From NCBI GenBank assembly GCA_040830765.1, contig JBFOMH010000001.1, positions 19,201-83,200 on the forward strand: a stretch of 64,000 nucleotides of DNA, read 5' to 3'. Made by a program: the position numbers and the translations under genes. Below the pieces are notes generated by a model. It searched no databases. It saw only the letters and a program-made list of their open reading frames with translations, and was not told the origin of the DNA. This document shows, piece after piece, positions 1-64,000 of the stretch. Source of the DNA: Puniceicoccaceae bacterium. Lineage in GTDB: Bacteria > Verrucomicrobiota > Verrucomicrobiia > Opitutales > Oceanipulchritudinaceae. Position 1 is the first letter of the stretch. Each line of letters begins with the position of its first letter.

Positions 1-1498
1 TGAAAAACTCTGCCACCCGTGACCGGTAACCGGCATCCGGGGATTCACCAAGCAAGGCACTGAAGAAAAATGCCACCGTGCCCATGCCAAAGACACTGAA
101 AAACTTGGTTTGAAAGAGCCATTCCTGGCCGAAAAGGGATTCGCTGAACAGGCCCATGGCCGACGGGACGGCCGCAAGGCCAACAGCAAAGAGAGCTGAC
201 CATGAAGGCGTCTTGCGAATAAACATACCCCATACCAGGGGAAGGGCCATGGGCGTCAGCAAGAGGGTTCCTATATCAAGCATGATATCAAAGATGCCCT
301 TGCCCTCGCCCATCGAGAAATACAGCGCCAGGGTGACGATACAGACGCCGAGTACCAGGGTGTACCAACGGCTGTAGCGGAGCAGTTCATGATCGTCACG
401 TTGCTTCAGTCCAAACCATCGGCAGAAGTTCGGATACAGGTCCTTGATCATGATGGCCACGTTGTTGTTGAGGCCGGTATCCATCGAACTCATGGTGGCC
501 GTGAGAATGGCCACGACAATCAGGCCAATCAATCCTACCGGTAGGAGATGCATGCTGACGATGGCATAGCTGGCCTCGGCCGGCTTGGCCAGGCTCAGGG
601 CAAGGACCTCATCGGCAAAGAGCAACCGGGCGGTTATCGGCGGAAGGAACCAGAAGAAACATCCAGCCAGCATCATGACCATTGCCAGTAATGCTGCCTT
701 GCGGGCTTCCCGGCCATCCTTGACCGAGAAGTAGCGCGGCGCGTTGTAGAGCGAATTGTAGACAAGAAACTGCTTCATGACCATGGCAGAAATCCATCCC
801 CAGGTGAACGCGCCGGCGAATTGCTCCGGACCGTTGACGATCTTGAAATCACGGGCCAGGCCCTGCTCCTCAATGAGGTTAAACATTCCCCCAAGACCGC
901 CCATCTCCCTCAAACAGAGAAAGGCCACTATGATGGTGATCGGCAGAAGAATCAGCCCTTGCAGGAAGTCCGTGGCCATAACAGCCCAGCGACCCCCCGA
1001 GGTTGCATAGACGACCACGACCACGCCAACCGCAATGATGACAATATGAATTTCAAACCCGAAGACTGCCGAGCAGAAGATTCCCAGTCCGTAGAGCTGC
1101 ACGGCCGCGTAGAGGATCCGCGTCGGGACTTCCATGAAGGCGTAGAAGCGCTGGGTAACGGGCCCGAAGCGGAGGCTGATGACCTCTGGAAATGTCGTTG
1201 CCCGCAGTTGTCGGAACCAGGGACCGATGAAAAGGAAGTTCAAAAAGAATCCAATGGAATTGCCGATGTAAATCGTCATCACGGAGAATCCCGACTCAAA
1301 GGCAACTCCCGCCGCTCCGGTAAAGGTCCAGGCACTGAAGACGCTCATGAAGGTGCTGGTACCGACCAGCCACCAGGTGCCCTTACACCCTCCCCTGAGG
1401 AAGTCACTGGTTCCAGTGCTGAACCGCTTGAAGATAAACCCGATCAGCACCAGGAGCAGCAGGTAGCCGAGGATGACGATGTATTCTATGGGGGACAT
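1..1498 (-). CDS. Sodium:solute symporter (SSS family), runs off the left edge of the window
   Basis: Absent from the ORF track because it is truncated. Manual translation from ATG 1498: MSPIEYIVILGYLLLLVLIGFIFKRFSTGTSDFLRGGCKGTWWLVGTSTFMSVFSAWTFTGAAG...GGRWAVMATDFLQG...TATMSSMDTGLN, which are SSS motifs in a multi-TM protein, open to the window edge. Confidence 0.9.
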   Translation of the reverse strand, partial: MSPIEYIVILGYLLLLVLIGFIFKRFSTGTSDFLRGGCKGTWWLVGTSTFMSVFSAWTFTGAAGVAFESGFSVMTIYIGNSIGFFLNFLFIGPWFRQLRATTFPEVISLRFGPVTQRFYAFMEVPTRILYAAVQLYGLGIFCSAVFGFEIHIVIIAVGVVVVVYATSGGRWAVMATDFLQGLILLPITIIVAFLCLREMGGLGGMFNLIEEQGLARDFKIVNGPEQFAGAFTWGWISAMVMKQFLVYNSLYNAPRYFSVKDGREARKAALLAMVMMLAGCFFWFLPPITARLLFADEVLALSLAKPAEASYAIVSMHLLPVGLIGLIVVAILTATMSSMDTGLNNNVAIMIKDLYPNFCRWFGLKQRDDHELLRYSRWYTLVLGVCIVTLALYFSMGEGKGIFDIMLDIGTLLLTPMALPLVWGMFIRKTPSWSALFAVGLAAVPSAMGLFSESLFGQEWLFQTKFFSVFGMGTVAFFFSALLGESPDAGYRSRVAEFF

Positions 1499-1519
1499 GT
1501 TTTCCTGTTGTTAAGGGAA

Positions 1520-2857
1520 TTAAATAGGGAGTGTTGACCGGTCTTTGGCCATCCAAAGTCCAAGGGCAGGATCCTTGATGAAAAACAAATCTTCTTCACC
1601 AATCCGATTCCAGCCTTCAACCATTTCGGAAACTGGATACCGGGAAGCAGCTTTATCGTAGTGGCAGTATGAATACCCGACGCTTTCAACTTCATCCCGC
1701 GAGATACCGTCACCCGGACAATAGGTTATCGAGAAGCGGCCATTGCTGGTGCCTTTCATCAGGTGCCCGGCCGCAGACAGGTTTCTTTCGAGGTCGCTGT
1801 TTTCCGTGGCAGATGTCAGGGTCTTGTCCGTGCCCTTGTATCCATACTTGCGGATCAGACGGTCAATTTCCGGATCTTCACCGAAGGTGGTCAAGCCTGG
1901 GGCGAGGACAATGAGTTCCCCTCCGTCAGCCATGGCCATGCAGGTCCGATAGATGGCCTTGTTGCCAAGCCACGTGCTTTTGTACTTGTCGGGGTTCAAG
2001 TAGACGATGCACTTATCCACGGGTCGCTCAAGATGGGTAATATTGACGGCCTGGCTCAATTCGCAGGCCCGGGAGTAGGTTTCAAGGTCATTACCGATGA
2101 AGAGTCCCCGCAGTGCCGGTTTGCCGGCTTCTGATCCGACAACCGACATGATGAAGGTAATGTTTACCTTGTCCCGAACAAAGCGATCGAATCCTTTGTT
2201 GAGGGCTTCACGTACCGGGGTCAGGGTCTTGCCGATGATATTCTCCATCCTGCAGACCGCACCCATGAAGTGGGTCTTGTTAATGGTGTCCCCTCCCCCT
2301 GTTCCCACGAGAATGTTTTTGGTGTAGTTGGCCATGCCGATGACTTCATGGGGAACGACCTGGCCTATGGAGACAATCAGGTCGTACTCGCCATCCAGGA
2401 GTTCCCGGTTGACCCCTATGTCTATCGGGAAATCGAGCCTGCCGCCCGATAATTCTTCAACCTCGGATCCCTCAAGTTGACCAAGGACTATCAAACTGTT
2501 GCGCCAGTCATGCACCAGGAAGACATCCAGGGGAATGGATTGCCCAAACATTTTCCGGAGCTCATCTTCCGACATCGGCAAATGGGTACCAAGGGCCGGC
2601 ATTATCCTGACATGGGCCTGCTCCTTGTAATGATGGTAAAGAAAGGCAGTGATCTCCCCTGCCCGGGAATTCAGCCGCGTGATGTCGGGAGGAATCAACA
2701 AAAGTCGCTTCACGCCCGGGTGTTGCCTGACAAATGTCTCAAGGTGTTCCTCGAGCTGCTCCTTGGTGATGCAGGCTTGCGGCCCTCCCCACGCCAAGGG
2801 CTCCGAAGGCCGTTCTTTGTCTGCGGGCATTTGACTGGATGTTGCTTCCTTCGTCAT
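1520..2857 (-). CDS. Lactate racemase (LarA)/DUF2088 family protein, probable nickel-pincer 2-hydroxy-acid or sugar-acid epimerase
   Basis: PDITR, ALGTH, VHDW and PHEVIGMANYTKN...INKTH, with His, Lys(+10) and His(+16) spaced as LarA H174/K184/H200. Start overlaps the upstream stop (TAATG). Confidence 0.85.
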   Translation of the reverse strand: MTKEATSSQMPADKERPSEPLAWGGPQACITKEQLEEHLETFVRQHPGVKRLLLIPPDITRLNSRAGEITAFLYHHYKEQAHVRIMPALGTHLPMSEDELRKMFGQSIPLDVFLVHDWRNSLIVLGQLEGSEVEELSGGRLDFPIDIGVNRELLDGEYDLIVSIGQVVPHEVIGMANYTKNILVGTGGGDTINKTHFMGAVCRMENIIGKTLTPVREALNKGFDRFVRDKVNITFIMSVVGSEAGKPALRGLFIGNDLETYSRACELSQAVNITHLERPVDKCIVYLNPDKYKSTWLGNKAIYRTCMAMADGGELIVLAPGLTTFGEDPEIDRLIRKYGYKGTDKTLTSATENSDLERNLSAAGHLMKGTSNGRFSITYCPGDGISRDEVESVGYSYCHYDKAASRYPVSEMVEGWNRIGEEDLFFIKDPALGLWMAKDRSTLPI

Positions 2858-3894
2858 TAGCAGGAATCCCGTTCAACGATTTCAAATCCAATATCCATCA
2901 CCGGGTTTTCCACCGGCAATCCGTCAATCCGCTTCAGGAGGGATTCAGCAGCATGGCGACCCATCGCCACGCGATCGAAGCGAATCGTGGTCAGCGCAGG
3001 GTGCATGTGAGCTGCGTAGTCCTGGTCCCCCAGTCCCATGAGTCCAATCGTTCCCGGTACCTGTATGCTTCTCGCATTCAGTTCGGCCAGTGCTCCCTGG
3101 GCCAAGGTGTCCGAGCTACAGGCGACAATGCCTTCCTTGAATCCCCGGGAAATAAGTTCAGCCATCCCTTCCCGGCCAAGGCGGAAACTTGTCGGTACAT
3201 CCACCTCGACCACCTCAATCTTTTCCATCCCCAACTTCTTCAGGCGCGAGGTCATTGCCGCCTGCCGGGTCTTTGCCCGGTCGTCACGGCCTGTCAGCAG
3301 CCCCACCTGTCGGCAGTTCTTGCGATAGAGAAAATCCGCCACAGCCTCACCAATCCTCTGGTGTGAAAATCCAACTACAATGTCCAATGGCCGATCCGTC
3401 AGGTCCCAGGTTTCCACTATCGGAATCCCTGTTGCCTTGAGCAGACGCCGGCAGTCGACGGAATGGTGGATGCCCGTCAGCAAGATTCCATCCGGCCGGC
3501 GGCTCATCACCGCCTCCAGCAAGCTCCGCTCCGCATCCCGGTCAAATCCGAATTCACCCAGCAGAATCTGGTAACCCGCCTCCTTCAACCGCTCCCCGAA
3601 CTCTTTTACCGTCTCCGAATAGACTGAATTCCCCAGCGACGGGACAAATGCAGCTATCAAGCGGCTTCGCCGAGAGGCAAGACCCCCTGCCAGCAGGTTC
3701 GGTACGTAGCCCGTTTCCGCAATCGCCTTCTTGACCCGCTCCCGGGTCGCCGGGGCCACCTTTTCCGGACGCTGCAACCCCCGCGATACCGTAATCGCCG
3801 ATCCTCCCGCCCGGGCACTGACATCCTCCAGCGTCACCGCCCCGCTCGCCCGGCTGGTCCGTTTTTTACCTCTCGTTTTCGTCGCCTCTCGCAT
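2857..3894 (-). CDS. LacI-family transcriptional regulator, gluconate-repressor GntR-like
   Basis: N-terminal HTH VTLEDVSARAGGSAITVSR..., GYVPNLLAGGLASRRSRLIA, sugar-binding domain. Start trimmed to ATG 3894 because the longer ORF overlaps the operator and promoter. Confidence 0.9.
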   Translation of the reverse strand: MREATKTRGKKRTSRASGAVTLEDVSARAGGSAITVSRGLQRPEKVAPATRERVKKAIAETGYVPNLLAGGLASRRSRLIAAFVPSLGNSVYSETVKEFGERLKEAGYQILLGEFGFDRDAERSLLEAVMSRRPDGILLTGIHHSVDCRRLLKATGIPIVETWDLTDRPLDIVVGFSHQRIGEAVADFLYRKNCRQVGLLTGRDDRAKTRQAAMTSRLKKLGMEKIEVVEVDVPTSFRLGREGMAELISRGFKEGIVACSSDTLAQGALAELNARSIQVPGTIGLMGLGDQDYAAHMHPALTTIRFDRVAMGRHAAESLLKRIDGLPVENPVMDIGFEIVERDSC

Positions 3895-3941
3895 CGTCTC
3901 TACCTGTCCCGGCAGGCCCAATCTTCCTGATCCCATTTCCA

Positions 3942-3969
3942 TTGACAAGCAAAATGTTAGCGCTAACAT
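3942..3969 (+). promoter_or_regulatory. gudD promoter (TTGACA -35) overlapped by a perfect 16-bp palindromic LacI/GntR operator ATGTTAGCGCTAACAT (3954-3969)
   Basis: TTGACA at 3942-3947. The palindrome matches the GntR-type ATGTTA-N4-TAACAT consensus and lies between the divergent regulator and gudD. Confidence 0.85.
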
Positions 3970-3997
3970 CTAGAAAAATGAGGAAAGGCAATAAATA

Positions 3998-5338
3998 ATG
4001 GGAAAAGGCGAAACCCCTGAAGTGACGGGCATGCGGGTCATCCCGGTAGCTGGCGAAGACAGCATGTTGTTGAACCTGAGCGGGGCCCACGGGCCCTATT
4101 TCACCCGCAACCTGGTCATTCTGGAGGACAGCAGCGGGAAGATGGGGATGGGCGAAGTCCCTGGTGGCGAAGCGATCCGGTCTACCCTGGAGGAAGCGAA
4201 GCCATTGGTGATTGGGCGTGAGCTGGGCCATTACAACGACATCCTGCAGACGGTGGGCCGTCGTTTTGCGGAACGGGATGCGGGTGGACGCGGATTGCAG
4301 ACCTTTGATCTGCGGGTGACGGTGCATACCATTACGGGACTGGAAGCGGCCTTGCTGGACCTCTTGGGGCAGTATCTAGGTGTACCGGTAGCCGCCCTGC
4401 TCGGCGAAGGACAGCAGCGGGATGAAGTGGAGATGCTGGGATATTTATTTTATGTCGGGGATCGCCGCAAGACCGACCTCCCCTACCGTTCGGGGGCCGA
4501 TGAGACGGATTCCTGGCTGGCCTTACGGAACGAGGAAGCGCTGACACCGGAAGCGATCGTCCGGCAGGCAGAGGCGGCGCGGAAGCGTTATGGATTCAAT
4601 GATTTCAAGTTGAAGGGAGGCGTACTGGACGGGCCGGAGGAGATTGAGGCGGTCCGGGCGCTGGCGGAGGCCTTTCCTGAAGCGCGCATCACACTTGATC
4701 CAAACGGGTGCTGGTCCCTCGAGGAGGCGATTCGGTATTGCAGCGGTCTGGACGCGGTGCTGGCCTATGCGGAGGATCCCTGTGGAGCGGAACGCGGTTA
4801 TTCAGGCCGAGAGGTCATGGCGGAATTCCGGCGGGCTACCGGATTGCCGACAGCGACCAACATGATAGCAACCGACTGGCGGCAGATGGGCCATGCGATC
4901 AGTCTGCAGTCAGTGGATATCCCCTTGGCGGATCCTCACTTCTGGACATTGCGGGGGTCTGTGCGGGTGGCCCAGATGTGTCACGAGTGGGGATTGACCT
5001 GGGGTTCCCATTCAAACAACCACTTTGATGTCTCGCTGGCCATGTTCACGCATGCCGGTGCGGCAGCCCCTGGCCGGATCACAGCCCTCGACACCCACTG
5101 GATTTGGCAGGATGGACAACACCTGACACGAGAGCCCTTGGCGATCCGGAACGGGAAGATTCAAGTCCCGGATAAACCTGGCCTGGGTATTGAGCCGGAC
5201 CTTGAGGCTATCGAAAAGGCCCATCAACTCTACTGCGACAAAAACCTCGAAGGCCGGGATGATGCAAAGGCAATGCAGTACCTTGTTCCCGGATGGACCT
5301 TTGACAACAAGCGGCCTTGCATGGTCAGGAACGACTGA
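3998..5338 (+). CDS. gudD: Glucarate dehydratase (enolase superfamily)
   Basis: [74 protein letters not shown] are all GudD motifs. Confidence 0.95.
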
Positions 5339-5355
5339 AGCAGGAATTGAGAAAT

Positions 5356-6255
5356 ATGGAACTTGAACAGATTAGAGGCGTCATTCCCCCGATTGTCACG
5401 CCAACGGACGAGAAGGACCATGTAGTCGAAGAGCCACTACGGCGTATTGTCGACCACGTAATCGAGGGCGGTGTCCACGGGATTCTTTCCATGGGTTCCA
5501 ATGGCGAGTTCTTCGGACTTGCCCCGGAGCAGCAGGACCGTGCCCTGGCGATTACAATCGACCAGGCAAAGGAGCGCGTTCCTGTTTATGCCGGGATTGG
5601 GGCCATTTCGACACGGGAGTGCGTGGAGCGGGCACAAGTGGCGGAAAAGGCAGGAGCCTCTGCGGTAACAATCCTGCCCCCCATGTTCCTGAGTCCGAAT
5701 GATCAGGAACTCTATGACCACTTCCGCAAAGTGGCTGAATCGACCGCATTACCGGTTCTGCTCTACAACAATCCGGACCGCATGGGCACGGGAATCTCGG
5801 TAAGCCTCATGGAGCGGTTGTCGGACATCCCGAACATTGTCGGGGCCAAGGACAGCAGTGGTGACCTGACGCTGACCGCCGAGTTTATCCGCCGCACCCG
5901 GGACAGAGACTTCAAGGTCATGGCCGGGCGCGACATAATGATCCTCGGCACCCTCGCCTATGGCGGAGTCGGATGCGTTGCCTCGACGGCCAATTTTGCC
6001 CCAGGTATCGTTGTCCGGATCTATGAGAGTTTCGTCAAGGGTGACTTGCAGGATGCCCTTGAAGCCCAGTTCAAACTAGCTCCCCTGAGGATGGCATACG
6101 GACTTGGCAGTTTCCCGGTCGTGACAAAGGAATACATGAGTATCCTCGGCTTTGATGTCGGATCCCCGATTGCCCCCAATTCAGGGTGCACCCCGGAAAA
6201 TCGCGCAAAGCTGCGCCAACTGCTCCTGGAGGCCGGAATCCTGAACCATCCCTGA
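5356..6255 (+). CDS. DapA/NAL-family class I aldolase, probably 5-keto-4-deoxyglucarate aldolase
   Basis: GSNGE, LYNNP and KDSSG (Schiff-base Lys); sits between gudD and garR. Confidence 0.85.
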   Translation: MELEQIRGVIPPIVTPTDEKDHVVEEPLRRIVDHVIEGGVHGILSMGSNGEFFGLAPEQQDRALAITIDQAKERVPVYAGIGAISTRECVERAQVAEKAGASAVTILPPMFLSPNDQELYDHFRKVAESTALPVLLYNNPDRMGTGISVSLMERLSDIPNIVGAKDSSGDLTLTAEFIRRTRDRDFKVMAGRDIMILGTLAYGGVGCVASTANFAPGIVVRIYESFVKGDLQDALEAQFKLAPLRMAYGLGSFPVVTKEYMSILGFDVGSPIAPNSGCTPENRAKLRQLLLEAGILNHP

Positions 6256-6270
6256 AATTTAAAACGAGAC

Positions 6271-7167
6271 ATGAATATGAAGAAGATCGGATTTATCGGA
6301 CTTGGCATCATGGGGAAGCCCATGAGCTTGAATCTAATGAAGGCGGGCTACGACCTGGTTGTTTATGCCCGATCGCAGGATGTCAGGGAGGCCCTCGCAG
6401 CGGCCGGGGCGGCCATAGCCGATTCACCCAAGGCAGTCGCCGAAGAGGCGGATTGTATCATCACGATGCTGCCCAATTCTCCGGAGGTAAAGGAAGTGGT
6501 CCTCGGCGCCAATGGTATTATCGAGGGCGTTCGTGAGGGTTCCATCCTTATCGACATGAGCTCGATTGCCCCGCTGGCCAGCCAGGAGATCGCTGCCAGG
6601 CTGGCTGAGGCCGGTGCGGAGATGCTGGATGCCCCAGTCAGCGGGGGTGAGCCGAAAGCCATTGATGGAACATTGTCCGTCATGGTCGGTGGCAAAAAGG
6701 AAGTTTTCGACAAATGCTACGACATCATGAAAAGCATGGCCGGTTCGGTTGTCCTCACGGGTCACATCGGTGCCGGCAACACGACCAAGCTGGCAAACCA
6801 GATTATCGTGGCCTTGAACATCGCTGCCATGTCGGAAGGACTTGTTCTGGCCAGCAAGGCCGGCGTTGATCCCGACCTCGTCTACCAGGCTATCCGTGGC
6901 GGGTTGGCCGGCAGCACCGTCCTCGATGCCAAGGCCCCATTGGTAATGGACCGAAAATTTGATCCCGGATTCCGGATTGAGCTTCACATGAAGGACCTCG
7001 GCAATGCCTTGGAGACATCCCATGAACTCGGGGTTCCCCTGCCCTTGACCGCGGCCATTATGGAGCAAATGCAGTCCTTGAAGGTTGATGGCCTGCAGGG
7101 ACTGGACCATGGCGCCATTGTCCGTTTCTACGAAAAGTTATCCGGCGTTGAAGTTAAGCGTCAGTAG
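6271..7167 (+). CDS. garR: 2-hydroxy-3-oxopropionate (tartronate semialdehyde) reductase
   Basis: GFIGLGIMGKPM, DAPVSGGEPKAIDGTL, KLANQ, AIRGGLAGSTVLDAK, PGFRIELHMKDL. Confidence 0.92.
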   Translation: MNMKKIGFIGLGIMGKPMSLNLMKAGYDLVVYARSQDVREALAAAGAAIADSPKAVAEEADCIITMLPNSPEVKEVVLGANGIIEGVREGSILIDMSSIAPLASQEIAARLAEAGAEMLDAPVSGGEPKAIDGTLSVMVGGKKEVFDKCYDIMKSMAGSVVLTGHIGAGNTTKLANQIIVALNIAAMSEGLVLASKAGVDPDLVYQAIRGGLAGSTVLDAKAPLVMDRKFDPGFRIELHMKDLGNALETSHELGVPLPLTAAIMEQMQSLKVDGLQGLDHGAIVRFYEKLSGVEVKRQ

Positions 7168-7265
7168 CCTGAAAAACGGGCTTCAGACTGGCCAATGGCA
7201 GAGTGGCTTATCCGGTTGTACGGGTAACTAATCGATAGGCTTCGCTCCTAATCAGTGAAATAACC

Positions 7266-7345
7266 CTTATTTCATCAGAATTGAGTTATATCATCTTGTC
7301 TCAAATGAAATAAGCACTTGACCCACCAATTCAGGGGAATAAACT
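7266..7345 (+). promoter_or_regulatory. Inverted repeat (CTTATTTCAT...ATGAAATAAG) directly upstream of a sigma70-like promoter TTGACC-N16-TAAACT
   Basis: Perfect 10-bp arms at 7266-7275 and 7305-7314, inner TTGAG/CTCAA arms; -35 at 7318-7323, -10 at 7340-7345. Confidence 0.5.
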
Positions 7346-7382
7346 TCGCCCCTAAATTACCTACTTTCACCTATAAAACCTC

Positions 7383-8279
7383 ATGAAGACCTATATCTGT
7401 ATACTCCTGACTACCCTTATCGCAACCAGTGCATTCGGCCAAACCATCCTTGTTGAAGACACCTTCTCAGACACGGACCGCATTGGCGGATTTGACGGTT
7501 CATCAACCGATTCTTCCGCTCCGCTGATCAGTGCACCTACCTCCTCCAACACCCAGTGGGTGGTCAACGGGACCAGCCAGATGGTAGCATCAGCCAGCGG
7601 CATGCTCTGGAACATGAACAACACTTCCAACCGTATGGCCATCGGATACTATCCCAATTTCACCGTCAGTTCGACCCCCATCAAATTATCTTTGTCATTC
7701 ACGACCGGTACTTACGGATTGAATCCCAACAATCTCCGAATGGCCATTTTCGATGCAACCCCCAGTGGCATCCGGGAAACGGACGGTTTCAGCAGCTCCG
7801 ACCCGAACTACGTCAATGACGTTGGCTATGGCATCTTCTCCGGCTCATCCAATGTTGGTGGCGGTTCCACTGCTGACCTCACGCTGAGGACTTATGAGCG
7901 GGTCGATTTGTCGAACAACTTACTCGGCAGCTCGGGGCAATGGAGTGAGCTAGACCGGTCCTCCGGAGCAACGGGTTACCTTGAAGAGAACACAGATTAT
8001 CTTCTGGAAGTTACGCTGGTCGAGAACGCCGGTGTCCTTTCCATCACGACCTCACTGACCGGCGGCAACCTGACCGGTTACGACTACACGGTGCAAGACA
8101 GCACGAGTCCCTACCTTGATTTCAACGCCTTTGCGATGCGCTGGGGCCAAGGTGAGTTGCAATTCAGCGATTTCAACCTGAACAGCTTCACAGTCGTTCA
8201 AGTTCCCGAACCGTCAGTTTTTGCGGCAATTGCCGGCATCTTCGCCCTTGGATTTATCTTCGTCCGACGGCGCAAATAG
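7383..8279 (+). CDS. PEP-CTERM sorting-domain surface protein (Ser/Thr/Gly-rich beta domain)
   Basis: Signal peptide and C-terminal VPEPSVFAAIAGIFALGFIFVRRRK. Confidence 0.92.
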   Translation: MKTYICILLTTLIATSAFGQTILVEDTFSDTDRIGGFDGSSTDSSAPLISAPTSSNTQWVVNGTSQMVASASGMLWNMNNTSNRMAIGYYPNFTVSSTPIKLSLSFTTGTYGLNPNNLRMAIFDATPSGIRETDGFSSSDPNYVNDVGYGIFSGSSNVGGGSTADLTLRTYERVDLSNNLLGSSGQWSELDRSSGATGYLEENTDYLLEVTLVENAGVLSITTSLTGGNLTGYDYTVQDSTSPYLDFNAFAMRWGQGELQFSDFNLNSFTVVQVPEPSVFAAIAGIFALGFIFVRRRK

Positions 8280-8304
8280 AATAAACAGTCCTGAGCAGAA
8301 ATTT

Positions 8305-8340
8305 TGCACCCGCCTTGGGATCCTGGGCGGGTGTACTTTT
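8305..8340 (+). terminator. Stem-loop or intrinsic terminator between the PEP-CTERM gene and the TonB receptor
   Basis: TGCACCCGCC...GGCGGGTGTA hairpin followed by CTTTT. Confidence 0.55.
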
Positions 8341-8362
8341 AAAAGGAGTTCAAGGAGAGCGC

Positions 8363-11320
8363 ATGAAAAGCAAACACCTGTTGACTGGGCTTAAGGCCCG
8401 GTGGAATGCGAACACTGCCCGGAAATGGGGGGCAATTGTATGTTGTATGGGATGCATTGGGCCAAGCACATTGTTGGCCCAGGAATCTGACAATGAAATG
8501 GCCGAGGAGGAAGTCTTCGAACTGGAGAGCTTCGAGGTAATCGGTCAGGAATTCAGCGCTTTCAAGGAAGCGATTGCCAACCAGCGGGAGGCCGGAAACA
8601 TCAAGACCGTAGTCGACTCCGGCGCCTTTGGTGACGTGACCGAAGGGAACATCGGTGAGTTCCTGAAATTCCTGCCTGGGGTCAGTGTTGACTACGTGGC
8701 GGCGGACATCCGTTCTGTTTCCGTCCGCGGATTGGCCTCTAACTTCACCCCGGTGATGATGGACGGCAATCGCATGGCCAGTGCTGCCTCATCAGAGTCC
8801 AGTCGGACCTTTGAGTTTGAGCAAGTTTCGCTGAACAATGTGGCTCGTATCGAAGTGACAAAGGTCCCCACCCCCGCCATGGAGGCGGATTCATTGGGTG
8901 GTTCCGTCAATATGGTCAGCCGGAATGCCTTTGAGGGAAAAGAGAAACTCGACTACCGGTTTTATTTCAATGTTCCCGAAGACTACATTAATCTAAGCAA
9001 GACGCCTGGACCTGGCTCCAAGTCGAGTTACAAGATCCGGCCGGGATTCGATTTCACGTATTCCAATCCGATTACGGAGGATTTTGGAATCGTGCTGAAC
9101 TACATGAACTCAGAAAGCTTCACTCCCCAGAAGTACTTCATCACCCAGTGGGATGTCCTTAGCAGTGAAGGCCAGGAGAATCCCTTCCTGCGGTATTTTA
9201 ACCTCCGTGATGGGCCCAAGATTTCCAACCGGGAAAGTCTCGGGCTCAAGTTGGATTGGCGGATTCTTCCCTCCAGCATCCTCTCCTTCGGACTCCAGTA
9301 CAATGAGTACTCGACCACCTTCTATAATCGCGAAATCCGTTGGGAAATCAGCGGCAGTGTCGTCAATCCGGACACCTATGGCCCGACCTTCACCATGCGG
9401 GATCCTGATTTGAATCCCAACTCCCGTTTCCGCCATCAGATGAATACCCGGGAAAAGGTCGGTGAAACGGTCCATGTTGACCTCGGTATGAAGCATTTCT
9501 GGGACAAGTGGGAACTCAGTTATGATGGTTACTATTCAAAGTCCACAAATGACTACGAGGATACTGACAACGGCATTTTCGAACGGGTTGTATTCCGGAC
9601 GGTAACTGGAGAGCTTCCTCTTGACGTGGCCTACCTTGATATTGGGAACAATGGTCCTGCAGAGGTCAGCACCACAGTCGGTGGCCAACCTTTCGACTCC
9701 TTCGTCCTGACCGATGACAACACAATGGAGTACGTCCGTTCGTCCCCGGAACAAGCCTCCGACGAAATCTATGGCGGAAAGTTCGACCTCAAGCGTTCCT
9801 TCACCCTGGCTGACAATCCGGCTGCCCTCCAGGTCGGTGCCCTTTACAGGAGCCAGGAGAGGAACATCGACCGTCAGCAGTATCGCTACGATCCGAATGG
9901 ATTCTACACCGTCAACACTCCCGGCAGTGCATCTTTCCTGGATGAAAATTACCTCGGCCAGAAACTTGCTTTTGGCTGGCCCGCTCCTGAATGGCCGGAC
10001 GCCAAGTCAGTCTATGAATACTTCCTCGACAACCCTGAGCAGTTCACCCTCCGCGAAGTGGATAGCGTCATCTACAATGCCGAAAACCTCCAGCGGGTTG
10101 AGGAGGAAGTCTCTGCCGCTTACCTCATGGGGACTTTCAACCTCATGGACAGTCGCCTCAAGATCATCACTGGTTTTCGTTACGAAAAGACCGACACCGA
10201 GGGTGAAGGATTCCTGTATGATGAAACCGTCATCTATGAGCTGAATGAGGATGGCAGTTTCAAGAAGAAGGTCGATTTCCTCCCCGACAATCCGCAGAAC
10301 CGGATTCTCAAGCCGGAATTCGAAGGCAGCAGCACAGATCCGACTGTCATCGCCAACCGCATCCGGGCTCAATACGCTGGACGCCGGACCACCACGAACA
10401 GCTATGACGGGTATTACCCCAGCCTGCACACGACCTACCTGATTACCGACAATCTCCAGGCCCGGTTCAGCTATGCCAAAACTCTTGGCCGGCCCGACAT
10501 CGATGACTTGGCCCCCGGAATCCGGTATAATGCGGTTGCTTCACCTGATGAAGAAGGTGAAGACCGCTACACGGTCATTGTCAGTAATCCGGCCCTCGAA
10601 TCGTATTCCAGTGACAATTATGATGTCTCCCTGGAATATTACTTTGCCTCCGGCGGTGTAGCTTCCGTGGGCCTCTTCCACAAGAAAATTACCGGATTCA
10701 TCGACACCCGCACCACGCTACTGACCGATGAACTGGCCGAGACCCTCGGTGTTGACCCCGTCTATGTTGACCTCGGCTGGCAGGTGGAAACAACCGTCAA
10801 TGCCGGTGATGTCACTATCAAGGGCTACGAGCTGTCTCTGATCCAGGAACTGAAGTCCATCTGGGAGCCCCTCGACGGGTTTTCCGTCTTTGCCAATGCC
10901 ACTGCCCTTTCCACTACCGGTGATTATGGGAGCGATCAGGATCAATTGGTCAGCACTTATGTACCGGGATTCGTCAAGCAGACAGGCAACTGGGGTATCA
11001 CCTACGACAAAGGCCCATGGGATATCCGCTTGAAGTGGAACTACCGGGGCAAGCAAATGCGCGACTCCGGAACCATTCGGGGGACTTTTTCCGCTGACGG
11101 CTCGGTCTGGAACCGGTTCTATGATGAGCGCCTGACCACCGATATTAACCTTGAGTACAAATTCTCCGACTATGTACGGTTGTTCCTCAACGGCCGGAAC
11201 ATCTTCAATGTCACGACCGACCAGCTCCGGGTCGGAGTCGATACACCCGGCTACGCTTACCTTGAACGGCGTGAGCAGTTTGGAGCGCTGTGGAGTATCG
11301 GAATCAAGGGAACATACTGA
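8363..11320 (+). CDS. TonB-dependent outer-membrane receptor (Opitutae type)
   Basis: Signal peptide, TonB-box-like EEVFELESFEV, plug (NIGEFLKFLPGV, SVRG, IEVTK...SLGGSVN), barrel ending GIKGTY. Confidence 0.93.
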   Translation: MKSKHLLTGLKARWNANTARKWGAIVCCMGCIGPSTLLAQESDNEMAEEEVFELESFEVIGQEFSAFKEAIANQREAGNIKTVVDSGAFGDVTEGNIGEFLKFLPGVSVDYVAADIRSVSVRGLASNFTPVMMDGNRMASAASSESSRTFEFEQVSLNNVARIEVTKVPTPAMEADSLGGSVNMVSRNAFEGKEKLDYRFYFNVPEDYINLSKTPGPGSKSSYKIRPGFDFTYSNPITEDFGIVLNYMNSESFTPQKYFITQWDVLSSEGQENPFLRYFNLRDGPKISNRESLGLKLDWRILPSSILSFGLQYNEYSTTFYNREIRWEISGSVVNPDTYGPTFTMRDPDLNPNSRFRHQMNTREKVGETVHVDLGMKHFWDKWELSYDGYYSKSTNDYEDTDNGIFERVVFRTVTGELPLDVAYLDIGNNGPAEVSTTVGGQPFDSFVLTDDNTMEYVRSSPEQASDEIYGGKFDLKRSFTLADNPAALQVGALYRSQERNIDRQQYRYDPNGFYTVNTPGSASFLDENYLGQKLAFGWPAPEWPDAKSVYEYFLDNPEQFTLREVDSVIYNAENLQRVEEEVSAAYLMGTFNLMDSRLKIITGFRYEKTDTEGEGFLYDETVIYELNEDGSFKKKVDFLPDNPQNRILKPEFEGSSTDPTVIANRIRAQYAGRRTTTNSYDGYYPSLHTTYLITDNLQARFSYAKTLGRPDIDDLAPGIRYNAVASPDEEGEDRYTVIVSNPALESYSSDNYDVSLEYYFASGGVASVGLFHKKITGFIDTRTTLLTDELAETLGVDPVYVDLGWQVETTVNAGDVTIKGYELSLIQELKSIWEPLDGFSVFANATALSTTGDYGSDQDQLVSTYVPGFVKQTGNWGITYDKGPWDIRLKWNYRGKQMRDSGTIRGTFSADGSVWNRFYDERLTTDINLEYKFSDYVRLFLNGRNIFNVTTDQLRVGVDTPGYAYLERREQFGALWSIGIKGTY

Positions 11321-11369
11321 GTCCTGCTCTGACTATTTATATTAACTATTCAAACCATCCTATTACCAA

Positions 11370-12494
11370 ATGAAAAAATACCTTACATTCATTATTGCCG
11401 CCCCCATCCTTTGTGGCTCCCTTTCAGCTGAAGTCGTTCGCTTGTATGACAGCTTCGTGGAACCGGGAACGACCGGATTCAGCTTCATCAAGGAAGGAAC
11501 GAATTTTGGTACCACCTGGGGTGCCTTGATTACGCCGGAAACACCCATGGACGGGCATATTGCCGGTTTCCGCCTCTGGAGTGCCGAGTTTGGCAGTTAT
11601 TCCCGGGCCGATGCCTCTCTGCGCCTGGGCGCCGATATTCAGGAAGCCTTCCGCTTTTCCTGGAAGGCCCATAACCAGAACTATTACTGGGTGACCAGCG
11701 GTAAGCGCAAAGTCGCCCTGCGGGCCGCCAACCAGAGCATTGAGGAAACTGTCATCAATTCCAGTTCCGCCAATTACCAGAATCTCGTTGAAATGTTCGC
11801 CGACGGGACCGTCGGTGGCGCCTGGACCCGCCTTGAGGACGGTAGCGGGGCTGGTAGTTACGTGACCGATCCGGGAGGTGGCGAAGGCCCCGATCCGGTG
11901 CCTCTCTCAACACACAAGTTCGACCTCGTGGTCAATGCCTCCAGTACCGAAAACTACACCTACGTCCTCAAGGGCGTCGAGCGCACCCTGCACCCGATGC
12001 GCATTGACCTCTTTATCGATGATATCCTGGTGACTCCGGCGGAGAATCCGAATGGCTCCTATTACGAAATCAAGAGCGGCTTTGATCCAATGGCCGGTTT
12101 CGGGACCTTCTCCTTTACCACGGCTACATCCGGACACTCCCAAACGGACTTTGTCCTTGATGAAATCTACCTCTACACAGGAGATGATGTGGAAGACGGG
12201 ACAACCGCCACACCCATGCCAATCGACTATCTATTGGCCACTTCCTACCCGTGGGGCTTTGACTGGTATTACAATGGTCTCCTGCAGAGCTTCTGGTGCA
12301 CCGGCGAGAGCAACTGGATCTACACCCGCAGCGGATGGTTCTATACCGGTTATGCGGATGACGATGCGCTCTACTTTTACCGGTTTGTTGAGAATGACTG
12401 GCTCTATGTTCCGTCAGTGTCCCCGAATTACGTCTATATCTATGGCGCAGACTGGCACTACTGGACACCGGAAGGCGAATTCCTGAAGATTTAA
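11370..12494 (+). CDS. Secreted hypothetical protein with Trp/Tyr-rich C-terminal domain
   Basis: Signal peptide MKKYLTFIIAAPILCGSLSA; aromatic-rich tail from about 12231. Confidence 0.8.
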   Translation: MKKYLTFIIAAPILCGSLSAEVVRLYDSFVEPGTTGFSFIKEGTNFGTTWGALITPETPMDGHIAGFRLWSAEFGSYSRADASLRLGADIQEAFRFSWKAHNQNYYWVTSGKRKVALRAANQSIEETVINSSSANYQNLVEMFADGTVGGAWTRLEDGSGAGSYVTDPGGGEGPDPVPLSTHKFDLVVNASSTENYTYVLKGVERTLHPMRIDLFIDDILVTPAENPNGSYYEIKSGFDPMAGFGTFSFTTATSGHSQTDFVLDEIYLYTGDDVEDGTTATPMPIDYLLATSYPWGFDWYYNGLLQSFWCTGESNWIYTRSGWFYTGYADDDALYFYRFVENDWLYVPSVSPNYVYIYGADWHYWTPEGEFLKI

Positions 12495-12533
12495 TCTGGT
12501 TAGTCAAAACCACCGTAGAAAGTTGTTTCCCCT

Positions 12534-14351
12534 ATGAAACATACGCGGGCCCTGTGCCTTTTTCTTCTTCTGCTGGCCACAACCTCCCTTCTCCAGGGAG
12601 CTCCCCTCGCCTTTCCGGGCGCGGAGGGCTTTGGCAAGGATGTCACCGGTGGCCGGGGCGGCGTGGTCATAGAGGTCACCAACCTTAACGACACTGGCCC
12701 GGGTTCCCTGCGGGCGGCTATCCAGGCCAGCGGGCCCCGGACAGTGGTCTTCCGCGTTTCGGGAACGATTTATCTCAACAGCACCCTGACCATCCGCAAT
12801 GGCGATCTGACTATTGCCGGACAGACCGCACCTGGAGATGGTATAACCATCGCCAGGCGTGGCCTCAAGATCGACAAGGCCAGGAACGTTATCATTCGGT
12901 TCATCCGGGCCCGTCTTGGAGACCTCTATCCCCGCGACAACAATCTGGCCACCTTTGAGTCCGATGCTTTTGAGTGTCGTTACGCAACCGGAATCATCAT
13001 CGACCACTGCAGTTTTTCATGGAGTATCGATGAAACCGCTACAGCTTACAATAACAAGGACTTCACGATGCAATGGTGCATCGTATCCGAGGCCCTCAAC
13101 AATTCCTACCACAGCAAGGGTTCCCACGGTTACGGGGGCATCTGGGGCGGGAAAAACGCCACCTTCCACCATAACCTCATAGCTCATCACCGCAGTCGCC
13201 TGCCCCGCTTCAATGGCGCCCGCTACGACGACTATGCGGCATGGGGGGATGGCGAGGTGGACCACCGGCACAATGTCATCTACAACTGGGCCGATAACAG
13301 TGCTTACGGGGCTGAGCCAAACAAGAGTGGGTTCAAGGCGAAGTACAATATCGTTGGCAATGTCTACAAGCCCGGTCCGGCAACCCGAAGCTCCCGGGTC
13401 GATCGTATACTCGAAGTGTATCCGGATCCCCAGTCCGGTGCGGTCAGCTCCTTCAACGTCGAGGGGAACTACGTCTTCGGCACCCTGAACACCTCCCGCG
13501 ACAACTGGATTGGTGTCGACAACATCCCGCCGGGTGAATTGCCGGCAGCCAAATCCGACGAACCTTTCCCGATGCCGGATGTCGAATATTTCCCGGCCCT
13601 TGAAGCGTATCAGCAAGTTCTCACACATGCCGGGGCCAGCTTCCCGAAACGGGACAGTATCGACAATCGCATCATCGAGGAAGTCCGGACCGGAACGGCC
13701 ACCTACGGCAACAATGGGCTCATCGACTCGCAAGACGAAGTCGGAGGCTACCCTGTCCTTGAGTCCCTACCGGCACCTGTCGATACCGACAAGGATGGCA
13801 TGCCGGACGACTGGGAAAGCGACCATGGCCTCAATCCGGACGATCCTTCGGATCGCAACGGTGACCTCGACGGCAATGGCTACACCAATCTTGAGGAATA
13901 CTTGAATGGCTTGGTCGAGGACTTTTTCAGTTACGGGGAGGTCCTGACCTATGATGCGTGGAGCGATTGGGGCATTTGGGACCCGGTTCTTCCAAAAGGA
14001 AGGGAAGAAGATGCAGACGGTGACGCCGTCGACAACTTTCACGAGTTCACCTTTACAGGTGATGTCCTGACCCCCGACTTCGAGAAGGTCTTCCCGGTCT
14101 TTGATGCCGATACGGTGCTGAACCTTTATTACCGCCGCGGAACAAATCTGGACTACGCGATCCAGTCTTCACCGGATCTCACCAGCTGGACCACCGAATG
14201 GACCTCTGGAGACGACCCCTCCCATCCAAGGATTGAATCGTTCAGTTGGGGTTTCCATACCGACCAGCTGACCTGGCAGGCCGGATTGGAAGAGGGACAA
14301 TCGGTCCTGTTTTGGCGCATCAAGGTAACGGAATCACCCCCGGCCCTGTGA
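12534..14351 (+). CDS. Pectate lyase-like polysaccharide lyase (PL1-type) with Ca-binding repeat and verrucomicrobial C-terminal domain
   Basis: AFPGAEGFG...GGRGG, GPGSLRAA, IAGQTAPGDG, IIDHCSFSWSIDE, HRSRLPR, DTDKDGMPDDWE. Confidence 0.88.
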   Translation: MKHTRALCLFLLLLATTSLLQGAPLAFPGAEGFGKDVTGGRGGVVIEVTNLNDTGPGSLRAAIQASGPRTVVFRVSGTIYLNSTLTIRNGDLTIAGQTAPGDGITIARRGLKIDKARNVIIRFIRARLGDLYPRDNNLATFESDAFECRYATGIIIDHCSFSWSIDETATAYNNKDFTMQWCIVSEALNNSYHSKGSHGYGGIWGGKNATFHHNLIAHHRSRLPRFNGARYDDYAAWGDGEVDHRHNVIYNWADNSAYGAEPNKSGFKAKYNIVGNVYKPGPATRSSRVDRILEVYPDPQSGAVSSFNVEGNYVFGTLNTSRDNWIGVDNIPPGELPAAKSDEPFPMPDVEYFPALEAYQQVLTHAGASFPKRDSIDNRIIEEVRTGTATYGNNGLIDSQDEVGGYPVLESLPAPVDTDKDGMPDDWESDHGLNPDDPSDRNGDLDGNGYTNLEEYLNGLVEDFFSYGEVLTYDAWSDWGIWDPVLPKGREEDADGDAVDNFHEFTFTGDVLTPDFEKVFPVFDADTVLNLYYRRGTNLDYAIQSSPDLTSWTTEWTSGDDPSHPRIESFSWGFHTDQLTWQAGLEEGQSVLFWRIKVTESPPAL

Positions 14352-14413
14352 TCCGGATGGTCCACGGCAATTTTAAATTGCCAATTTAGGGCTCAGGATG
14401 TCCCATCAGCACC

Positions 14414-15574
14414 ATGCTCAATATTGCCCTCTTCGGCCCGCCAGGCGCGGGTAAAGGAACCCAGTCGGAACGGCTGATCAAGGAATTCAATCTCTTCTAC
14501 ATTTCCACAGGTGACCTTCTGCGAAAGGAACTCGCGGAAGGGACCCCGCTCGGGGAGCAGGCCAGGGAAATCATCGCCTCCGGGGATCTCGTCTCCGATG
14601 AGATCATCGTCCAGATTATCGAGAAAACGATTGCCGAAAACACCCAGGCCAACGGTTTCCTCTTTGACGGCTTTCCGCGGACAACCATCCAGGCCTACAT
14701 CCTCGAAGGGCTGATGATCAAGCTGAACACCTCCCTCACCTGCTTGATTGACCTGCATGTGCCGGAGGAGGTCTCCATCGAGCGACTGCTCAATCGGGGA
14801 AAGACATCCGGGCGCAGCGACGATAACGAGGAAGTCATTCGCAACCGTCTCAGGGAATACCGGGAAAAAACCCTGCCCGTCCTCCAGTTCTACAAGGACA
14901 AGGGGGTCAGCTTCGAGGTCGATGCCACCCAGTCCATTGACAAAGTGCACCACGACGTGCTGGAAATCATCCGCCAGGAACAGAACAAGCGGCTCTCCAA
15001 TATCGTTATCTTCGGCCACCCGGGTTCCGGTCGGGGCTCCCAAGGCAAGGCCATCGCTGAGAAGTTTGGTCTCGAATATGTGGCCACCGGACCCATGCTG
15101 CAGGAAGAGATTGAGGCCGGAACGGAGTTGGGGGCAAGGATCGAAGCCCTCTACGCCAGTGGGGAACTTGTCCCCGACGAAATTGTCGTGCCCTTGATTG
15201 AAAAACGTCTTGAGAATGCTGCCAACGTACGGGGTTTTATCTTCAAGGGCTTTCCCCGCACCCTCGTCCAGTCCTACATCCTCGAAGGCCTCTTGCGCAA
15301 GCACGACGCCTCCATCTCAAAGGTCATCGAAATCGAGGTGCCGACCCTTGAACTGATTCGCCGGCTCGATGAGCGCAGCAAGACCGACCGTTGCATGCCC
15401 TACGACTCCAGCACAGCGAAGATCGTCAAGCGCCTGCACGAGCACGAGGAAAAGACCGTTCCCGTGATCGAGAAATACAACCAGTTGCATGAGGTCTCCA
15501 AGGTGGACGGCATGGCTCCTTTCGATGTCGTCTTCGATCGCATCGTCGACATCATTGAGCCGAAGGAGCTGTAG
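14414..15574 (+). CDS. adk: Adenylate kinase with two tandem AK domains
   Basis: Domain 1 GPPGAGKGTQ/STGDLLR/DGFPRT/RSDD; domain 2 GHPGSGRGSQ/ATGPMLQ/KGFPRT. Confidence 0.88.
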   Translation: MLNIALFGPPGAGKGTQSERLIKEFNLFYISTGDLLRKELAEGTPLGEQAREIIASGDLVSDEIIVQIIEKTIAENTQANGFLFDGFPRTTIQAYILEGLMIKLNTSLTCLIDLHVPEEVSIERLLNRGKTSGRSDDNEEVIRNRLREYREKTLPVLQFYKDKGVSFEVDATQSIDKVHHDVLEIIRQEQNKRLSNIVIFGHPGSGRGSQGKAIAEKFGLEYVATGPMLQEEIEAGTELGARIEALYASGELVPDEIVVPLIEKRLENAANVRGFIFKGFPRTLVQSYILEGLLRKHDASISKVIEIEVPTLELIRRLDERSKTDRCMPYDSSTAKIVKRLHEHEEKTVPVIEKYNQLHEVSKVDGMAPFDVVFDRIVDIIEPKEL

Positions 15575-15585
15575 GGGGAATAGAC

Positions 15586-16665
15586 TCAGGTGCCAAGGTA
15601 CACCCAGGCTCCACTGGTGCTGACGTTTTCGCCGGGACAGAATATCCACTTGCCCAAGGAGACCGACCAGATCCACGGATCATTTTCCGCCCAGATCCAA
15701 CCAAGCCAGGGCGTGGTGTCGCAATAGCCATCTGGCCGGACCTCGTAGGGCCCAAACATGGTCGACGTGTTGAAGTTGATGGCCTCCTGCAATTCGTATC
15801 CGAGATCAAGTACCCAGTATTCGCCACACAGACCCAGTCCAACGGCTTTGATATCGGGATTTAGCAAAACCTCATTTTGCGGGGCACTGCTCACCCATGC
15901 CTGGAAAACGGAATCCACCGATGAAAATCCGAAGGCCAGAAGCTCAATGTTTAAAAAGTTATACCCAAATGCCTGGATGCGTTCATTACTGTCCCGTCCA
16001 AGGGAGTCGGTGCGGGAGAAATTCCCTGAAGACAGGATGTCATCCGCCATCCAGCGAGCGGATTCCAATAAAATGGAATCCCCTCCCACTGGATCGACAT
16101 TGTTCGATTCGCGGTGCTCGTTCAACAAGTTGACCAGCTGCTCCAGCTCCGCAAGCCCCGTCGGGTCTGGAATACTGACGAAATCGATCGTGTCCTGCAG
16201 GGTGTAGCCCAAATCCAGCACCCAGTAGGTTCCCGCCTTTCCCAATCCGATGGTCGCGATTTCCGGGCTCAACAGGACCGCATTGTGCTCGGTGCTTTCT
16301 ATCCATGCATCCAGAACATCGGAGACGACATTATACCCGAAGGCGAGCAGTTCAATACTGGTATGGTTGTAGCCGAATGCCTGGATCCGTTCCGCACTAT
16401 CCCGTTCCAGGGAATCTATGCGCGAAAAATTGCCTGAAACAAGAATATCCTCGGCCATCCATTGCGCTGAGGTTATCAAGTTTTCATCCCCACTCACAGG
16501 AGCCTGGCTGTTTGCTTCCCGGTGTTCATTCAACAACTGGATGAATGTTTCCAGTTGCTGGTAGTCCGGTCCTGAAATGTCCGCAATCATTCCAAGCGGG
16601 AAGTTTGCAATCGCGGCAAGAAGCAAATTTAACCTTACCAGCTTGTGGATTTGGAACTGTCGCAT
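15586..16665 (-). CDS. Secreted protein with two tandem CAP (SCP/PR-1)-like domains and the 57-aa W-rich C-terminal domain
   Basis: Two ~135-aa repeats LLNEHRE...SAxWMAxDIL.SGNFSR.DSL.RDS.ERIQAFGY...AW..S...LL.P....GLG...YWVLDLG; start uncertain (16665 or 16686). Confidence 0.82.
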   Translation of the reverse strand: MRQFQIHKLVRLNLLLAAIANFPLGMIADISGPDYQQLETFIQLLNEHREANSQAPVSGDENLITSAQWMAEDILVSGNFSRIDSLERDSAERIQAFGYNHTSIELLAFGYNVVSDVLDAWIESTEHNAVLLSPEIATIGLGKAGTYWVLDLGYTLQDTIDFVSIPDPTGLAELEQLVNLLNEHRESNNVDPVGGDSILLESARWMADDILSSGNFSRTDSLGRDSNERIQAFGYNFLNIELLAFGFSSVDSVFQAWVSSAPQNEVLLNPDIKAVGLGLCGEYWVLDLGYELQEAINFNTSTMFGPYEVRPDGYCDTTPWLGWIWAENDPWIWSVSLGKWIFCPGENVSTSGAWVYLGT

Positions 16666-16869
16666 CGGTACCTTTCTTCGGTTCAAAACGGCGCATATAA
16701 GCGTTTAGTATTACCTGTATAAACTTTCCTAATCGATTTGTGGCAAAAGTCCAGCCAGAGATGGCCTGACGACTGCCAGACGTTTGCTTGTGTTGGTAAA
16801 AACCTGATTGGCCGAACAGTGGAAGATGAAACACTTGCCACAGGAATCTAAATGCCTCATGAGGAGCAG

Positions 16870-17331
16870 ATGAAGATTGAAGGACTGCGCAGTGGATATG
16901 TGAAGGTCGGGGGAATGTTCCATTTTGCCCGCATGTGTGACAAAATCCGGCTCCATTCTGAAGGAAAGTTGCCGGAAGATTATCATTCGCTGCTGGGTGA
17001 TGGCTTCGATGGACGTGTGGTAAAGTTCTTCCGGGTCCCTTATGACAAGGTACGCGAGCTGGTCCTTTCCGGGCAATCTGATGAAGATGTCTTTGCCTGG
17101 TGCCAGGCCAACGGGCGGCATCTCTCGGAAGAGGACTTGCTCATCTTCAACAGCTTCATGTCCAAGCGCGGATGGCGGGATGAGCAGGAATTCGGACACA
17201 ATCAACAGGTGCGCAAGGAATACGGACTGGCCGACAATCCCGACATCCAGACCGACTTTGACCTGATTGAAGCGGACGAGGGGCGCCCACTGGATGCATG
17301 GAAGGACGCCTGGCGACCAGCTTCGGAATGA
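16870..17331 (+). CDS. DUF5069-like protein
   Basis: LRSGYVKVGGMFHFARMCDKIRLH..GKLPEDY...GFDG...FDLIEADEGR; GAGGAG precedes ATG 16870. Confidence 0.75.
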   Translation: MKIEGLRSGYVKVGGMFHFARMCDKIRLHSEGKLPEDYHSLLGDGFDGRVVKFFRVPYDKVRELVLSGQSDEDVFAWCQANGRHLSEEDLLIFNSFMSKRGWRDEQEFGHNQQVRKEYGLADNPDIQTDFDLIEADEGRPLDAWKDAWRPASE

Positions 17332-17335
17332 ATCC

Positions 17336-18085
17336 ATGCTTTTTTGGAACGGTAACAAATCACCTGTCCGGCAGCGCTATGAAAGCGAACTGCTACAGGC
17401 GATCCTTGATGCGTCCAGTCCGGTCTACGGTCCACTCGTCTTAAGCGAGGATCGGACGGACTATCCGCAGGCGGAGGACGAGGCGGATATCTTCAATAAA
17501 GGGGCAGATGTCACCGTGACGGTTGCCGGTAATCCGAAGTTCGCGGACCGGGACAAGTTGGTCATCGACCAGCCCATTGCCAAGGGAGTTTTGGGACAGC
17601 GGGTATTGATTATCCGGGAAGCTGACCAGGACGACTTTGCCGGTATCCACGAAGAGGCGGAATTGAAGGCCAAGGTGAGCGGCATTCCTGACACATGGGC
17701 CGATGTCGCCATCTTCGAAGCCAATGGCTATGCTGTGACGGAACGGGGTACGTTTGAGGACATCTTCCAGCGCCTCCGGCAGGGGCAGTTTGATTACGTC
17801 GCTCTTGGGGCTTTTGAGGTTAAGGATGTCTTCCAGTCAATGGCCCGAAGGGTTGGAGGCCTGGCTATTGAGAATTCCTTGATGCTGCAATACCCCATGC
17901 CGCTGGTCTTTTACGTGCACCCGGAGCGGGAGGAACTGGCCCACCGGATCATCGCTGGTCTGACCACGATTCAACGGAATGGCGTCCTGGATGCCCTTTT
18001 TACCTCCCACTTTGGCAAGGTTCTGCAAGACCTCTCTCTCGATCGCCGGACAGTTTTCCAACTACTTAATCCGCTTATTTCTTGA
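17336..18085 (+). CDS. Type II periplasmic-binding-fold protein (amino-acid ABC substrate-binding-like), no signal peptide
   Basis: PIAKGVLGQR, WADVAIF..NG, RL..GQFDY..LG..E, LQYPMPLVFYV, GL..I...G.LD.LF..HFG; start uncertain. Confidence 0.65.
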   Translation: MLFWNGNKSPVRQRYESELLQAILDASSPVYGPLVLSEDRTDYPQAEDEADIFNKGADVTVTVAGNPKFADRDKLVIDQPIAKGVLGQRVLIIREADQDDFAGIHEEAELKAKVSGIPDTWADVAIFEANGYAVTERGTFEDIFQRLRQGQFDYVALGAFEVKDVFQSMARRVGGLAIENSLMLQYPMPLVFYVHPEREELAHRIIAGLTTIQRNGVLDALFTSHFGKVLQDLSLDRRTVFQLLNPLIS

Positions 18086-18189
18086 GATCAGCCTTCTGGC
18101 CAGGGGAGGCACGATAACAGGCAATGAGCATTTAGATCTTCACCTTTTGGGGAAATTCCTGAGTAATCAATATCCGATCGTTGATCAAT

Positions 18190-19530
18190 ATGAACCGGAT
18201 CTATTCAAACAGGAATCACTGTCTAGCCTTTATACTCCTTGTTACTTTCGTGAATTGCCAAGTATCCGCACACCAACCGGATTCCGACCTGCATCACTGG
18301 GAAATCGCGAGCAAGGATCCGGACCGGATATTTCTCAGCTTTCATGGGGATCCCGCAACTACTCGGGCGGTGACCTGGCGGACCGATGCGACAATCGGGG
18401 AGGCCCAGGCACAAATTGCCCTGGTAACAGGGAATCCGAAATTCGACCGGAAAGCAAAGACCTTCACGACCACCACTGAGCCGGTGGAACTTACTCTGCA
18501 TGAGGGTAATAAACAGACCCTTGTCCACTATCATTCGGTGATTTTCGAGGACCTGTTACCGGACACCCTCTATGCCTATCGTGTGGGCAGCAGGAAGCAC
18601 TGGTCAGAATGGATCCAGTTCCGGACGGCCAAGGCGGAACCGGCGCCCTTCAGCTTTGTCTACTTTGGCGATGCCCAAAACGAGATTCTCGGGAAGTGGT
18701 CACGGGTCATTCGCATGTCCTACACAGTGGCACCGGAGGCCGCTTTTGCGATTCACGCCGGCGACCTGGTCAATAACGGCCACATGGATCTCGAATGGGC
18801 GGAATGGTTCAAGGCTGGTGGTTGGATCCACAGCCAGCGAACCGGGATCCCCGTTATTGGTAACCATGAATACCGGACTATCCCGGGAGTCTCCAAGGAA
18901 AAGGTAATTTCCTTAGTCTGGCGGCCTCAGTTCACTTTGCCGGAGGACCCTGCCCTGCCGGAAGCTCTTCGGGAGACGGTTTACACCATTGATTACCAGG
19001 GACTCCGGGTCATTGTCCTGAACTGCATCGACAATCCGGAAGCCCAGGCCGAGTACCTGCGCCAGCAATTGCAGCGACCGGGAGCCCAATGGACGGTGGT
19101 GACCTCCCACTATTCCATTTTCACACCCTACAAAAAGCGCAGTTTTTACGAGTCTTCAACCCTTTGGCTTCCAATCATAGAAGCGTTCGGTGTGGACCTC
19201 GTTTTACAGGGCCATGACCATGCCTACCTCCGCGGACACCAACCCATGCGGCATCAATCCCCGGGATTGAACAATTCCCTGCAGACGATGTTCGTCACAT
19301 CCATGAGCGGAGCGAAGCAGTATGCCATCACAAAGGAACGGGTGGAAGCCTATGCCCAGATGAACTACACCCCGGATAAAATGGGTGAACAGAAGCAGTT
19401 CTTCCAGGTAATTGGGGTGGACGGCCATGAACTGACTTACAGCGCCTACAGCGCTGATGGGGTCCTGTACGATCGGGCGGTCATTACAAAGGATCCGGAA
19501 ACAGGGTTGAAGCATCTTCAGAATCACTGA
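18190..19530 (+). CDS. Secreted purple-acid-phosphatase-like metallophosphoesterase (FN3 plus calcineurin-like domain)
   Basis: FGDAQ, HAGDLVN, GNHEY, VDLVLQGHDHAY; signal peptide. Confidence 0.88.
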   Translation: MNRIYSNRNHCLAFILLVTFVNCQVSAHQPDSDLHHWEIASKDPDRIFLSFHGDPATTRAVTWRTDATIGEAQAQIALVTGNPKFDRKAKTFTTTTEPVELTLHEGNKQTLVHYHSVIFEDLLPDTLYAYRVGSRKHWSEWIQFRTAKAEPAPFSFVYFGDAQNEILGKWSRVIRMSYTVAPEAAFAIHAGDLVNNGHMDLEWAEWFKAGGWIHSQRTGIPVIGNHEYRTIPGVSKEKVISLVWRPQFTLPEDPALPEALRETVYTIDYQGLRVIVLNCIDNPEAQAEYLRQQLQRPGAQWTVVTSHYSIFTPYKKRSFYESSTLWLPIIEAFGVDLVLQGHDHAYLRGHQPMRHQSPGLNNSLQTMFVTSMSGAKQYAITKERVEAYAQMNYTPDKMGEQKQFFQVIGVDGHELTYSAYSADGVLYDRAVITKDPETGLKHLQNH

Positions 19531-19570
19531 TACGCTTGGTTTTCTTTCCTGAGAACCCCCTTTTTTTTCA

Positions 19571-21337
19571 GTGATGCGCCTCTTTTTCCTGTCCATCTTC
19601 CTCGTCAGCGTCGCCTTCTGCATCCTACTATACTGGCTTTCCGGTCGTGGATTGGGCCGCAATGCCTATCTGGAGGCGCATGCCCCGGAATTTACTTCCC
19701 AATTCGGAGACGCCGTACTGGTCTTCAATCCCTCGATGGACATGGAGAGCGTCCAGAAGGTTCTCGATGCACTGCATATGCAGCAGCGGTACAATCAGTT
19801 CGGTCCTGAACGTTATGCCATCCTTTTTGAGCCAGGTGAATATGATCTGGAGATCAAGGTCGACTACTACGTCCATGCCATGGGCCTGGGAAGGCTGCCA
19901 AGCGATGTGCGGGTTAATGGCGTTGTCCAGTCCAGTACCAGCAAGGGAACAAACGAGAATGTCACGACCATGTTCTGGCGGGCTGCGGAAAACTTCCTTG
20001 TTGTACCCGATGAACCGGTCTACTGGGCGGTTTCCCAAGCAGCTCCTTATCGTCGCATGCACATCCAGGGTGATTTGCGACTAGACCTGGGTGGCTGGGC
20101 CAGCGGTGGTTACCTTGCCAATTCCATCATTGAGGGGCAGGCCGGATTGACCAGCGGTCAACAATGGTTCACCCGCAATTGTGAATTGGGCTCATGGGAA
20201 GGCGGTAACTGGAACCGCACCTTTCAAGGGACAGTCGGTGCCCCACCCGACACTTGGCCCTCCGAACCCACGACGGTCATCGAGAAAACCCCGGTCATCC
20301 GCGAAAAGCCCTTCCTGACTGTAGATGCAGAGGGCAACTATGCGGTTTTTGTCCCGGAACTGGTCCGGAACGCTGTAGGCGTCTCCTGGAAGGACGGCCC
20401 GGAACCGGGCGAGCTCGTGCCACTGGAAAACTTCCATATTGCCTTTCCCGGTACCGACGATGCGGCTTCCCTCAACAGGGCATTGGCGGAAGGAAAGCAT
20501 CTCCTCTTCACTCCTGGAATCTATTATCTGGAGGAGAGCATTCGTGTTGAAAGGGAAAACGCTATCCTCTTTGGACTTGGACTGCCGACGCTGGTTCCGC
20601 AATCCGGCCAGGCAGCCATCACTACGAAGGATGTTTCCGGGATCAAGCTTGTCGGCCTTATGGTGGATGCCGGATTGGAAGAATCCCCTGCCTTGATACA
20701 GATTGGTCCCGAGGGAGCAAACAGGGACCATTCAGAAAACCCCATCTCGCTCCACGATGTTTTTTGTCGGGTCGGTGGTTCCATACCGGGAAAGACCGAA
20801 GCCTGCCTCGTCGTGAACAGCAACCATGTCATCCTTGACCATGCCTGGCTCTGGCGTGCGGACCATGGGGCCGGAGCGGAATGGGATGTCAATACCTGCA
20901 AGAACGGTCTGGTTGTCAATGGCGACGATGTCACCGCCTATGGCCTCTTCAATGAACACTTTCAGGAATACCAGACCCTCTGGAACGGAGAACGGGGCCG
21001 GACCTATTTCTACCAGTCTGAAATCCCATATGATCCTCCCAGCCAGGAGCGCTGGATGAATAGAGACCGCAAAGGCTTCGCTTCCTACAAAGTCGCCGAT
21101 CATGTCGAGGACCACCACGCATGGGGACTCGGAATCTACAGCTTCTTCGGCGTAAGGGCCGGCAGGGACCTGGGTGTCCGGCTCGGCAGTGCCATCGAGT
21201 GTCCGGAGGCACCGGGTGTTCGTTTCACCCATGTCACGACCTTTGCCGGTTGGTTTGGGGGTATCGACCACCCGGTCAATGAGCTTGGGGATCCCACTAA
21301 TGCCCAGGCGCTGTTGTTTTTCGACGGTGTCCCCTGA
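19571..21337 (+). CDS. Bacterial GH55-like beta-1,3-glucanase (beta-helix) with N-terminal membrane anchor
   Basis: NQFGPERYAILFEPGEY, FWRAAEN, WAVSQAAPYRR, GWASGG, WLWRADHG, GLFNEHFQEYQTLWNGE.G.TYFYQSE.PYDPP. Confidence 0.75.
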   Translation: MMRLFFLSIFLVSVAFCILLYWLSGRGLGRNAYLEAHAPEFTSQFGDAVLVFNPSMDMESVQKVLDALHMQQRYNQFGPERYAILFEPGEYDLEIKVDYYVHAMGLGRLPSDVRVNGVVQSSTSKGTNENVTTMFWRAAENFLVVPDEPVYWAVSQAAPYRRMHIQGDLRLDLGGWASGGYLANSIIEGQAGLTSGQQWFTRNCELGSWEGGNWNRTFQGTVGAPPDTWPSEPTTVIEKTPVIREKPFLTVDAEGNYAVFVPELVRNAVGVSWKDGPEPGELVPLENFHIAFPGTDDAASLNRALAEGKHLLFTPGIYYLEESIRVERENAILFGLGLPTLVPQSGQAAITTKDVSGIKLVGLMVDAGLEESPALIQIGPEGANRDHSENPISLHDVFCRVGGSIPGKTEACLVVNSNHVILDHAWLWRADHGAGAEWDVNTCKNGLVVNGDDVTAYGLFNEHFQEYQTLWNGERGRTYFYQSEIPYDPPSQERWMNRDRKGFASYKVADHVEDHHAWGLGIYSFFGVRAGRDLGVRLGSAIECPEAPGVRFTHVTTFAGWFGGIDHPVNELGDPTNAQALLFFDGVP

Positions 21338-21359
21338 GACTGCTTTTAGTCCTTTCCTT

Positions 21360-21375
21360 TGGCATGTCTTTTGCT
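21360..21375 (+). promoter_or_regulatory. Sigma54 (-24/-12) promoter TGGCAT-N5-TTGCT
   Basis: GG at 21361-62 and GC at 21373-74, exactly 10 nt apart, 15 nt before the GTG start of the ATP-grasp operon. Confidence 0.75.
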
Positions 21376-21389
21376 TGTATTGCGGGTAG

Positions 21390-22832
21390 GTGTTTCAGGC
21401 GTATCAAAAGGAAAACTTCTTCGATGAAATGTTCGCAGGGGAAAGTGGTGTGGTCTTTGACCACTATCGCCCGCTCTATGAACGGTTCTCCGCCTATGGA
21501 GACGCGGAAATGGAAGAGAAGCAGCGTCTCGTCAACACGGGCTTCCTCGAACAGGGAATTACCTTCACGGTCTATGGGGACGATCAGGGCACCGAGCGCA
21601 TCTTCCCTTTTGACCTGATTCCAAGGATTATTCCGGATACCGAATGGCAGACGATCGAAAAGGGACTGACCCAGCGAATCATCGCGCTGAATCTCTTCCT
21701 CAATGATATCTATCACAATGGCCAGATCCTCAAGGACGGCATCATTCCCGCCGACATCATCCTGAATGCCCTCCATTATCGTCCGGAAATGAAGGATCTT
21801 CCGGTCTCACGGGATATCTACATCCATATCTGTGGCACGGATCTTATCCGTGACGGTGAGGGCCGTTACCTGGTCCTGGAAGACAATGGCCGCTGCCCGT
21901 CAGGCGTCTCTTATCTTCTTGAAAACCGGGAAGCCATGAAGCGGGCTTTCCCCAACCTTTATCAGCAGTGCGGCGTCCGACCGGTCGACCAATATCCGCA
22001 GCTTCTCCTGAAGGCCCTCCAGCACCTTTCTCCGCGCACCGGGCAGACACCGGTTTGCGTATTGTTGACGCCAGGGGTCTACAACAGTGCCTATTTCGAG
22101 CATTCCTTCCTGGCCCGCAAGATGGGGATTGAGATCGTCGAGGGCCGCGACCTCGTGGCCCTGGATGGTTTTGTTTACATGCGGACAACCCGGGGACTCG
22201 TCCAGGTGGATGTCATTTACCGGCGTCTCGATGATGACTTTCTGGATCCGCTGGTCTTCCGTGAGGACTCGATGCTCGGCGTGCCGGGCCTGATGGATGC
22301 CTACATGAGAGGGAATGTTGCCTTGGCCAATGCCGTTGGCACGGGTGTAGCCGATGACAAGGTGACCTATGCCTACGTGCCCGACATGATCAAGTACTAC
22401 CTCGACCAGGATCCTATATTGCAGAATGTCCCCACCTACCTTGCCTGGCGGGAGGATGACCGGAAGTACATCCTTGAAAACCTGGAAAAGCTGGTGGTCA
22501 AGGCGGCCAATGAATCCGGCGGTTACGGCATGTTGATGGGGCCCCGCTCCACCGCAGAGGAGCGGGACAAGTTTGCTGCCATGATCGTGGAATACCCACG
22601 CAATTTCATCGCCCAGCCAGTGGTGTCCCTGTCACGGCATCCGACGATCTGCAACAACCGGCAGATCGAGGGCCGCCATGTGGACTTGCGGCCGTTCATC
22701 CTCTACGGCGAGAAGATGGAGATCATTCCCGGAGGCCTGACACGGGTGGCCCTCAACAGGGGATCCCTGGTCGTGAATTCCTCACAGGGAGGCGGAAGTA
22801 AAGATACCTGGGTCTTAAGGGGGACGCACTGA
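21390..22832 (+). CDS. Circularly permuted type 2 ATP-grasp protein
   Basis: GITFTVYG...[80 protein letters not shown]. Confidence 0.93.
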
Positions 22833-23830
22833 TGCTATCACGTGTTGCCAACAGTCTCTATTGGCTGGGTCGCTACCTTGAACGGGCGGAGAACCTCGCC
22901 CGCCTGGTTGAGGTCAATCGCTATGATGCCTTGGATACGGTCGGCGCCGCATCCATCAACAGTGACCAGATCTGGCAACCCCTCCTCTACGCAACCTGCT
23001 CGGAGGATGCATACCGGACCATTTCCGAGTCCTCACCGGACGCCCCGGACGTAGCCAGCTTCATTACCTTCTCGCGGGAACATCCGGACTCCATCCGCCA
23101 GTGCATCGCCAGTGCGCGGGAAAATGCCCGCATGGTCCGTGACCAGATTTCCGAGGACATGTGGCTGGAACTGAACAGCTTCCACCTGTTTATCCAATCC
23201 CGGGAAGCGGAACAGCTCTGGGATTCTCAACCGGACGCCTTTTTCCGGCGTACCATCCGCTCCTGCCTCCTTTTCTCAGGCTTGATCAACGCCACCATCC
23301 TGCACGACGAGGGGTGGCACTTCATCCAGACCGGAAAGTTCCTTGAACGGGCCGACAAGACGACCCGCATCCTTGACATGCTGGCCTATCACGCTGACCC
23401 GGAGCCCGCCCGTCTGGCCTCCGCACTGCGTTCCTGCTCCGGACTGTCCGCCTTTCGTGAGGAAGGTCGCGGGGACATATCGCTTGATACGGTGACCGCG
23501 TTTCTCCTCTTTTCGCAATCCTTTCCCCGCTCCGTGAGGTTTTGCCTGCGCACCCTCGACGAGCAGTTGCACAACATTTCGGGCACCCCTGGCGGCGCCT
23601 TCTCCAATGAGGCCGAGCGCCTTGCGGGCAGCTTGCTGGCCCAACTCAACTTTTCCAGCATGGACAACGTCTGGCAGCAAGGCCTCAATGACTATATCGA
23701 TGGACTGCAGCAGCAATTCAACCACATCGGACAACGCATCTTTGAGACCTATGTCCTCCTCCCCGCGGAAATCCGCAGCGTCAACCGGGATAATGCACCC
23801 GTCTGGCAGCAACAGCAGCAACAACAGTGA
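22832..23830 (+). CDS. Alpha-E domain protein (DUF403) with poly-Gln C-terminus
   Basis: [54 protein letters not shown]. Confidence 0.92.
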   Translation: MLSRVANSLYWLGRYLERAENLARLVEVNRYDALDTVGAASINSDQIWQPLLYATCSEDAYRTISESSPDAPDVASFITFSREHPDSIRQCIASARENARMVRDQISEDMWLELNSFHLFIQSREAEQLWDSQPDAFFRRTIRSCLLFSGLINATILHDEGWHFIQTGKFLERADKTTRILDMLAYHADPEPARLASALRSCSGLSAFREEGRGDISLDTVTAFLLFSQSFPRSVRFCLRTLDEQLHNISGTPGGAFSNEAERLAGSLLAQLNFSSMDNVWQQGLNDYIDGLQQQFNHIGQRIFETYVLLPAEIRSVNRDNAPVWQQQQQQQ

Positions 23831-23840
23831 GCTACCGGGG

Positions 23841-24692
23841 ATGCGGCTACAAGTTCATCATCACACTGAATACCTTTACGGGAATCCCGTCAGCGATAAC
23901 ATCAATGAACTGCGGCTGACCCCGAGGTGTAATCGTCGCCAGGACTGCGAATCCAGCTTTATCAGCATCCTGCCGGCCTCCCGCTTGTCGCATTACGAGG
24001 ACTTGAATATCAATCGCGTTCACCGGTTCGAAATCCCCCAGCCGCATTCCCGGTTGGTCATCGATAGCCGGGCCACGGTTGTCACCTTTCCCTATGTCGA
24101 CTTTGATAACCTTCCCTACGGTTTCCTGCATTGTGAGCTGGGGGGCTGCCGTTACCTGGAGGAATGTCACCCCTTTCTTCAGAACAGCAGCCTGGTGGAA
24201 GTATCCCCCGAGGCCTGGCGGCTAGGCCTGGATATCCGGGACAGCTCGGAAGATGTCTTCCAGACCAGCTATGCGATCATGGAGTACATCTTCCGGAACT
24301 TTTCCTACGCTTCGGGTGCGACAACCGTCTCCACCCACTCGCAATCCGTTTTGGAGAATCGCACGGGCGTCTGCCAGGACTTTGCCCATGCCATGGTTGC
24401 CATTTGCCGCTCCATCGGCATACCGGCTCGCTATGTCAGCGGCTACTTCTATGATGCCACCCGCGACCGTAGCCTGCGCGGCTCGGAGGCCTCCCACGCC
24501 TGGGTGGATGTCTACATCAAGGACTTTGGATGGGTCGGCCTCGATCCGACCAACAACAAGGTCGTTGATGAGACCTATATCGTTCTTGCCATTGGTCGCG
24601 ACTACAAGGATGTCGCCCCGGTCAAGGGCAGCTACCGGGGAACCGGGCGCAGCGCAATGTCCATCGGGGTCCGGGTCGAGAAGCTGGATTAA
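23841..24692 (+). CDS. Transglutaminase-family protein (bacterial TGase N-domain plus core)
   Basis: HHTEYLY, GVCQDFAH, ARYVSGY, SHAWV, GLDPTN, GRDYKDV. Confidence 0.92.
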   Translation: MRLQVHHHTEYLYGNPVSDNINELRLTPRCNRRQDCESSFISILPASRLSHYEDLNINRVHRFEIPQPHSRLVIDSRATVVTFPYVDFDNLPYGFLHCELGGCRYLEECHPFLQNSSLVEVSPEAWRLGLDIRDSSEDVFQTSYAIMEYIFRNFSYASGATTVSTHSQSVLENRTGVCQDFAHAMVAICRSIGIPARYVSGYFYDATRDRSLRGSEASHAWVDVYIKDFGWVGLDPTNNKVVDETYIVLAIGRDYKDVAPVKGSYRGTGRSAMSIGVRVEKLD

Positions 24693-25406
24693 TCAGGCTG
24701 CCGGCTTCGGTTGGTTTCCCAGGTTGAGAATAGCCTTTGCTGTCGAAAGGATCTTTTCCGGCTCAAGCCGCACCTTGTAGTTCTCGTTGACGTAGGCAAA
24801 GCGAATGATGCCGTCTGCATCGACAATGTAGACCGAAGGATGGGGTAACAAATGGTGAGTTTCTCCTGAATCAGCCTCGATGTCGATGCCGTAGGAGTCC
24901 TTATACTTGGATACCAGCTTATCCTCTACTTTGAAGGCGATGCCAAACCGGCTGCTCACTTGCATCGAACTGTCGGAAAGCAAGGTGTAGGACAAGTCGG
25001 CCAGCTTTTCCTTTTGCCGCAGCACCTCCGGACGGTCAGGACTGATGGCCAGCAATGTGAATCCTGCTGAATCAAGTGCCTCCTCAACTTCGGCCAGGGC
25101 GGACAAGTGCCGGCTGCAATACGGGCACCAGCCGCCTCGGTAAAATATCAATACGGCCGGCTTGCCCGAAAGTTCCTCTTCGAGGACATAAGGACTGCCG
25201 AAATCCGTGTAGAGAGTCCCCTCGGGAATGGAATCGCCTTCCGCCAGCGGTGCATCCGGATTGCTGGTTTCCACACTCAGGCCCACCGTACCGATGATAG
25301 CGCTGCAGGCACTGCAGCTGCCTGTCCGTCCGGCAATGAGAATGTAGGAACCGATCAGGCCTATGGCAATTATGGGAACGCCAATTTTTCGCAGGATTGT
25401 CTTCAT
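24693..25406 (-). CDS. AhpC/TSA-family peroxiredoxin-like redoxin, membrane-anchored
   Basis: FYRGGWCPYC, AISPD, LLSDS, LPHPSVYIVD.DG.IRF. Confidence 0.85.
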   Translation of the reverse strand: MKTILRKIGVPIIAIGLIGSYILIAGRTGSCSACSAIIGTVGLSVETSNPDAPLAEGDSIPEGTLYTDFGSPYVLEEELSGKPAVLIFYRGGWCPYCSRHLSALAEVEEALDSAGFTLLAISPDRPEVLRQKEKLADLSYTLLSDSSMQVSSRFGIAFKVEDKLVSKYKDSYGIDIEADSGETHHLLPHPSVYIVDADGIIRFAYVNENYKVRLEPEKILSTAKAILNLGNQPKPAA

Positions 25407-25526
25407 CGTTGTTCTTAAGACGTATTTAGCGGGTATTTATTCCCCAAAAACTGGCAATTCGTCCAGTCGGGTCAAACGGACTTTCCGACCTTGCCAATCC
25501 AGCCGCCCGGTCCCACATTAGCCGCT

Positions 25527-26417
25527 ATGTTCAGAAGGATTCTCTGTATCGTCGCCGGTTTGACACTCCTTGCCGGCTGCAAAACCACTGAGGAGGCGCC
25601 GATCGCCACCTTGCCTCCCATATCCCAACCAGCCACCGGTGTCTCCAATCCGGGGCAGGTTATCTGGCACGATCTGGCCACGCCCGACCTTGCAGCATCG
25701 AAGGAATTCTACGGGGAGTTACTCGGCTGGAGCTTTGAGCAGCTCAACGACAGGGGCCGCCGGTATACCGCAGTTTACAATGGGGAGGCTATCATTGGCG
25801 GGATGTTTGAATTCACCTCCCGCGACCGCAAGGATCCGACCGGTGAGTGGCTTATCAATCTCAGCTCGGCGGATGTCGCCGGAGCGGCCGCGGCATTTAC
25901 TGATGCCGGTGGAGAAATCATCGAGCCGGCCCGTGCCGTTCCCAACCGGGGCACGGCTGCTTTCGTCAGGGATCCCCAGGAAGCAGTGATGGTCCTGGTC
26001 GACTCCTCAACCGGTGATCCGACTGAGGAATTCGTGCCCATTGGTTCATGGCTATGGAATGAGCTGTGGACCCATGACGGCCCGGCCGCGAATGCCTTCT
26101 ACAGCGATTTATTCGGCTACGATACCGAGGAAATGAAAGGACTCGGCGGCCGAAAGTACTATTTGCTCAGTAAAGGCGGAACTCCGGTCGGCGGGATCCT
26201 GGAAATCCAGAACAAGGACATCCGGCCCCATTGGGTGCCCTTTGTCAGGGTTGAAGACCTGCAAGTCTCGCTGGTCCTTGCGGCCACCCTCGGCGCAAAT
26301 GTCCTGATTGAGCCGGATAACGATATTCGCGATGGCAAAGTTGCCCTGATCCAGTCTCCCACGGGTGAACCCCTCGTCCTGCAGGAGTATTCATTTGAAC
26401 CCGGACAATCCGAATAA
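25527..26417 (+). CDS. VOC (glyoxalase/bleomycin-resistance) family lipoprotein, two domains
   Basis: Lipobox LAGC; PGQVIWHDLATPD...FYGELLGW and WLWNELWTHD...FYSDLFGY repeats. Confidence 0.85.
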   Translation: MFRRILCIVAGLTLLAGCKTTEEAPIATLPPISQPATGVSNPGQVIWHDLATPDLAASKEFYGELLGWSFEQLNDRGRRYTAVYNGEAIIGGMFEFTSRDRKDPTGEWLINLSSADVAGAAAAFTDAGGEIIEPARAVPNRGTAAFVRDPQEAVMVLVDSSTGDPTEEFVPIGSWLWNELWTHDGPAANAFYSDLFGYDTEEMKGLGGRKYYLLSKGGTPVGGILEIQNKDIRPHWVPFVRVEDLQVSLVLAATLGANVLIEPDNDIRDGKVALIQSPTGEPLVLQEYSFEPGQSE

Positions 26418-26425
26418 GGCCCGTT

Positions 26426-26668
26426 ATGAAATTAAAGATTCGCACGCTATTACTGGGCCTTCTCCTTGCCGGTGCCTTGTTTTTCAATACCGGCTGTGAC
26501 AACACAACCTTCGGGGTTGGGATCAGTGGATATGACTCCAGTTCCGGGATGAGTTACGGGTACGGTGTCTCCAGCGGTCCCTATGGTACCCACGGCAGCA
26601 GCTACGTCGGTTATTCCAGCGGAGGCTACTACGGGGGCTATTATGGCCGGCCGTACCGACGCTGGTAA
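26426..26668 (+). CDS. Small Gly/Tyr/Ser-rich lipoprotein
   Basis: Hydrophobic N-terminus with NTGC lipobox, GY-rich tail ending YYGRPYRRW. Confidence 0.6.
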   Translation: MKLKIRTLLLGLLLAGALFFNTGCDNTTFGVGISGYDSSSGMSYGYGVSSGPYGTHGSSYVGYSSGGYYGGYYGRPYRRW

Positions 26669-26676
26669 GTGCTCGA

Positions 26677-27168
26677 TTAGAGAGGCAAGGGCTTTTCCCA
26701 GAACTGGGCAGCCCCGACTTCAGGGTCGAGAACGTAGGGCGAAAAGCCAAGGCTGGCATAGAGCTTCTTGGCCCGTTCATTGCCTTCAAGAACCTCCAGG
26801 GTAAGTTTGCAGCATCCCCGCTGCTTGGCCACACGCTCGATTTCCGCAAACAGGGCACTCCCTACCCCTTTGCCCCGGTGGTCTGGCAGGACCGCCACGT
26901 CATGGACGTTCATCAGGGGCCGGGCGGAGAATGTAGAAAATCCTTCCATGGCGATGAGTAGCCCAACCGGTTCCTCTGCCTGAAGGGCCAGCAAGCTGAC
27001 CACCCATGGCCGCCGGCGCAATTCGGCAATGAGGTTTTGCCGGGTGAAAAAGCCCAGAGGCTTGCCCCCTCCCATTGTGTCGCTGGCATAGCTGTCGAGG
27101 ACACGGATAATGCCCTGTGCGTGGGCCTGATCGTTGTAGGGATTGATGAGGATACGGGTGGAAGGCAT
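26677..27168 (-). CDS. GNAT-family N-acetyltransferase
   Basis: EGFSTF..RPLMNVHDVAV...RGKGVG, CCKLTLEVLEGN..A..LY...GF. Confidence 0.88.
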   Translation of the reverse strand: MPSTRILINPYNDQAHAQGIIRVLDSYASDTMGGGKPLGFFTRQNLIAELRRRPWVVSLLALQAEEPVGLLIAMEGFSTFSARPLMNVHDVAVLPDHRGKGVGSALFAEIERVAKQRGCCKLTLEVLEGNERAKKLYASLGFSPYVLDPEVGAAQFWEKPLPL

Positions 27169-27206
27169 AATTTGTGTCGGAAGCGAACCATTCCCCGGCC
27201 CGGTTC

Positions 27207-27926
27207 TCAAGCACGAAGCGATAATTTCTGCAGAACATTATCAAATTCCAAATCCACACCCCGGGTAATCTGTACCATCTTTTCCGTTATTGGATGCATA
27301 AACTCAAGGGAGCTTGCCACCAGCAGCAGGCGGTGGGAGTCGAACTTTTCCCGGAAGAGGCGGTTGTGGAATCCATCCCCGTATCGCGTGTCTCCGATGA
27401 TCGGATGATGGATGTGTTTCATATGCCTTCTTAACTGATGCATCCGTCCACTGGCCGGGACCAGCTCCAGCTCGCTGTAGCGTGCGGTCGGGAACTCCCC
27501 CACGGGCTGGTTGATTTCAAATTGTCGCAAACGACGATAGGCCGTCCTGGCCTCCTGCGGCTCGCCTCCACCACGTAGCGTCCTTCCCTCTTCCTTGTAG
27601 CTCAGCGGGTGGTCGATGACATCCGCCTCCTCGGTCCATCCGCGGACCACGGCGTGGTAAATCTTACGGGTAGTCCTCGCTTTGAACAAGGCGGATCCCA
27701 GTCCCAGCGATTCCTTGTCGAGGGCAAAGAGGAGAACCCCACTGGTCGGCTTGTCCAGCCGATGGCATGGATGGACTGGTTTCCCAATCTGGTCCCGCAG
27801 CAGTTGCAAGCAGAATCGATGTTCGCCGGCGTCAATGCGCGACCGATGGACGAGTAACCCGGCCGGCTTGTGCACCGCGATGTAGTAATCATCCTGATAC
27901 AGGATTTGAAGGGGTTCAACATTCAT
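27207..27926 (-). CDS. truC: RluA-family pseudouridine synthase, TruC-like
   Basis: [40 protein letters not shown]. Confidence 0.82.
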
Positions 27927-28016
27927 AGCCTAAATCAGCATCAACTGTCTTCCGTTTACCGTAATGTCACAAGGAAGGAATTGCCACAAAGGCAGAATTC
28001 CTTCAAGAAACCGTCC

Positions 28017-28805
28017 ATGAGAAGCCATGAAATAGATTATGAGATAATCGGTGACGACATGCAGATGGTCGAGGTGGAACTTGACCCAGGGGAAACCGTC
28101 ATCGCGGAAGCAGGTGCCATGAACTACATGGAACAGGATATCGACTTTGAGGCCCGGATGGGTGATGGGACCGAAGATGCCGGAGGCTTTCTGGGCAGTC
28201 TCGTCGGTGCCGGCAAGCGGGCGCTGACCGGTGAATCCATATTTATGACCCACTTTACCAACCGCGGGCTGGACAAGCGGAAAGTCGCCTTTGCCGCACC
28301 CTACCCGGGCCAGATCATCCCAGTCGACCTCTTGGAGACCAACGGGAGGATTTTATGCCAGAAGGACGCCTTTCTTTGTGCTGCCCTTGGTACCAATGTC
28401 AGCATCGCGTTCAACAAGCGTCTCGGGGCCGGCTTCCTGGGCGGTGAAGGATTTATCCTGCAAAAGCTTGAGGGCGACGGCATGGCCTTCCTCCACGCGG
28501 GCGGAACCATCGTCAAGAAAGAGCTTCAGGGCGAGACCCTGCGCATTGACACCGGTTGCATTGTCGCCTTCAGCGACACCGTTGATTACGACATCGAGCG
28601 GGCCGGTGGGCTCAAGTCGATGTTCTTCGGTGGCGAAGGGCTCTTCCTGGCCACTTTGCGCGGCTTTGGCACAGTCTACCTGCAGAGCCTCCCCTTCTCC
28701 CGCCTCGCGGACCGGATCATTGCCAGCGCCCCCCAGACGGGGGGCAGCCAGAAAGGTGAAGGATCCGTGGCAGGGTCCGTCTACCGAATGCTCAGCGGTG
28801 ACTAA
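28017..28805 (+). CDS. TIGR00266 / AIM24-family protein
   Basis: [62 protein letters not shown]. Confidence 0.88.
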
Positions 28806-28815
28806 ATCCGCTTGC

Positions 28816-29577
28816 CTATTCTGCCTCGTGCAGGATGGAGAGCTCGGGCAGGTAACGGAGAATCATGCTGTCCGTGCTTGTAAAAGAACTCTGGAAGGCC
28901 TTTAAGGTCGCTTCTGCTTCGTCCCCAAGTGCGCGTTGGATGAACTGCGGCATCGGCTCCTCCTCCGGCTCCATGTCGGCAAAGTCCTTGAATAACAAGG
29001 CCAGCGTGATGATGTTGCTTGGTTGGCCGTTTATCGGCATGTCGAAGACGTAATAAATTGGATAGTCGTGTTCAACGATTGCATTGTGGAATGCGTCCAC
29101 CCCCTGCATGAAGCTCTCCTTCATTCCCGGCTTGGTGTGATAGTGAATGATGGAAACCAGGCTGATCTCACTCATGTCGGGCATCCACCGAACATGCTTC
29201 TGGTCCAGACGGCCGATCCAACTGTGGGAATCCTCAACGTGCTCGCCTACCGTTTCCCAGAACATGTCACCGCCCTTTCCTCCAAATTCCGCATAGGCGT
29301 CCATATCCGCCCAGCTCACCGGTCCTGACCGGATGATACAGTCCCCGTCATCGACCCCATTCACAACACGATAGACCCACCATGTCCAGGGATCCCCGTT
29401 TTCCCTCCGCCAGGCGGCATGCTCGGCCAGGTCCGTGTAAAAGGCAGCAGCGTGTCCAGGCTTTATCTTGATGTGGTACATCTGGTTGACCTGCTCGCTT
29501 TCGGCCATGGCGGAGGTGGTACAGAGTCCAAGGGCCAGTGTTATCAATGTTCCTAACGTCAATTTGTGTAATCGCAT
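28816..29577 (-). CDS. Secreted hypothetical protein, tandem NIPSNAP/dimeric alpha-beta-barrel-like repeats
   Basis: Signal peptide; two repeats (KIKPGHAAAF...SWADMD and TKPGMKESF...DFADME); ends YLPELS; strong SD AAAGGAGA. Confidence 0.65.
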   Translation of the reverse strand: MRLHKLTLGTLITLALGLCTTSAMAESEQVNQMYHIKIKPGHAAAFYTDLAEHAAWRRENGDPWTWWVYRVVNGVDDGDCIIRSGPVSWADMDAYAEFGGKGGDMFWETVGEHVEDSHSWIGRLDQKHVRWMPDMSEISLVSIIHYHTKPGMKESFMQGVDAFHNAIVEHDYPIYYVFDMPINGQPSNIITLALLFKDFADMEPEEEPMPQFIQRALGDEAEATLKAFQSSFTSTDSMILRYLPELSILHEAE

Positions 29578-29746
29578 GCTGTTGTCTCCTTTTGGATAGG
29601 TTGCTTTCTCGTAAAAGCTCAGTTTGGTCCCTGCACTGGTAGGTAGTCAAACTTATTGGTTTAATAAGGCACACTTATGCCTTCCCGGACCTGATTGCCT
29701 CATTTTTGCCTTTCACTCCCCTTCCGGCTGGGATTCAATGTTCTTT

Positions 29747-30391
29747 ATGAAAGCATTTCCGGGAACTGTCCTCATTCTCTCCATCGGTCTCCTGATCGGT
29801 GGTTGCCAATCCGCCTACTACGCCACAATGGAAAAATTCGGCGTGGAAAAGCGGGACATCATGGTAGACCGGGTTGAGGATGCCCGCGACGCCCAGGAGG
29901 AAACCAAGGAGGAGTTTGCCGATGCACTGGAACAGTTTTCGGCCCTCGTCAATTACGAGGGGGATGAGCTGGAGGAGGTCTACGACAAGCTGAAAGCGAA
30001 ATTTGAGGACAGTGAGGCGGCGGCGAATGAAGTTCGCGACCGCATCCGCAGCATCGAGAGCGTATCAACCGACCTTTTCAGGGAATGGGACGAAGAGATT
30101 GAGCAATATACCAGTGCCAACCTGAAGCGCATGAGCCGGGAGGCCCGTCTGCAGACAGAGGAAAGCTATCTCGTGCTGATCAAGAAAATGAAGGCTGCGG
30201 AAGCGACCATGTATCCGGTACTCGACCTGTTCCGGGATCAGGTCCTTTTCCTCAAGCACAACCTGAACGCCCGGGCCATTGCCTCTCTCGATACCGAGGC
30301 CAGTGCAATCGAAGAGGAAGTGCGGAAGTTGATAGAGGAAATGAATGCCTCAATCGCCGAGGCCGATGCCTTTATCGCCTCCATGAAGTGA
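29747..30391 (+). CDS. DUF2959-family lipoprotein
   Basis: GCQSAYYATMEKFGVEKRDIMVDRV, LFLKHNLNARAI, MNASIAEADAFI. Confidence 0.85.
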   Translation: MKAFPGTVLILSIGLLIGGCQSAYYATMEKFGVEKRDIMVDRVEDARDAQEETKEEFADALEQFSALVNYEGDELEEVYDKLKAKFEDSEAAANEVRDRIRSIESVSTDLFREWDEEIEQYTSANLKRMSREARLQTEESYLVLIKKMKAAEATMYPVLDLFRDQVLFLKHNLNARAIASLDTEASAIEEEVRKLIEEMNASIAEADAFIASMK

Positions 30392-31495
30392 AGCTGATTC
30401 CGGTGGTCGCGCAGTCCTGATGGCATGGGAAAGTCCCTTGGTCAGGCGGGCCAGGGTCAGGTAGTCGATTTTCTCAGGTGTGTCCTCAGCGGTGTGATAG
30501 GGATTGGGAACACGAAAATTGGCGGTGTCAGTCACCATCATTCCCTGGATGCCCCGTTCGATAAATGCTGAATGATCGCTGCGCATGACATCCCCGACAA
30601 TTTCCGTGGGAATACTCAGTCCTTCCGATGGGACAGTTCCCACCTCCCGGTAACGTCCAATAATCTGTGTTATAAAGGACCGGGAGGAATAATCCCCGAC
30701 GAAGGCGACAAAATTGCCTGCATCCGGAAAATAGAATTGCAGGGGAAAGGGATGCAGCTGGGAGCCCGGTTCGTCGCTGAAGTTACCCAAGGTTTCGAGG
30801 GAAATCATGCCGAAAGGAAGTGACTTCCCGTTGCCAACGCGCTCGGCCAGCAGCAGGTCGGCAAAATAGTCACTACCGGAGAATCCGGCCATGCTGGCGG
30901 GGTGCTCCTCGCAGGTAAAGGCCACCAGCAGGACCGATACCTCCGGCCCGGCTTTAAGAAGATTCCGGCCAATTTCCAGAAGGCAGGCAACGCCGGCAGC
31001 GTTGTCATATGCTCCCGGACATCCGGACACGGTGTCATAATGCGCTCCGACAACCAGCAATGCTTCCGGAACAACGGATCCGGGAATCCGCACCCAGAAG
31101 TTGGTTACCTTCTGGTTTTCTATTTCATAGCGGCCATAACGAACGCCCACCCTGGAGCGGGCATCAATACTGCCCCGGATGGTATCCGCATCGAGAATGT
31201 AGTCCTGGCGGGTGGGATTGAATCCCAATCCCCTGAATGCCTCCTCCACCCAGCGTCCGGCCTCGGCCAGTCCTGACGGATTATAGATGCTCCGGTCGTA
31301 GGAGAGTGCCTCAACATCAGCACGAAGCCGCTCGGCAGACTTCATGAGGCCGCTATCCGGTTCCGGCGGCGGCCCCTGGTACGATTTCCCCGGCATGCCG
31401 ACTACCTGAAGGACAAGGAACAGGTGGGCCGCCAGGATGGGAAGGACAACCACTGCGGCCAGGACCAGAATGATGCGCACCAACCACTTCGACAT
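30350..31495 (-). CDS. M28-family peptidase, membrane-anchored
   Basis: VGAHYDT..CPGAYDNAAGVA, FTCEE, ISLETLG, RSDH, YHTAEDT. Confidence 0.85.
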   Translation of the reverse strand: MSKWLVRIILVLAAVVVLPILAAHLFLVLQVVGMPGKSYQGPPPEPDSGLMKSAERLRADVEALSYDRSIYNPSGLAEAGRWVEEAFRGLGFNPTRQDYILDADTIRGSIDARSRVGVRYGRYEIENQKVTNFWVRIPGSVVPEALLVVGAHYDTVSGCPGAYDNAAGVACLLEIGRNLLKAGPEVSVLLVAFTCEEHPASMAGFSGSDYFADLLLAERVGNGKSLPFGMISLETLGNFSDEPGSQLHPFPLQFYFPDAGNFVAFVGDYSSRSFITQIIGRYREVGTVPSEGLSIPTEIVGDVMRSDHSAFIERGIQGMMVTDTANFRVPNPYHTAEDTPEKIDYLTLARLTKGLSHAIRTARPPESASLHGGDKGIGLGD

Positions 31496-31658
31496 GGACC
31501 CAGCCTATGACGCAGGTTCCATTCGATCAATTGAATTATCCGGATGACGCGAAATTGGGGACGCGCAACCTGTTGACAGCGGGCCAGCAAATCCCTACAC
31601 CAGTATTTCGGTAAATAGCGGCCTTAACGCGGGTTTATTATCAAAAAAAGGATCAATC

Positions 31659-31961
31659 ATGGGTATTCTCGGATTTCTGGTACAGGTTGGGACAGCTTGT
31701 TGGGTTGTTTATTTGGGCTATGTGTTTGATTTGAACTTTATCATTCTGCTTCTCGCTCCCCTCGGCTTTATCTTTGGCCATGTCATCAAGACAAATGCCC
31801 GCTCCTCGTCCAAGAAGAACGAGCGCGGATTCAACGCCATCTCCGGGTTCTTCTCCGGCTATTTTGTTGGCTTGGTTGCCGTGGCTATCTTCTTCGGAAT
31901 TGGTTACGGACTGTTCCATATTCTGGAGATGCGTCCGGCAGAGGGCGTGGGTCGCTATTAG
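31659..31961 (+). CDS. Small hypothetical membrane protein (about 3 TM)
   Basis: Hydrophobic ORF with SD (AAGGA) and an upstream TTGACA at 31573. Confidence 0.55.
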
Positions 31962-32005
31962 CATTTCTTAAAGCCAATCAACCGATCGGTCATCACTCTC
32001 CCAAT

Positions 32006-33502
32006 ATGCCGGCCCGCTACATACTCGCGATTGACCAGGGAACGACCAGTTCCCGGGCCATTCTTTTTGACCATTCGGGCAGTATCCACGCTCTGGCACA
32101 ACAGGAGTTCAAGCAGCATTATCCACAGCCCGGCTGGGTGGAACATGATCCGGAGGACATCTGGAAAAGCCAGTGTGCCGTCATCGAACAGGTCCTATCG
32201 GAGTCCGGCACTGGAAAAGATGAGATTGCAGGCATCGGCATCACCAACCAGCGGGAAACAACGGTTGTCTGGGACCGCCATACCGGACAGCCGATTCATC
32301 GGGCCATCGTCTGGCAAGACCGCCGAACCGCCAGCATGTGCGAGGAACTGAAGCGCGAAAAGCTCGAACCTATCTTCCGCGAAAAATCCGGCCTCTTGCT
32401 CGATCCGTACTTTTCAGGAACGAAACTCAGCTGGCTCCTCACTCATGTTGAGGGGGCTGCAGAACGGGCGGCGGCTGGCGATCTGCTTTTTGGAACCATC
32501 GACAGCTGGCTGGTTTGGAAGTTGACCAATGGTCAGGTCCATGTGACCGACGTGACAAATGCCAGCCGGACCCTCCTGATGAACATCCAAACCGGGCAGT
32601 GGGATGAGGAGCTGCTCCAGATTCTTGGTATTCCCGGGGAGGTCCTGCCGTCCATCTGCTCCTGCAGTGAAATTCTGGGGATGGTGGAGACCGTGTCCGG
32701 TATCGAGGGCCTTCCTATCGCCGGTATCGCTGGTGATCAGCAGGCTGCCCTTTTTGGCCAGGCCTGCTTTGAACCGGGGATGGTCAAAAACACCTATGGG
32801 ACCGGTTGCTTCCTTTTGATGAACACAGGGAACGAAGCGATCCCCTCCCGGAATAACCTATTAACAACCGTTGCCTGGGGACTGGATGGAAAGCTGACCT
32901 ATGCTTTGGAGGGTTCGGTCTTTATTGGCGGGGCGGTCGTCCAGTGGCTCCGGGACGAACTTGGCATTATCCAGTCTGCGCAGGAATGTGACCAGTTGGC
33001 TGAGACCGTTGAGACTAGCGAAGGACTTTTCATTGTACCGGCCTTCACTGGACTCGGGGCACCCCACTGGGATCCCTACGCCAGGGGCATTGCCGTGGGC
33101 ATTACCCGAGGGACCAACAAGGCGCACTTTTGTCGGGCGGCACTGGATTCGATTGCCTACCAGTCCGCGGACCTGATCACCAGTATGGAAAAGGACAGCG
33201 GGCTGCACCTGAAGGAACTGCGCGTTGACGGTGGGGCCTCGCGCAGCAATCCGTTGCTGCAATTCCAGGCCGACCTGTTGCAGGCCGATGTAGTCCGTCC
33301 GGAATGTATTGAGACCACCGCCTTGGGAGCTGCCTACCTAGCCGGTCTTGCCGTTGGTTTCTGGAACAGTCGTGAGGACATTATCGAAAATTGGCAGGAA
33401 GCGTCCCGCCACCAACCGGGAATCAGGCTGTCGGATGCAGCGAAAAGTCAGTCCCAATGGGCTCGGGCAGTTGAGCGTTCCAAGGGTTGGGAAGGGGCTT
33501 GA
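32006..33502 (+). CDS. glpK: Glycerol kinase
   Basis: [62 protein letters not shown]. Confidence 0.96.
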
Positions 33503-33562
33503 ACCCCACAACCGGGTTCTATCAAGGCATGTCAGGAATTTCCTCCTGTCTCCGCCAAGGTC

Positions 33563-34918
33563 TTACTGCCCAGTGGCTATTGCTTCTGAATCCTGCCAAA
33601 TGACCTTGTTGCTTAACTGGTCGTCGAGCGTATCGCCCCGCACCCCATCCGTGTAGATAAAGGAAGGATATGCAGGCATCTGATTGAAGCCGGTGGGTCG
33701 CTCGATGTTTGGCATCCAGCGGGGGGACTCCGGATCCGGTTGATGCAGCACGACAGACTTGAATGTGTTCGCACCGTCCGGGGATCGGAAGCAGACCAAC
33801 TCGGTTGTCGGATGACCCCACTCATGTTCGTCGATTGGTACCTGCATCACTGTCCCGACAAGTGTTGGCTGACCGGAGGAACCGAAGGCAATGCCTCCGT
33901 GCATGAACAGGTCCCAATCACGGAATTCCGAGGGCAAAAACGGGTTCAGGTGCAGATTCTTCCAGCCACCCTCTTCCATGGGCGATGCAAGATATGCCTG
34001 GCAGGATTCCTGAATTCGCACCCCGTAAGGCAGGTAGGGTTTGCCTGCCTCGTCCACCCCAATGGAACCGGCATGGAGGATGCGATTTTCCCTTCCGTTT
34101 CCACGCGCGATGATGTCTGCCGTATCCGCCGTGGCCGGTAGCTCAACCTGTTTTCCATTGCTCAGAAACCAAGTCTTTCCGCTATTCGGGCTGACGAGAT
34201 AGGCAACGGTGCTGAGAGCGACTTTCATGTCGTCTTCCGGCATTTCATAGATGCGGGTACCGAGATGGAGCGTCTGGTGGTCGGGACCCCAGGCAAGGGA
34301 TGCCGCAAACTGGGCATAAATGCCATGTCGCGAACGCAGGATGGCCCCTTGACGCTGCCATGCCTCACCGGGCGGCTTGCGCCACAACTCCAATTCCCAT
34401 GGTTGTTCGTCGTAGCTGCGCCGGGCAACCATAATGAGCGTCCCATCCTTGGCGCAGACAAGGGCCGGATAGGTTAGGTTCGTGCCAAACTCTTCATAAT
34501 CGGTCCACTCGGAAGCATCATTAGGGCGAACGGAACGGCGATACCGGAACGGATGGTGGTGGGAATAATAAAGGACATGCAAGTACCCGTGCTGGTCGAT
34601 TGTCAGTGCCGGCCCACCATGATTGTCGGTGGCCTCTCCAATTGTCCAAACCTCCGACCATGCTCCGCTTTCCTGGTCAAGGGTCCTGGTCCGTACCCGG
34701 AAACCTTCGGATGGCGAGTCCAGCCAGGCGACGTGGGTTTTTCCTGAAAATGAGACGATTTTGGGTGATTCGAGATAAGCGGTGGCCCGTCCTGAACCTT
34801 CCTCGGAAAGGGTGAACGATACTCCCTCCAGACCAAAGGGAACTCCCTGTAAGATTAGATAATAGCTGAACCAGCGTACCGTTCTTTTAAGAAATCGTTC
34901 AGGAATATAAATCATCAC
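33563..34918 (-). CDS. BNR-repeat (BNR_4-like) beta-propeller protein, probable secreted carbohydrate-active enzyme
   Basis: DNHGGPALTID..GYLHV.Y..H, LTYP, Asp-boxes SPNSGKTW and SPDGANTF. Confidence 0.72.
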   Translation of the reverse strand: MMIYIPERFLKRTVRWFSYYLILQGVPFGLEGVSFTLSEEGSGRATAYLESPKIVSFSGKTHVAWLDSPSEGFRVRTRTLDQESGAWSEVWTIGEATDNHGGPALTIDQHGYLHVLYYSHHHPFRYRRSVRPNDASEWTDYEEFGTNLTYPALVCAKDGTLIMVARRSYDEQPWELELWRKPPGEAWQRQGAILRSRHGIYAQFAASLAWGPDHQTLHLGTRIYEMPEDDMKVALSTVAYLVSPNSGKTWFLSNGKQVELPATADTADIIARGNGRENRILHAGSIGVDEAGKPYLPYGVRIQESCQAYLASPMEEGGWKNLHLNPFLPSEFRDWDLFMHGGIAFGSSGQPTLVGTVMQVPIDEHEWGHPTTELVCFRSPDGANTFKSVVLHQPDPESPRWMPNIERPTGFNQMPAYPSFIYTDGVRGDTLDDQLSNKVIWQDSEAIATGQ

Positions 34919-35045
34919 AAAGGAGCATTAAGAAGGTACTGGATATGTGATCCCGGTGTGAATGGTACCGGTATTTTACGGTAACAAGGGAAACCCACTG
35001 CCTGTTGCCGTTGCATCGCCTTGAATGAATGGACATTCTCTCCTC

Positions 35046-36683
35046 ATGCTTGGTCTGCATCCCATCGATATCCTGGTTCTTCTGGCCTACCTTGCTGGCG
35101 TGACGGCACTGGGATTCTTCTCCATCCGCAAGGTCAAGGTGGTCAGTGACTTCATCATGCCGCGCCGTTTCGGCAAATGGATGCTGCTCATGCACGCCTT
35201 TGGCAGCGGAACCCATTCCGACCAGGCGGTGGCCGTTGCCTCCAAGACCTATACCAGCGGACTCTCGGGGATCTGGTACCAGTGGCTGTATCTCTTCGGG
35301 ACCCCGTTTTACTGGCTTATCGCCCCGGTGTTGCGGCGCTTCCGGGCCCTGACAACAGCGGACATCTTTGAACTGCGTTTTAACCGCAGCGTGGCCACCC
35401 TGTACGCCATCATCAGCATCGCGATGATGATCACCACCATCGGGCTGATGCTGAAAGGCTCGGGAGCCGTCATCGCCGGGGCCAGTGGAGGAGCCATTTC
35501 CTCCAATACCGCGATTATCCTGATGACCGTCCTCTTTGTTGCCTATGGGACAGCCGGTGGATTGGGGGCGGCTATCCTGACGGATTTTGTCCAGGGCATC
35601 CTGACCATCATTTTTTCCATCATCCTGCTCCCTTCAGTTTTGATCGCTGTTGGCGGAATGGATGGCGTCCGGGCAACGATCCAGGATCCGCACATGTTTT
35701 CCCTTGCTGCTCCGGAGGGAATCGGGGTGTTTTACATCGCGATTATCTCCATCAATGCGCTGGTGGGGATTGTTACCCAGCCCCACATTTTGGCCAACTG
35801 CGCCGCCGGGCGTACCGAACGGGAGGGGCAATTCGGCTTTATGGCCGGTAGCCTGACCAAGCGTTTCTGCACAGTGGCCTGGTGCCTCACCGGTCTGGCC
35901 GGAGTGGCCTACTTCGCCGGCCAGGAGATTCATCCCGACCACCTCTACGGACTGCTGGCCAACGAATTTCTTCCCGCCCTGCTGCCAGGAGCCCTTGGTT
36001 TGTTCATCGCCACCCTCCTGGCCTCCGTCATGAGCTCCTGCGACTCCTTCATGATTGCTGCTTCCGCCCTCTTTACGCGGAATGTCTACAAGCCGGCCAT
36101 GCCCGGCAAAAGTGACAAGCATTACTTGGTCGCCGCTCGGGTCGCCTCCGTCTGTGTCGTCGTCCTGGGCGTCCTCTATGCTTACTGGCTGGACGGGGTT
36201 ATCCAAGGCCTGGAAATTCTCTGGAAAATCGGCCCCATGATGGGCATTGCCTTCTGGCTCGGCCTTTTCTGGCGCCGGACCACCCCGTCGGGGGCCTTGG
36301 TCTCCGCCTTGGCAGCCCTGGCCATGTGGTGGGTCGGGTCGCATGTCATCACCGACATGAGCCTGCCCTGGCAAATGATCCTTTACCTCTCCGTCGGATT
36401 GATAGCCGGGATCGGGGTAAGTCTCTTTACCAAGCCGACAAATCCAGAGAACCTGGAACGCTACTATGCTCTCCTGCGCACACCGGTCCTGACGGAGGAA
36501 GGCAACCCCGGGGAGCCCTGCCAGATTCCGCAAGGCATGATCCCACTCCCCCGCCGGGTGATTTTCCCCTCCACCCAACTGGAGATTCCCGTCCCTTCAA
36601 AGCGGGCCCTTTCCGGGTTTCTCATTGGCTGGTTCTGTGTCATCACGATCATCCTTGGTGTCTACTGGATTTCCATCGGTTAA
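35046..36683 (+). CDS. Sodium:solute symporter (SSS family)
   Basis: Multi-TM; GLSGIWYQW, GGLGAAILTDFVQG, LASVMSSCD. Start set at 35046 on promoter spacing (ORF track gives 35025). Confidence 0.9.
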   Translation: MLGLHPIDILVLLAYLAGVTALGFFSIRKVKVVSDFIMPRRFGKWMLLMHAFGSGTHSDQAVAVASKTYTSGLSGIWYQWLYLFGTPFYWLIAPVLRRFRALTTADIFELRFNRSVATLYAIISIAMMITTIGLMLKGSGAVIAGASGGAISSNTAIILMTVLFVAYGTAGGLGAAILTDFVQGILTIIFSIILLPSVLIAVGGMDGVRATIQDPHMFSLAAPEGIGVFYIAIISINALVGIVTQPHILANCAAGRTEREGQFGFMAGSLTKRFCTVAWCLTGLAGVAYFAGQEIHPDHLYGLLANEFLPALLPGALGLFIATLLASVMSSCDSFMIAASALFTRNVYKPAMPGKSDKHYLVAARVASVCVVVLGVLYAYWLDGVIQGLEILWKIGPMMGIAFWLGLFWRRTTPSGALVSALAALAMWWVGSHVITDMSLPWQMILYLSVGLIAGIGVSLFTKPTNPENLERYYALLRTPVLTEEGNPGEPCQIPQGMIPLPRRVIFPSTQLEIPVPSKRALSGFLIGWFCVITIILGVYWISIG

Positions 36684-36692
36684 CTTGTATCC

Positions 36693-38093
36693 ATGAATAA
36701 CTACATGAAAAAGTTTCTTCATCACTCGCCTCAAATCATTGCTTTGGCGCTGGCCCTTGTTGTGACCGGCCTACCTCTTCCCGCAGGTGTTCCCGTCCGG
36801 TTGTTCAACCCGGATTACCTTGAAGGGGACTGCAGCTACCACAGCCTGACCGCGGCATCTGACGGCAGGATTTACTTCACCATCGGCACCCATCACGACC
36901 AGTCGGCGGCGCGGATTTACCGGTTTAACGCATCCAGTGAGTCCATTGATGAAATTGGCGACCTGACCGAGATCCTCGGGGATAATCCATCGAGACAAAT
37001 CCTCCACGGAAAGATTCACACACCACTGATCGAGGATGAGGGTTACCTCTACTTCTCCACCCACACATCCTCCTATGATGGAAACCTGCCAAATATCCGT
37101 CCAGCGGATGGACGAGCCCCCTACCCGGGCGGATTCCTCATGCGTTATGAACTGGCTTCCGGAACCTACGAGAAACTGGCTCAACTTCAGCTGCCCAGCG
37201 AGGGCATCATCACTCTGACGATGGATACTGCCGGAGACACCCTCTATGCCCTGACCTGGCCGACAGGGCTCCTTCTCAGCTACAATCTGGAGGAGGGCCT
37301 TCTTTTGAATTGGGGAGCTGTGCAGGAACGTGGAGAATGGGGCCTTTTGCCGGGCGAATGGAGTTTCATCTGTCGCCGACTGGCGATGGATGATGCCGGC
37401 AACCTGTTCGGCTCGACGGACACCGGACGGGTGTGGAAATTTAACAATGGTCTGCAACGTCCAGTTGAGTATCTGCCGGGATTGAATGTAGCCGATGTGG
37501 CACCTGCCCAGGAGAGCGCGTTTGAATTACTGCCGGAACCGCATTATTTCTGGTTCAACTGGCGGACTATCCTCTGGAACCCCAACACCGCCAGCTTCTG
37601 GGGCTTGCAGGGAGGCAGTACCCAATTGTTTGAGTTTGATCCCAGCGACCAATCCCTGCAATCGGTACATTCCATGCGGCCGACTACCGTAACTGCCGAC
37701 TCGCGGCGTAATCCATTCCGCACCCAATTGGGTTTTGCCCTTTGTCCGGACAACACTCTCGCCTACCTTGCCCACGCGCCGGGCATCGAAACCGAAGGCC
37801 GTGAGACCTTGGCCACCTCTGTCCACTTGCTGACCTATGCCATTGATTCGGGTGAATTTACGGACCACGGGCCATTAATGGCGGCCAATGATTCCCGGGT
37901 CTTTTTTGCCGAAAGTCTTGAACTGGGCCTCGACGGTCATCTCTACACCGTTGCCTGGGTGGAAAGCACGGATCCGGCGAAGCGCGAAGCCGTTCAAAAG
38001 GCCCGAGGCAAAGCAGCACCCAAGGAAACAGAGGAAGTCATCTACGAAATCCAGTTGGTCCAGTTGCCGAAGTGGGACGAGCTGATGGATTAA
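36693..38093 (+). CDS. Secreted hypothetical beta-propeller protein
   Basis: Signal peptide; SYHSLTAASDGRIYF, HGKIHT, GYLYFSTH and repeated blade-like D-G-x-x-Y motifs. Confidence 0.7.
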   Translation: MNNYMKKFLHHSPQIIALALALVVTGLPLPAGVPVRLFNPDYLEGDCSYHSLTAASDGRIYFTIGTHHDQSAARIYRFNASSESIDEIGDLTEILGDNPSRQILHGKIHTPLIEDEGYLYFSTHTSSYDGNLPNIRPADGRAPYPGGFLMRYELASGTYEKLAQLQLPSEGIITLTMDTAGDTLYALTWPTGLLLSYNLEEGLLLNWGAVQERGEWGLLPGEWSFICRRLAMDDAGNLFGSTDTGRVWKFNNGLQRPVEYLPGLNVADVAPAQESAFELLPEPHYFWFNWRTILWNPNTASFWGLQGGSTQLFEFDPSDQSLQSVHSMRPTTVTADSRRNPFRTQLGFALCPDNTLAYLAHAPGIETEGRETLATSVHLLTYAIDSGEFTDHGPLMAANDSRVFFAESLELGLDGHLYTVAWVESTDPAKREAVQKARGKAAPKETEEVIYEIQLVQLPKWDELMD

Positions 38094-38881
38094 AGCAGGG
38101 AGGCCGATTCCGGCTCCAGGAATAACCTCGCCCGGGAATGGCGCCGCATCAAGGTCGCCGGGCATTCCGTACCAATGGGCCCTAACAGGGTGTTGGCAAC
38201 GGCCTGGGCCTTCGTCCTCGCAGGGACGACACAACTCAAGCAATGGGCCTGGACAAAAACGCTGAGGGTTAGCGTGATGGCGTGCGTAGGAACAGACTCC
38301 AGATCGGGAAAGCATCCATCATTGACCTGCTGCTGGCGGCAGACCGTATCCATCTCAACCACTTTGACCAAACGCGGATCCTCAAAGTCAGCTACTGGCG
38401 GATCATTAAAGGCCAGATGCCCGTTTTCGCCAATCCCACAGCAGGCCAGGTCAATTGGCGCTTCGGCAAGAAGCTCTTCGAGGCGACGACACTCCGCTTC
38501 CGGGTCTCCAGCCTCCCCCTGAATGGCATGGAACGCCTTAACGGGTATCTTAGAGATGAAGTGCTCCTGCTGATACTTACGGAAACTCTGCGGGTGGTCA
38601 CCCGCAAGCCCGATGTATTCGTCCATGTGAAAAACGACCACACGTGACCAGTCGACATCCGGCTCAACCGTCGCAGCGACAAGATTGGCGAAAAACTCGT
38701 CTTGCGAGGGCGCGCTGCCAACGACAATACGCACCTCCTCCTGATCCTGCAGCAGTTTGTTGAGGATATCCTTTACATGGACAGCCGCGGCACGTCCCAT
38801 GGTCTCGCGGTTGGCGTAGACGGCCGCCTTGAGGAGATCTGCCTGCAGGAGCCTTAGGGGTTCTTGCGTGAATTCATTCAT
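38090..38881 (-). CDS. nagB: Glucosamine-6-phosphate deaminase-like (NagB/isomerase family)
   Basis: FHMDEYIGL...HPQSF, GIGENGHLAFNDPP, CRQQQV, CPAT..R.H; ATGA overlap with nagA-like stop. Confidence 0.75.
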   Translation of the reverse strand: MNEFTQEPLRLLQADLLKAAVYANRETMGRAAAVHVKDILNKLLQDQEEVRIVVGSAPSQDEFFANLVAATVEPDVDWSRVVVFHMDEYIGLAGDHPQSFRKYQQEHFISKIPVKAFHAIQGEAGDPEAECRRLEELLAEAPIDLACCGIGENGHLAFNDPPVADFEDPRLVKVVEMDTVCRQQQVNDGCFPDLESVPTHAITLTLSVFVQAHCLSCVVPARTKAQAVANTLLGPIGTECPATLMRRHSRARLFLEPESASLL

Positions 38882-39789
38882 GAGAGAGAGAGATTGAAGT
38901 GTTCGGCAGCAGTCGATGAACAAATTTCTACGACTTTACCCCGTGGGAGGTCGAGCCACTTAACGGCATTGTCCACAGCCTGGTCCATGGTCAGGGAAGA
39001 TCCCGCAAAACGGGTGTCTCCGGGTAAGTGGACAACTCCATCAGACCCGACGTCCATCTCATGTGGACCGATCCGGTAGCGCCCGGGAGGTCCACCGGCG
39101 GCGGACATGCAGTCAGTCGTGAAGAAGACATTCCCCTTTTTTGCATTGTAGAAGTTTTTCAATACAAAGGGCGGAAGATGAATGCCGTCGGGGATGAGGC
39201 AAGCGATCAGGGCATCCCGGGAAAGAAGGCGCTGGATGACATTGTCATGGCGGTCCATGATTGAAGGCACCGCGTTGCCCAGGTGGGTCGCGAGGGTCGC
39301 GCCGCATGCAATGGCGGTATCGATGGCCTCCATTGACGGATTGCAATGCCCAAGGGCAATACGCACACCGTCGGAGCAGGCATTTTCAATCAAATCCGGG
39401 CTTCCTGGAAGTTCGGGAGCAAGGGTGAGCAGTTTCAAATTTCCACCGGCAGCATCCTTCAGGCGCTGGTAATCATCAAGGGATGGCTGACGGGCCAACT
39501 CCACCGGATGGGCACCGTGGTATCCCGGTTCTTTTGAAATCCATGGACCCTCAAGGTGATAACCGGCGATGGTCTGCGCAAGCAGTGGATCCTGTTCACG
39601 GAATGTCTCTATCCGCTCCAACTTGCGACAGAGGTTCTCCACTTCATCCGTGATCAAGGTGAGGAAAATGGCTACTGTTTGATGGGCATGAAGGGCATCA
39701 GCCGCCTTTCCTAGCTCCTCCATGGTCAAATTGTCGGACTGGAAATCCACCCCGGCAAACCCGTTCACCTGAAAGTCAAATAGCCGCAT
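38878..39789 (-). CDS. nagA: N-acetylglucosamine-6-phosphate deacetylase-like amidohydrolase (short form)
   Basis: DFQVNGFAGVDF, HLEGPW, TLAPE, GH, THLGN, PDGIH, TD. Confidence 0.8.
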   Translation of the reverse strand: MRLFDFQVNGFAGVDFQSDNLTMEELGKAADALHAHQTVAIFLTLITDEVENLCRKLERIETFREQDPLLAQTIAGYHLEGPWISKEPGYHGAHPVELARQPSLDDYQRLKDAAGGNLKLLTLAPELPGSPDLIENACSDGVRIALGHCNPSMEAIDTAIACGATLATHLGNAVPSIMDRHDNVIQRLLSRDALIACLIPDGIHLPPFVLKNFYNAKKGNVFFTTDCMSAAGGPPGRYRIGPHEMDVGSDGVVHLPGDTRFAGSSLTMDQAVDNAVKWLDLPRGKVVEICSSTAAEHFNLSLS

Positions 39790-41114
39790 CAGCCCTTCCC
39801 CCAGCCCATTTGGCGCCGGATGGATTGCATAAGATACATCAGGCAGCGGGGTTGATGGAAGTTCCCCATCCGGTACGGTGAAATGCCTTCCCGCTGCTTG
39901 TCTCTCCCCTGTCGATCAACGGCCTGGCGCCACACGCCATGGGGAGTGGTCATGGTTTCCTGAAGGTAGAACCAGCTCTTGTTAAACCAGTCTCGGGCCC
40001 AGGTTTCGCCCGAAAGCTCATAGGCCAGCATGGTCCCGATGCACACCTCCGTCTGCGCCCACATGGTCTTGATATCCATGACCGGACCGGCCGGGTGTCC
40101 ATCCGTTGCCACCGCATGATAGGCAGTGTCGCAGGTGCCGCCGAATTCCTCATCCCAGCTGATTTCAATGAGATGGCGCATCCTATCCCGGAAATTCGCT
40201 TCCATATCGGCTTTGCCTAATCGTCTTGCTGCCAGCATGCCCATCCATTGGGCTTCAATGCTATGGCCAGGCACCATGAATCCAGCCTGCGTGGGAAGTC
40301 GCGCATAGTCATGTTCGAGAATCTCATTGGAAATGCCGAACTCCGGATTCCAGAATTTGGAATGGAGCAGTTCCAAGTGTTCTGATAGCACCTCCTCAAG
40401 AATCGGATCGGGAGACAACTCGAGCAATTGCGGAATGACCCAGAGAAACATGAATGTATGACCCTGTGAACGCAGACCGCTATTTTCCACTCCCGGGGCA
40501 GTAACGCCCGCATAAGCCGGATCCTCATACCGCTTGATCGATTTCCGCAAGGCTAGTCGGGCGAGTTCGAGGTCCTCTTCTCTTCCCATGGCTTTGGCGA
40601 GGGCAATGAGACCAGCTGCGGCAAACAACGCCCCGTAAATGTTTTGGGAACGGTCGACGGCAATGCTCCCAGTGGGGTTTCCCCCGCGGTCAACCGTGGT
40701 CAGCCAGGTACCGTCGCCTCGATGCATATACCGGACCATGAACTCCCTTGCCATCCGGGCACGGGTCAGGAGCCAGTGCCGGTCGGGAGATTGCGCGAAA
40801 GCATTGTAGTAATGGGAATAGACCCAAATGCCCCGGCCCTGGTACCAGATGTCCTTGCGCGGATCCTGGACACTGCCGTCCGGATAAAGGTAGCAGATAA
40901 ACCCTCCCAGCTCGCCATCGTGTCCCCCGTTCTCCCAGAAGGGAAAGTATTCCTTCAATAACTGGCGCTGACAGGCGTTATAAAATTCGGCCAAGGTTGA
41001 TTGTGAAAACCGCAGGGGCCCTTCCCCCGCGTCCCCGAAGGCCCACGTTCTTCCTAAAAGCGCCCCACCGAGACCTGCGGCTAGGGTGCGTCCTATGAAT
41101 GTCCGTCGATTCAT
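39789..41114 (-). CDS. AGE-family (N-acylglucosamine 2-epimerase-like) epimerase with Tat signal
   Basis: MNRRTFIG..LAAG twin-arginine signal; PFW...D.E.GGF, KDIWYQGRGIW..S, PGHSIE..W, K..W.Q.E, FH.PR. Confidence 0.82.
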   Translation of the reverse strand: MNRRTFIGRTLAAGLGGALLGRTWAFGDAGEGPLRFSQSTLAEFYNACQRQLLKEYFPFWENGGHDGELGGFICYLYPDGSVQDPRKDIWYQGRGIWVYSHYYNAFAQSPDRHWLLTRARMAREFMVRYMHRGDGTWLTTVDRGGNPTGSIAVDRSQNIYGALFAAAGLIALAKAMGREEDLELARLALRKSIKRYEDPAYAGVTAPGVENSGLRSQGHTFMFLWVIPQLLELSPDPILEEVLSEHLELLHSKFWNPEFGISNEILEHDYARLPTQAGFMVPGHSIEAQWMGMLAARRLGKADMEANFRDRMRHLIEISWDEEFGGTCDTAYHAVATDGHPAGPVMDIKTMWAQTEVCIGTMLAYELSGETWARDWFNKSWFYLQETMTTPHGVWRQAVDRQGRDKQREGISPYRMGNFHQPRCLMYLMQSIRRQMGWGKG

Positions 41115-41233
41115 TGAATTCCAGATCAGCGTAATTGTGGGGTGGATTGCCCGCCATTCCAAGCGCGAACCGTTGTTCCGTAAACTGCAATTTTTACCTG
41201 CCAATTGAAAGTGGACCTTGCATAATCCCCCCC

Positions 41234-42301
41234 ATGAAACTTGGACTCGGCCTCTATCGACAGTCCCTCACGGCAGAGAATTTCCGTTTTGCCCGCCAAT
41301 GCGGGGCCACCCATGTTGTGGTTCACCTGGTCGATTATTTCGGGGGCAGCAATCCGACCCTGAGCCGGGGAGACGACTTGCGCGGCTGGGGAGTCACCCA
41401 GGCGCAGGGACAGCTCTGGTCAGCCGAGGAGCTGCTGGCGCTCCGCAAGGAGGTTGAGCGACACGGACTGGTGTTGGAGGCAATCGAGAATTTCGATCCT
41501 GCCCACTGGCACGATGTCCTGCTGGATGGGCCGAACAAAGACGCCCAACTGGAGGACCTCAAGCAGACTATCCGCAATCTCGGCAAGGCTGGCATTCCGG
41601 TGATGGGCTATAACTTCAGCATCGCGGGTGTCTGGGGATGGACCAAACAGTCAATCGGACGGGGGAAGGCCCCATCACTGGTGTTCGACGAAAGGGATGT
41701 TGATCTCTCCATGCCAATGCCCAACGGGATGGTCTGGAATATGACCTATGATATGGATGCTACGGAGGGGAATGTCCCGGGTGTTTCGGAGACGGAACTG
41801 TGGCAGCGCTTAAAAACCTTTCTTGAGGCGGTTTTGCCCATTGCGGAAGAGTGTGGGGTCCGGCTTGCCGCGCATCCGGATGATCCGCCGGTCCAGACGC
41901 TTCGGGGCCACGCCCGTCTGGTCAACCATCCGGACAAGTTCAACAGGCTCCTCGAGCTGGTTCCCAGTCCGGCCAGTGTCATCGAGTACTGCATGGGAAC
42001 CGTCCAGGAGATGCCGGAGGGTGACTTGTACAGCAGTCTCGATGACCTGTCCTCAGCCGGTAAGATCGCCTATGTGCACGCGCGGAATGTTATCGGAAAA
42101 GTCCCCCGCTACCGTGAGGTGTTTATTGATGAGGGGGATATCGACATGCGCCGGGCATTGGGCATTCTGGCGAAGAACAACTTCGACGGTGTGATCATAC
42201 CGGACCATACCCCCGAAGTCTCCTGCTCCGCTTCCTGGCACGCCGGTATGGCCCATGCCATGGGATACCTTAAAGCACTGATTGACAGCATCGATTCCTG
42301 A
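41234..42301 (+). CDS. uxuA: Mannonate dehydratase (UxuA family)
   Basis: IRNLGKAGIPVMGYNF, LAAHPDDPP, YVHARNV, EVFIDEGD.DM, IPDHTP. Confidence 0.88.
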   Translation: MKLGLGLYRQSLTAENFRFARQCGATHVVVHLVDYFGGSNPTLSRGDDLRGWGVTQAQGQLWSAEELLALRKEVERHGLVLEAIENFDPAHWHDVLLDGPNKDAQLEDLKQTIRNLGKAGIPVMGYNFSIAGVWGWTKQSIGRGKAPSLVFDERDVDLSMPMPNGMVWNMTYDMDATEGNVPGVSETELWQRLKTFLEAVLPIAEECGVRLAAHPDDPPVQTLRGHARLVNHPDKFNRLLELVPSPASVIEYCMGTVQEMPEGDLYSSLDDLSSAGKIAYVHARNVIGKVPRYREVFIDEGDIDMRRALGILAKNNFDGVIIPDHTPEVSCSASWHAGMAHAMGYLKALIDSIDS

Positions 42302-42324
42302 AAGCTACCTAGAACAATATTTCG

Positions 42325-44235
42325 ATGGAATCTGTGAAGGAACCAGTAGCTGCAAGACCTCCCCGGCCATGGGCCTTTCTTGGAGGGAGGATATTAATCT
42401 ATGCCCTGATATTGGCGTCGGTCTTCACAGCGGCGGGTATATTCATGGAGTACGGCTATTACGACGATTTCTGGCAACTGTACTTTTACCAGCATGGGAA
42501 GTTTGAGGCACCAACTTCCCTCTTCTATCAGTGCGGCCGGCCAGTGCAGGACCTGTTGTCGCGTCCGCTTTTCACGGGCATCGACAGTATCAGCGGATTG
42601 GCATGGATTCGGGCCCTCAACCTTCTTGTATTCATCGCATTTGCCGGACTACTGATTTACCTTTTTGAAAGCCTCGGTAGATTCCGCAAAGCAAGTCTCC
42701 CACTGGCACTGATTGCCACGCTAACCCCTGCCACTGGCATAATCTTAGCCTGGGCGACAATGGTCCATGCGCCGGTTTCGCTCCTGTTATCCTTAATCGC
42801 GGGTACCGGTACCCTGCGTGTGTTGGAGAGTCGCCAGATGGCGACTACTTCCAAATTGGGATGGCTGCTACTCTTCCTGGTAATGACCTTGCTTGCGGAG
42901 ATGAGTTACCAACCGTCTGCAGGCGCTTTCCTTCTTCCTTTTATCATCCATCTGGCACGTTCGGGTAATGAAAGAGAAGTGACGCTTTTAGCACTCAAGG
43001 GTGTCCTTTTCTTCCTGCTGGTACTGGTCCTCTACTACATCATCTATAAAATCAGCGTTCTCCTGTGGGTTGGCGAAGGCTGGTTCACTGCAAGGGCTGA
43101 ACCTGGGGCCAATCTGGTTGGTCAGCTTTTGTTCTATCTAACGCATATTCTCAGCCTGGCCGCTTCTTACTGGGAAGTCTTCAGGACAGCGTTACCCGCC
43201 TCCGGGTTTGAAGTTATCCTCGATCGGCTCGCCAATCCCGCTTTAACCATTGCCGTTCTCGGTCTCTGTGTTTACACGTGGCTCCATCCAGTCAGGAGCA
43301 ATCCCCGCGACCCGTGCCGCTGGCTAGGGGCCGCACTGGGACCCTGTTTCATCGGATTGATCCTCGCCCCCGCGATTCTCTCCAGTGAACAGTACTTCAA
43401 TTTCCGGCTGTTCAGTGTCCTCTATATTGCCCTGGTTATCTGGTCGGCCACCGGTCTTGGGCACTTATGGAAACGGTTCCTTCAAAATCATTCAGGATCT
43501 CCAACAGTTGTCTTTGCGTGGATTCTGGCCGCTTACTTTGGATTACAATCGTGGACGCACGTTCGTCACGACCTTATCGAACCGGTCCGTCAAGAATACT
43601 CGATACTGACGGATGCTGTCCTTGGCACCTATGAGGAATACCCGACGTCCATGGTTTACGTGGCCCCCGCTGAGGAATACGCCACGCTGAGCCTCAAAAA
43701 GTCGCGCATCAGCGATTACGGCATCCCGCTGGCCACCCTGCCCTACGGACCACAGCACTTGATTAAGCTGGTCCTTAACAAGCACTTGACCGGGAAATTG
43801 GCTCACCCTCGAAGTGAAAAGGTGGAAGCACTTTTTATCGAGCCAGGGCGTTTCATCGCAAGTGACTGGGTCCGACCCTTGAGGGCTGACTTGTTGTTTG
43901 CGGATTCCATAAGTCCTCCCATTGAACCGGAGTCTCGAATGACCCCAGATCCAGTTTTCGGGCAGGTGATGTCACTTTCAGACGACTGGATCTTCTCAAG
44001 GAAATTTGGGTACCTCAACTTAAGTGAGTATCCACACCTTCTGCACCTGAACTTTGGCTGGATGTACTATTATCCTGAATTCGGTTACATAGAGTTTCAG
44101 CACCCCAACCATGGAAAGCTCAACTCCATGCTCAAGGACTTCCACTACTGGCAGGACGAATCCGGCAACTATTATACCCTGGAAGCCGAGAAGGGAGTGG
44201 TCCATTTCAGGCCATTCAACACAGGTGGTTCCTAA
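42325..44235 (+). CDS. Multi-pass membrane protein, glucosyltransferase II (GtrII/GT-C)-like, with W/Y-rich C-terminal domain
   Basis: YYDDF, CGRP, SYQP and R motifs in about 11 TM segments; soluble aromatic tail. Confidence 0.65.
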   Translation: MESVKEPVAARPPRPWAFLGGRILIYALILASVFTAAGIFMEYGYYDDFWQLYFYQHGKFEAPTSLFYQCGRPVQDLLSRPLFTGIDSISGLAWIRALNLLVFIAFAGLLIYLFESLGRFRKASLPLALIATLTPATGIILAWATMVHAPVSLLLSLIAGTGTLRVLESRQMATTSKLGWLLLFLVMTLLAEMSYQPSAGAFLLPFIIHLARSGNEREVTLLALKGVLFFLLVLVLYYIIYKISVLLWVGEGWFTARAEPGANLVGQLLFYLTHILSLAASYWEVFRTALPASGFEVILDRLANPALTIAVLGLCVYTWLHPVRSNPRDPCRWLGAALGPCFIGLILAPAILSSEQYFNFRLFSVLYIALVIWSATGLGHLWKRFLQNHSGSPTVVFAWILAAYFGLQSWTHVRHDLIEPVRQEYSILTDAVLGTYEEYPTSMVYVAPAEEYATLSLKKSRISDYGIPLATLPYGPQHLIKLVLNKHLTGKLAHPRSEKVEALFIEPGRFIASDWVRPLRADLLFADSISPPIEPESRMTPDPVFGQVMSLSDDWIFSRKFGYLNLSEYPHLLHLNFGWMYYYPEFGYIEFQHPNHGKLNSMLKDFHYWQDESGNYYTLEAEKGVVHFRPFNTGGS

Positions 44236-44244
44236 GCCAGAACC

Positions 44245-44718
44245 TTATCTTGAGCAGGGATGCTCTGGATTACTGGCGTACCATGCCTGCAACTTGGTCT
44301 CCGCCAGTTCCCGTTCCGTATCCGTCAGTGCCTGGTACTTGCGATCATAGCTCCAGCCGTAGCCCCAACGGTACCAGTTGTAGAAATACGGGCTTCCACC
44401 GAGGCGAACACCCTCGTACATCAGATCGGCCAGATCGGCATTGCCAGTCTTCTCCAAAACGCACTCCCGGAGGGCGATATCGGCAGCCAGTCGCTCCTCC
44501 TCGGTTCCACCCATCCAGTAGGCAATATCGTGCTCAAAACAGCAGTCGCACCAGTCTTCTTCAAGAATCAGCGAACGATCAGGGAAAAGGGAACAGCCGT
44601 CACTGCGGAAATCCGCCAAACCAGGAGTTTTCTGGCAACCCGCCAGCACTCCGAACAGCAGCAGGACAAGCGCGTAGCATATCCATAAGCCTGAGTTTTC
44701 TTTTTTGGGAACTCCCAT
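44245..44718 (-). CDS. Cys-rich lipoprotein with phospholipase-A2-like motif
   Basis: Lipobox LAGC; DGCS..PD...WCDCCFEHDIAY..GG....R..AD..L..CV...MY.GVR.GG. Confidence 0.6.
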   Translation of the reverse strand: MGVPKKENSGLWICYALVLLLFGVLAGCQKTPGLADFRSDGCSLFPDRSLILEEDWCDCCFEHDIAYWMGGTEEERLAADIALRECVLEKTGNADLADLMYEGVRLGGSPYFYNWYRWGYGWSYDRKYQALTDTERELAETKLQAWYASNPEHPCSR

Positions 44719-44760
44719 CGGTCAGGAGTCAAAATCACCAACCAGAACCCAGGGGCAAGA

Positions 44761-46437
44761 TTAATCCTTCTGGCTCAGTAACTGGAGGATGTTCACGGAG
44801 TGGTCCCCAATGCTTTCAATCTCGTTCAACATTTCGAGATAGAGCATTTCCGTCTTGATGTTGGCGGGGTCCTTCATCCGGCGGACGGCCTCCTTGCGCA
44901 GCTTCTTGCGCGAAAGGTGAATTGTCCGTTCCAGCTGTGCGGCAATCTCCATGTCGGCTGCCTTGACCGTCCCTTCCAGGTTTTCGATGTAGAAGGTGAT
45001 GAACTGGTCAACCGGACCGGTAAAGTCCCGCATGGCCTCCTGGATTGCCTCCGGCAGCATCCGCTTTTTCCGGTACTTGCTTTTGGCAATCCGGACCAGT
45101 TGATAGGTACAGTCACCAATCTGTTCGAGTTCGGCGACGATCCGCAGAAAGACCGTGACCTCCTGCAGTCTCTCCCGGCTCAATTCGGAGGAAGTACAAT
45201 AAATGAGGTACTGGGTAATCTCAAAAGCCATCCGGTCACTGCGTTCCTCCATCTCCTTGAGCATCCGGACCCGGTCCGACATGTCCGTTTCCGGATTTTC
45301 AAAGACCTCCGTGAAGCCGCGAAACATCTTCCGGGTCAATTCAGCCATGTTCCTGACCTCCCGCTCAGCCTGGGCAAGGTTGATTTCGCCAGTCTGGGGA
45401 AGGTTGGTAGAATAAATCTGAAGAAAATCACTGTCTTCCTCATCCCCGTTTTCGGTCCGGACCATCCAGCGTGCGATCCGCTCCAGTTGGGGAACAAAGC
45501 CCACCAGGACGAGAATATTGCAGAAGTTGAAGAGGGAATGGAATAAGGCCAGGTGATACAACGTATGCGCCGGGTCATCGGCCGGTCCACGGGATATGAA
45601 ATCGACCAGATCGGTGAACGGGCCAAAGAGGAACAACATCCACAGCACCCCCAGCATATTGAAAAGAAGGTGCGCCCTTGCCGCCCGCTTGGCTGTGTTA
45701 TTTGTGGTCAGGGCAGCAAGGTTGGCGGTAATGGTTGTCCCGATATTCTCACCGAGGACAATTGCGGCGGCACTCTCGTAGTCGATCCAGCCTTTTGCTG
45801 CGAGGGTCAGGGTAATGGCTCCGGCTACCGAAGAGGACTGGACAAGTACCGTGAGGAGGATCCCAAACCCGATGAAGAGCAGGAAAGACCCGTATCCATA
45901 GCCGCGCCAATCCTGGAGGAAGGCAAACAGTTCCGGATTCGATTTCACATCCGGCACGGAGTCCTTAAGGAAGGATAATCCCAGAAAAAGAATCCCGAAT
46001 CCAATCAGGGCTTCGCCACTGTCCCGCAACTTGGGCTGGCTGAAGAAAATCAGCGCTACCCCGATGCCCACACAGGGCAAGGCTACCGTGGAGAGACTGA
46101 ATTTGAAGCCAACAAAGGCGACAATCCAGAAGGTCGTCGTTGTCCCGAGGTTGGCCCCCATGATCATCCCGATGGATTCCCGCAGGGTCAGCAACCGCGC
46201 ATTGACGAAACTGACAATCATCACCGTGGTGGCACTGGATGACTGAACCATCGTGGTCACCAGGGTCCCGGCAAATATCCCGGAAATCCGGTTGCGGGTC
46301 ATATTCCGCATGAGGGATCGCAGGCCCTCCCCGGAGACCTTTTGCAGGCCCTGGCTCATGACCTTCATCCCAAAAAGGAAAAGGCCGAGACTACCAAAAA
46401 TTGCGAACAGCGTGGAAAAGAGGCTGGGAGTTTCCAT
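44761..46437 (-). CDS. Na+/phosphate cotransporter (NptA/YjbB family) with PhoU-like C-terminus
   Basis: Two VQSSS...G.N.GTT.T repeats; ELEQIGD and EIESIGDH. Confidence 0.92.
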   Translation of the reverse strand: METPSLFSTLFAIFGSLGLFLFGMKVMSQGLQKVSGEGLRSLMRNMTRNRISGIFAGTLVTTMVQSSSATTVMIVSFVNARLLTLRESIGMIMGANLGTTTTFWIVAFVGFKFSLSTVALPCVGIGVALIFFSQPKLRDSGEALIGFGILFLGLSFLKDSVPDVKSNPELFAFLQDWRGYGYGSFLLFIGFGILLTVLVQSSSVAGAITLTLAAKGWIDYESAAAIVLGENIGTTITANLAALTTNNTAKRAARAHLLFNMLGVLWMLFLFGPFTDLVDFISRGPADDPAHTLYHLALFHSLFNFCNILVLVGFVPQLERIARWMVRTENGDEEDSDFLQIYSTNLPQTGEINLAQAEREVRNMAELTRKMFRGFTEVFENPETDMSDRVRMLKEMEERSDRMAFEITQYLIYCTSSELSRERLQEVTVFLRIVAELEQIGDCTYQLVRIAKSKYRKKRMLPEAIQEAMRDFTGPVDQFITFYIENLEGTVKAADMEIAAQLERTIHLSRKKLRKEAVRRMKDPANIKTEMLYLEMLNEIESIGDHSVNILQLLSQKD

Positions 46438-46530
46438 GGGGTTGCCTGTCACACAAATGTAACATTCCATTTCCGCAACAAAAAACACCCCCAATTGGAG
46501 GATGAATGGATTTCAGGCTGGTGAAATGCC

Positions 46531-47700
46531 CTAAAAGGCCTCGCCGACACCGACGTAGATCTCGTGATCGTTCTTCCCCCAGCCGATATCAACCCGCAAA
46601 CTGATGTCGTTCTCCTTGGCCAGGACCCAGCGCAGGCCGCCCCCATAGCTCGGTAGGGCCTCTTCAAGGTCATCCAGTCCCGGTCCAACACCACCAATCC
46701 CGGCAAATGCCACAATGCCAAACCGCTTGGTCAGGCGTAGCCGGTATTCAGCTTGTCCCGCCACAAGGGCATTGTCCCGGTAAACGCCTGCCAGGTATCC
46801 CCGAAGGTCGCTCCCCTGCCCCATTGCCGGAAGGACGAAGAAAGGCGCTCTTCCAGCTGCATATTTGCCAGCCACCCGCATTGCCAATACCTGATTGTCA
46901 CCGAGCGAGAGGTAATGGTTCCACTCCAGCTTGTAGAGGCTGTATTCAAAGTCACTCCCCCATGAATCAGAACTCAAGGTAACCTGCAGGCTCGCCAGGG
47001 TTCCTGAATGCGGATAAAAGTCATTGTCGCGGGTATCGTAGAGCAGACGGGGAATCAGACTGACGATATCCATCACGAGGCCTTTTTCCGGACCCGGCAG
47101 ATCAAGATTCAGGGTTGGGAATCCAATGTCCGTTACCTCCGTCCGGGTCCCAACCAGCCGCATCCCGAAGTACAAATTCGGGGAAATCTCCCGCAAGGCC
47201 TCAAGGACTCCGCCTCCAAAGGTTTGGGAAAGTTCGATGTATCGATCCCTATCACCACCGATATTGCCGAACCCGTAGTAATTGTAGTTGATATCAGCGT
47301 AAGCAAGGGCCGACATCAGACGCCACTTGTCGTGCCCGAGGTTCATGCGGTGGAAAAGTCCGCCCCCCCAGCTCTCATTTTCGGAATAAAAACCACCCAC
47401 GCCGGTCATCCAAGCCGGGTCTTCCGGATTGGCCGATTCGGGCCGGTAAACGCGGGCTACTGGCACTGCCAGTGTCCAGCCAAAGGTGGGGCTGTAAGAC
47501 GGAATGGGAGCAATCAGCCATTCATTGCCGGCGGCATCAGTTTCCACCAAGCCGAAAGCCCGGGCTTCCTCAAGCGTTTCTTCAATATCAAGATCAGTGG
47601 TGGCTCCGCCATCCTCGGCCCAGGACAAAGAACCGGGAAGAAGAAATGAGCAAAGGGAGATTAGCCATGCCTGAAAGCATCTTGCCCGCATCAATCGCAT
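46531..47700 (-). CDS. Omp85/BamA-TamA-family outer-membrane barrel lacking POTRA domains
   Basis: Signal peptide; YDTRDNDFYP.SG, LRGY..G.YRD, YGGGLRW, ends VGVGEAF; only 389 aa. Confidence 0.82.
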   Translation of the reverse strand: MRLMRARCFQAWLISLCSFLLPGSLSWAEDGGATTDLDIEETLEEARAFGLVETDAAGNEWLIAPIPSYSPTFGWTLAVPVARVYRPESANPEDPAWMTGVGGFYSENESWGGGLFHRMNLGHDKWRLMSALAYADINYNYYGFGNIGGDRDRYIELSQTFGGGVLEALREISPNLYFGMRLVGTRTEVTDIGFPTLNLDLPGPEKGLVMDIVSLIPRLLYDTRDNDFYPHSGTLASLQVTLSSDSWGSDFEYSLYKLEWNHYLSLGDNQVLAMRVAGKYAAGRAPFFVLPAMGQGSDLRGYLAGVYRDNALVAGQAEYRLRLTKRFGIVAFAGIGGVGPGLDDLEEALPSYGGGLRWVLAKENDISLRVDIGWGKNDHEIYVGVGEAF

Positions 47701-47822
47701 AATTTGAGAATAAATTTCCGAAATCCCCTACAGGCAAAGTAATTCTGGAGGGGTTCTCCAGGAAATCGCTGTTTACAATTAATAATTATCAGGTATAGAG
47801 ATTTTTTCTACTGCAATCCTTT

Positions 47823-49187
47823 ATGAAACGAAAGTCTATCTACCTCACCACCCTGCTTGCGGCCGTCACCTCCCTGACAGCTGGCGAGTGGAAAATGCTC
47901 TTTAACGGGGAAACTCTCGACGGGTGGGAAGTCCTTAATGGGACCGCGCCTTATTCCGTTATCGGGGATTCCATTGTCGGCGTGACCCGGCATGGCACGC
48001 GGAACACCTTCCTGGCAACAAAGGAGACGTACGGTGATTTCATCCTCGAATTGGACTTCAAGCAGGATGAGGCCAGTAATTCCGGGGTCCAGTTCCGCAG
48101 CCTGAGCAAGAAGGACTATCAGGACGGCCGGGTCCATGGCTACCAGAGCGAAATCGATCCCAGCCCGAGAAAATGGACGGCCGGCATATATGAGGAGGGA
48201 CGCCGGGGGTGGCTTTATCCGGTAACCCTGAATCCGGAGGCCAAGGATCTTTACCAGCATGGCAAGTGGAACCATCTCCGCATTGAGGCCATTGGGCATA
48301 GTCTGCGGACTTTCCTGAATGGCGTACCGGTGGCCCATGTCATCGATGATATGATTCCCGAGGGGTTTATCGCCCTCCAGGTCCACTCTGTCCGGAATCC
48401 TGAAGAATCCGGAAAGCGGACCTACTGGAAGAACATCCGCATCCAGACGGAAGACCTGACACCCTCGCCGGTAGACATGGACCTCTACATTCGCAACCTG
48501 ATCCCCAATCATCTTAGCGAGGCGGAAAAGCAGCAGGGCTGGCGCTTGCTCTGGGATGGGGAAACCACCGAGGGCTGGCGTGGTGCTGGGAAGGAGTCAT
48601 TCCCTGAAGATGGCTGGTCGATCGAGGATGGTTGTCTGGTTGTCCATGAGTCCGGCGGCGGCGAGGCAAGGCATGGTGGGGACATCGTGACCATGGATGA
48701 GTTCTCAGCGTTCGAGTTCCAGGTCGACTTCTGGCTCAGCAAAGGGGCCAACAGCGGTATCAAGTATTTCATTACAGAGGGATACAACGTCAAGGGTGCC
48801 TCCTCGATTGGACTGGAGTACCAGTTGCTCGACGATGAACGCCATCCCGACGCGAAATTGGGCGTAGCCGGGAACCGGACGCTGGCATCCCTATACGACC
48901 TCTATCCCTCCTACAAGACAGTCATTGGCAGGACTGTTCCCCGCCCGATCGAAAAGTGGGGTCATGCACGGCTGATTGTCCACCCCGACAACCGGGTTGA
49001 GCACTGGCTGGAAGGTTATCCCGTCCTCGAATATGATCGGGGCTCTCCCATTCTCCTGGCCGCCATAGCCCGCTCCAAGTACGTGGACTGGGAGGGCTTC
49101 GGTGTCTGGCCACAGGGACATCTCCTGCTCCAGGATCACGGGAATCTGGTCAAGTTCCGCAGTATCAAGGTCCGGGAGCTGAAGTAA
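47823..49187 (+). CDS. Secreted tandem DUF1080 (3-keto-disaccharide hydrolase-like) protein
   Basis: LFNGETLDGW...NSGV.FR...GFIALQ.H...KNIRI, repeated twice. Confidence 0.88.
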   Translation: MKRKSIYLTTLLAAVTSLTAGEWKMLFNGETLDGWEVLNGTAPYSVIGDSIVGVTRHGTRNTFLATKETYGDFILELDFKQDEASNSGVQFRSLSKKDYQDGRVHGYQSEIDPSPRKWTAGIYEEGRRGWLYPVTLNPEAKDLYQHGKWNHLRIEAIGHSLRTFLNGVPVAHVIDDMIPEGFIALQVHSVRNPEESGKRTYWKNIRIQTEDLTPSPVDMDLYIRNLIPNHLSEAEKQQGWRLLWDGETTEGWRGAGKESFPEDGWSIEDGCLVVHESGGGEARHGGDIVTMDEFSAFEFQVDFWLSKGANSGIKYFITEGYNVKGASSIGLEYQLLDDERHPDAKLGVAGNRTLASLYDLYPSYKTVIGRTVPRPIEKWGHARLIVHPDNRVEHWLEGYPVLEYDRGSPILLAAIARSKYVDWEGFGVWPQGHLLLQDHGNLVKFRSIKVRELK

Positions 49188-49215
49188 GCCTCCTGTCCCT
49201 TCCATTCGGATAACC

Positions 49216-50271
49216 CTACTCGATAACCGGCGGAAACCGTTGCGCCCTGACCGGTTCGTCCTCGGTCAGGGAGATCCCAGGCATCAGGGCTAATTGCATC
49301 CATTCATGCGGGTAACCATGGCTGGTTGGCAATTTGTCCTTGAGTTGCTGGTAGGCCGCATCCGGCAGGTCCCAGCGACCCGCTTCCATGGAGGCGGACA
49401 ACTGATCAACGGTACGGGCGCCGGCAATGACGGATGTCACGGCCTTGTCCTTGAGGACCCATGACAGGGCGAGTGTAGCCGGGGTCTTGTCATGCTCACT
49501 GGCAAGCTCACAAAGTAACTCCACCAGCTCCATTGATTCCTTGAAGATGTAACGGTCGACAAGATTCTTCATCGTCTTGAACCGGTCGGCGGCCATCGCC
49601 TCTTCAGCGGTTCGATACTTGCCGGTCAGCAACCCCGCTGCCAGCGGGCTCCAACAAAGGATGCCCATGCCCTGATCGACGCAGGCCGGGAGGATTTCCG
49701 TCTCGATATCCCGGCGAACCAGGTTGTAGAGATACTGCCCGGAAACAAATGGCTCAAAGCCCCGCATCGCCGCTATACCGTTCGCCTTCATTAGCTGCCA
49801 CGCATATAGATTGGAACACCCGGCATACCGGATCTTGCCGGCGGTGATGAGATCATCCAACGCACGCATCGTCTCCTCAATTGGCGTAAAGGGATCCGGA
49901 CCATGAATCTGGTAAAGGTCCATATAGTCGAGATTCATGCGATTCAGGGATGCCTCGCAGGCCTCGACGATATGCTTGCGCGACAGCCAGCGCCCGTTGG
50001 GCGAGTCGTCCACCGGAAACCAGCACTTCGAGGCAATAACAAGACGGGTCAAGTCGCGGCCCTTGAGGGCCTTCCCAAGAATGACCTCGGATTCCCCCTT
50101 TGAATACAGGTCGGCCGTATCGATAAAATTGCCACCTCCATCGATAAAGGCATCAACTATACGTTTTGACTCATCGAGGTCGCACCCCCATGCCTTGTTG
50201 CCGAAGGTCATGGTTCCCAAGCAGATGCGGGATACTGCAAGTCCTGATTTTCCCAAGTAACGATATTTCAT
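49216..50271 (-). CDS. Aldo/keto reductase
   Basis: LGKSGLAVSRICLGTMTFG, DTADLY..G.SE, DLYQIH, GKIRY.G.SN, WSPLAAGLLTGKY. Confidence 0.92.
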   Translation of the reverse strand: MKYRYLGKSGLAVSRICLGTMTFGNKAWGCDLDESKRIVDAFIDGGGNFIDTADLYSKGESEVILGKALKGRDLTRLVIASKCWFPVDDSPNGRWLSRKHIVEACEASLNRMNLDYMDLYQIHGPDPFTPIEETMRALDDLITAGKIRYAGCSNLYAWQLMKANGIAAMRGFEPFVSGQYLYNLVRRDIETEILPACVDQGMGILCWSPLAAGLLTGKYRTAEEAMAADRFKTMKNLVDRYIFKESMELVELLCELASEHDKTPATLALSWVLKDKAVTSVIAGARTVDQLSASMEAGRWDLPDAAYQQLKDKLPTSHGYPHEWMQLALMPGISLTEDEPVRAQRFPPVIE

Positions 50272-50456
50272 GGGAGTAACCGTAACAGCCGAGTGCCCAG
50301 ATTCAACCTGTTTCAGAATGAGCGGTTATGCTGTCGATTCTATAAGTTCCTGAAAGTGCATTTATTACTTAAAAGTAAACAACTAATTGGTCTTCATACA
50401 GTTAGGTAAAGATACCAATTGTCGTACAAAGAATTGGGAGAATGCTTTCCGGCGTT

Positions 50457-52154
50457 ATGAAACGCTTCCCCAAAAGTGCCAGCATCCTCTTCATCACAGC
50501 CCTCGTTGCGGGCCCCTACGCAGAGGCGCGTCCCTTTGAAATTATCGCGCAATCGGACCCGAAAATCACCACGCACCAACTCCAGTCCGGCGATTTTACC
50601 CTCGGGGTGACGGATTTGGGCGGTGGCTCCATCAATATGATGCGACTCCCGGGCGTTGGTGACATTTCCACCCAGGAAGCGGACCGGTATGGCCGAATGG
50701 GACAAATGGCGGTGCGGGACAGCCTCCACGGCGGTCGCTACAATCCCACGCAGGCGGGATTCTACGAAACGCTTGGGACGCAATGCGAAATCACCACCAC
50801 CCCTGGCAAGCTGACCCTTGAGCCGCGGGGAATCGCCCTCTGGCACGGCGATGGCCAGTACGACTTTACCGAGTGGGAGAACATCGGGAGAGACCCCTAT
50901 GGTAGTGATGGTGGCAATACAGACGAGGACGGATTGGATGAATCCAGCCTCTCCGTGATCATCAACGGCCGTACCTTCACCAAGCAGGAGGCCGAGGTCT
51001 ACAGCGAGTATGACTTCTACGGCAACTACGAGGACTACAAGGGCAAACTGGGCATCGAGACCTCCGCCATCCGTCATTATGCGGAGTTCCGCTTTATCCG
51101 GGAACCCGGCCATTGCGTCTACCAGCACCGTGAAGGCACCAAGCTCTACAATCCTGCCCTGATTCAGGGAGACATTTCGGTTGAAAAACCTGCCGGTACC
51201 CACCGTGGGACCGAGGGCGAGCTAAGCAATCCAATCAAGGCATGGAACATTCGCTACGACAATGTCGAGTGGAACGCGCCCTATCGCTGGGTCAACCAGA
51301 GCAGTACCCAGTGGTCAGTCGAGCAGCGCAGCTCGCGCATCTACCGGGTCGACAACCCGGCCCGGGCCGCCATTATCATTTCCGAGTCCTCAAATGCTGA
51401 CATTGGCCGGGCAATGGGCATTTACTATCCGAAGTCGGAGGTCAATAACTACCCGGTGATTGGTGTTGTCGAGGCCAACGGAAGCATCGCCTACAAGGAT
51501 CCCCGGACAAACCTCATCAAGGCGGTTGATGATCCCACGGTCGTCCGTGGTGACATGTCGAAGATTGGATTCACGACCCGCATTCGCGGCATGATTGACC
51601 GGAGCCGGCTTGCCCCGGGGGTCTACGAGACCTGGCGGGAAGAATACTTCATCTTTTACGGCACCCCGCGCCAAATCATGAATGCCATCGCGGCCTACGA
51701 GGCACCGAAAATTTCCCAGACGATTACCTTTGCCCCGCTGGAAACGGCTGCAGTCGGTGAGGCAGACAGGATTTTGTCAGCCACTGCCACCTCCGGCTTG
51801 CCGGTCAGTTATTACAGTTCGGATCCAGATGTGGCAGTCGTCAACGGCAACACCCTGCAGTTTGTCGGTCCCGGAGAGGCAACTATCACGGCAATTCAAG
51901 GCGGGAGCCTGAATTTCAACATTGCCCCCGATGTTGAGCGAACCCTCGTTGTCACCGGTGAGGTCATCGGAGGAGGCCAATGGGCCGGTTACGACATCGT
52001 CAGTGAACAGTTCGTTGATACCATGGGCTGGATGGGTTGGCTGAATATCGCCAATGAGCCCTACATCTACTCGGAATCACTGACGCAATGGATCTACCTT
52101 CAGGAAGACCAGGTCAGCCAATCCGGTGCATGGTCCTACCTGTTCAACTACTGA
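50457..52154 (+). CDS. Secreted protein: uncharacterised N-terminal domain, Ig-like domain and the 57-aa W-rich C-terminal domain
   Basis: Signal peptide; SQTITFAPL...SATATSGLPVSY..S...VA...G.GEATITA.Q.G Ig-like repeat; WAGY tail. Confidence 0.78.
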   Translation: MKRFPKSASILFITALVAGPYAEARPFEIIAQSDPKITTHQLQSGDFTLGVTDLGGGSINMMRLPGVGDISTQEADRYGRMGQMAVRDSLHGGRYNPTQAGFYETLGTQCEITTTPGKLTLEPRGIALWHGDGQYDFTEWENIGRDPYGSDGGNTDEDGLDESSLSVIINGRTFTKQEAEVYSEYDFYGNYEDYKGKLGIETSAIRHYAEFRFIREPGHCVYQHREGTKLYNPALIQGDISVEKPAGTHRGTEGELSNPIKAWNIRYDNVEWNAPYRWVNQSSTQWSVEQRSSRIYRVDNPARAAIIISESSNADIGRAMGIYYPKSEVNNYPVIGVVEANGSIAYKDPRTNLIKAVDDPTVVRGDMSKIGFTTRIRGMIDRSRLAPGVYETWREEYFIFYGTPRQIMNAIAAYEAPKISQTITFAPLETAAVGEADRILSATATSGLPVSYYSSDPDVAVVNGNTLQFVGPGEATITAIQGGSLNFNIAPDVERTLVVTGEVIGGGQWAGYDIVSEQFVDTMGWMGWLNIANEPYIYSESLTQWIYLQEDQVSQSGAWSYLFNY

Positions 52155-52158
52155 TTTT

Positions 52159-53211
52159 TTAGTCCGCGACCACCACGGAATAACCGATCGTATCGTAGGT
52201 GCTCATGGCTTCTAGAACCCGGGAGATATCCTCCATGGGCACCTCCTCGTAGACAAGGTCCTGCGGACTGATGCGGCCGGCCTCGATCATGCGCAGCATC
52301 TCCGGATAGCAGCGGGCCTGCATGCCCATGGAACCGCGAATTTCGAGTTCCCGTCCGGTCAGCATGTCGGCGGGAAGCGGCAGAAAGCCGGATTCCTCCT
52401 TGCCGGACATGCCCATCCGGACCATGCGACCGCGGGTCCGCAAGGACATGATGGCCGGCATCCAGGTGGCGGATGTTCCCAGGCACTCCAGTGAGACGTG
52501 GACCCCTCCGTTGGTCATTTCCTGGATTTGTTCCGCGGTGTCATCCCCTGCCTGGACGGTAGCCACGGCACCCAGCTCCATCGCCTTGTCTAGCTTAGCC
52601 TGGGTACGCGAAACGGCGATTACATTAGCCCCCATGGCGCTGGCAACGTCGACCGCGGCAAGACCGACCCCGCCGCAGCCCCAGACAGCCACCCAGTCGC
52701 CGGGCTTGATATCTCCCTGGTAGGTCACCCCGTGATAGGCCGTCATGAAGCGGCAACCAAGGGCGGCCCCCTGGACAAAGGAAATGGCCTCCGGAAGCGG
52801 GACCAGGTTCACATCCGCATTGGCCACGGGCGAGTATTCCCCGAAGCCACCCGCTCCCATGAACATTGACAGGGCCATGTTGGCGCAGACTTGCTGGTTT
52901 CCCTCGGCACAAGCAGCACACTTTCCGCAGGCCTGATTGAAGGGGAAAACAACCTGGTCGCCCTTCTTGAAACGGGTCACGTTGGCGCCCACTTCCTCCA
53001 CAATGCCGGCGCTCTCATGACCAAGCACAACCGGCAGGGGCGGCTTGAAGCCCATCCATTCCCAGTCACCTTGCCACAGGTGCCAGTCGGAACGACAGAT
53101 GCCGTTGGCCATGATCTTGACAATGGCATCGTTGGGCCCGATTTCCGGATCCTTCCAGCCGTTGCGGATTTTCAATGGTTCATTAAAGGCTTCGAGTACG
53201 GCTGCACGCAT
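52159..53211 (-). CDS. Zinc-dependent alcohol dehydrogenase (MDR family)
   Basis: GICRSDWH, LGHE..G, CGKC..C..G...VC, GCRFMTAY, GCGGVG. Confidence 0.9.
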   Translation of the reverse strand: MRAAVLEAFNEPLKIRNGWKDPEIGPNDAIVKIMANGICRSDWHLWQGDWEWMGFKPPLPVVLGHESAGIVEEVGANVTRFKKGDQVVFPFNQACGKCAACAEGNQQVCANMALSMFMGAGGFGEYSPVANADVNLVPLPEAISFVQGAALGCRFMTAYHGVTYQGDIKPGDWVAVWGCGGVGLAAVDVASAMGANVIAVSRTQAKLDKAMELGAVATVQAGDDTAEQIQEMTNGGVHVSLECLGTSATWMPAIMSLRTRGRMVRMGMSGKEESGFLPLPADMLTGRELEIRGSMGMQARCYPEMLRMIEAGRISPQDLVYEEVPMEDISRVLEAMSTYDTIGYSVVVAD

Positions 53212-53442
53212 GATGTTCCTTGGGTTGTGATGAGAGAGAGGTCGGGGAATCGCAAAGCGCCCCTTCACCTAAAATCAAAAATTGAACCAGACAAGGAGTC
53301 AATGCTGCCTTCCTGGAGGACAGTCCAAGCGCTGCTGGAGGGACAAGGTGATTGCCTATTCAGTCGCAAAGTGCTAATAGAATGGAGCCCCCGAAGCTGT
53401 TACGCCCCAATCCGAAGCCCTGAACCCCGAATCCATACCCCG

Positions 53443-54645
53443 ATGAACACAAAAACAAACCTGTTATTCATACTGGCTATTACCAGCGCCCCACTCTGTC
53501 CGGCTGCCTCGATGGTTATTCTGGATGTCGGTGGCGGACCATCGGGCCTGTCTGCGGATGGAAGTTACCTCATCGGCTCCGATTCCTCCGGACCCTACCG
53601 CTGGAACAATGGCAACGTCCTCTATCTCAGTGAATCGACCAGTGTCCAGCTTAGTGACCTCTCAGCTGACGGCCAAATCCTGGTCGGAACGGAATTCCCA
53701 ACGGCCTTTCAGTGGGAAAACGGCATTCGGACAGATCTTCAGTTGCCCTTTGTGATCAATCCCCGGACTGTTGCCACGGCCATTTCCGCCGATGGAACGG
53801 TCATCGTGGGCAATTATTCCCCTCCCATTAATGGCACAGGCGGACCTGAAGCGATTATGTGGAAGGATGGCGTATTTTTGCCATTGGGAAAATTGAACGA
53901 GAACGGCGAAAGTTATGCCACCGATGTCTCAGGCGATGGTTCCATCATCGTTGGCCGGGCCCATCCAGCCGATACAACAGATGACTGGGTTACCTTCCGT
54001 TGGGAGAGCGGGACCATGAGCAGTCTGGGGCATCCGCAGGAAGGCAATGCACGGACGACCGCCAGTGCCATTTCCAGCGATGGGAGTTTCATTGTCGGCT
54101 CAACGGAGTTCAGCGATACTGATGAGCGCGCCTTCGTTTGGGAAAGTGATGCCTTCACCATCCTCCCCCATCCGGATCCGTCAAGTGTCGGAAGCCGGGT
54201 CCTTGATGTCTCTGGGGACGGTTCTGTGCTGGTCGGTTATACTAACTTCCCTGGCGATTGGAGTTACCCGGCAATCTGGTTTTACGATAACGTGTATACC
54301 GCAAGGCTGCTCGTCGATTACCTTGCAGAGATAGGCATTGTGATTGGAGACTTTGAGATATTTGAACTCACCGACGTGAGTTCTGACGGGTCCACCATCG
54401 CCGGAGTTGGCTGGTATCCGACAGAAGGCACTAACCGGCCCTTTATCGTCCGCTTAACCGAGTCCCAGGAATGGGCCGGCTACGAGGTCCTGCCGGACGG
54501 ACAAAGCGTCAACACAGAGGGATTTCTTGGTTACATTGACATCTCCCAGACGCCCTGGGTCTGGGTTTACGGACTCGGGACCTATGTCTACATGGATGAG
54601 TCCTATGTCACTGCCTCCGGTGGCTGGCTCTGGCTGCCGCAATGA
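53443..54645 (+). CDS. Secreted HAF-type extracellular-repeat (beta-propeller) protein with the 57-aa W-rich C-terminal domain
   Basis: About 7 repeats of [IVL]S.DG..[IL][VIA]G...AF.W; signal peptide. Confidence 0.82.
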   Translation: MNTKTNLLFILAITSAPLCPAASMVILDVGGGPSGLSADGSYLIGSDSSGPYRWNNGNVLYLSESTSVQLSDLSADGQILVGTEFPTAFQWENGIRTDLQLPFVINPRTVATAISADGTVIVGNYSPPINGTGGPEAIMWKDGVFLPLGKLNENGESYATDVSGDGSIIVGRAHPADTTDDWVTFRWESGTMSSLGHPQEGNARTTASAISSDGSFIVGSTEFSDTDERAFVWESDAFTILPHPDPSSVGSRVLDVSGDGSVLVGYTNFPGDWSYPAIWFYDNVYTARLLVDYLAEIGIVIGDFEIFELTDVSSDGSTIAGVGWYPTEGTNRPFIVRLTESQEWAGYEVLPDGQSVNTEGFLGYIDISQTPWVWVYGLGTYVYMDESYVTASGGWLWLPQ

Positions 54646-54697
54646 GGATTTATGGTTTCGGAATTAGTTTTCCTGACAATGATGTAACGGGTCCTCG

Positions 54698-54715
54698 TGT
54701 AGATATATTTCTACA
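54698..54715 (+). promoter_or_regulatory. Palindrome TGTAGA-N6-TCTACA, candidate operator upstream of the DUF1800 operon
   Basis: Perfect 6-bp arms in an AT-rich intergenic region. Confidence 0.35.
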
Positions 54716-54798
54716 GGCGATTTTGATTGGTGCACTTGCCAAATTCGAAATTTCTTCCTTGATAAATTACCGAATTATTATTAGTAAAATAAATTGGG

Positions 54799-57700
54799 AT
54801 GTTTAGGAGGTTTTATACTTGTGTGCCCAGTCCTCTATCAACAATTGGCAATTCCTTTTCGGTAAAAAGACATAGGCAGGCTTTTGTCGGACTCATTTCA
54901 CTCACAATAATCTTGGGCAACGCCATATCCTGCTGGGCGGAGGGCATTAAATATCAAATAGGCCCCATACAACACGATGAACCGAGGGAAGTGAATTTTG
55001 CCTTTGTCGATCTCCCAGGCAGCCCGGATCAATCAGACAATCATTATTACTTCCAAGGGAGTTATCCAAGTCCTGTAGGAGAAGTTGCAGAGGATGAGGG
55101 ATGGAAGTTCGGTTTCCCCGGGTTCATCAGAAAAAGCCCATTAAACTTCTACCTCTATCTTCCGTATCTGGACGATCACTCACTGGACGGGAGAGTGACT
55201 ATCCTCGTCAACACAACAGGGCTTTCGATAAGTAATGACAATACTCATGAGTGGATTGAGGAAAACGTATACGGCACATTGGGAATATTCCACAATGGAG
55301 TCTCCACCGGATTGAATTTTGAGATAGAAAACCGATTTGCCCTGCACTCAGGAAGCTTCCTGATGAAACCGCCCGGGGAATTCGGATTCAATTATATCGA
55401 GCTGAGGATGATTGACTATGGCGTTAGAGACTCCGGTTCAACCGACCCACTCACTCCATGGTTGTCGATGGACATGATTGAAGTGATAGTGGAACCGTAT
55501 TATTACGAGGATAGGGATCAGGATGGATTGCCGAGGTCATGGGAAGAAGATAACCTGCTGGATGACAACAACCCGGCCGATGCCCTTCTGGATCTCGACG
55601 GCGATGGCAGCAATAACCTTCAAGAGTATGAGGACGGAACCTTCATCCGCGCGAGGGACACAGACGGCGACGGACTCCTGGATGGAGAAGAAGTTTTAAG
55701 TGATCCCTTAAAGCAGGATACTGACGATGATGGCGTAAGTGACTATGCGGAAGTCAAGGGATCCATATTGTCGGACCCGACTAAGGAGGATTCCGATGAA
55801 GATGGGAGTTATGATGCCTGGGAACTGGCAACAGGATTCGATCCGATGGATCCAGATGAAACGCCTCCTCTTTTTGAAGGAGCCATAGGCATTAACTTTA
55901 TTGTTTATGGACCAACCAGGAATTCGAAAGTCCTTGCCAACCAAGTTGCCGGTGTTGTTCCACAATTAAACTGGAACAACATACCTTTGGGTTTCGAAGA
56001 GATAAACAACGCGGTATTTTCGCCTGCGACATCAACTGGAGGGACTTCCAGTGCCACCGTGGCCCTGAATATCAAAAATGCTGAATACTATTTCGAGGAA
56101 ACGACGGACTACAGGCCATCTGAGAAACTCTTCCAACCCCTGTTCAAGGATCCAGTAAATCTTGCATTTGACACGACCATTTCGGTCACAGACATCCCCT
56201 ATTCTCTATACGATGTTATTGTTTACGTGAGTGGCGGTAGTCTGATCCTCACAGCCGGTGACAGTGACGGAACGATCATCATTAACGACGATTCCGAGAC
56301 AGCAGCAACTTTCAGGCCCAATCCCTTGAATATTCATGACATGGCTTTCCAAAGGATTTTGCCAGGCCTTCACAATGGTCAACAGGCAGGTAATTATATC
56401 CGGTATTCAAATCTTTCCGACCCATCTCTGAAAATCGAACTGGTTCATGGTGAGAGTGAGGACTTCGGATCACACAATGGGATAAGTGCAGTTCAGATTG
56501 TCGATATGGCAACAGATACTGATGAGGACGGACTTCCCGATAACTGGGAAATCGAGCATGGCCTGCATCTTCACGAACCAGGCGATGCAGGGCTTGATAT
56601 CGACGAGGATGGGTTGAGCGCACTGGAAGAATTTGGTCGCGATACAGATCCAAGGTTGAAGGATACCGATGGGGACGGTCTTTCGGACAAGGTTGAGTCC
56701 GGTTCAGGAATCTACATCAGCCTGGAGGACACCGGCACCAATCCCCGGAATCCTGACACGGACAATGACCGTCTTTCCGACAGGGATGAAGTTTATTCGA
56801 CTTTCGTGGCAAGTAATCCCAATTTGTATGATACTGACGGCGATGGCCTGAACGACCGGGAGGAGCTTGAAGCCGGAACCCATCCACTCAGCTCTCCGGA
56901 TTTAAGGCCCGCATTTCCAACCGTGAACATGCAAGGCACTGAAGTCAGGTGGACGATAGATAACCTGCAAATATTCACCAACCGGACAGAAAGCGTGTCC
57001 GCTGCCATTTTTAACATTTTCATGTCCCTCAATGAGCGCTCGACTGAAGTGACCGTTGATCTTTCGATTTCTGAAGATACCCAGTCGATTATTCCCGCTT
57101 TCACCATGAGTGGGCCTGACTTTTTCACACATCAGGACTTTGGGACCTATAACCGTCATTCATTCGGAATGCAATTGGGTGAACCGAACTGGGAAATATT
57201 CGGCCTCTTGAATTTGCCCATCCCACAATTGTCGGACCGCCTAAAATTCGACATCCTATTTTCACGGGAGGACGTTGTTGAGAATATGTGGATTCTGGAC
57301 CTTTCCGTCTTCAATTATGACCTTGGCGAAATTATCTACGAGGAAAGCGTGTCCGGTTTCATCGCCTCGCCTGAAGTGCTGAGTGGGCTCCTTGAATGGT
57401 CGGCTGACGGGGAAACCCATCCGAAAGTATCAACCGCCGGCAATACGGAAGTTCTGTTTTCAGCCGAGCCTGTTGCCTTGCATCCAAAGTGGTCCATTTA
57501 CCGTGACAATGACGATGATGGTTTACTGGATGAGTGGGAGAAGGCCTATGGATATCCGACCGATCTCTACAATGACCCATTGGCTGATTCGGATTTGGAC
57601 GGACTCAGGGAATACGAGGAGAGCCTGCTCAACCTGAATCCAAGCAGCAGTGATTCAGATATGGATGGAATCGGGGACCGGGAAGATGCTTTTGCCTACG

Positions 57701-59904
57701 GTGCCGGTAACTTCAATTTGCCCAAGTATGCATTTGCCGATTACGCTATCTTTTCGCGAGATACGGATTTTAACAATAACGGACTGGATGACATCTGGGA
57801 AAGTAGCTTCGGGTTTTCCGGAATCGACCTACTCGAGGATTCTGATGGGGATGGCTATCCGGTCTTGGAGGAAGAAAAACACGGTACGGATCCGTTTGAT
57901 CCGGACTCCCACCCCGGCCTCACCATCGAGCAGGATGCCCTGGATATCCGCCTGAGATGGTCTGCAAAACGACTGAAACCCTACTCCTTCCAGAAAACCG
58001 TTGATTTTCAGGATTGGTCAACGTCCGTTGCAGGAACGGAATTCCCACATGAATCCATGATTGTAATGGCCGATCCTGTCACTGGAGAATTCCCGCTTTA
58101 TCGCGTTATCACACAAAGCGTCGATTTTGATGGAGACGGGATTGAATCATGGGCTGAGGACCTGCTCGGCCTTTCCGATGAGACACCCGACACGTTCATC
58201 GGGTCCCAGTCCTTTGACTCAGACGGAGACGGAACGCCTGATTTTGAATTACCTGGTGACGTCATTCAGGTTTACGAGAGCCTTAATGACGTACAATTGG
58301 CAGAGAACGGCATTTCACTCGAGGACGCCTCCAGATTCCTGACCCAGGCAACCTTTGGGCCAACCATGACCTCGATCAATCAGGTCCGAAAACAGGGGTA
58401 CGAATCCTGGATCGATGAGCAAATTCAAAATGTGGCGCCCAGCCTGCTCTTCCCGGCGGTCAACGAATATTTCAAGGATTACGTTTCCCATCGCCTGGAC
58501 TTGAGTCTCAATGATGTTTTCTCAGGTCAACGGTACTTTGTTTCCGCCTGGACACAATCCATGCTGACGGCCCCAGACCAGGTCAGGCAGAGGGTTGCCT
58601 ACGCACTGAGTCAAATCGTTGTCATTTCCTATGCTGAGGACGAATTGGCCACAAATCCACGCAGCATGGCAGCTTATTATGACATGCTGGTAGAAAACGC
58701 CTTCGGTAATTATTACGATATCCTACGGCATGTCACGTTCAGCCCCCTGATGGGGGTATACCTTTCCCATTTGGGAAATCAAAAAGCCAGGCCCGAGATT
58801 AATCTCTTTCCGGATGAGAACTATGCCCGTGAACTAATGCAGCTGTTCACTATCGGTCTTTGGGAGTTAAATGAGGATGGCACTCAAAAACTAGACCTGC
58901 AGGGAAATCCCATTCCAAGCTATGGCCTACGGGAAGTTACAGAACTTGCGCGCGTTATGACCGGATTCTGGATAAGCGGTCAGGCCTGGGGGGAGACAGC
59001 TGAAATCGGATGGAATAACATGAATGGGAGCCGACCGATGATTATGTATCCTGAACGGCACGACTTCGGGGAAAAGGTGCTTCTGAATGGCTATGTCATT
59101 CCCGCACGTGTTGCCACTGCCGAAAACGGATACAAGGACATAGAGAATGCTCTCCAGCATCTGTTTTACCATCCCAATACGCCAGTATTTATTTCAAAGC
59201 AGCTGATCCAGTTCATGGTCACAGACAACCCGTCGGGCGACTATGTTCAACGTATCCAGAATGTCTTCGTCGATAACGGGCATGGTGTCCGGGGGGATCT
59301 GGGGGCTGTTGTAAAGGCAATCCTGCTGGACCCGGAAGCAAGAAGCCTGGTTACTGCACAGGATGATCCTTTCTTCGGAAGACTGCGGGAGCCCAGCATA
59401 CGACTCATTGGATTGGGTCGAGCCTTTGGAGTGGGTTTTGAGGATTACTTCCAATGGATCGGGAACAACCAGTTCCACTCCGCAACCTACCAGCAGCCAA
59501 TGAGCTCGCCATCGCGTTTCAACTTTTATCCTCCAAGTTTCACACCAACGGGTATCCTGGCGAACAATGGGAAAGTTGGACCTGTTTTCAAAATCACTGA
59601 TTCTATTTCCTCGATAGCCCTTCCGAATCTATTCTGGGAAATTTTGATTGAATCCTTTTCTGAGCCGATAAATGAAGCACCGAAAATCTTTCTGAATTTC
59701 GGTGATTATCTACCCATGGAAGAAGAACACGCAATCATTGTCGACCGAATGAACCTCATTTTCTGCCAGGGTCAAATGACTTCTGTCACTCGTTCCAACA
59801 TTCTGACTGCCCTTGGCCAACTGGCGAACCCACAACCTGGGGTCGTGACCATCCTCGCTGCTTATCTGGCGGCCATCAGTCCGGAAAGCGCAGTGTTACG
59901 TTAA
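54799..59904 (+). CDS. Giant DUF1800-family protein with many DxDxDG (TSP3-like Ca-binding) repeats
   Basis: C-terminal ASRFLTQATFGPT, DQVRQRVAYALSQIVVIS, MGVYLSHLGN, PDENYARELMQLFTIGL, HPNTPVFI...LIQ..VT.NPS..YV.R, GDLGAVVKAILLDPEAR, LREP. Confidence 0.9.
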   Translation: MFRRFYTCVPSPLSTIGNSFSVKRHRQAFVGLISLTIILGNAISCWAEGIKYQIGPIQHDEPREVNFAFVDLPGSPDQSDNHYYFQGSYPSPVGEVAEDEGWKFGFPGFIRKSPLNFYLYLPYLDDHSLDGRVTILVNTTGLSISNDNTHEWIEENVYGTLGIFHNGVSTGLNFEIENRFALHSGSFLMKPPGEFGFNYIELRMIDYGVRDSGSTDPLTPWLSMDMIEVIVEPYYYEDRDQDGLPRSWEEDNLLDDNNPADALLDLDGDGSNNLQEYEDGTFIRARDTDGDGLLDGEEVLSDPLKQDTDDDGVSDYAEVKGSILSDPTKEDSDEDGSYDAWELATGFDPMDPDETPPLFEGAIGINFIVYGPTRNSKVLANQVAGVVPQLNWNNIPLGFEEINNAVFSPATSTGGTSSATVALNIKNAEYYFEETTDYRPSEKLFQPLFKDPVNLAFDTTISVTDIPYSLYDVIVYVSGGSLILTAGDSDGTIIINDDSETAATFRPNPLNIHDMAFQRILPGLHNGQQAGNYIRYSNLSDPSLKIELVHGESEDFGSHNGISAVQIVDMATDTDEDGLPDNWEIEHGLHLHEPGDAGLDIDEDGLSALEEFGRDTDPRLKDTDGDGLSDKVESGSGIYISLEDTGTNPRNPDTDNDRLSDRDEVYSTFVASNPNLYDTDGDGLNDREELEAGTHPLSSPDLRPAFPTVNMQGTEVRWTIDNLQIFTNRTESVSAAIFNIFMSLNERSTEVTVDLSISEDTQSIIPAFTMSGPDFFTHQDFGTYNRHSFGMQLGEPNWEIFGLLNLPIPQLSDRLKFDILFSREDVVENMWILDLSVFNYDLGEIIYEESVSGFIASPEVLSGLLEWSADGETHPKVSTAGNTEVLFSAEPVALHPKWSIYRDNDDDGLLDEWEKAYGYPTDLYNDPLADSDLDGLREYEESLLNLNPSSSDSDMDGIGDREDAFAYGAGNFNLPKYAFADYAIFSRDTDFNNNGLDDIWESSFGFSGIDLLEDSDGDGYPVLEEEKHGTDPFDPDSHPGLTIEQDALDIRLRWSAKRLKPYSFQKTVDFQDWSTSVAGTEFPHESMIVMADPVTGEFPLYRVITQSVDFDGDGIESWAEDLLGLSDETPDTFIGSQSFDSDGDGTPDFELPGDVIQVYESLNDVQLAENGISLEDASRFLTQATFGPTMTSINQVRKQGYESWIDEQIQNVAPSLLFPAVNEYFKDYVSHRLDLSLNDVFSGQRYFVSAWTQSMLTAPDQVRQRVAYALSQIVVISYAEDELATNPRSMAAYYDMLVENAFGNYYDILRHVTFSPLMGVYLSHLGNQKARPEINLFPDENYARELMQLFTIGLWELNEDGTQKLDLQGNPIPSYGLREVTELARVMTGFWISGQAWGETAEIGWNNMNGSRPMIMYPERHDFGEKVLLNGYVIPARVATAENGYKDIENALQHLFYHPNTPVFISKQLIQFMVTDNPSGDYVQRIQNVFVDNGHGVRGDLGAVVKAILLDPEARSLVTAQDDPFFGRLREPSIRLIGLGRAFGVGFEDYFQWIGNNQFHSATYQQPMSSPSRFNFYPPSFTPTGILANNGKVGPVFKITDSISSIALPNLFWEILIESFSEPINEAPKIFLNFGDYLPMEEEHAIIVDRMNLIFCQGQMTSVTRSNILTALGQLANPQPGVVTILAAYLAAISPESAVLR

Positions 59905-59923
59905 CTTTAAACAAGTATCATAC

Positions 59924-61372
59924 ATGAAAAAAGGGCCTTACATTTCACGTCGACGCTTTGTCAAGAACAGCTGTTGCGGGGCAATGTCTTCCATCCCGGT
60001 ATTATCCATGCTGTTGAATCTTAAGTTGGCCAATAATGCGGCGGCCACGCAGATCAGTTCCTTCAACCCTTCGGGCGATTATAAGACATTGGTCTGTGCT
60101 TTCATGGAGGGAGGCAACGACTCGTTTAACATGTTGGTCCCGACAGACAATGAGCGCTATGGTATTTACCAGACATCTCGCAGTAATCTGGCCTTGCAGA
60201 GGGAGTTTTTGTTGCCACTGGACCAGCTGCCCGATGGCGACGGACTCGAATACGGGCTACATCCAAACGCTCATGGATTGCAGGAATTGTTCAATGGACT
60301 GGGAGGTGATCCCGGTAAACGGAGGCTCTCCTTCATTGCAAATATCGGAACCTTAGTTGAACCGACCACCCTGGCACAGTTTAAAGACAGCAATTCCGGA
60401 GTACGGCTACCAAAAGGTCTTGGCTCTCATCTGGATCAACAGGTGCAGTGGCAAACATCCGTTCCTCAAGGTTTGCCAAACCTGAGCGGATGGGGAGGCC
60501 GGATTGCCGATATTTTAAACAGCCAGTACAATGCTGAGAAAATCGGAATGAACATGAGTCTCTTCGGGAACAATGTGTTTCAATCAGGAAATAATTATAC
60601 CCAATACGCTGTTTTTGAAAAAGGTGGTGTAGTACTATCCGCGAACACAAACCAAGGAGACCCAACCTTTCTCAAGAACGTGGCCTTTAAATCCATCCTG
60701 GAGCAAGAGTATCACAACCTGGTTCGCTCCAGCTTCAGCGAAGTCGTGACGGAAAGCCTGGAGCAATCGGAGTTCCTTACCTCCGAGTTCAATAACTTCG
60801 ACGATTCTACAATATCAGGTCAATTTCCCAGCACACCATTGGGAGCCCAGTTCAAACTGGCAGTAAAAGTTATTGCCTTAAGGGAGAGGCTCGGCCTGCG
60901 CCGCCAAACCCTGTTCTTAAACGGGGGCGACTTCGATACCCACCTCGACCTGCTCGGTGTTCAGGCGAAAAACATGACGGATTGGGGTGAAAGTATGCGC
61001 GCCTTTCAAAATTCTCTTGAAGATCTTGGCCTCCAGGACTCCGTGGTGACATTTGTCGCTTCCGACTTCGGGCGCACCCTGCGCTCCAACGGAAGGGGTA
61101 CCGACCATGCCTGGGGAGGGAATACAATGGTGATGGGCGGTCCAGTGGAGGGCGGAAGAATTTTCGGGACCTATCCTAACCTGACCTTGGACGGCCCCGA
61201 TGATATTGGAGCAGGCGGTCGTATCCTTCCCACGACCTCAGTAGATGTCATGTTCGCTGAATTGGCGATGTGGTTTGGCGTTTCCAACGGCGATCTCCCG
61301 ACCATATTTCCCAACTTAGGGAATTTCTACAGCATCGGCAGTGGCAACCCGTTGGGCATTCTGTCACTTTGA
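59924..61372 (+). CDS. DUF1501-family Tat-exported protein
   Basis: SRRRFVK Tat motif; YKTLVC.F.EGGNDSFN, SH.DQ..QWQ, GW.GR.AD, FDTH, SDFGRT..SNG.GTDHAWG. Confidence 0.9.
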   Translation: MKKGPYISRRRFVKNSCCGAMSSIPVLSMLLNLKLANNAAATQISSFNPSGDYKTLVCAFMEGGNDSFNMLVPTDNERYGIYQTSRSNLALQREFLLPLDQLPDGDGLEYGLHPNAHGLQELFNGLGGDPGKRRLSFIANIGTLVEPTTLAQFKDSNSGVRLPKGLGSHLDQQVQWQTSVPQGLPNLSGWGGRIADILNSQYNAEKIGMNMSLFGNNVFQSGNNYTQYAVFEKGGVVLSANTNQGDPTFLKNVAFKSILEQEYHNLVRSSFSEVVTESLEQSEFLTSEFNNFDDSTISGQFPSTPLGAQFKLAVKVIALRERLGLRRQTLFLNGGDFDTHLDLLGVQAKNMTDWGESMRAFQNSLEDLGLQDSVVTFVASDFGRTLRSNGRGTDHAWGGNTMVMGGPVEGGRIFGTYPNLTLDGPDDIGAGGRILPTTSVDVMFAELAMWFGVSNGDLPTIFPNLGNFYSIGSGNPLGILSL

Positions 61373-61380
61373 CATCCGGG

Positions 61381-61920
61381 ATGAGCCATAAGCGGACTCA
61401 CTTTCTTGTCGGAATTCTTGCTTTTATTCTATTGCTGGCTCTCTTCCTTTTGTGGATTTCGTTCAAGGAAAGAAACCATCAAAACGAGACACAATTTGCC
61501 GTTCACGACCCGCAAAAGCTAACCCCTCAACAGGATAGTTCATTATTCGGGGATCGGATTCTTGAAGGATATGGTACAGATCAAATTGCACCCGAGGAGG
61601 ACATAAGAAGAATGGGTCAATTACTGTGGAGCTACCGTCAGATGGCCAAGGGTGTTGATCACTCTTTCTTTTCCGCAAACGAGGACATTGCGAAGTTGTT
61701 TACCGGAGATGGAGTTGTCGGCATTCAGGCAATTTCCAGGGATCACCCGTGTTTGAGAAACGGAAAAATTGTCGACAGGTGGGATAGTCCGCTGCTTTTC
61801 CACTCCATCAGCGGTTCGAAAATTGACATCCATTCAGCCGGTCCGGACAGGACTATGGGTACAGAGGATGATGTCAGCCTGGCCGGGCAGATCATCTTCA
61901 AGGGCAAGCCCTCTTTTTGA
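61381..61920 (+). CDS. Single-TM hypothetical protein with GspG/pseudopilin-like C-terminal motif
   Basis: N-terminal TM; DRWDSP..F...IHSAGPD..MGTEDD resembles the T2SSG motif D.WG..Y...S.GPDG..GT.DD. Confidence 0.6.
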   Translation: MSHKRTHFLVGILAFILLLALFLLWISFKERNHQNETQFAVHDPQKLTPQQDSSLFGDRILEGYGTDQIAPEEDIRRMGQLLWSYRQMAKGVDHSFFSANEDIAKLFTGDGVVGIQAISRDHPCLRNGKIVDRWDSPLLFHSISGSKIDIHSAGPDRTMGTEDDVSLAGQIIFKGKPSF

Positions 61921-61996
61921 CAGGCTACCTGACTCAAAGGGTATGGCGTTAGTAAGTAATCAAAGGCGAAGGATCCGAACCCCTAAACCGCAAATT

Positions 61997-63508
61997 CTAT
62001 CCCGGTACATAAGCCCAGGCACCGGTTGGGCTGACAAGGGACTCTGGAAGATACAACCAGACAGCAAGGGCGTAGTTGTAGATCCATGGATCGAGGGAAA
62101 TATCGATCCAGCCGATGAAGGATCCGGTATCGACGCTCTTCCCATCTTCCTCGACAGGAAAGTGGGCCCAGTTCTTCCTGCGCATCCAGTCGGGGCCGAC
62201 ATCATCCGGCGTCAGCGGGGCCGGTAACTCCGTGGCCGGTGGCTCACCAAGCTCGACCCCGGTTGAAATATAGGAATTAGACAGCTGGGCATCGCCCTTG
62301 CCAATGTTGCCGTTCCATTCGATTCCACTGTAGTCGGAGCGCTCCTGATAAAACATGAGGCCGGTGTCTGCCAGGACGACGTTTTCCCTGACAAGGATGT
62401 CATGCAGAAACGTACCGCCCGGTCCGCCACCGCCTATGCGGACGCCCCGACCTGACGAACCACTAATCCAGTTGGCTTCGATGGTGCAGTTGAAGGTCTC
62501 CGCGTAGCTGTTGTCGATACCCTGTCCAGTCCCTCCCGGGATAATGATCCCATCCTCAACGTTGTTGATGTAGTTTCCCTTGATAACATGCGCACTGCCG
62601 TAGGCCCGGATACCGGAACCGTCGAAGTAATTGCCCTCGACGAGACTGTCGATGCCACCCCGGATAGTGAGATTGGTTCCCGGTCGGTTGCCAACAAACG
62701 TGTTGTGCCGGTAGATGTTCCCGGCCGACTTATTGGAAATCAATTCCGGATCGCAATCCCCGTCCATGTTCTCGATGAGGTTGTATTCAACCACGGTTCG
62801 GTTGTAGGTCTTTCCCTGGGTGCGTGCGTTTTGTCCAACCTGTATCGGTTCCTGCCCGTTGCTTTCCCCGTCACTGACGGTCCGGTTGATCCGGTTGTGG
62901 TGGATGTGGTTGTTGGTATTGTTGCCCGAACCGGTGACGCCAATTCCCTGGCCGATGATATCCTCAAGATAGCACCATGCCACTTCGCAATTCTGACTGT
63001 TACCAATGATGCGGATGATGTGAGACCACTTTTCGAACCCACATCGATAAAAGGCACAGTTAACCAGTTTGGAATGGCTGGCGTTTTCGAAGGCAATCAC
63101 GTTGCTGCCCACTCCCATGTGCGGAACCGAGGAAAAGATAAATCCGTCGACCACAACATGGTCCGCTCGAAATTGTATACCGGAATTATGAGTAAAGGTC
63201 ACTGCTCCGCCCTTTTCCGCCCTGAATACGATCGGGTCCTCCTCGGTTCCATTGCGAGAGAGGATAACCCGGAAATTGGCATAGCTGCCCTCCGCCAGGA
63301 CGATTTCATCGCCGGGATTGGCCGCATCCAGTGCGGTCTGGGCCTCCTCGGCTGAGGTGACCATAATAGTCTCCGCAAACGCCGTGCCAACAAACATGCT
63401 TGCTGGCACGGTTATAAGGGCAGCAATTTGAGTTCCTCTTTTCCTAAGGAGTGCTGTCAGCCCATCTGCTATAGTAGCCATCTTCTGGAAATTTGTTGGC
63501 ACCGGCAT
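61997..63508 (-). CDS. PL6-like (chondroitinase B/alginate lyase) beta-helix protein with the 57-aa W-rich C-terminal domain
   Basis: ANPGDEIVLAEGSY, GT...PI.FRAE..G.V, NGQEPIQVG, VEYNL.E..DG..E.ISNKS..N.YR.NTF, L..R.G....VEGN.F; start may be 63481. Confidence 0.8.
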   Translation of the reverse strand: MPVPTNFQKMATIADGLTALLRKRGTQIAALITVPASMFVGTAFAETIMVTSAEEAQTALDAANPGDEIVLAEGSYANFRVILSRNGTEEDPIVFRAEKGGAVTFTHNSGIQFRADHVVVDGFIFSSVPHMGVGSNVIAFENASHSKLVNCAFYRCGFEKWSHIIRIIGNSQNCEVAWCYLEDIIGQGIGVTGSGNNTNNHIHHNRINRTVSDGESNGQEPIQVGQNARTQGKTYNRTVVEYNLIENMDGDCDPELISNKSAGNIYRHNTFVGNRPGTNLTIRGGIDSLVEGNYFDGSGIRAYGSAHVIKGNYINNVEDGIIIPGGTGQGIDNSYAETFNCTIEANWISGSSGRGVRIGGGGPGGTFLHDILVRENVVLADTGLMFYQERSDYSGIEWNGNIGKGDAQLSNSYISTGVELGEPPATELPAPLTPDDVGPDWMRRKNWAHFPVEEDGKSVDTGSFIGWIDISLDPWIYNYALAVWLYLPESLVSPTGAWAYVPG

Positions 63509-63559
63509 ATGTAATCGAGTTTTTGGAGAAATGTGTTGTAGTTATTCCATCTAACGGGG

Positions 63560-64000
63560 TCAATCCGAAGGCGAATCCGGGTCGAGAGCAGTCACGAGTA
63601 GATTGTCCCAGCTGATGTGGGATTGAAATGTCCGAAAGCCGATTAATCCACTGGCGTGTAGAGGATTCTTTCCGGTATCCATGTGGTCGAGGATCGTCTC
63701 CCCGTTGACCAGATAGCGTATCCTCTCGCCTTGCTTGAGGATGGTTACCTTGTAGCGCACTCCCTGCCTGGCACCGCCCTTGCCTCGAGATTCGGCAATC
63801 ACGGGATCAAAGGGCGGGACGTCCCGCAATCGGTATCGGGGATTGTCGGGTTCCCCGTTGGCAAGATGGGTGAAGATGTATCCGGTTAGCTCAGCATCGG
63901 CATCCTCTCTTCCGTGATAGCGGGGATAATTTCCATCCAGGCGGTCCATCCGGGATTCGTAGAGCGTTCGACCCGTCCTGTCCCTGAAGAGAAAGAAAAA
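63560..64000 (-). CDS. DUF1961/YesU-like concanavalin-fold protein, 5' end beyond the window
   Basis: Frame open to the right edge (FFFLFRDRTGRTLYESRMDR...); RLR..P.F, GERIRY.VNG..ILD..D, G.IGFR. Confidence 0.55.
   Translation of the reverse strand, partial: FFFLFRDRTGRTLYESRMDRLDGNYPRYHGREDADAELTGYIFTHLANGEPDNPRYRLRDVPPFDPVIAESRGKGGARQGVRYKVTILKQGERIRYLVNGETILDHMDTGKNPLHASGLIGFRTFQSHISWDNLLVTALDPDSPSD

Follow-up and report, generated by a model that had tools for sequence, protein, structure and literature searches.

A tryptophan-rich module of about 55 residues closes four otherwise unrelated proteins in a 64,000-nt stretch of a Puniceicoccaceae bacterium genome (GCA_040830765.1, contig JBFOMH010000001.1, positions 19,201-83,200, forward strand; hereafter the window). 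Structure prediction makes it a domain that folds on its own, all-beta and rich in aromatic residues, and its family is uncatalogued. Our preferred reading, to which we give a probability of roughly one half, is that the module keeps proteins exported by Sec on the cell surface through non-covalent binding, near outer-membrane transporters, acting as a two-module unit.

The four window copies, which we call type A, were located by translation and with an HMM. The first (15586..15759, minus strand; 57 aa plus stop) is the C-terminus of a secreted protein with two CAP/YkwD domains, encoded at 15586..16686 on the minus strand (PF00188, 4e-18, in two stretches; TIGR02909, 4e-24); the protein probably begins with the ATG at 16665, giving MRQFQIHKLVRLNLLLAAIANFPLG..., and its module (ORF C1|-|47297|48412) has an HMM i-Evalue of 4e-20 and ends 2 aa before the stop. 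The second (51981..52154, plus strand; i-Evalue 4e-20, end 3 aa before the stop) belongs to a protein of 570 aa without a significant Pfam match, encoded at 50442..52154 on the plus strand. It heads alignment A2 and supplied the sequence for structure prediction. The first-pass annotation had labelled the protein Ig-containing, a weak call: there is only a Big_2-like stretch (E 0.084) under the cut-off, and the cargo family is unassigned. The third copy (54472..54645, plus strand; i-Evalue 2e-17, end 2 aa before the stop) terminates a HAF-repeat protein (gene 53443..54645, plus strand; TIGR02913, 9e-13, three stretches), whose open frame runs from 52891 and which measures about 400 aa from a signal-peptide-like ATG, giving MNTKTNLLFILAITSAPLCPAAS... 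The fourth (61997..62170, minus strand; i-Evalue 1e-19, end 2 aa before the stop) lies on a Chondroitinase_B (PL6-type) right-handed beta-helix lyase with a Sec-type N-terminus (gene 61997..63508, minus strand; PF14592, 4e-31). The database record of this lyase begins 48 residues later, so the signal peptide is missing from the record.

The tail sequences quoted in the first-pass annotation all translate letter for letter with a stop codon directly after each, and its description of the cargo as unrelated holds for the double CAP domains, the HAF repeats and the PL6-type lyase. Its assignment of Sec-type signal peptides stands for three of the four proteins by our heuristic; the CAP protein falls under the threshold and is signal-like by eye. 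As it also stated, the tails read from the sequences carry neither a transmembrane helix nor a basic tail. Aligned to the first tail, the others are 36-39% identical, with seven invariant columns (T, G, P, L, V, G and W), a likeness that at the level of sequence is far above chance.

Many more copies had been expected genome-wide, and they were found. The HMM built from the four window tails alone recovered 50 further ORFs in the same 3.99-Mb genome, at full-sequence E-values as low as 1e-37, and iteration brought the census to 55 ORFs with 69 module copies. Clustering in the window is mild (4 copies against 0.88 expected; Poisson P = 0.013). The module ends 1-5 residues before the stop in 50 of the 55 ORFs (91%), the tails closing with ...G[AG]W.Y.. 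followed by 1-3 residues, and 49 of the 55 have a Sec-type N-terminus, as called with a crude heuristic of our own rather than a trained predictor; the anticipated pattern of mostly C-terminal modules on proteins with signal peptides is seen. The claim that the module is strictly terminal applies to the four window copies and to these 50 ORFs, but four ORFs have it near the N-terminus and one has 40 residues beyond it. Of the top 150 database representatives, 134 have it at the very C-terminus and 10 have it internally or near the N-terminus.

Position and copy number are related. Two module copies occur in 14 of the 55 ORFs, including all four N-proximal cases, in which the pair is followed by 470-560 residues. 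Internal modules are double in 4/4 ORFs here and in all 10 such cases of the top 150 representatives (Fisher P from 0.003 to 0.0002). One consensus describes both the first and the second copies of a tandem, and single modules resemble the one as much as the other (21 vs 19).

Searches of the four tails against Pfam and NCBIfam at E up to 1, and of the 55 full-length proteins against Pfam at E up to 1e-4, returned no family covering the tail, in agreement with the first-pass view that it matches no recognised family. AlphaFold modelled the single module (the 51981..52154 copy) with very high confidence (pLDDT 94.3) and a tandem pair with a pLDDT of 96.8, a pTM of 0.88 and a linker above 90, the latter in one model from a 48-row alignment. 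The predicted fold is all-beta, with helical turns of only 3 residues, and two tandem modules are predicted to pack as one rigid body. Comparison of the models with solved structures gave no counterpart, the best Z being 2.8 for the single module and 3.1 for the tandem.

The cargo is diverse. About half of what can be identified is CAZyme or sulfatase (GH16 x3, GH10, GH88 x2, GH95, PL1 x2, PL6, heparinase II/III, a sulfatase and FGE-sulfatase x2), alongside a multihaem cytochrome with an MtrC/MtrF-like domain, RCC1, two BspA-type LRR proteins, CAP, cadherin and GDSL lipase; 27 of the 55 proteins have no Pfam family, and the Atlas adds S1 peptidases, FN3 and 5'-nucleotidase. The module is therefore independent of its cargo, as first proposed, and a single shared consensus on proteins this different points to one common binding target. 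Its distribution is narrow: 23 of the 24 further genomes from its family contain it, none of 16 sister families and none of 295 other genomes of the phylum do, and only 1,064 matches were found among 1.84 billion representatives database-wide. Lineage specificity, also claimed at the outset, thus holds at the level of one Verrucomicrobiota family in the genomes searched.

These two properties bear on a possible, if doubtful, alternative in which the module is a substrate-targeting carbohydrate-binding module (CBM) that binds algal or particle polysaccharide and concentrates enzymes on the food instead of the cell. Such a role would suit a small beta domain, rich in aromatic residues, at the ends of enzymes, the CAZyme and sulfatase share of the cargo fits it, N-terminal pairs occur on two PL1 pectate lyases and beside CBM9, CBMs are commonly found in tandem, and module genes adjoin TonB-dependent transporter genes in PUL-like loci. 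Against it, the same consensus is carried by the cytochrome and by CAP, RCC1, LRR, cadherin and HAF proteins and, elsewhere, by S1 peptidases and a nucleotidase. No Pfam CBM HMM matches the tails at E up to 1, and the CBM6, CBM9 and CBM96 matches lie in the cargo, outside the tail. Moreover, CBMs for common marine glycans are usually cross-phylum, whereas this module is confined to one bacterial family; so narrow a range is easier to reconcile with a ligand peculiar to the lineage than with an algal polysaccharide that is widespread. Finally, adjacent paralogues exchange the module for PEP-CTERM, a cell-associated sorting tail.

This exchange with a known surface-sorting tail speaks for the anchor reading; it involves two paralogue groups. 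The neighbour of one module protein (L002), 57% identical over 215 aa, ends in PEP-CTERM, and three others (L035, L036 and L037) have an adjacent paralogue, 59-64% identical over about 258 aa, with PEP-CTERM instead; these paralogues end ...LVMYRRRKA and ...VVLWQRRA. The swaps concern 4 of the 55 proteins. The module itself is not a PEP-CTERM: TIGR02595, the model of the PEP-CTERM/exosortase sorting signal (Haft et al. 2006, PMC1569441), gave no NCBIfam match on the four tails at E up to 1 while finding 18 true PEP-CTERM matches elsewhere in the same genome, Pro-Glu-Pro is absent from the sequences, and the tails lack a C-terminal hydrophobic transmembrane stretch and basic cluster. Both elements are cargo-independent, C-terminal, present on dozens of Sec-exported proteins per genome and, in this genome, encoded directly beside TonB-dependent transporter genes; such genes also appear in the genomic context reported for the PEP-CTERM exoprotein ZepA (PMC10957091). 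Unlike PEP-CTERM, the module is, as modelled, a folded 55-residue domain that occurs in tandem and internally, and the two counts are unrelated. Genomes G013, G006 and G008 have 28, 29 and 16 module matches and only 1, 2 and 2 PEP-CTERM matches, respectively, and within the family rho = 0.10. Few PEP-CTERM matches despite many modules, together with this near-absence of correlation, indicate that the module is independent of exosortase.

A module gene is the immediate neighbour of 7 of the 26 Plug-domain TonB-dependent transporter genes (binomial P = 3e-5), and six of these seven pairs are co-oriented, with gaps of 17-194 bp. Seen from the other side, only 7 of the 55 module genes stand beside a transporter gene. 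The neighbourhood analysis revealed no other enriched neighbour family and no conserved machinery, and neither a translocon nor a peptidase nor a receptor emerged. If the module is a surface-binding anchor, Sec would carry its bearers across the inner membrane and a general route, possibly involving one of the three secretins encoded in the genome, would take them across the outer membrane. The module would then bind a lineage-specific envelope component, glycan or protein, keeping enzymes, binding proteins and the MtrC-like cytochrome on the cell; proteins with a single copy may gain a second module by pairing together.

Pairing is also the core of another explanation, which we regard as unlikely: a docking or oligomerisation module, dockerin-like or dimerising, that pairs or plugs into a scaffold to build multi-enzyme complexes. 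The rigid packing predicted for the tandem (pTM 0.88), the invariable doubling of internal copies and the equal likeness of single modules to either tandem position all suit it. The module also resembles clostridial dockerins in its size (about 60 residues), its mostly C-terminal placement, an internally duplicated logic (here the two-module unit) and the number of carriers, which in each genome include dozens of CAZymes as well as some other proteins. However, a dockerin is a helical, calcium-binding, duplicated F-hand, whereas the module is predicted to be all-beta, and dockerin type I (PF00404) gave no match on the tails at E up to 1. Neighbourhood analysis yielded no cohesin-like receptor or scaffold candidate, and intermolecular pairing is itself putative.

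The first-pass annotation had left the function between an outer-membrane export signal and a surface-glycan-binding anchor. Placement at the extreme C-terminus in 91% of the ORFs is equally expected of a sorting signal, and a C-terminal signal for a dedicated outer-membrane translocon or sortase, perhaps removed later in parallel with the T9SS CTD and PEP-CTERM, would also account for the 134 of 150 terminal representatives, for dozens of cargo-independent carriers per genome in one lineage and for the PEP-CTERM swaps. A folded beta domain is no obstacle, the T9SS CTD being one of about 80-100 aa that likewise serves many unrelated secreted proteins within a single lineage. We nevertheless consider such a signal unlikely, since full tandem copies occur, a C-terminal signal could not be read from N-proximal pairs that precede 470-560 residues of cargo, a search upstream of the module found no conserved cleavage-type motif, the terminal residue of the tails is not conserved, no TM helix or basic tail is present, no conserved machinery lies nearby and module counts do not follow those of exosortase substrates. 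The anchor half of the original proposal therefore fits better, because of the confident globular fold, the tandem and internal copies and the lack of an upstream cleavage-type motif.

Other known systems offer parallels at most. The T9SS CTD models (Por_Secre_tail, PF18962/TIGR04183) did not match the tails at E up to 1, PF18962 had zero matches in the whole genome and likewise in the control set, and no structure of the T9SS CTD, an Ig-like beta-sandwich, was among the structural matches of either model; a T9SS is not known from Verrucomicrobiota. The T9SS CTD is found in one copy and obligately at the C-terminus, a rule broken here by the 14 two-copy and 4 N-proximal ORFs, and it is longer than the module. 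Alike in principle are the choline-binding repeats (PF01473), ChW (PF07538) and SLH modules of Gram-positive bacteria, aromatic-rich, often present in multiple copies, found at either end and tying secreted proteins of otherwise unrelated kinds to an envelope polymer of the lineage. Neither their sequences nor their folds match the module, PF01473 and PF07538 giving nothing on the four tails at E up to 1 or over the tail of the 55 full-length proteins at E up to 1e-4, and the host of the module is diderm.

A related tail, type B, was found on a further 27 proteins, bringing the total with type A to 82. Its motif, ...YD..lg.W.w..., resembles a Kelch hairpin, but the likeness stays at the level of the motif, with all matches below family cut-offs: Kelch (PF01344) hits 2 of the 27 members (best E 0.006) and none of the type-A tails at E up to 1. 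A PDB profile match to the designed SAKe6 propellers (E 5e-5) is an artefact in which six identical 3.4-bit hairpins are summed. The weak structural ties of a single type-A module include single propeller blades; no propeller was among the structural matches of the two-module model.

Puniceicoccaceae belong to those marine Verrucomicrobiota that are considered specialists in breaking down sulfated polysaccharides of algae (PMC8857213). In the literature searched, we found no account of how these diderm bacteria retain dozens of secreted enzymes without the lipoprotein or T9SS logic of Bacteroidota. Annotation pipelines leave unnamed the sole feature common to 55 exported proteins (82 with type B). 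The module provides a ready-made sequence tag with which to predict the surface and exo-proteome of Puniceicoccaceae, it is a candidate handle for enzyme display, and its fold is worth solving. Going beyond the anchor reading, we tentatively entertain an improbable but more far-reaching picture, in which the module would be the docking handle of an unrecognised Puniceicoccaceae surface-display system, a two-module unit of a fold without a solved counterpart that fits dozens of enzymes, binding proteins and a cytochrome to one lineage-specific envelope receptor near TonB-dependent transporters; the system would have evolved beside PEP-CTERM/exosortase and partly replace it. If that were true, Verrucomicrobiota would have in the module their own counterpart of the cellulosome dockerin or the T9SS anchor.

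The first-pass annotation had reported four window proteins that end in the same tail, and translation reproduced the quoted letters of all four, each with a stop codon directly after it. In the alignment, the tails are 36–39% identical to the first of them and seven columns are invariant. Their cargo had been called unrelated, which holds: one protein has two CAP/YkwD domains, one has HAF repeats, and one is a lyase with a Chondroitinase_B (PL6-type) domain, while the fourth, a protein of 570 residues described as containing an Ig domain, has only a sub-threshold Big_2 stretch. HAF-repeat proteins elsewhere usually carry PEP-CTERM, the exosortase-sorted tail, at the C-terminus. Neither Pfam-A nor NCBIfam matched the four tails at E values up to 1, in line with the earlier remark that the tail matches no recognised sorting signal or wall-binding module. 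The PL6-like lyase (window 61997–63508, − strand) is recorded in the database and the Atlas as a 455-residue protein beginning 48 residues after the first ATG; its start is probably annotated too late, because the record misses the Sec-type N-terminus encoded by the longer frame. Between two of the module genes (window 54799–61372, + strand) lie genes for a protein of 1,701 residues that combines a TSP3 repeat with DUF1800 at its C-terminus, and then for a DUF1501 protein, a pair that is widespread but uncharacterised.

An HMM was built from the four tails and iterated to convergence on all stop-to-stop frames with a length of 50 residues or more in the assembly (3.99 Mb, 40 contigs, 56% G+C), where the window corresponds to C1:19201–83200. 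Many more copies had been expected genome-wide, and the search returned 69 on 55 ORFs, with individual E values of 1e-10 to 1e-21. The module genes are mildly clustered in the window, with four found and 0.88 expected in 64 kb (P = 0.013). Sec-type N-termini, as had been proposed for the carriers, were recognized on 49 of the 55 ORFs by a crude heuristic of our own making (a basic n-region followed by a hydrophobic stretch), and most of the ORFs that failed it are fragments or, on visual inspection, have a comparable N-terminus. One frame of 70 residues (C5:68295–68507, on contig C5) comprises barely more than one module copy (E = 2e-21) without a signal peptide and could represent either the remnant of a gene or a mis-assembled end.

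Pfam searches of the 55 ORFs revealed glycan-degrading cargo comprising GH16 (three), GH10, GH88 (two), GH95, PL1 (two), PL6, heparinase II/III, sulfatase, FGE-sulfatase (two), BNR_4, and CBM6/9/96, as well as non-glycan cargo comprising RCC1, BspA-type LRR (two), CAP, cadherin, GDSL lipase, DUF4465, GSDH, and a multihaem c-type cytochrome with an MtrC/MtrF-like domain; 27 ORFs have cargo without a Pfam family. The cytochrome (C17:118028–119677, on contig C17) carries the module at its end, which hints that the module tethers an electron-transfer protein of the cell surface, the place where MtrC-type cytochromes work. Among carriers from other Verrucomicrobiota in the ESM Atlas, S1 peptidases, FN3, and 5'-nucleotidase also occur as cargo, and no named family covers the tail.

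The same genome encodes 18 PEP-CTERM tails and three exosortases, one of which (C9:103685–104575) lies less than 2 kb from a secretin gene (C9:106388–106891; locus C9:103685–106891, − strand, on contig C9). When the cargo parts of the module proteins were searched against all frames of the genome, exchanges between the two kinds of tail were observed. One module protein (L002) has an adjoining paralogue with PEP-CTERM at its end (57% identity over 215 residues), and three others (L035, L036, and L037) likewise adjoin one, at 59–64% identity over approximately 258 residues. The HAF, LRR, RCC1, GH88, and PL6 cargo has paralogues whose aromatic tails are different again. Module and PEP-CTERM match counts do not correlate among the genomes of the family (rho 0.10, P = 0.63, n = 25 genomes that are not independent by kinship), and three genomes have 16–29 module matches versus 1–2 PEP-CTERM matches, indicating that the module does not rely on exosortase.

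The taxonomic range was examined with an alignment of 58 copies. The annotation had pointed to other Verrucomicrobiota as a place to look, and the module is present in 23 of 24 additional genomes from this GTDB family, with up to 79 matches in one genome, but in none of the 16 genomes of sister families in the order. Two genera of the family gave only weak matches (three at 3e-5 in one and one at 4e-4 in the other), and one genome, 80% complete, gave none. When the phylum was sampled evenly, the module was found at E values up to 1e-5 in 5/5 family genomes and 0/295 others. Among 1.84 billion cluster representatives, 1,064 matched at E values up to 0.001; the named sources are Puniceicoccaceae MAGs, Puniceicoccales bacterium CK1056, and Oceanipulchritudo sp., and the proteins are annotated as hypothetical or by their cargo. 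A word-indexed search with one tail returned its own protein as the sole match. We consider it unlikely that the module is a carbohydrate-binding module for the substrates of its carriers: the cargo includes non-CAZymes, paralogues exchange the module for PEP-CTERM, and the range is confined to one family.

A second aromatic tail, type B, with the skeleton FY.YD..LG.W.W....YP.hY......W.YY..G....RWFYDY..G.W, was found on 27 further ORFs, terminal in 24 and N-proximal in three; none lies in the window, and one (C1:15839–17863) sits just upstream of it on contig C1. Pfam has no name for it. With all module (type A) proteins left out of the type-B profile, profile–profile comparison of the two gave 87.8% (E = 3e-6, 36 columns), and a second comparison gave 93% (E = 3.5e-7, 38 columns); judged by these sequence profiles, type B and the module are probably distantly related. 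A match of type B to SAKe6 designed Kelch propellers at 5e-5 was rejected as homology because six copies of one 18-residue hairpin, each worth 3.4 bits, add up to this E value. Type B reaches slightly further than type A: it occurs in 23 of the 24 family genomes, the two genera without clear type A among them, and in three of 16 sister families. Type A thus looks like a branch, specific to the family, of a tail that is somewhat older. A third C-terminal element that does not depend on cargo, approximately 70 residues long and with the pattern …S.DL..W…(F/W)FR(I/L)…, is carried by about ten ORFs, eight of them terminally. In some of them the cargo is paralogous to LRR, GH16, sulfatase, or heparinase cargo of the module proteins.

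A blind test of neighbouring gene families gave weak signals with TonB-dependent transporters on top; the best enrichment was 5/8 (uncorrected P = 0.002). A module gene directly adjoins seven of the 26 Plug-domain genes, six times in the same orientation with gaps of 17–194 bp (P = 3e-5 for at least seven in 51 neighbour slots, with 53 module genes in a crude set of 3,024 genes). A PEP-CTERM protein adjoins two other Plug-domain genes and another aromatic tail about five. By BLAST, the small cargo domains next to the transporters resemble neither each other nor the PEP-CTERM protein of the window. A precedent for cooperation between these transporters and an exoprotein with a tail is ZepA, which carries PEP-CTERM and has TonB-dependent transporter genes in its genomic context (PMC10957091). 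A PUL-like operon in the window (7383–14351, + strand) places three different C-terminal tails around one transporter (8315–11320, +): a PEP-CTERM protein (7383–8279, +), a 374-residue protein (11370–12494, +) whose aromatic tail ...NYVYIYGADWHYWTPEGEFLKI has no type-A or type-B HMM match, and a 605-residue protein (12534–14351, +) whose '...LFWRIKV...' tail is the third element.

The module had been described as strictly terminal. This is largely borne out, with the last copy 1–5 residues from the stop in 50 of the 55 ORFs, but four ORFs carry it N-proximally, followed by 470–560 residues, and one extends 40 residues past its last copy, a stretch that by eye is a degenerate half copy. Among the 150 best representatives, 134 have the module at most six residues from the end. 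Two copies occur in 14 ORFs (four terminal full pairs, six terminal pairs of a full and a half copy, and four internal). Where the module is internal it is present twice, in 4/4 ORFs here and in 10/10 cases within that set of 150 representatives (Fisher P = 0.003 or 0.0002 under different ways of counting half copies). The first and second copies have an identical consensus, the 40 single terminal modules show no preference between the two profiles (21 versus 19), and the linkers of tandem copies are mostly 11–16 residues long. We saw no conserved motif or long linker upstream of the module and no conservation of the last residue of the carriers. From these rules of position and copy number and the absent motif, the module behaves as a folded binding or pairing domain rather than a linear C-terminal signal.

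With the 58-copy alignment as input, AlphaFold2 predicted a compact all-beta structure for a single module (window copy 51981–52154; mean pLDDT 94.3, pTM 0.78). The tandem pair, modelled from a 48-row alignment inspected by eye, reached a mean pLDDT of 96.8 and a pTM of 0.88, and since its 10-residue linker is also confidently placed (pLDDT above 90), the pair is predicted to be one rigid body. Foldseek found no PDB counterpart of either model, with best E values of 4.8 (single module) and 3.1 (pair), and the type-A profile matched no PDB sequence below E 0.1. Against 48,161 chains, the highest VIA-align Z score of the single module was 2.8, with PipX (rmsd 3.2, 46 aligned), OCRE domains lying at 2.6–2.7, and that of the pair was 3.1, with a PDZ domain (rmsd 2.5, 53 aligned). 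We assign no fold because the top scores tie among unrelated folds, and the mere absence of a match to the predicted models does not prove a new one.

In its working, the module is closest to the envelope-binding modules of Gram-positives (choline-binding, ChW, and SLH) or to dockerin, and in its genome logic to PEP-CTERM and the T9SS CTD, yet it lacks defining features of each of these families. Dockerin is a helical, calcium-binding module, and the T9SS CTD is a folded beta domain of about 80–100 residues. The PF18962 profile had no match in the whole genome, which carries no information since its control set stayed silent as well; Verrucomicrobiota are not known to have a T9SS. That the module is dockerin-like or purely oligomerising is rather improbable as a separate explanation, and overlaps with the retention or docking that we prefer. 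A secretion or sorting signal is likewise improbable, given the tandem and internal copies and the finding of neither motif nor machinery. Of the earlier proposal of an export signal or anchor, it is thus the anchoring half that we favour.

Shared tails that position a large number of secreted proteins are known in principle; the domain family, its predicted two-module unit, and its confinement to Puniceicoccaceae are undescribed in the catalogues scanned and in a full-text literature search of a limited collection. From the observed census, positions, swaps, adjacency, and range, together with the predicted fold and rigid pairing, we infer with a probability of about 0.5 that the module retains or docks its carriers at the cell surface without a covalent bond, a reading in which localisation, ligand, and intermolecular pairing are our inferences. 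The carriers would leave the cytoplasm by Sec and take a general path across the outer membrane, for which the three secretins encoded in the genome may serve, and the module, acting as a two-module unit, would then bind a lineage-specific component of the envelope.
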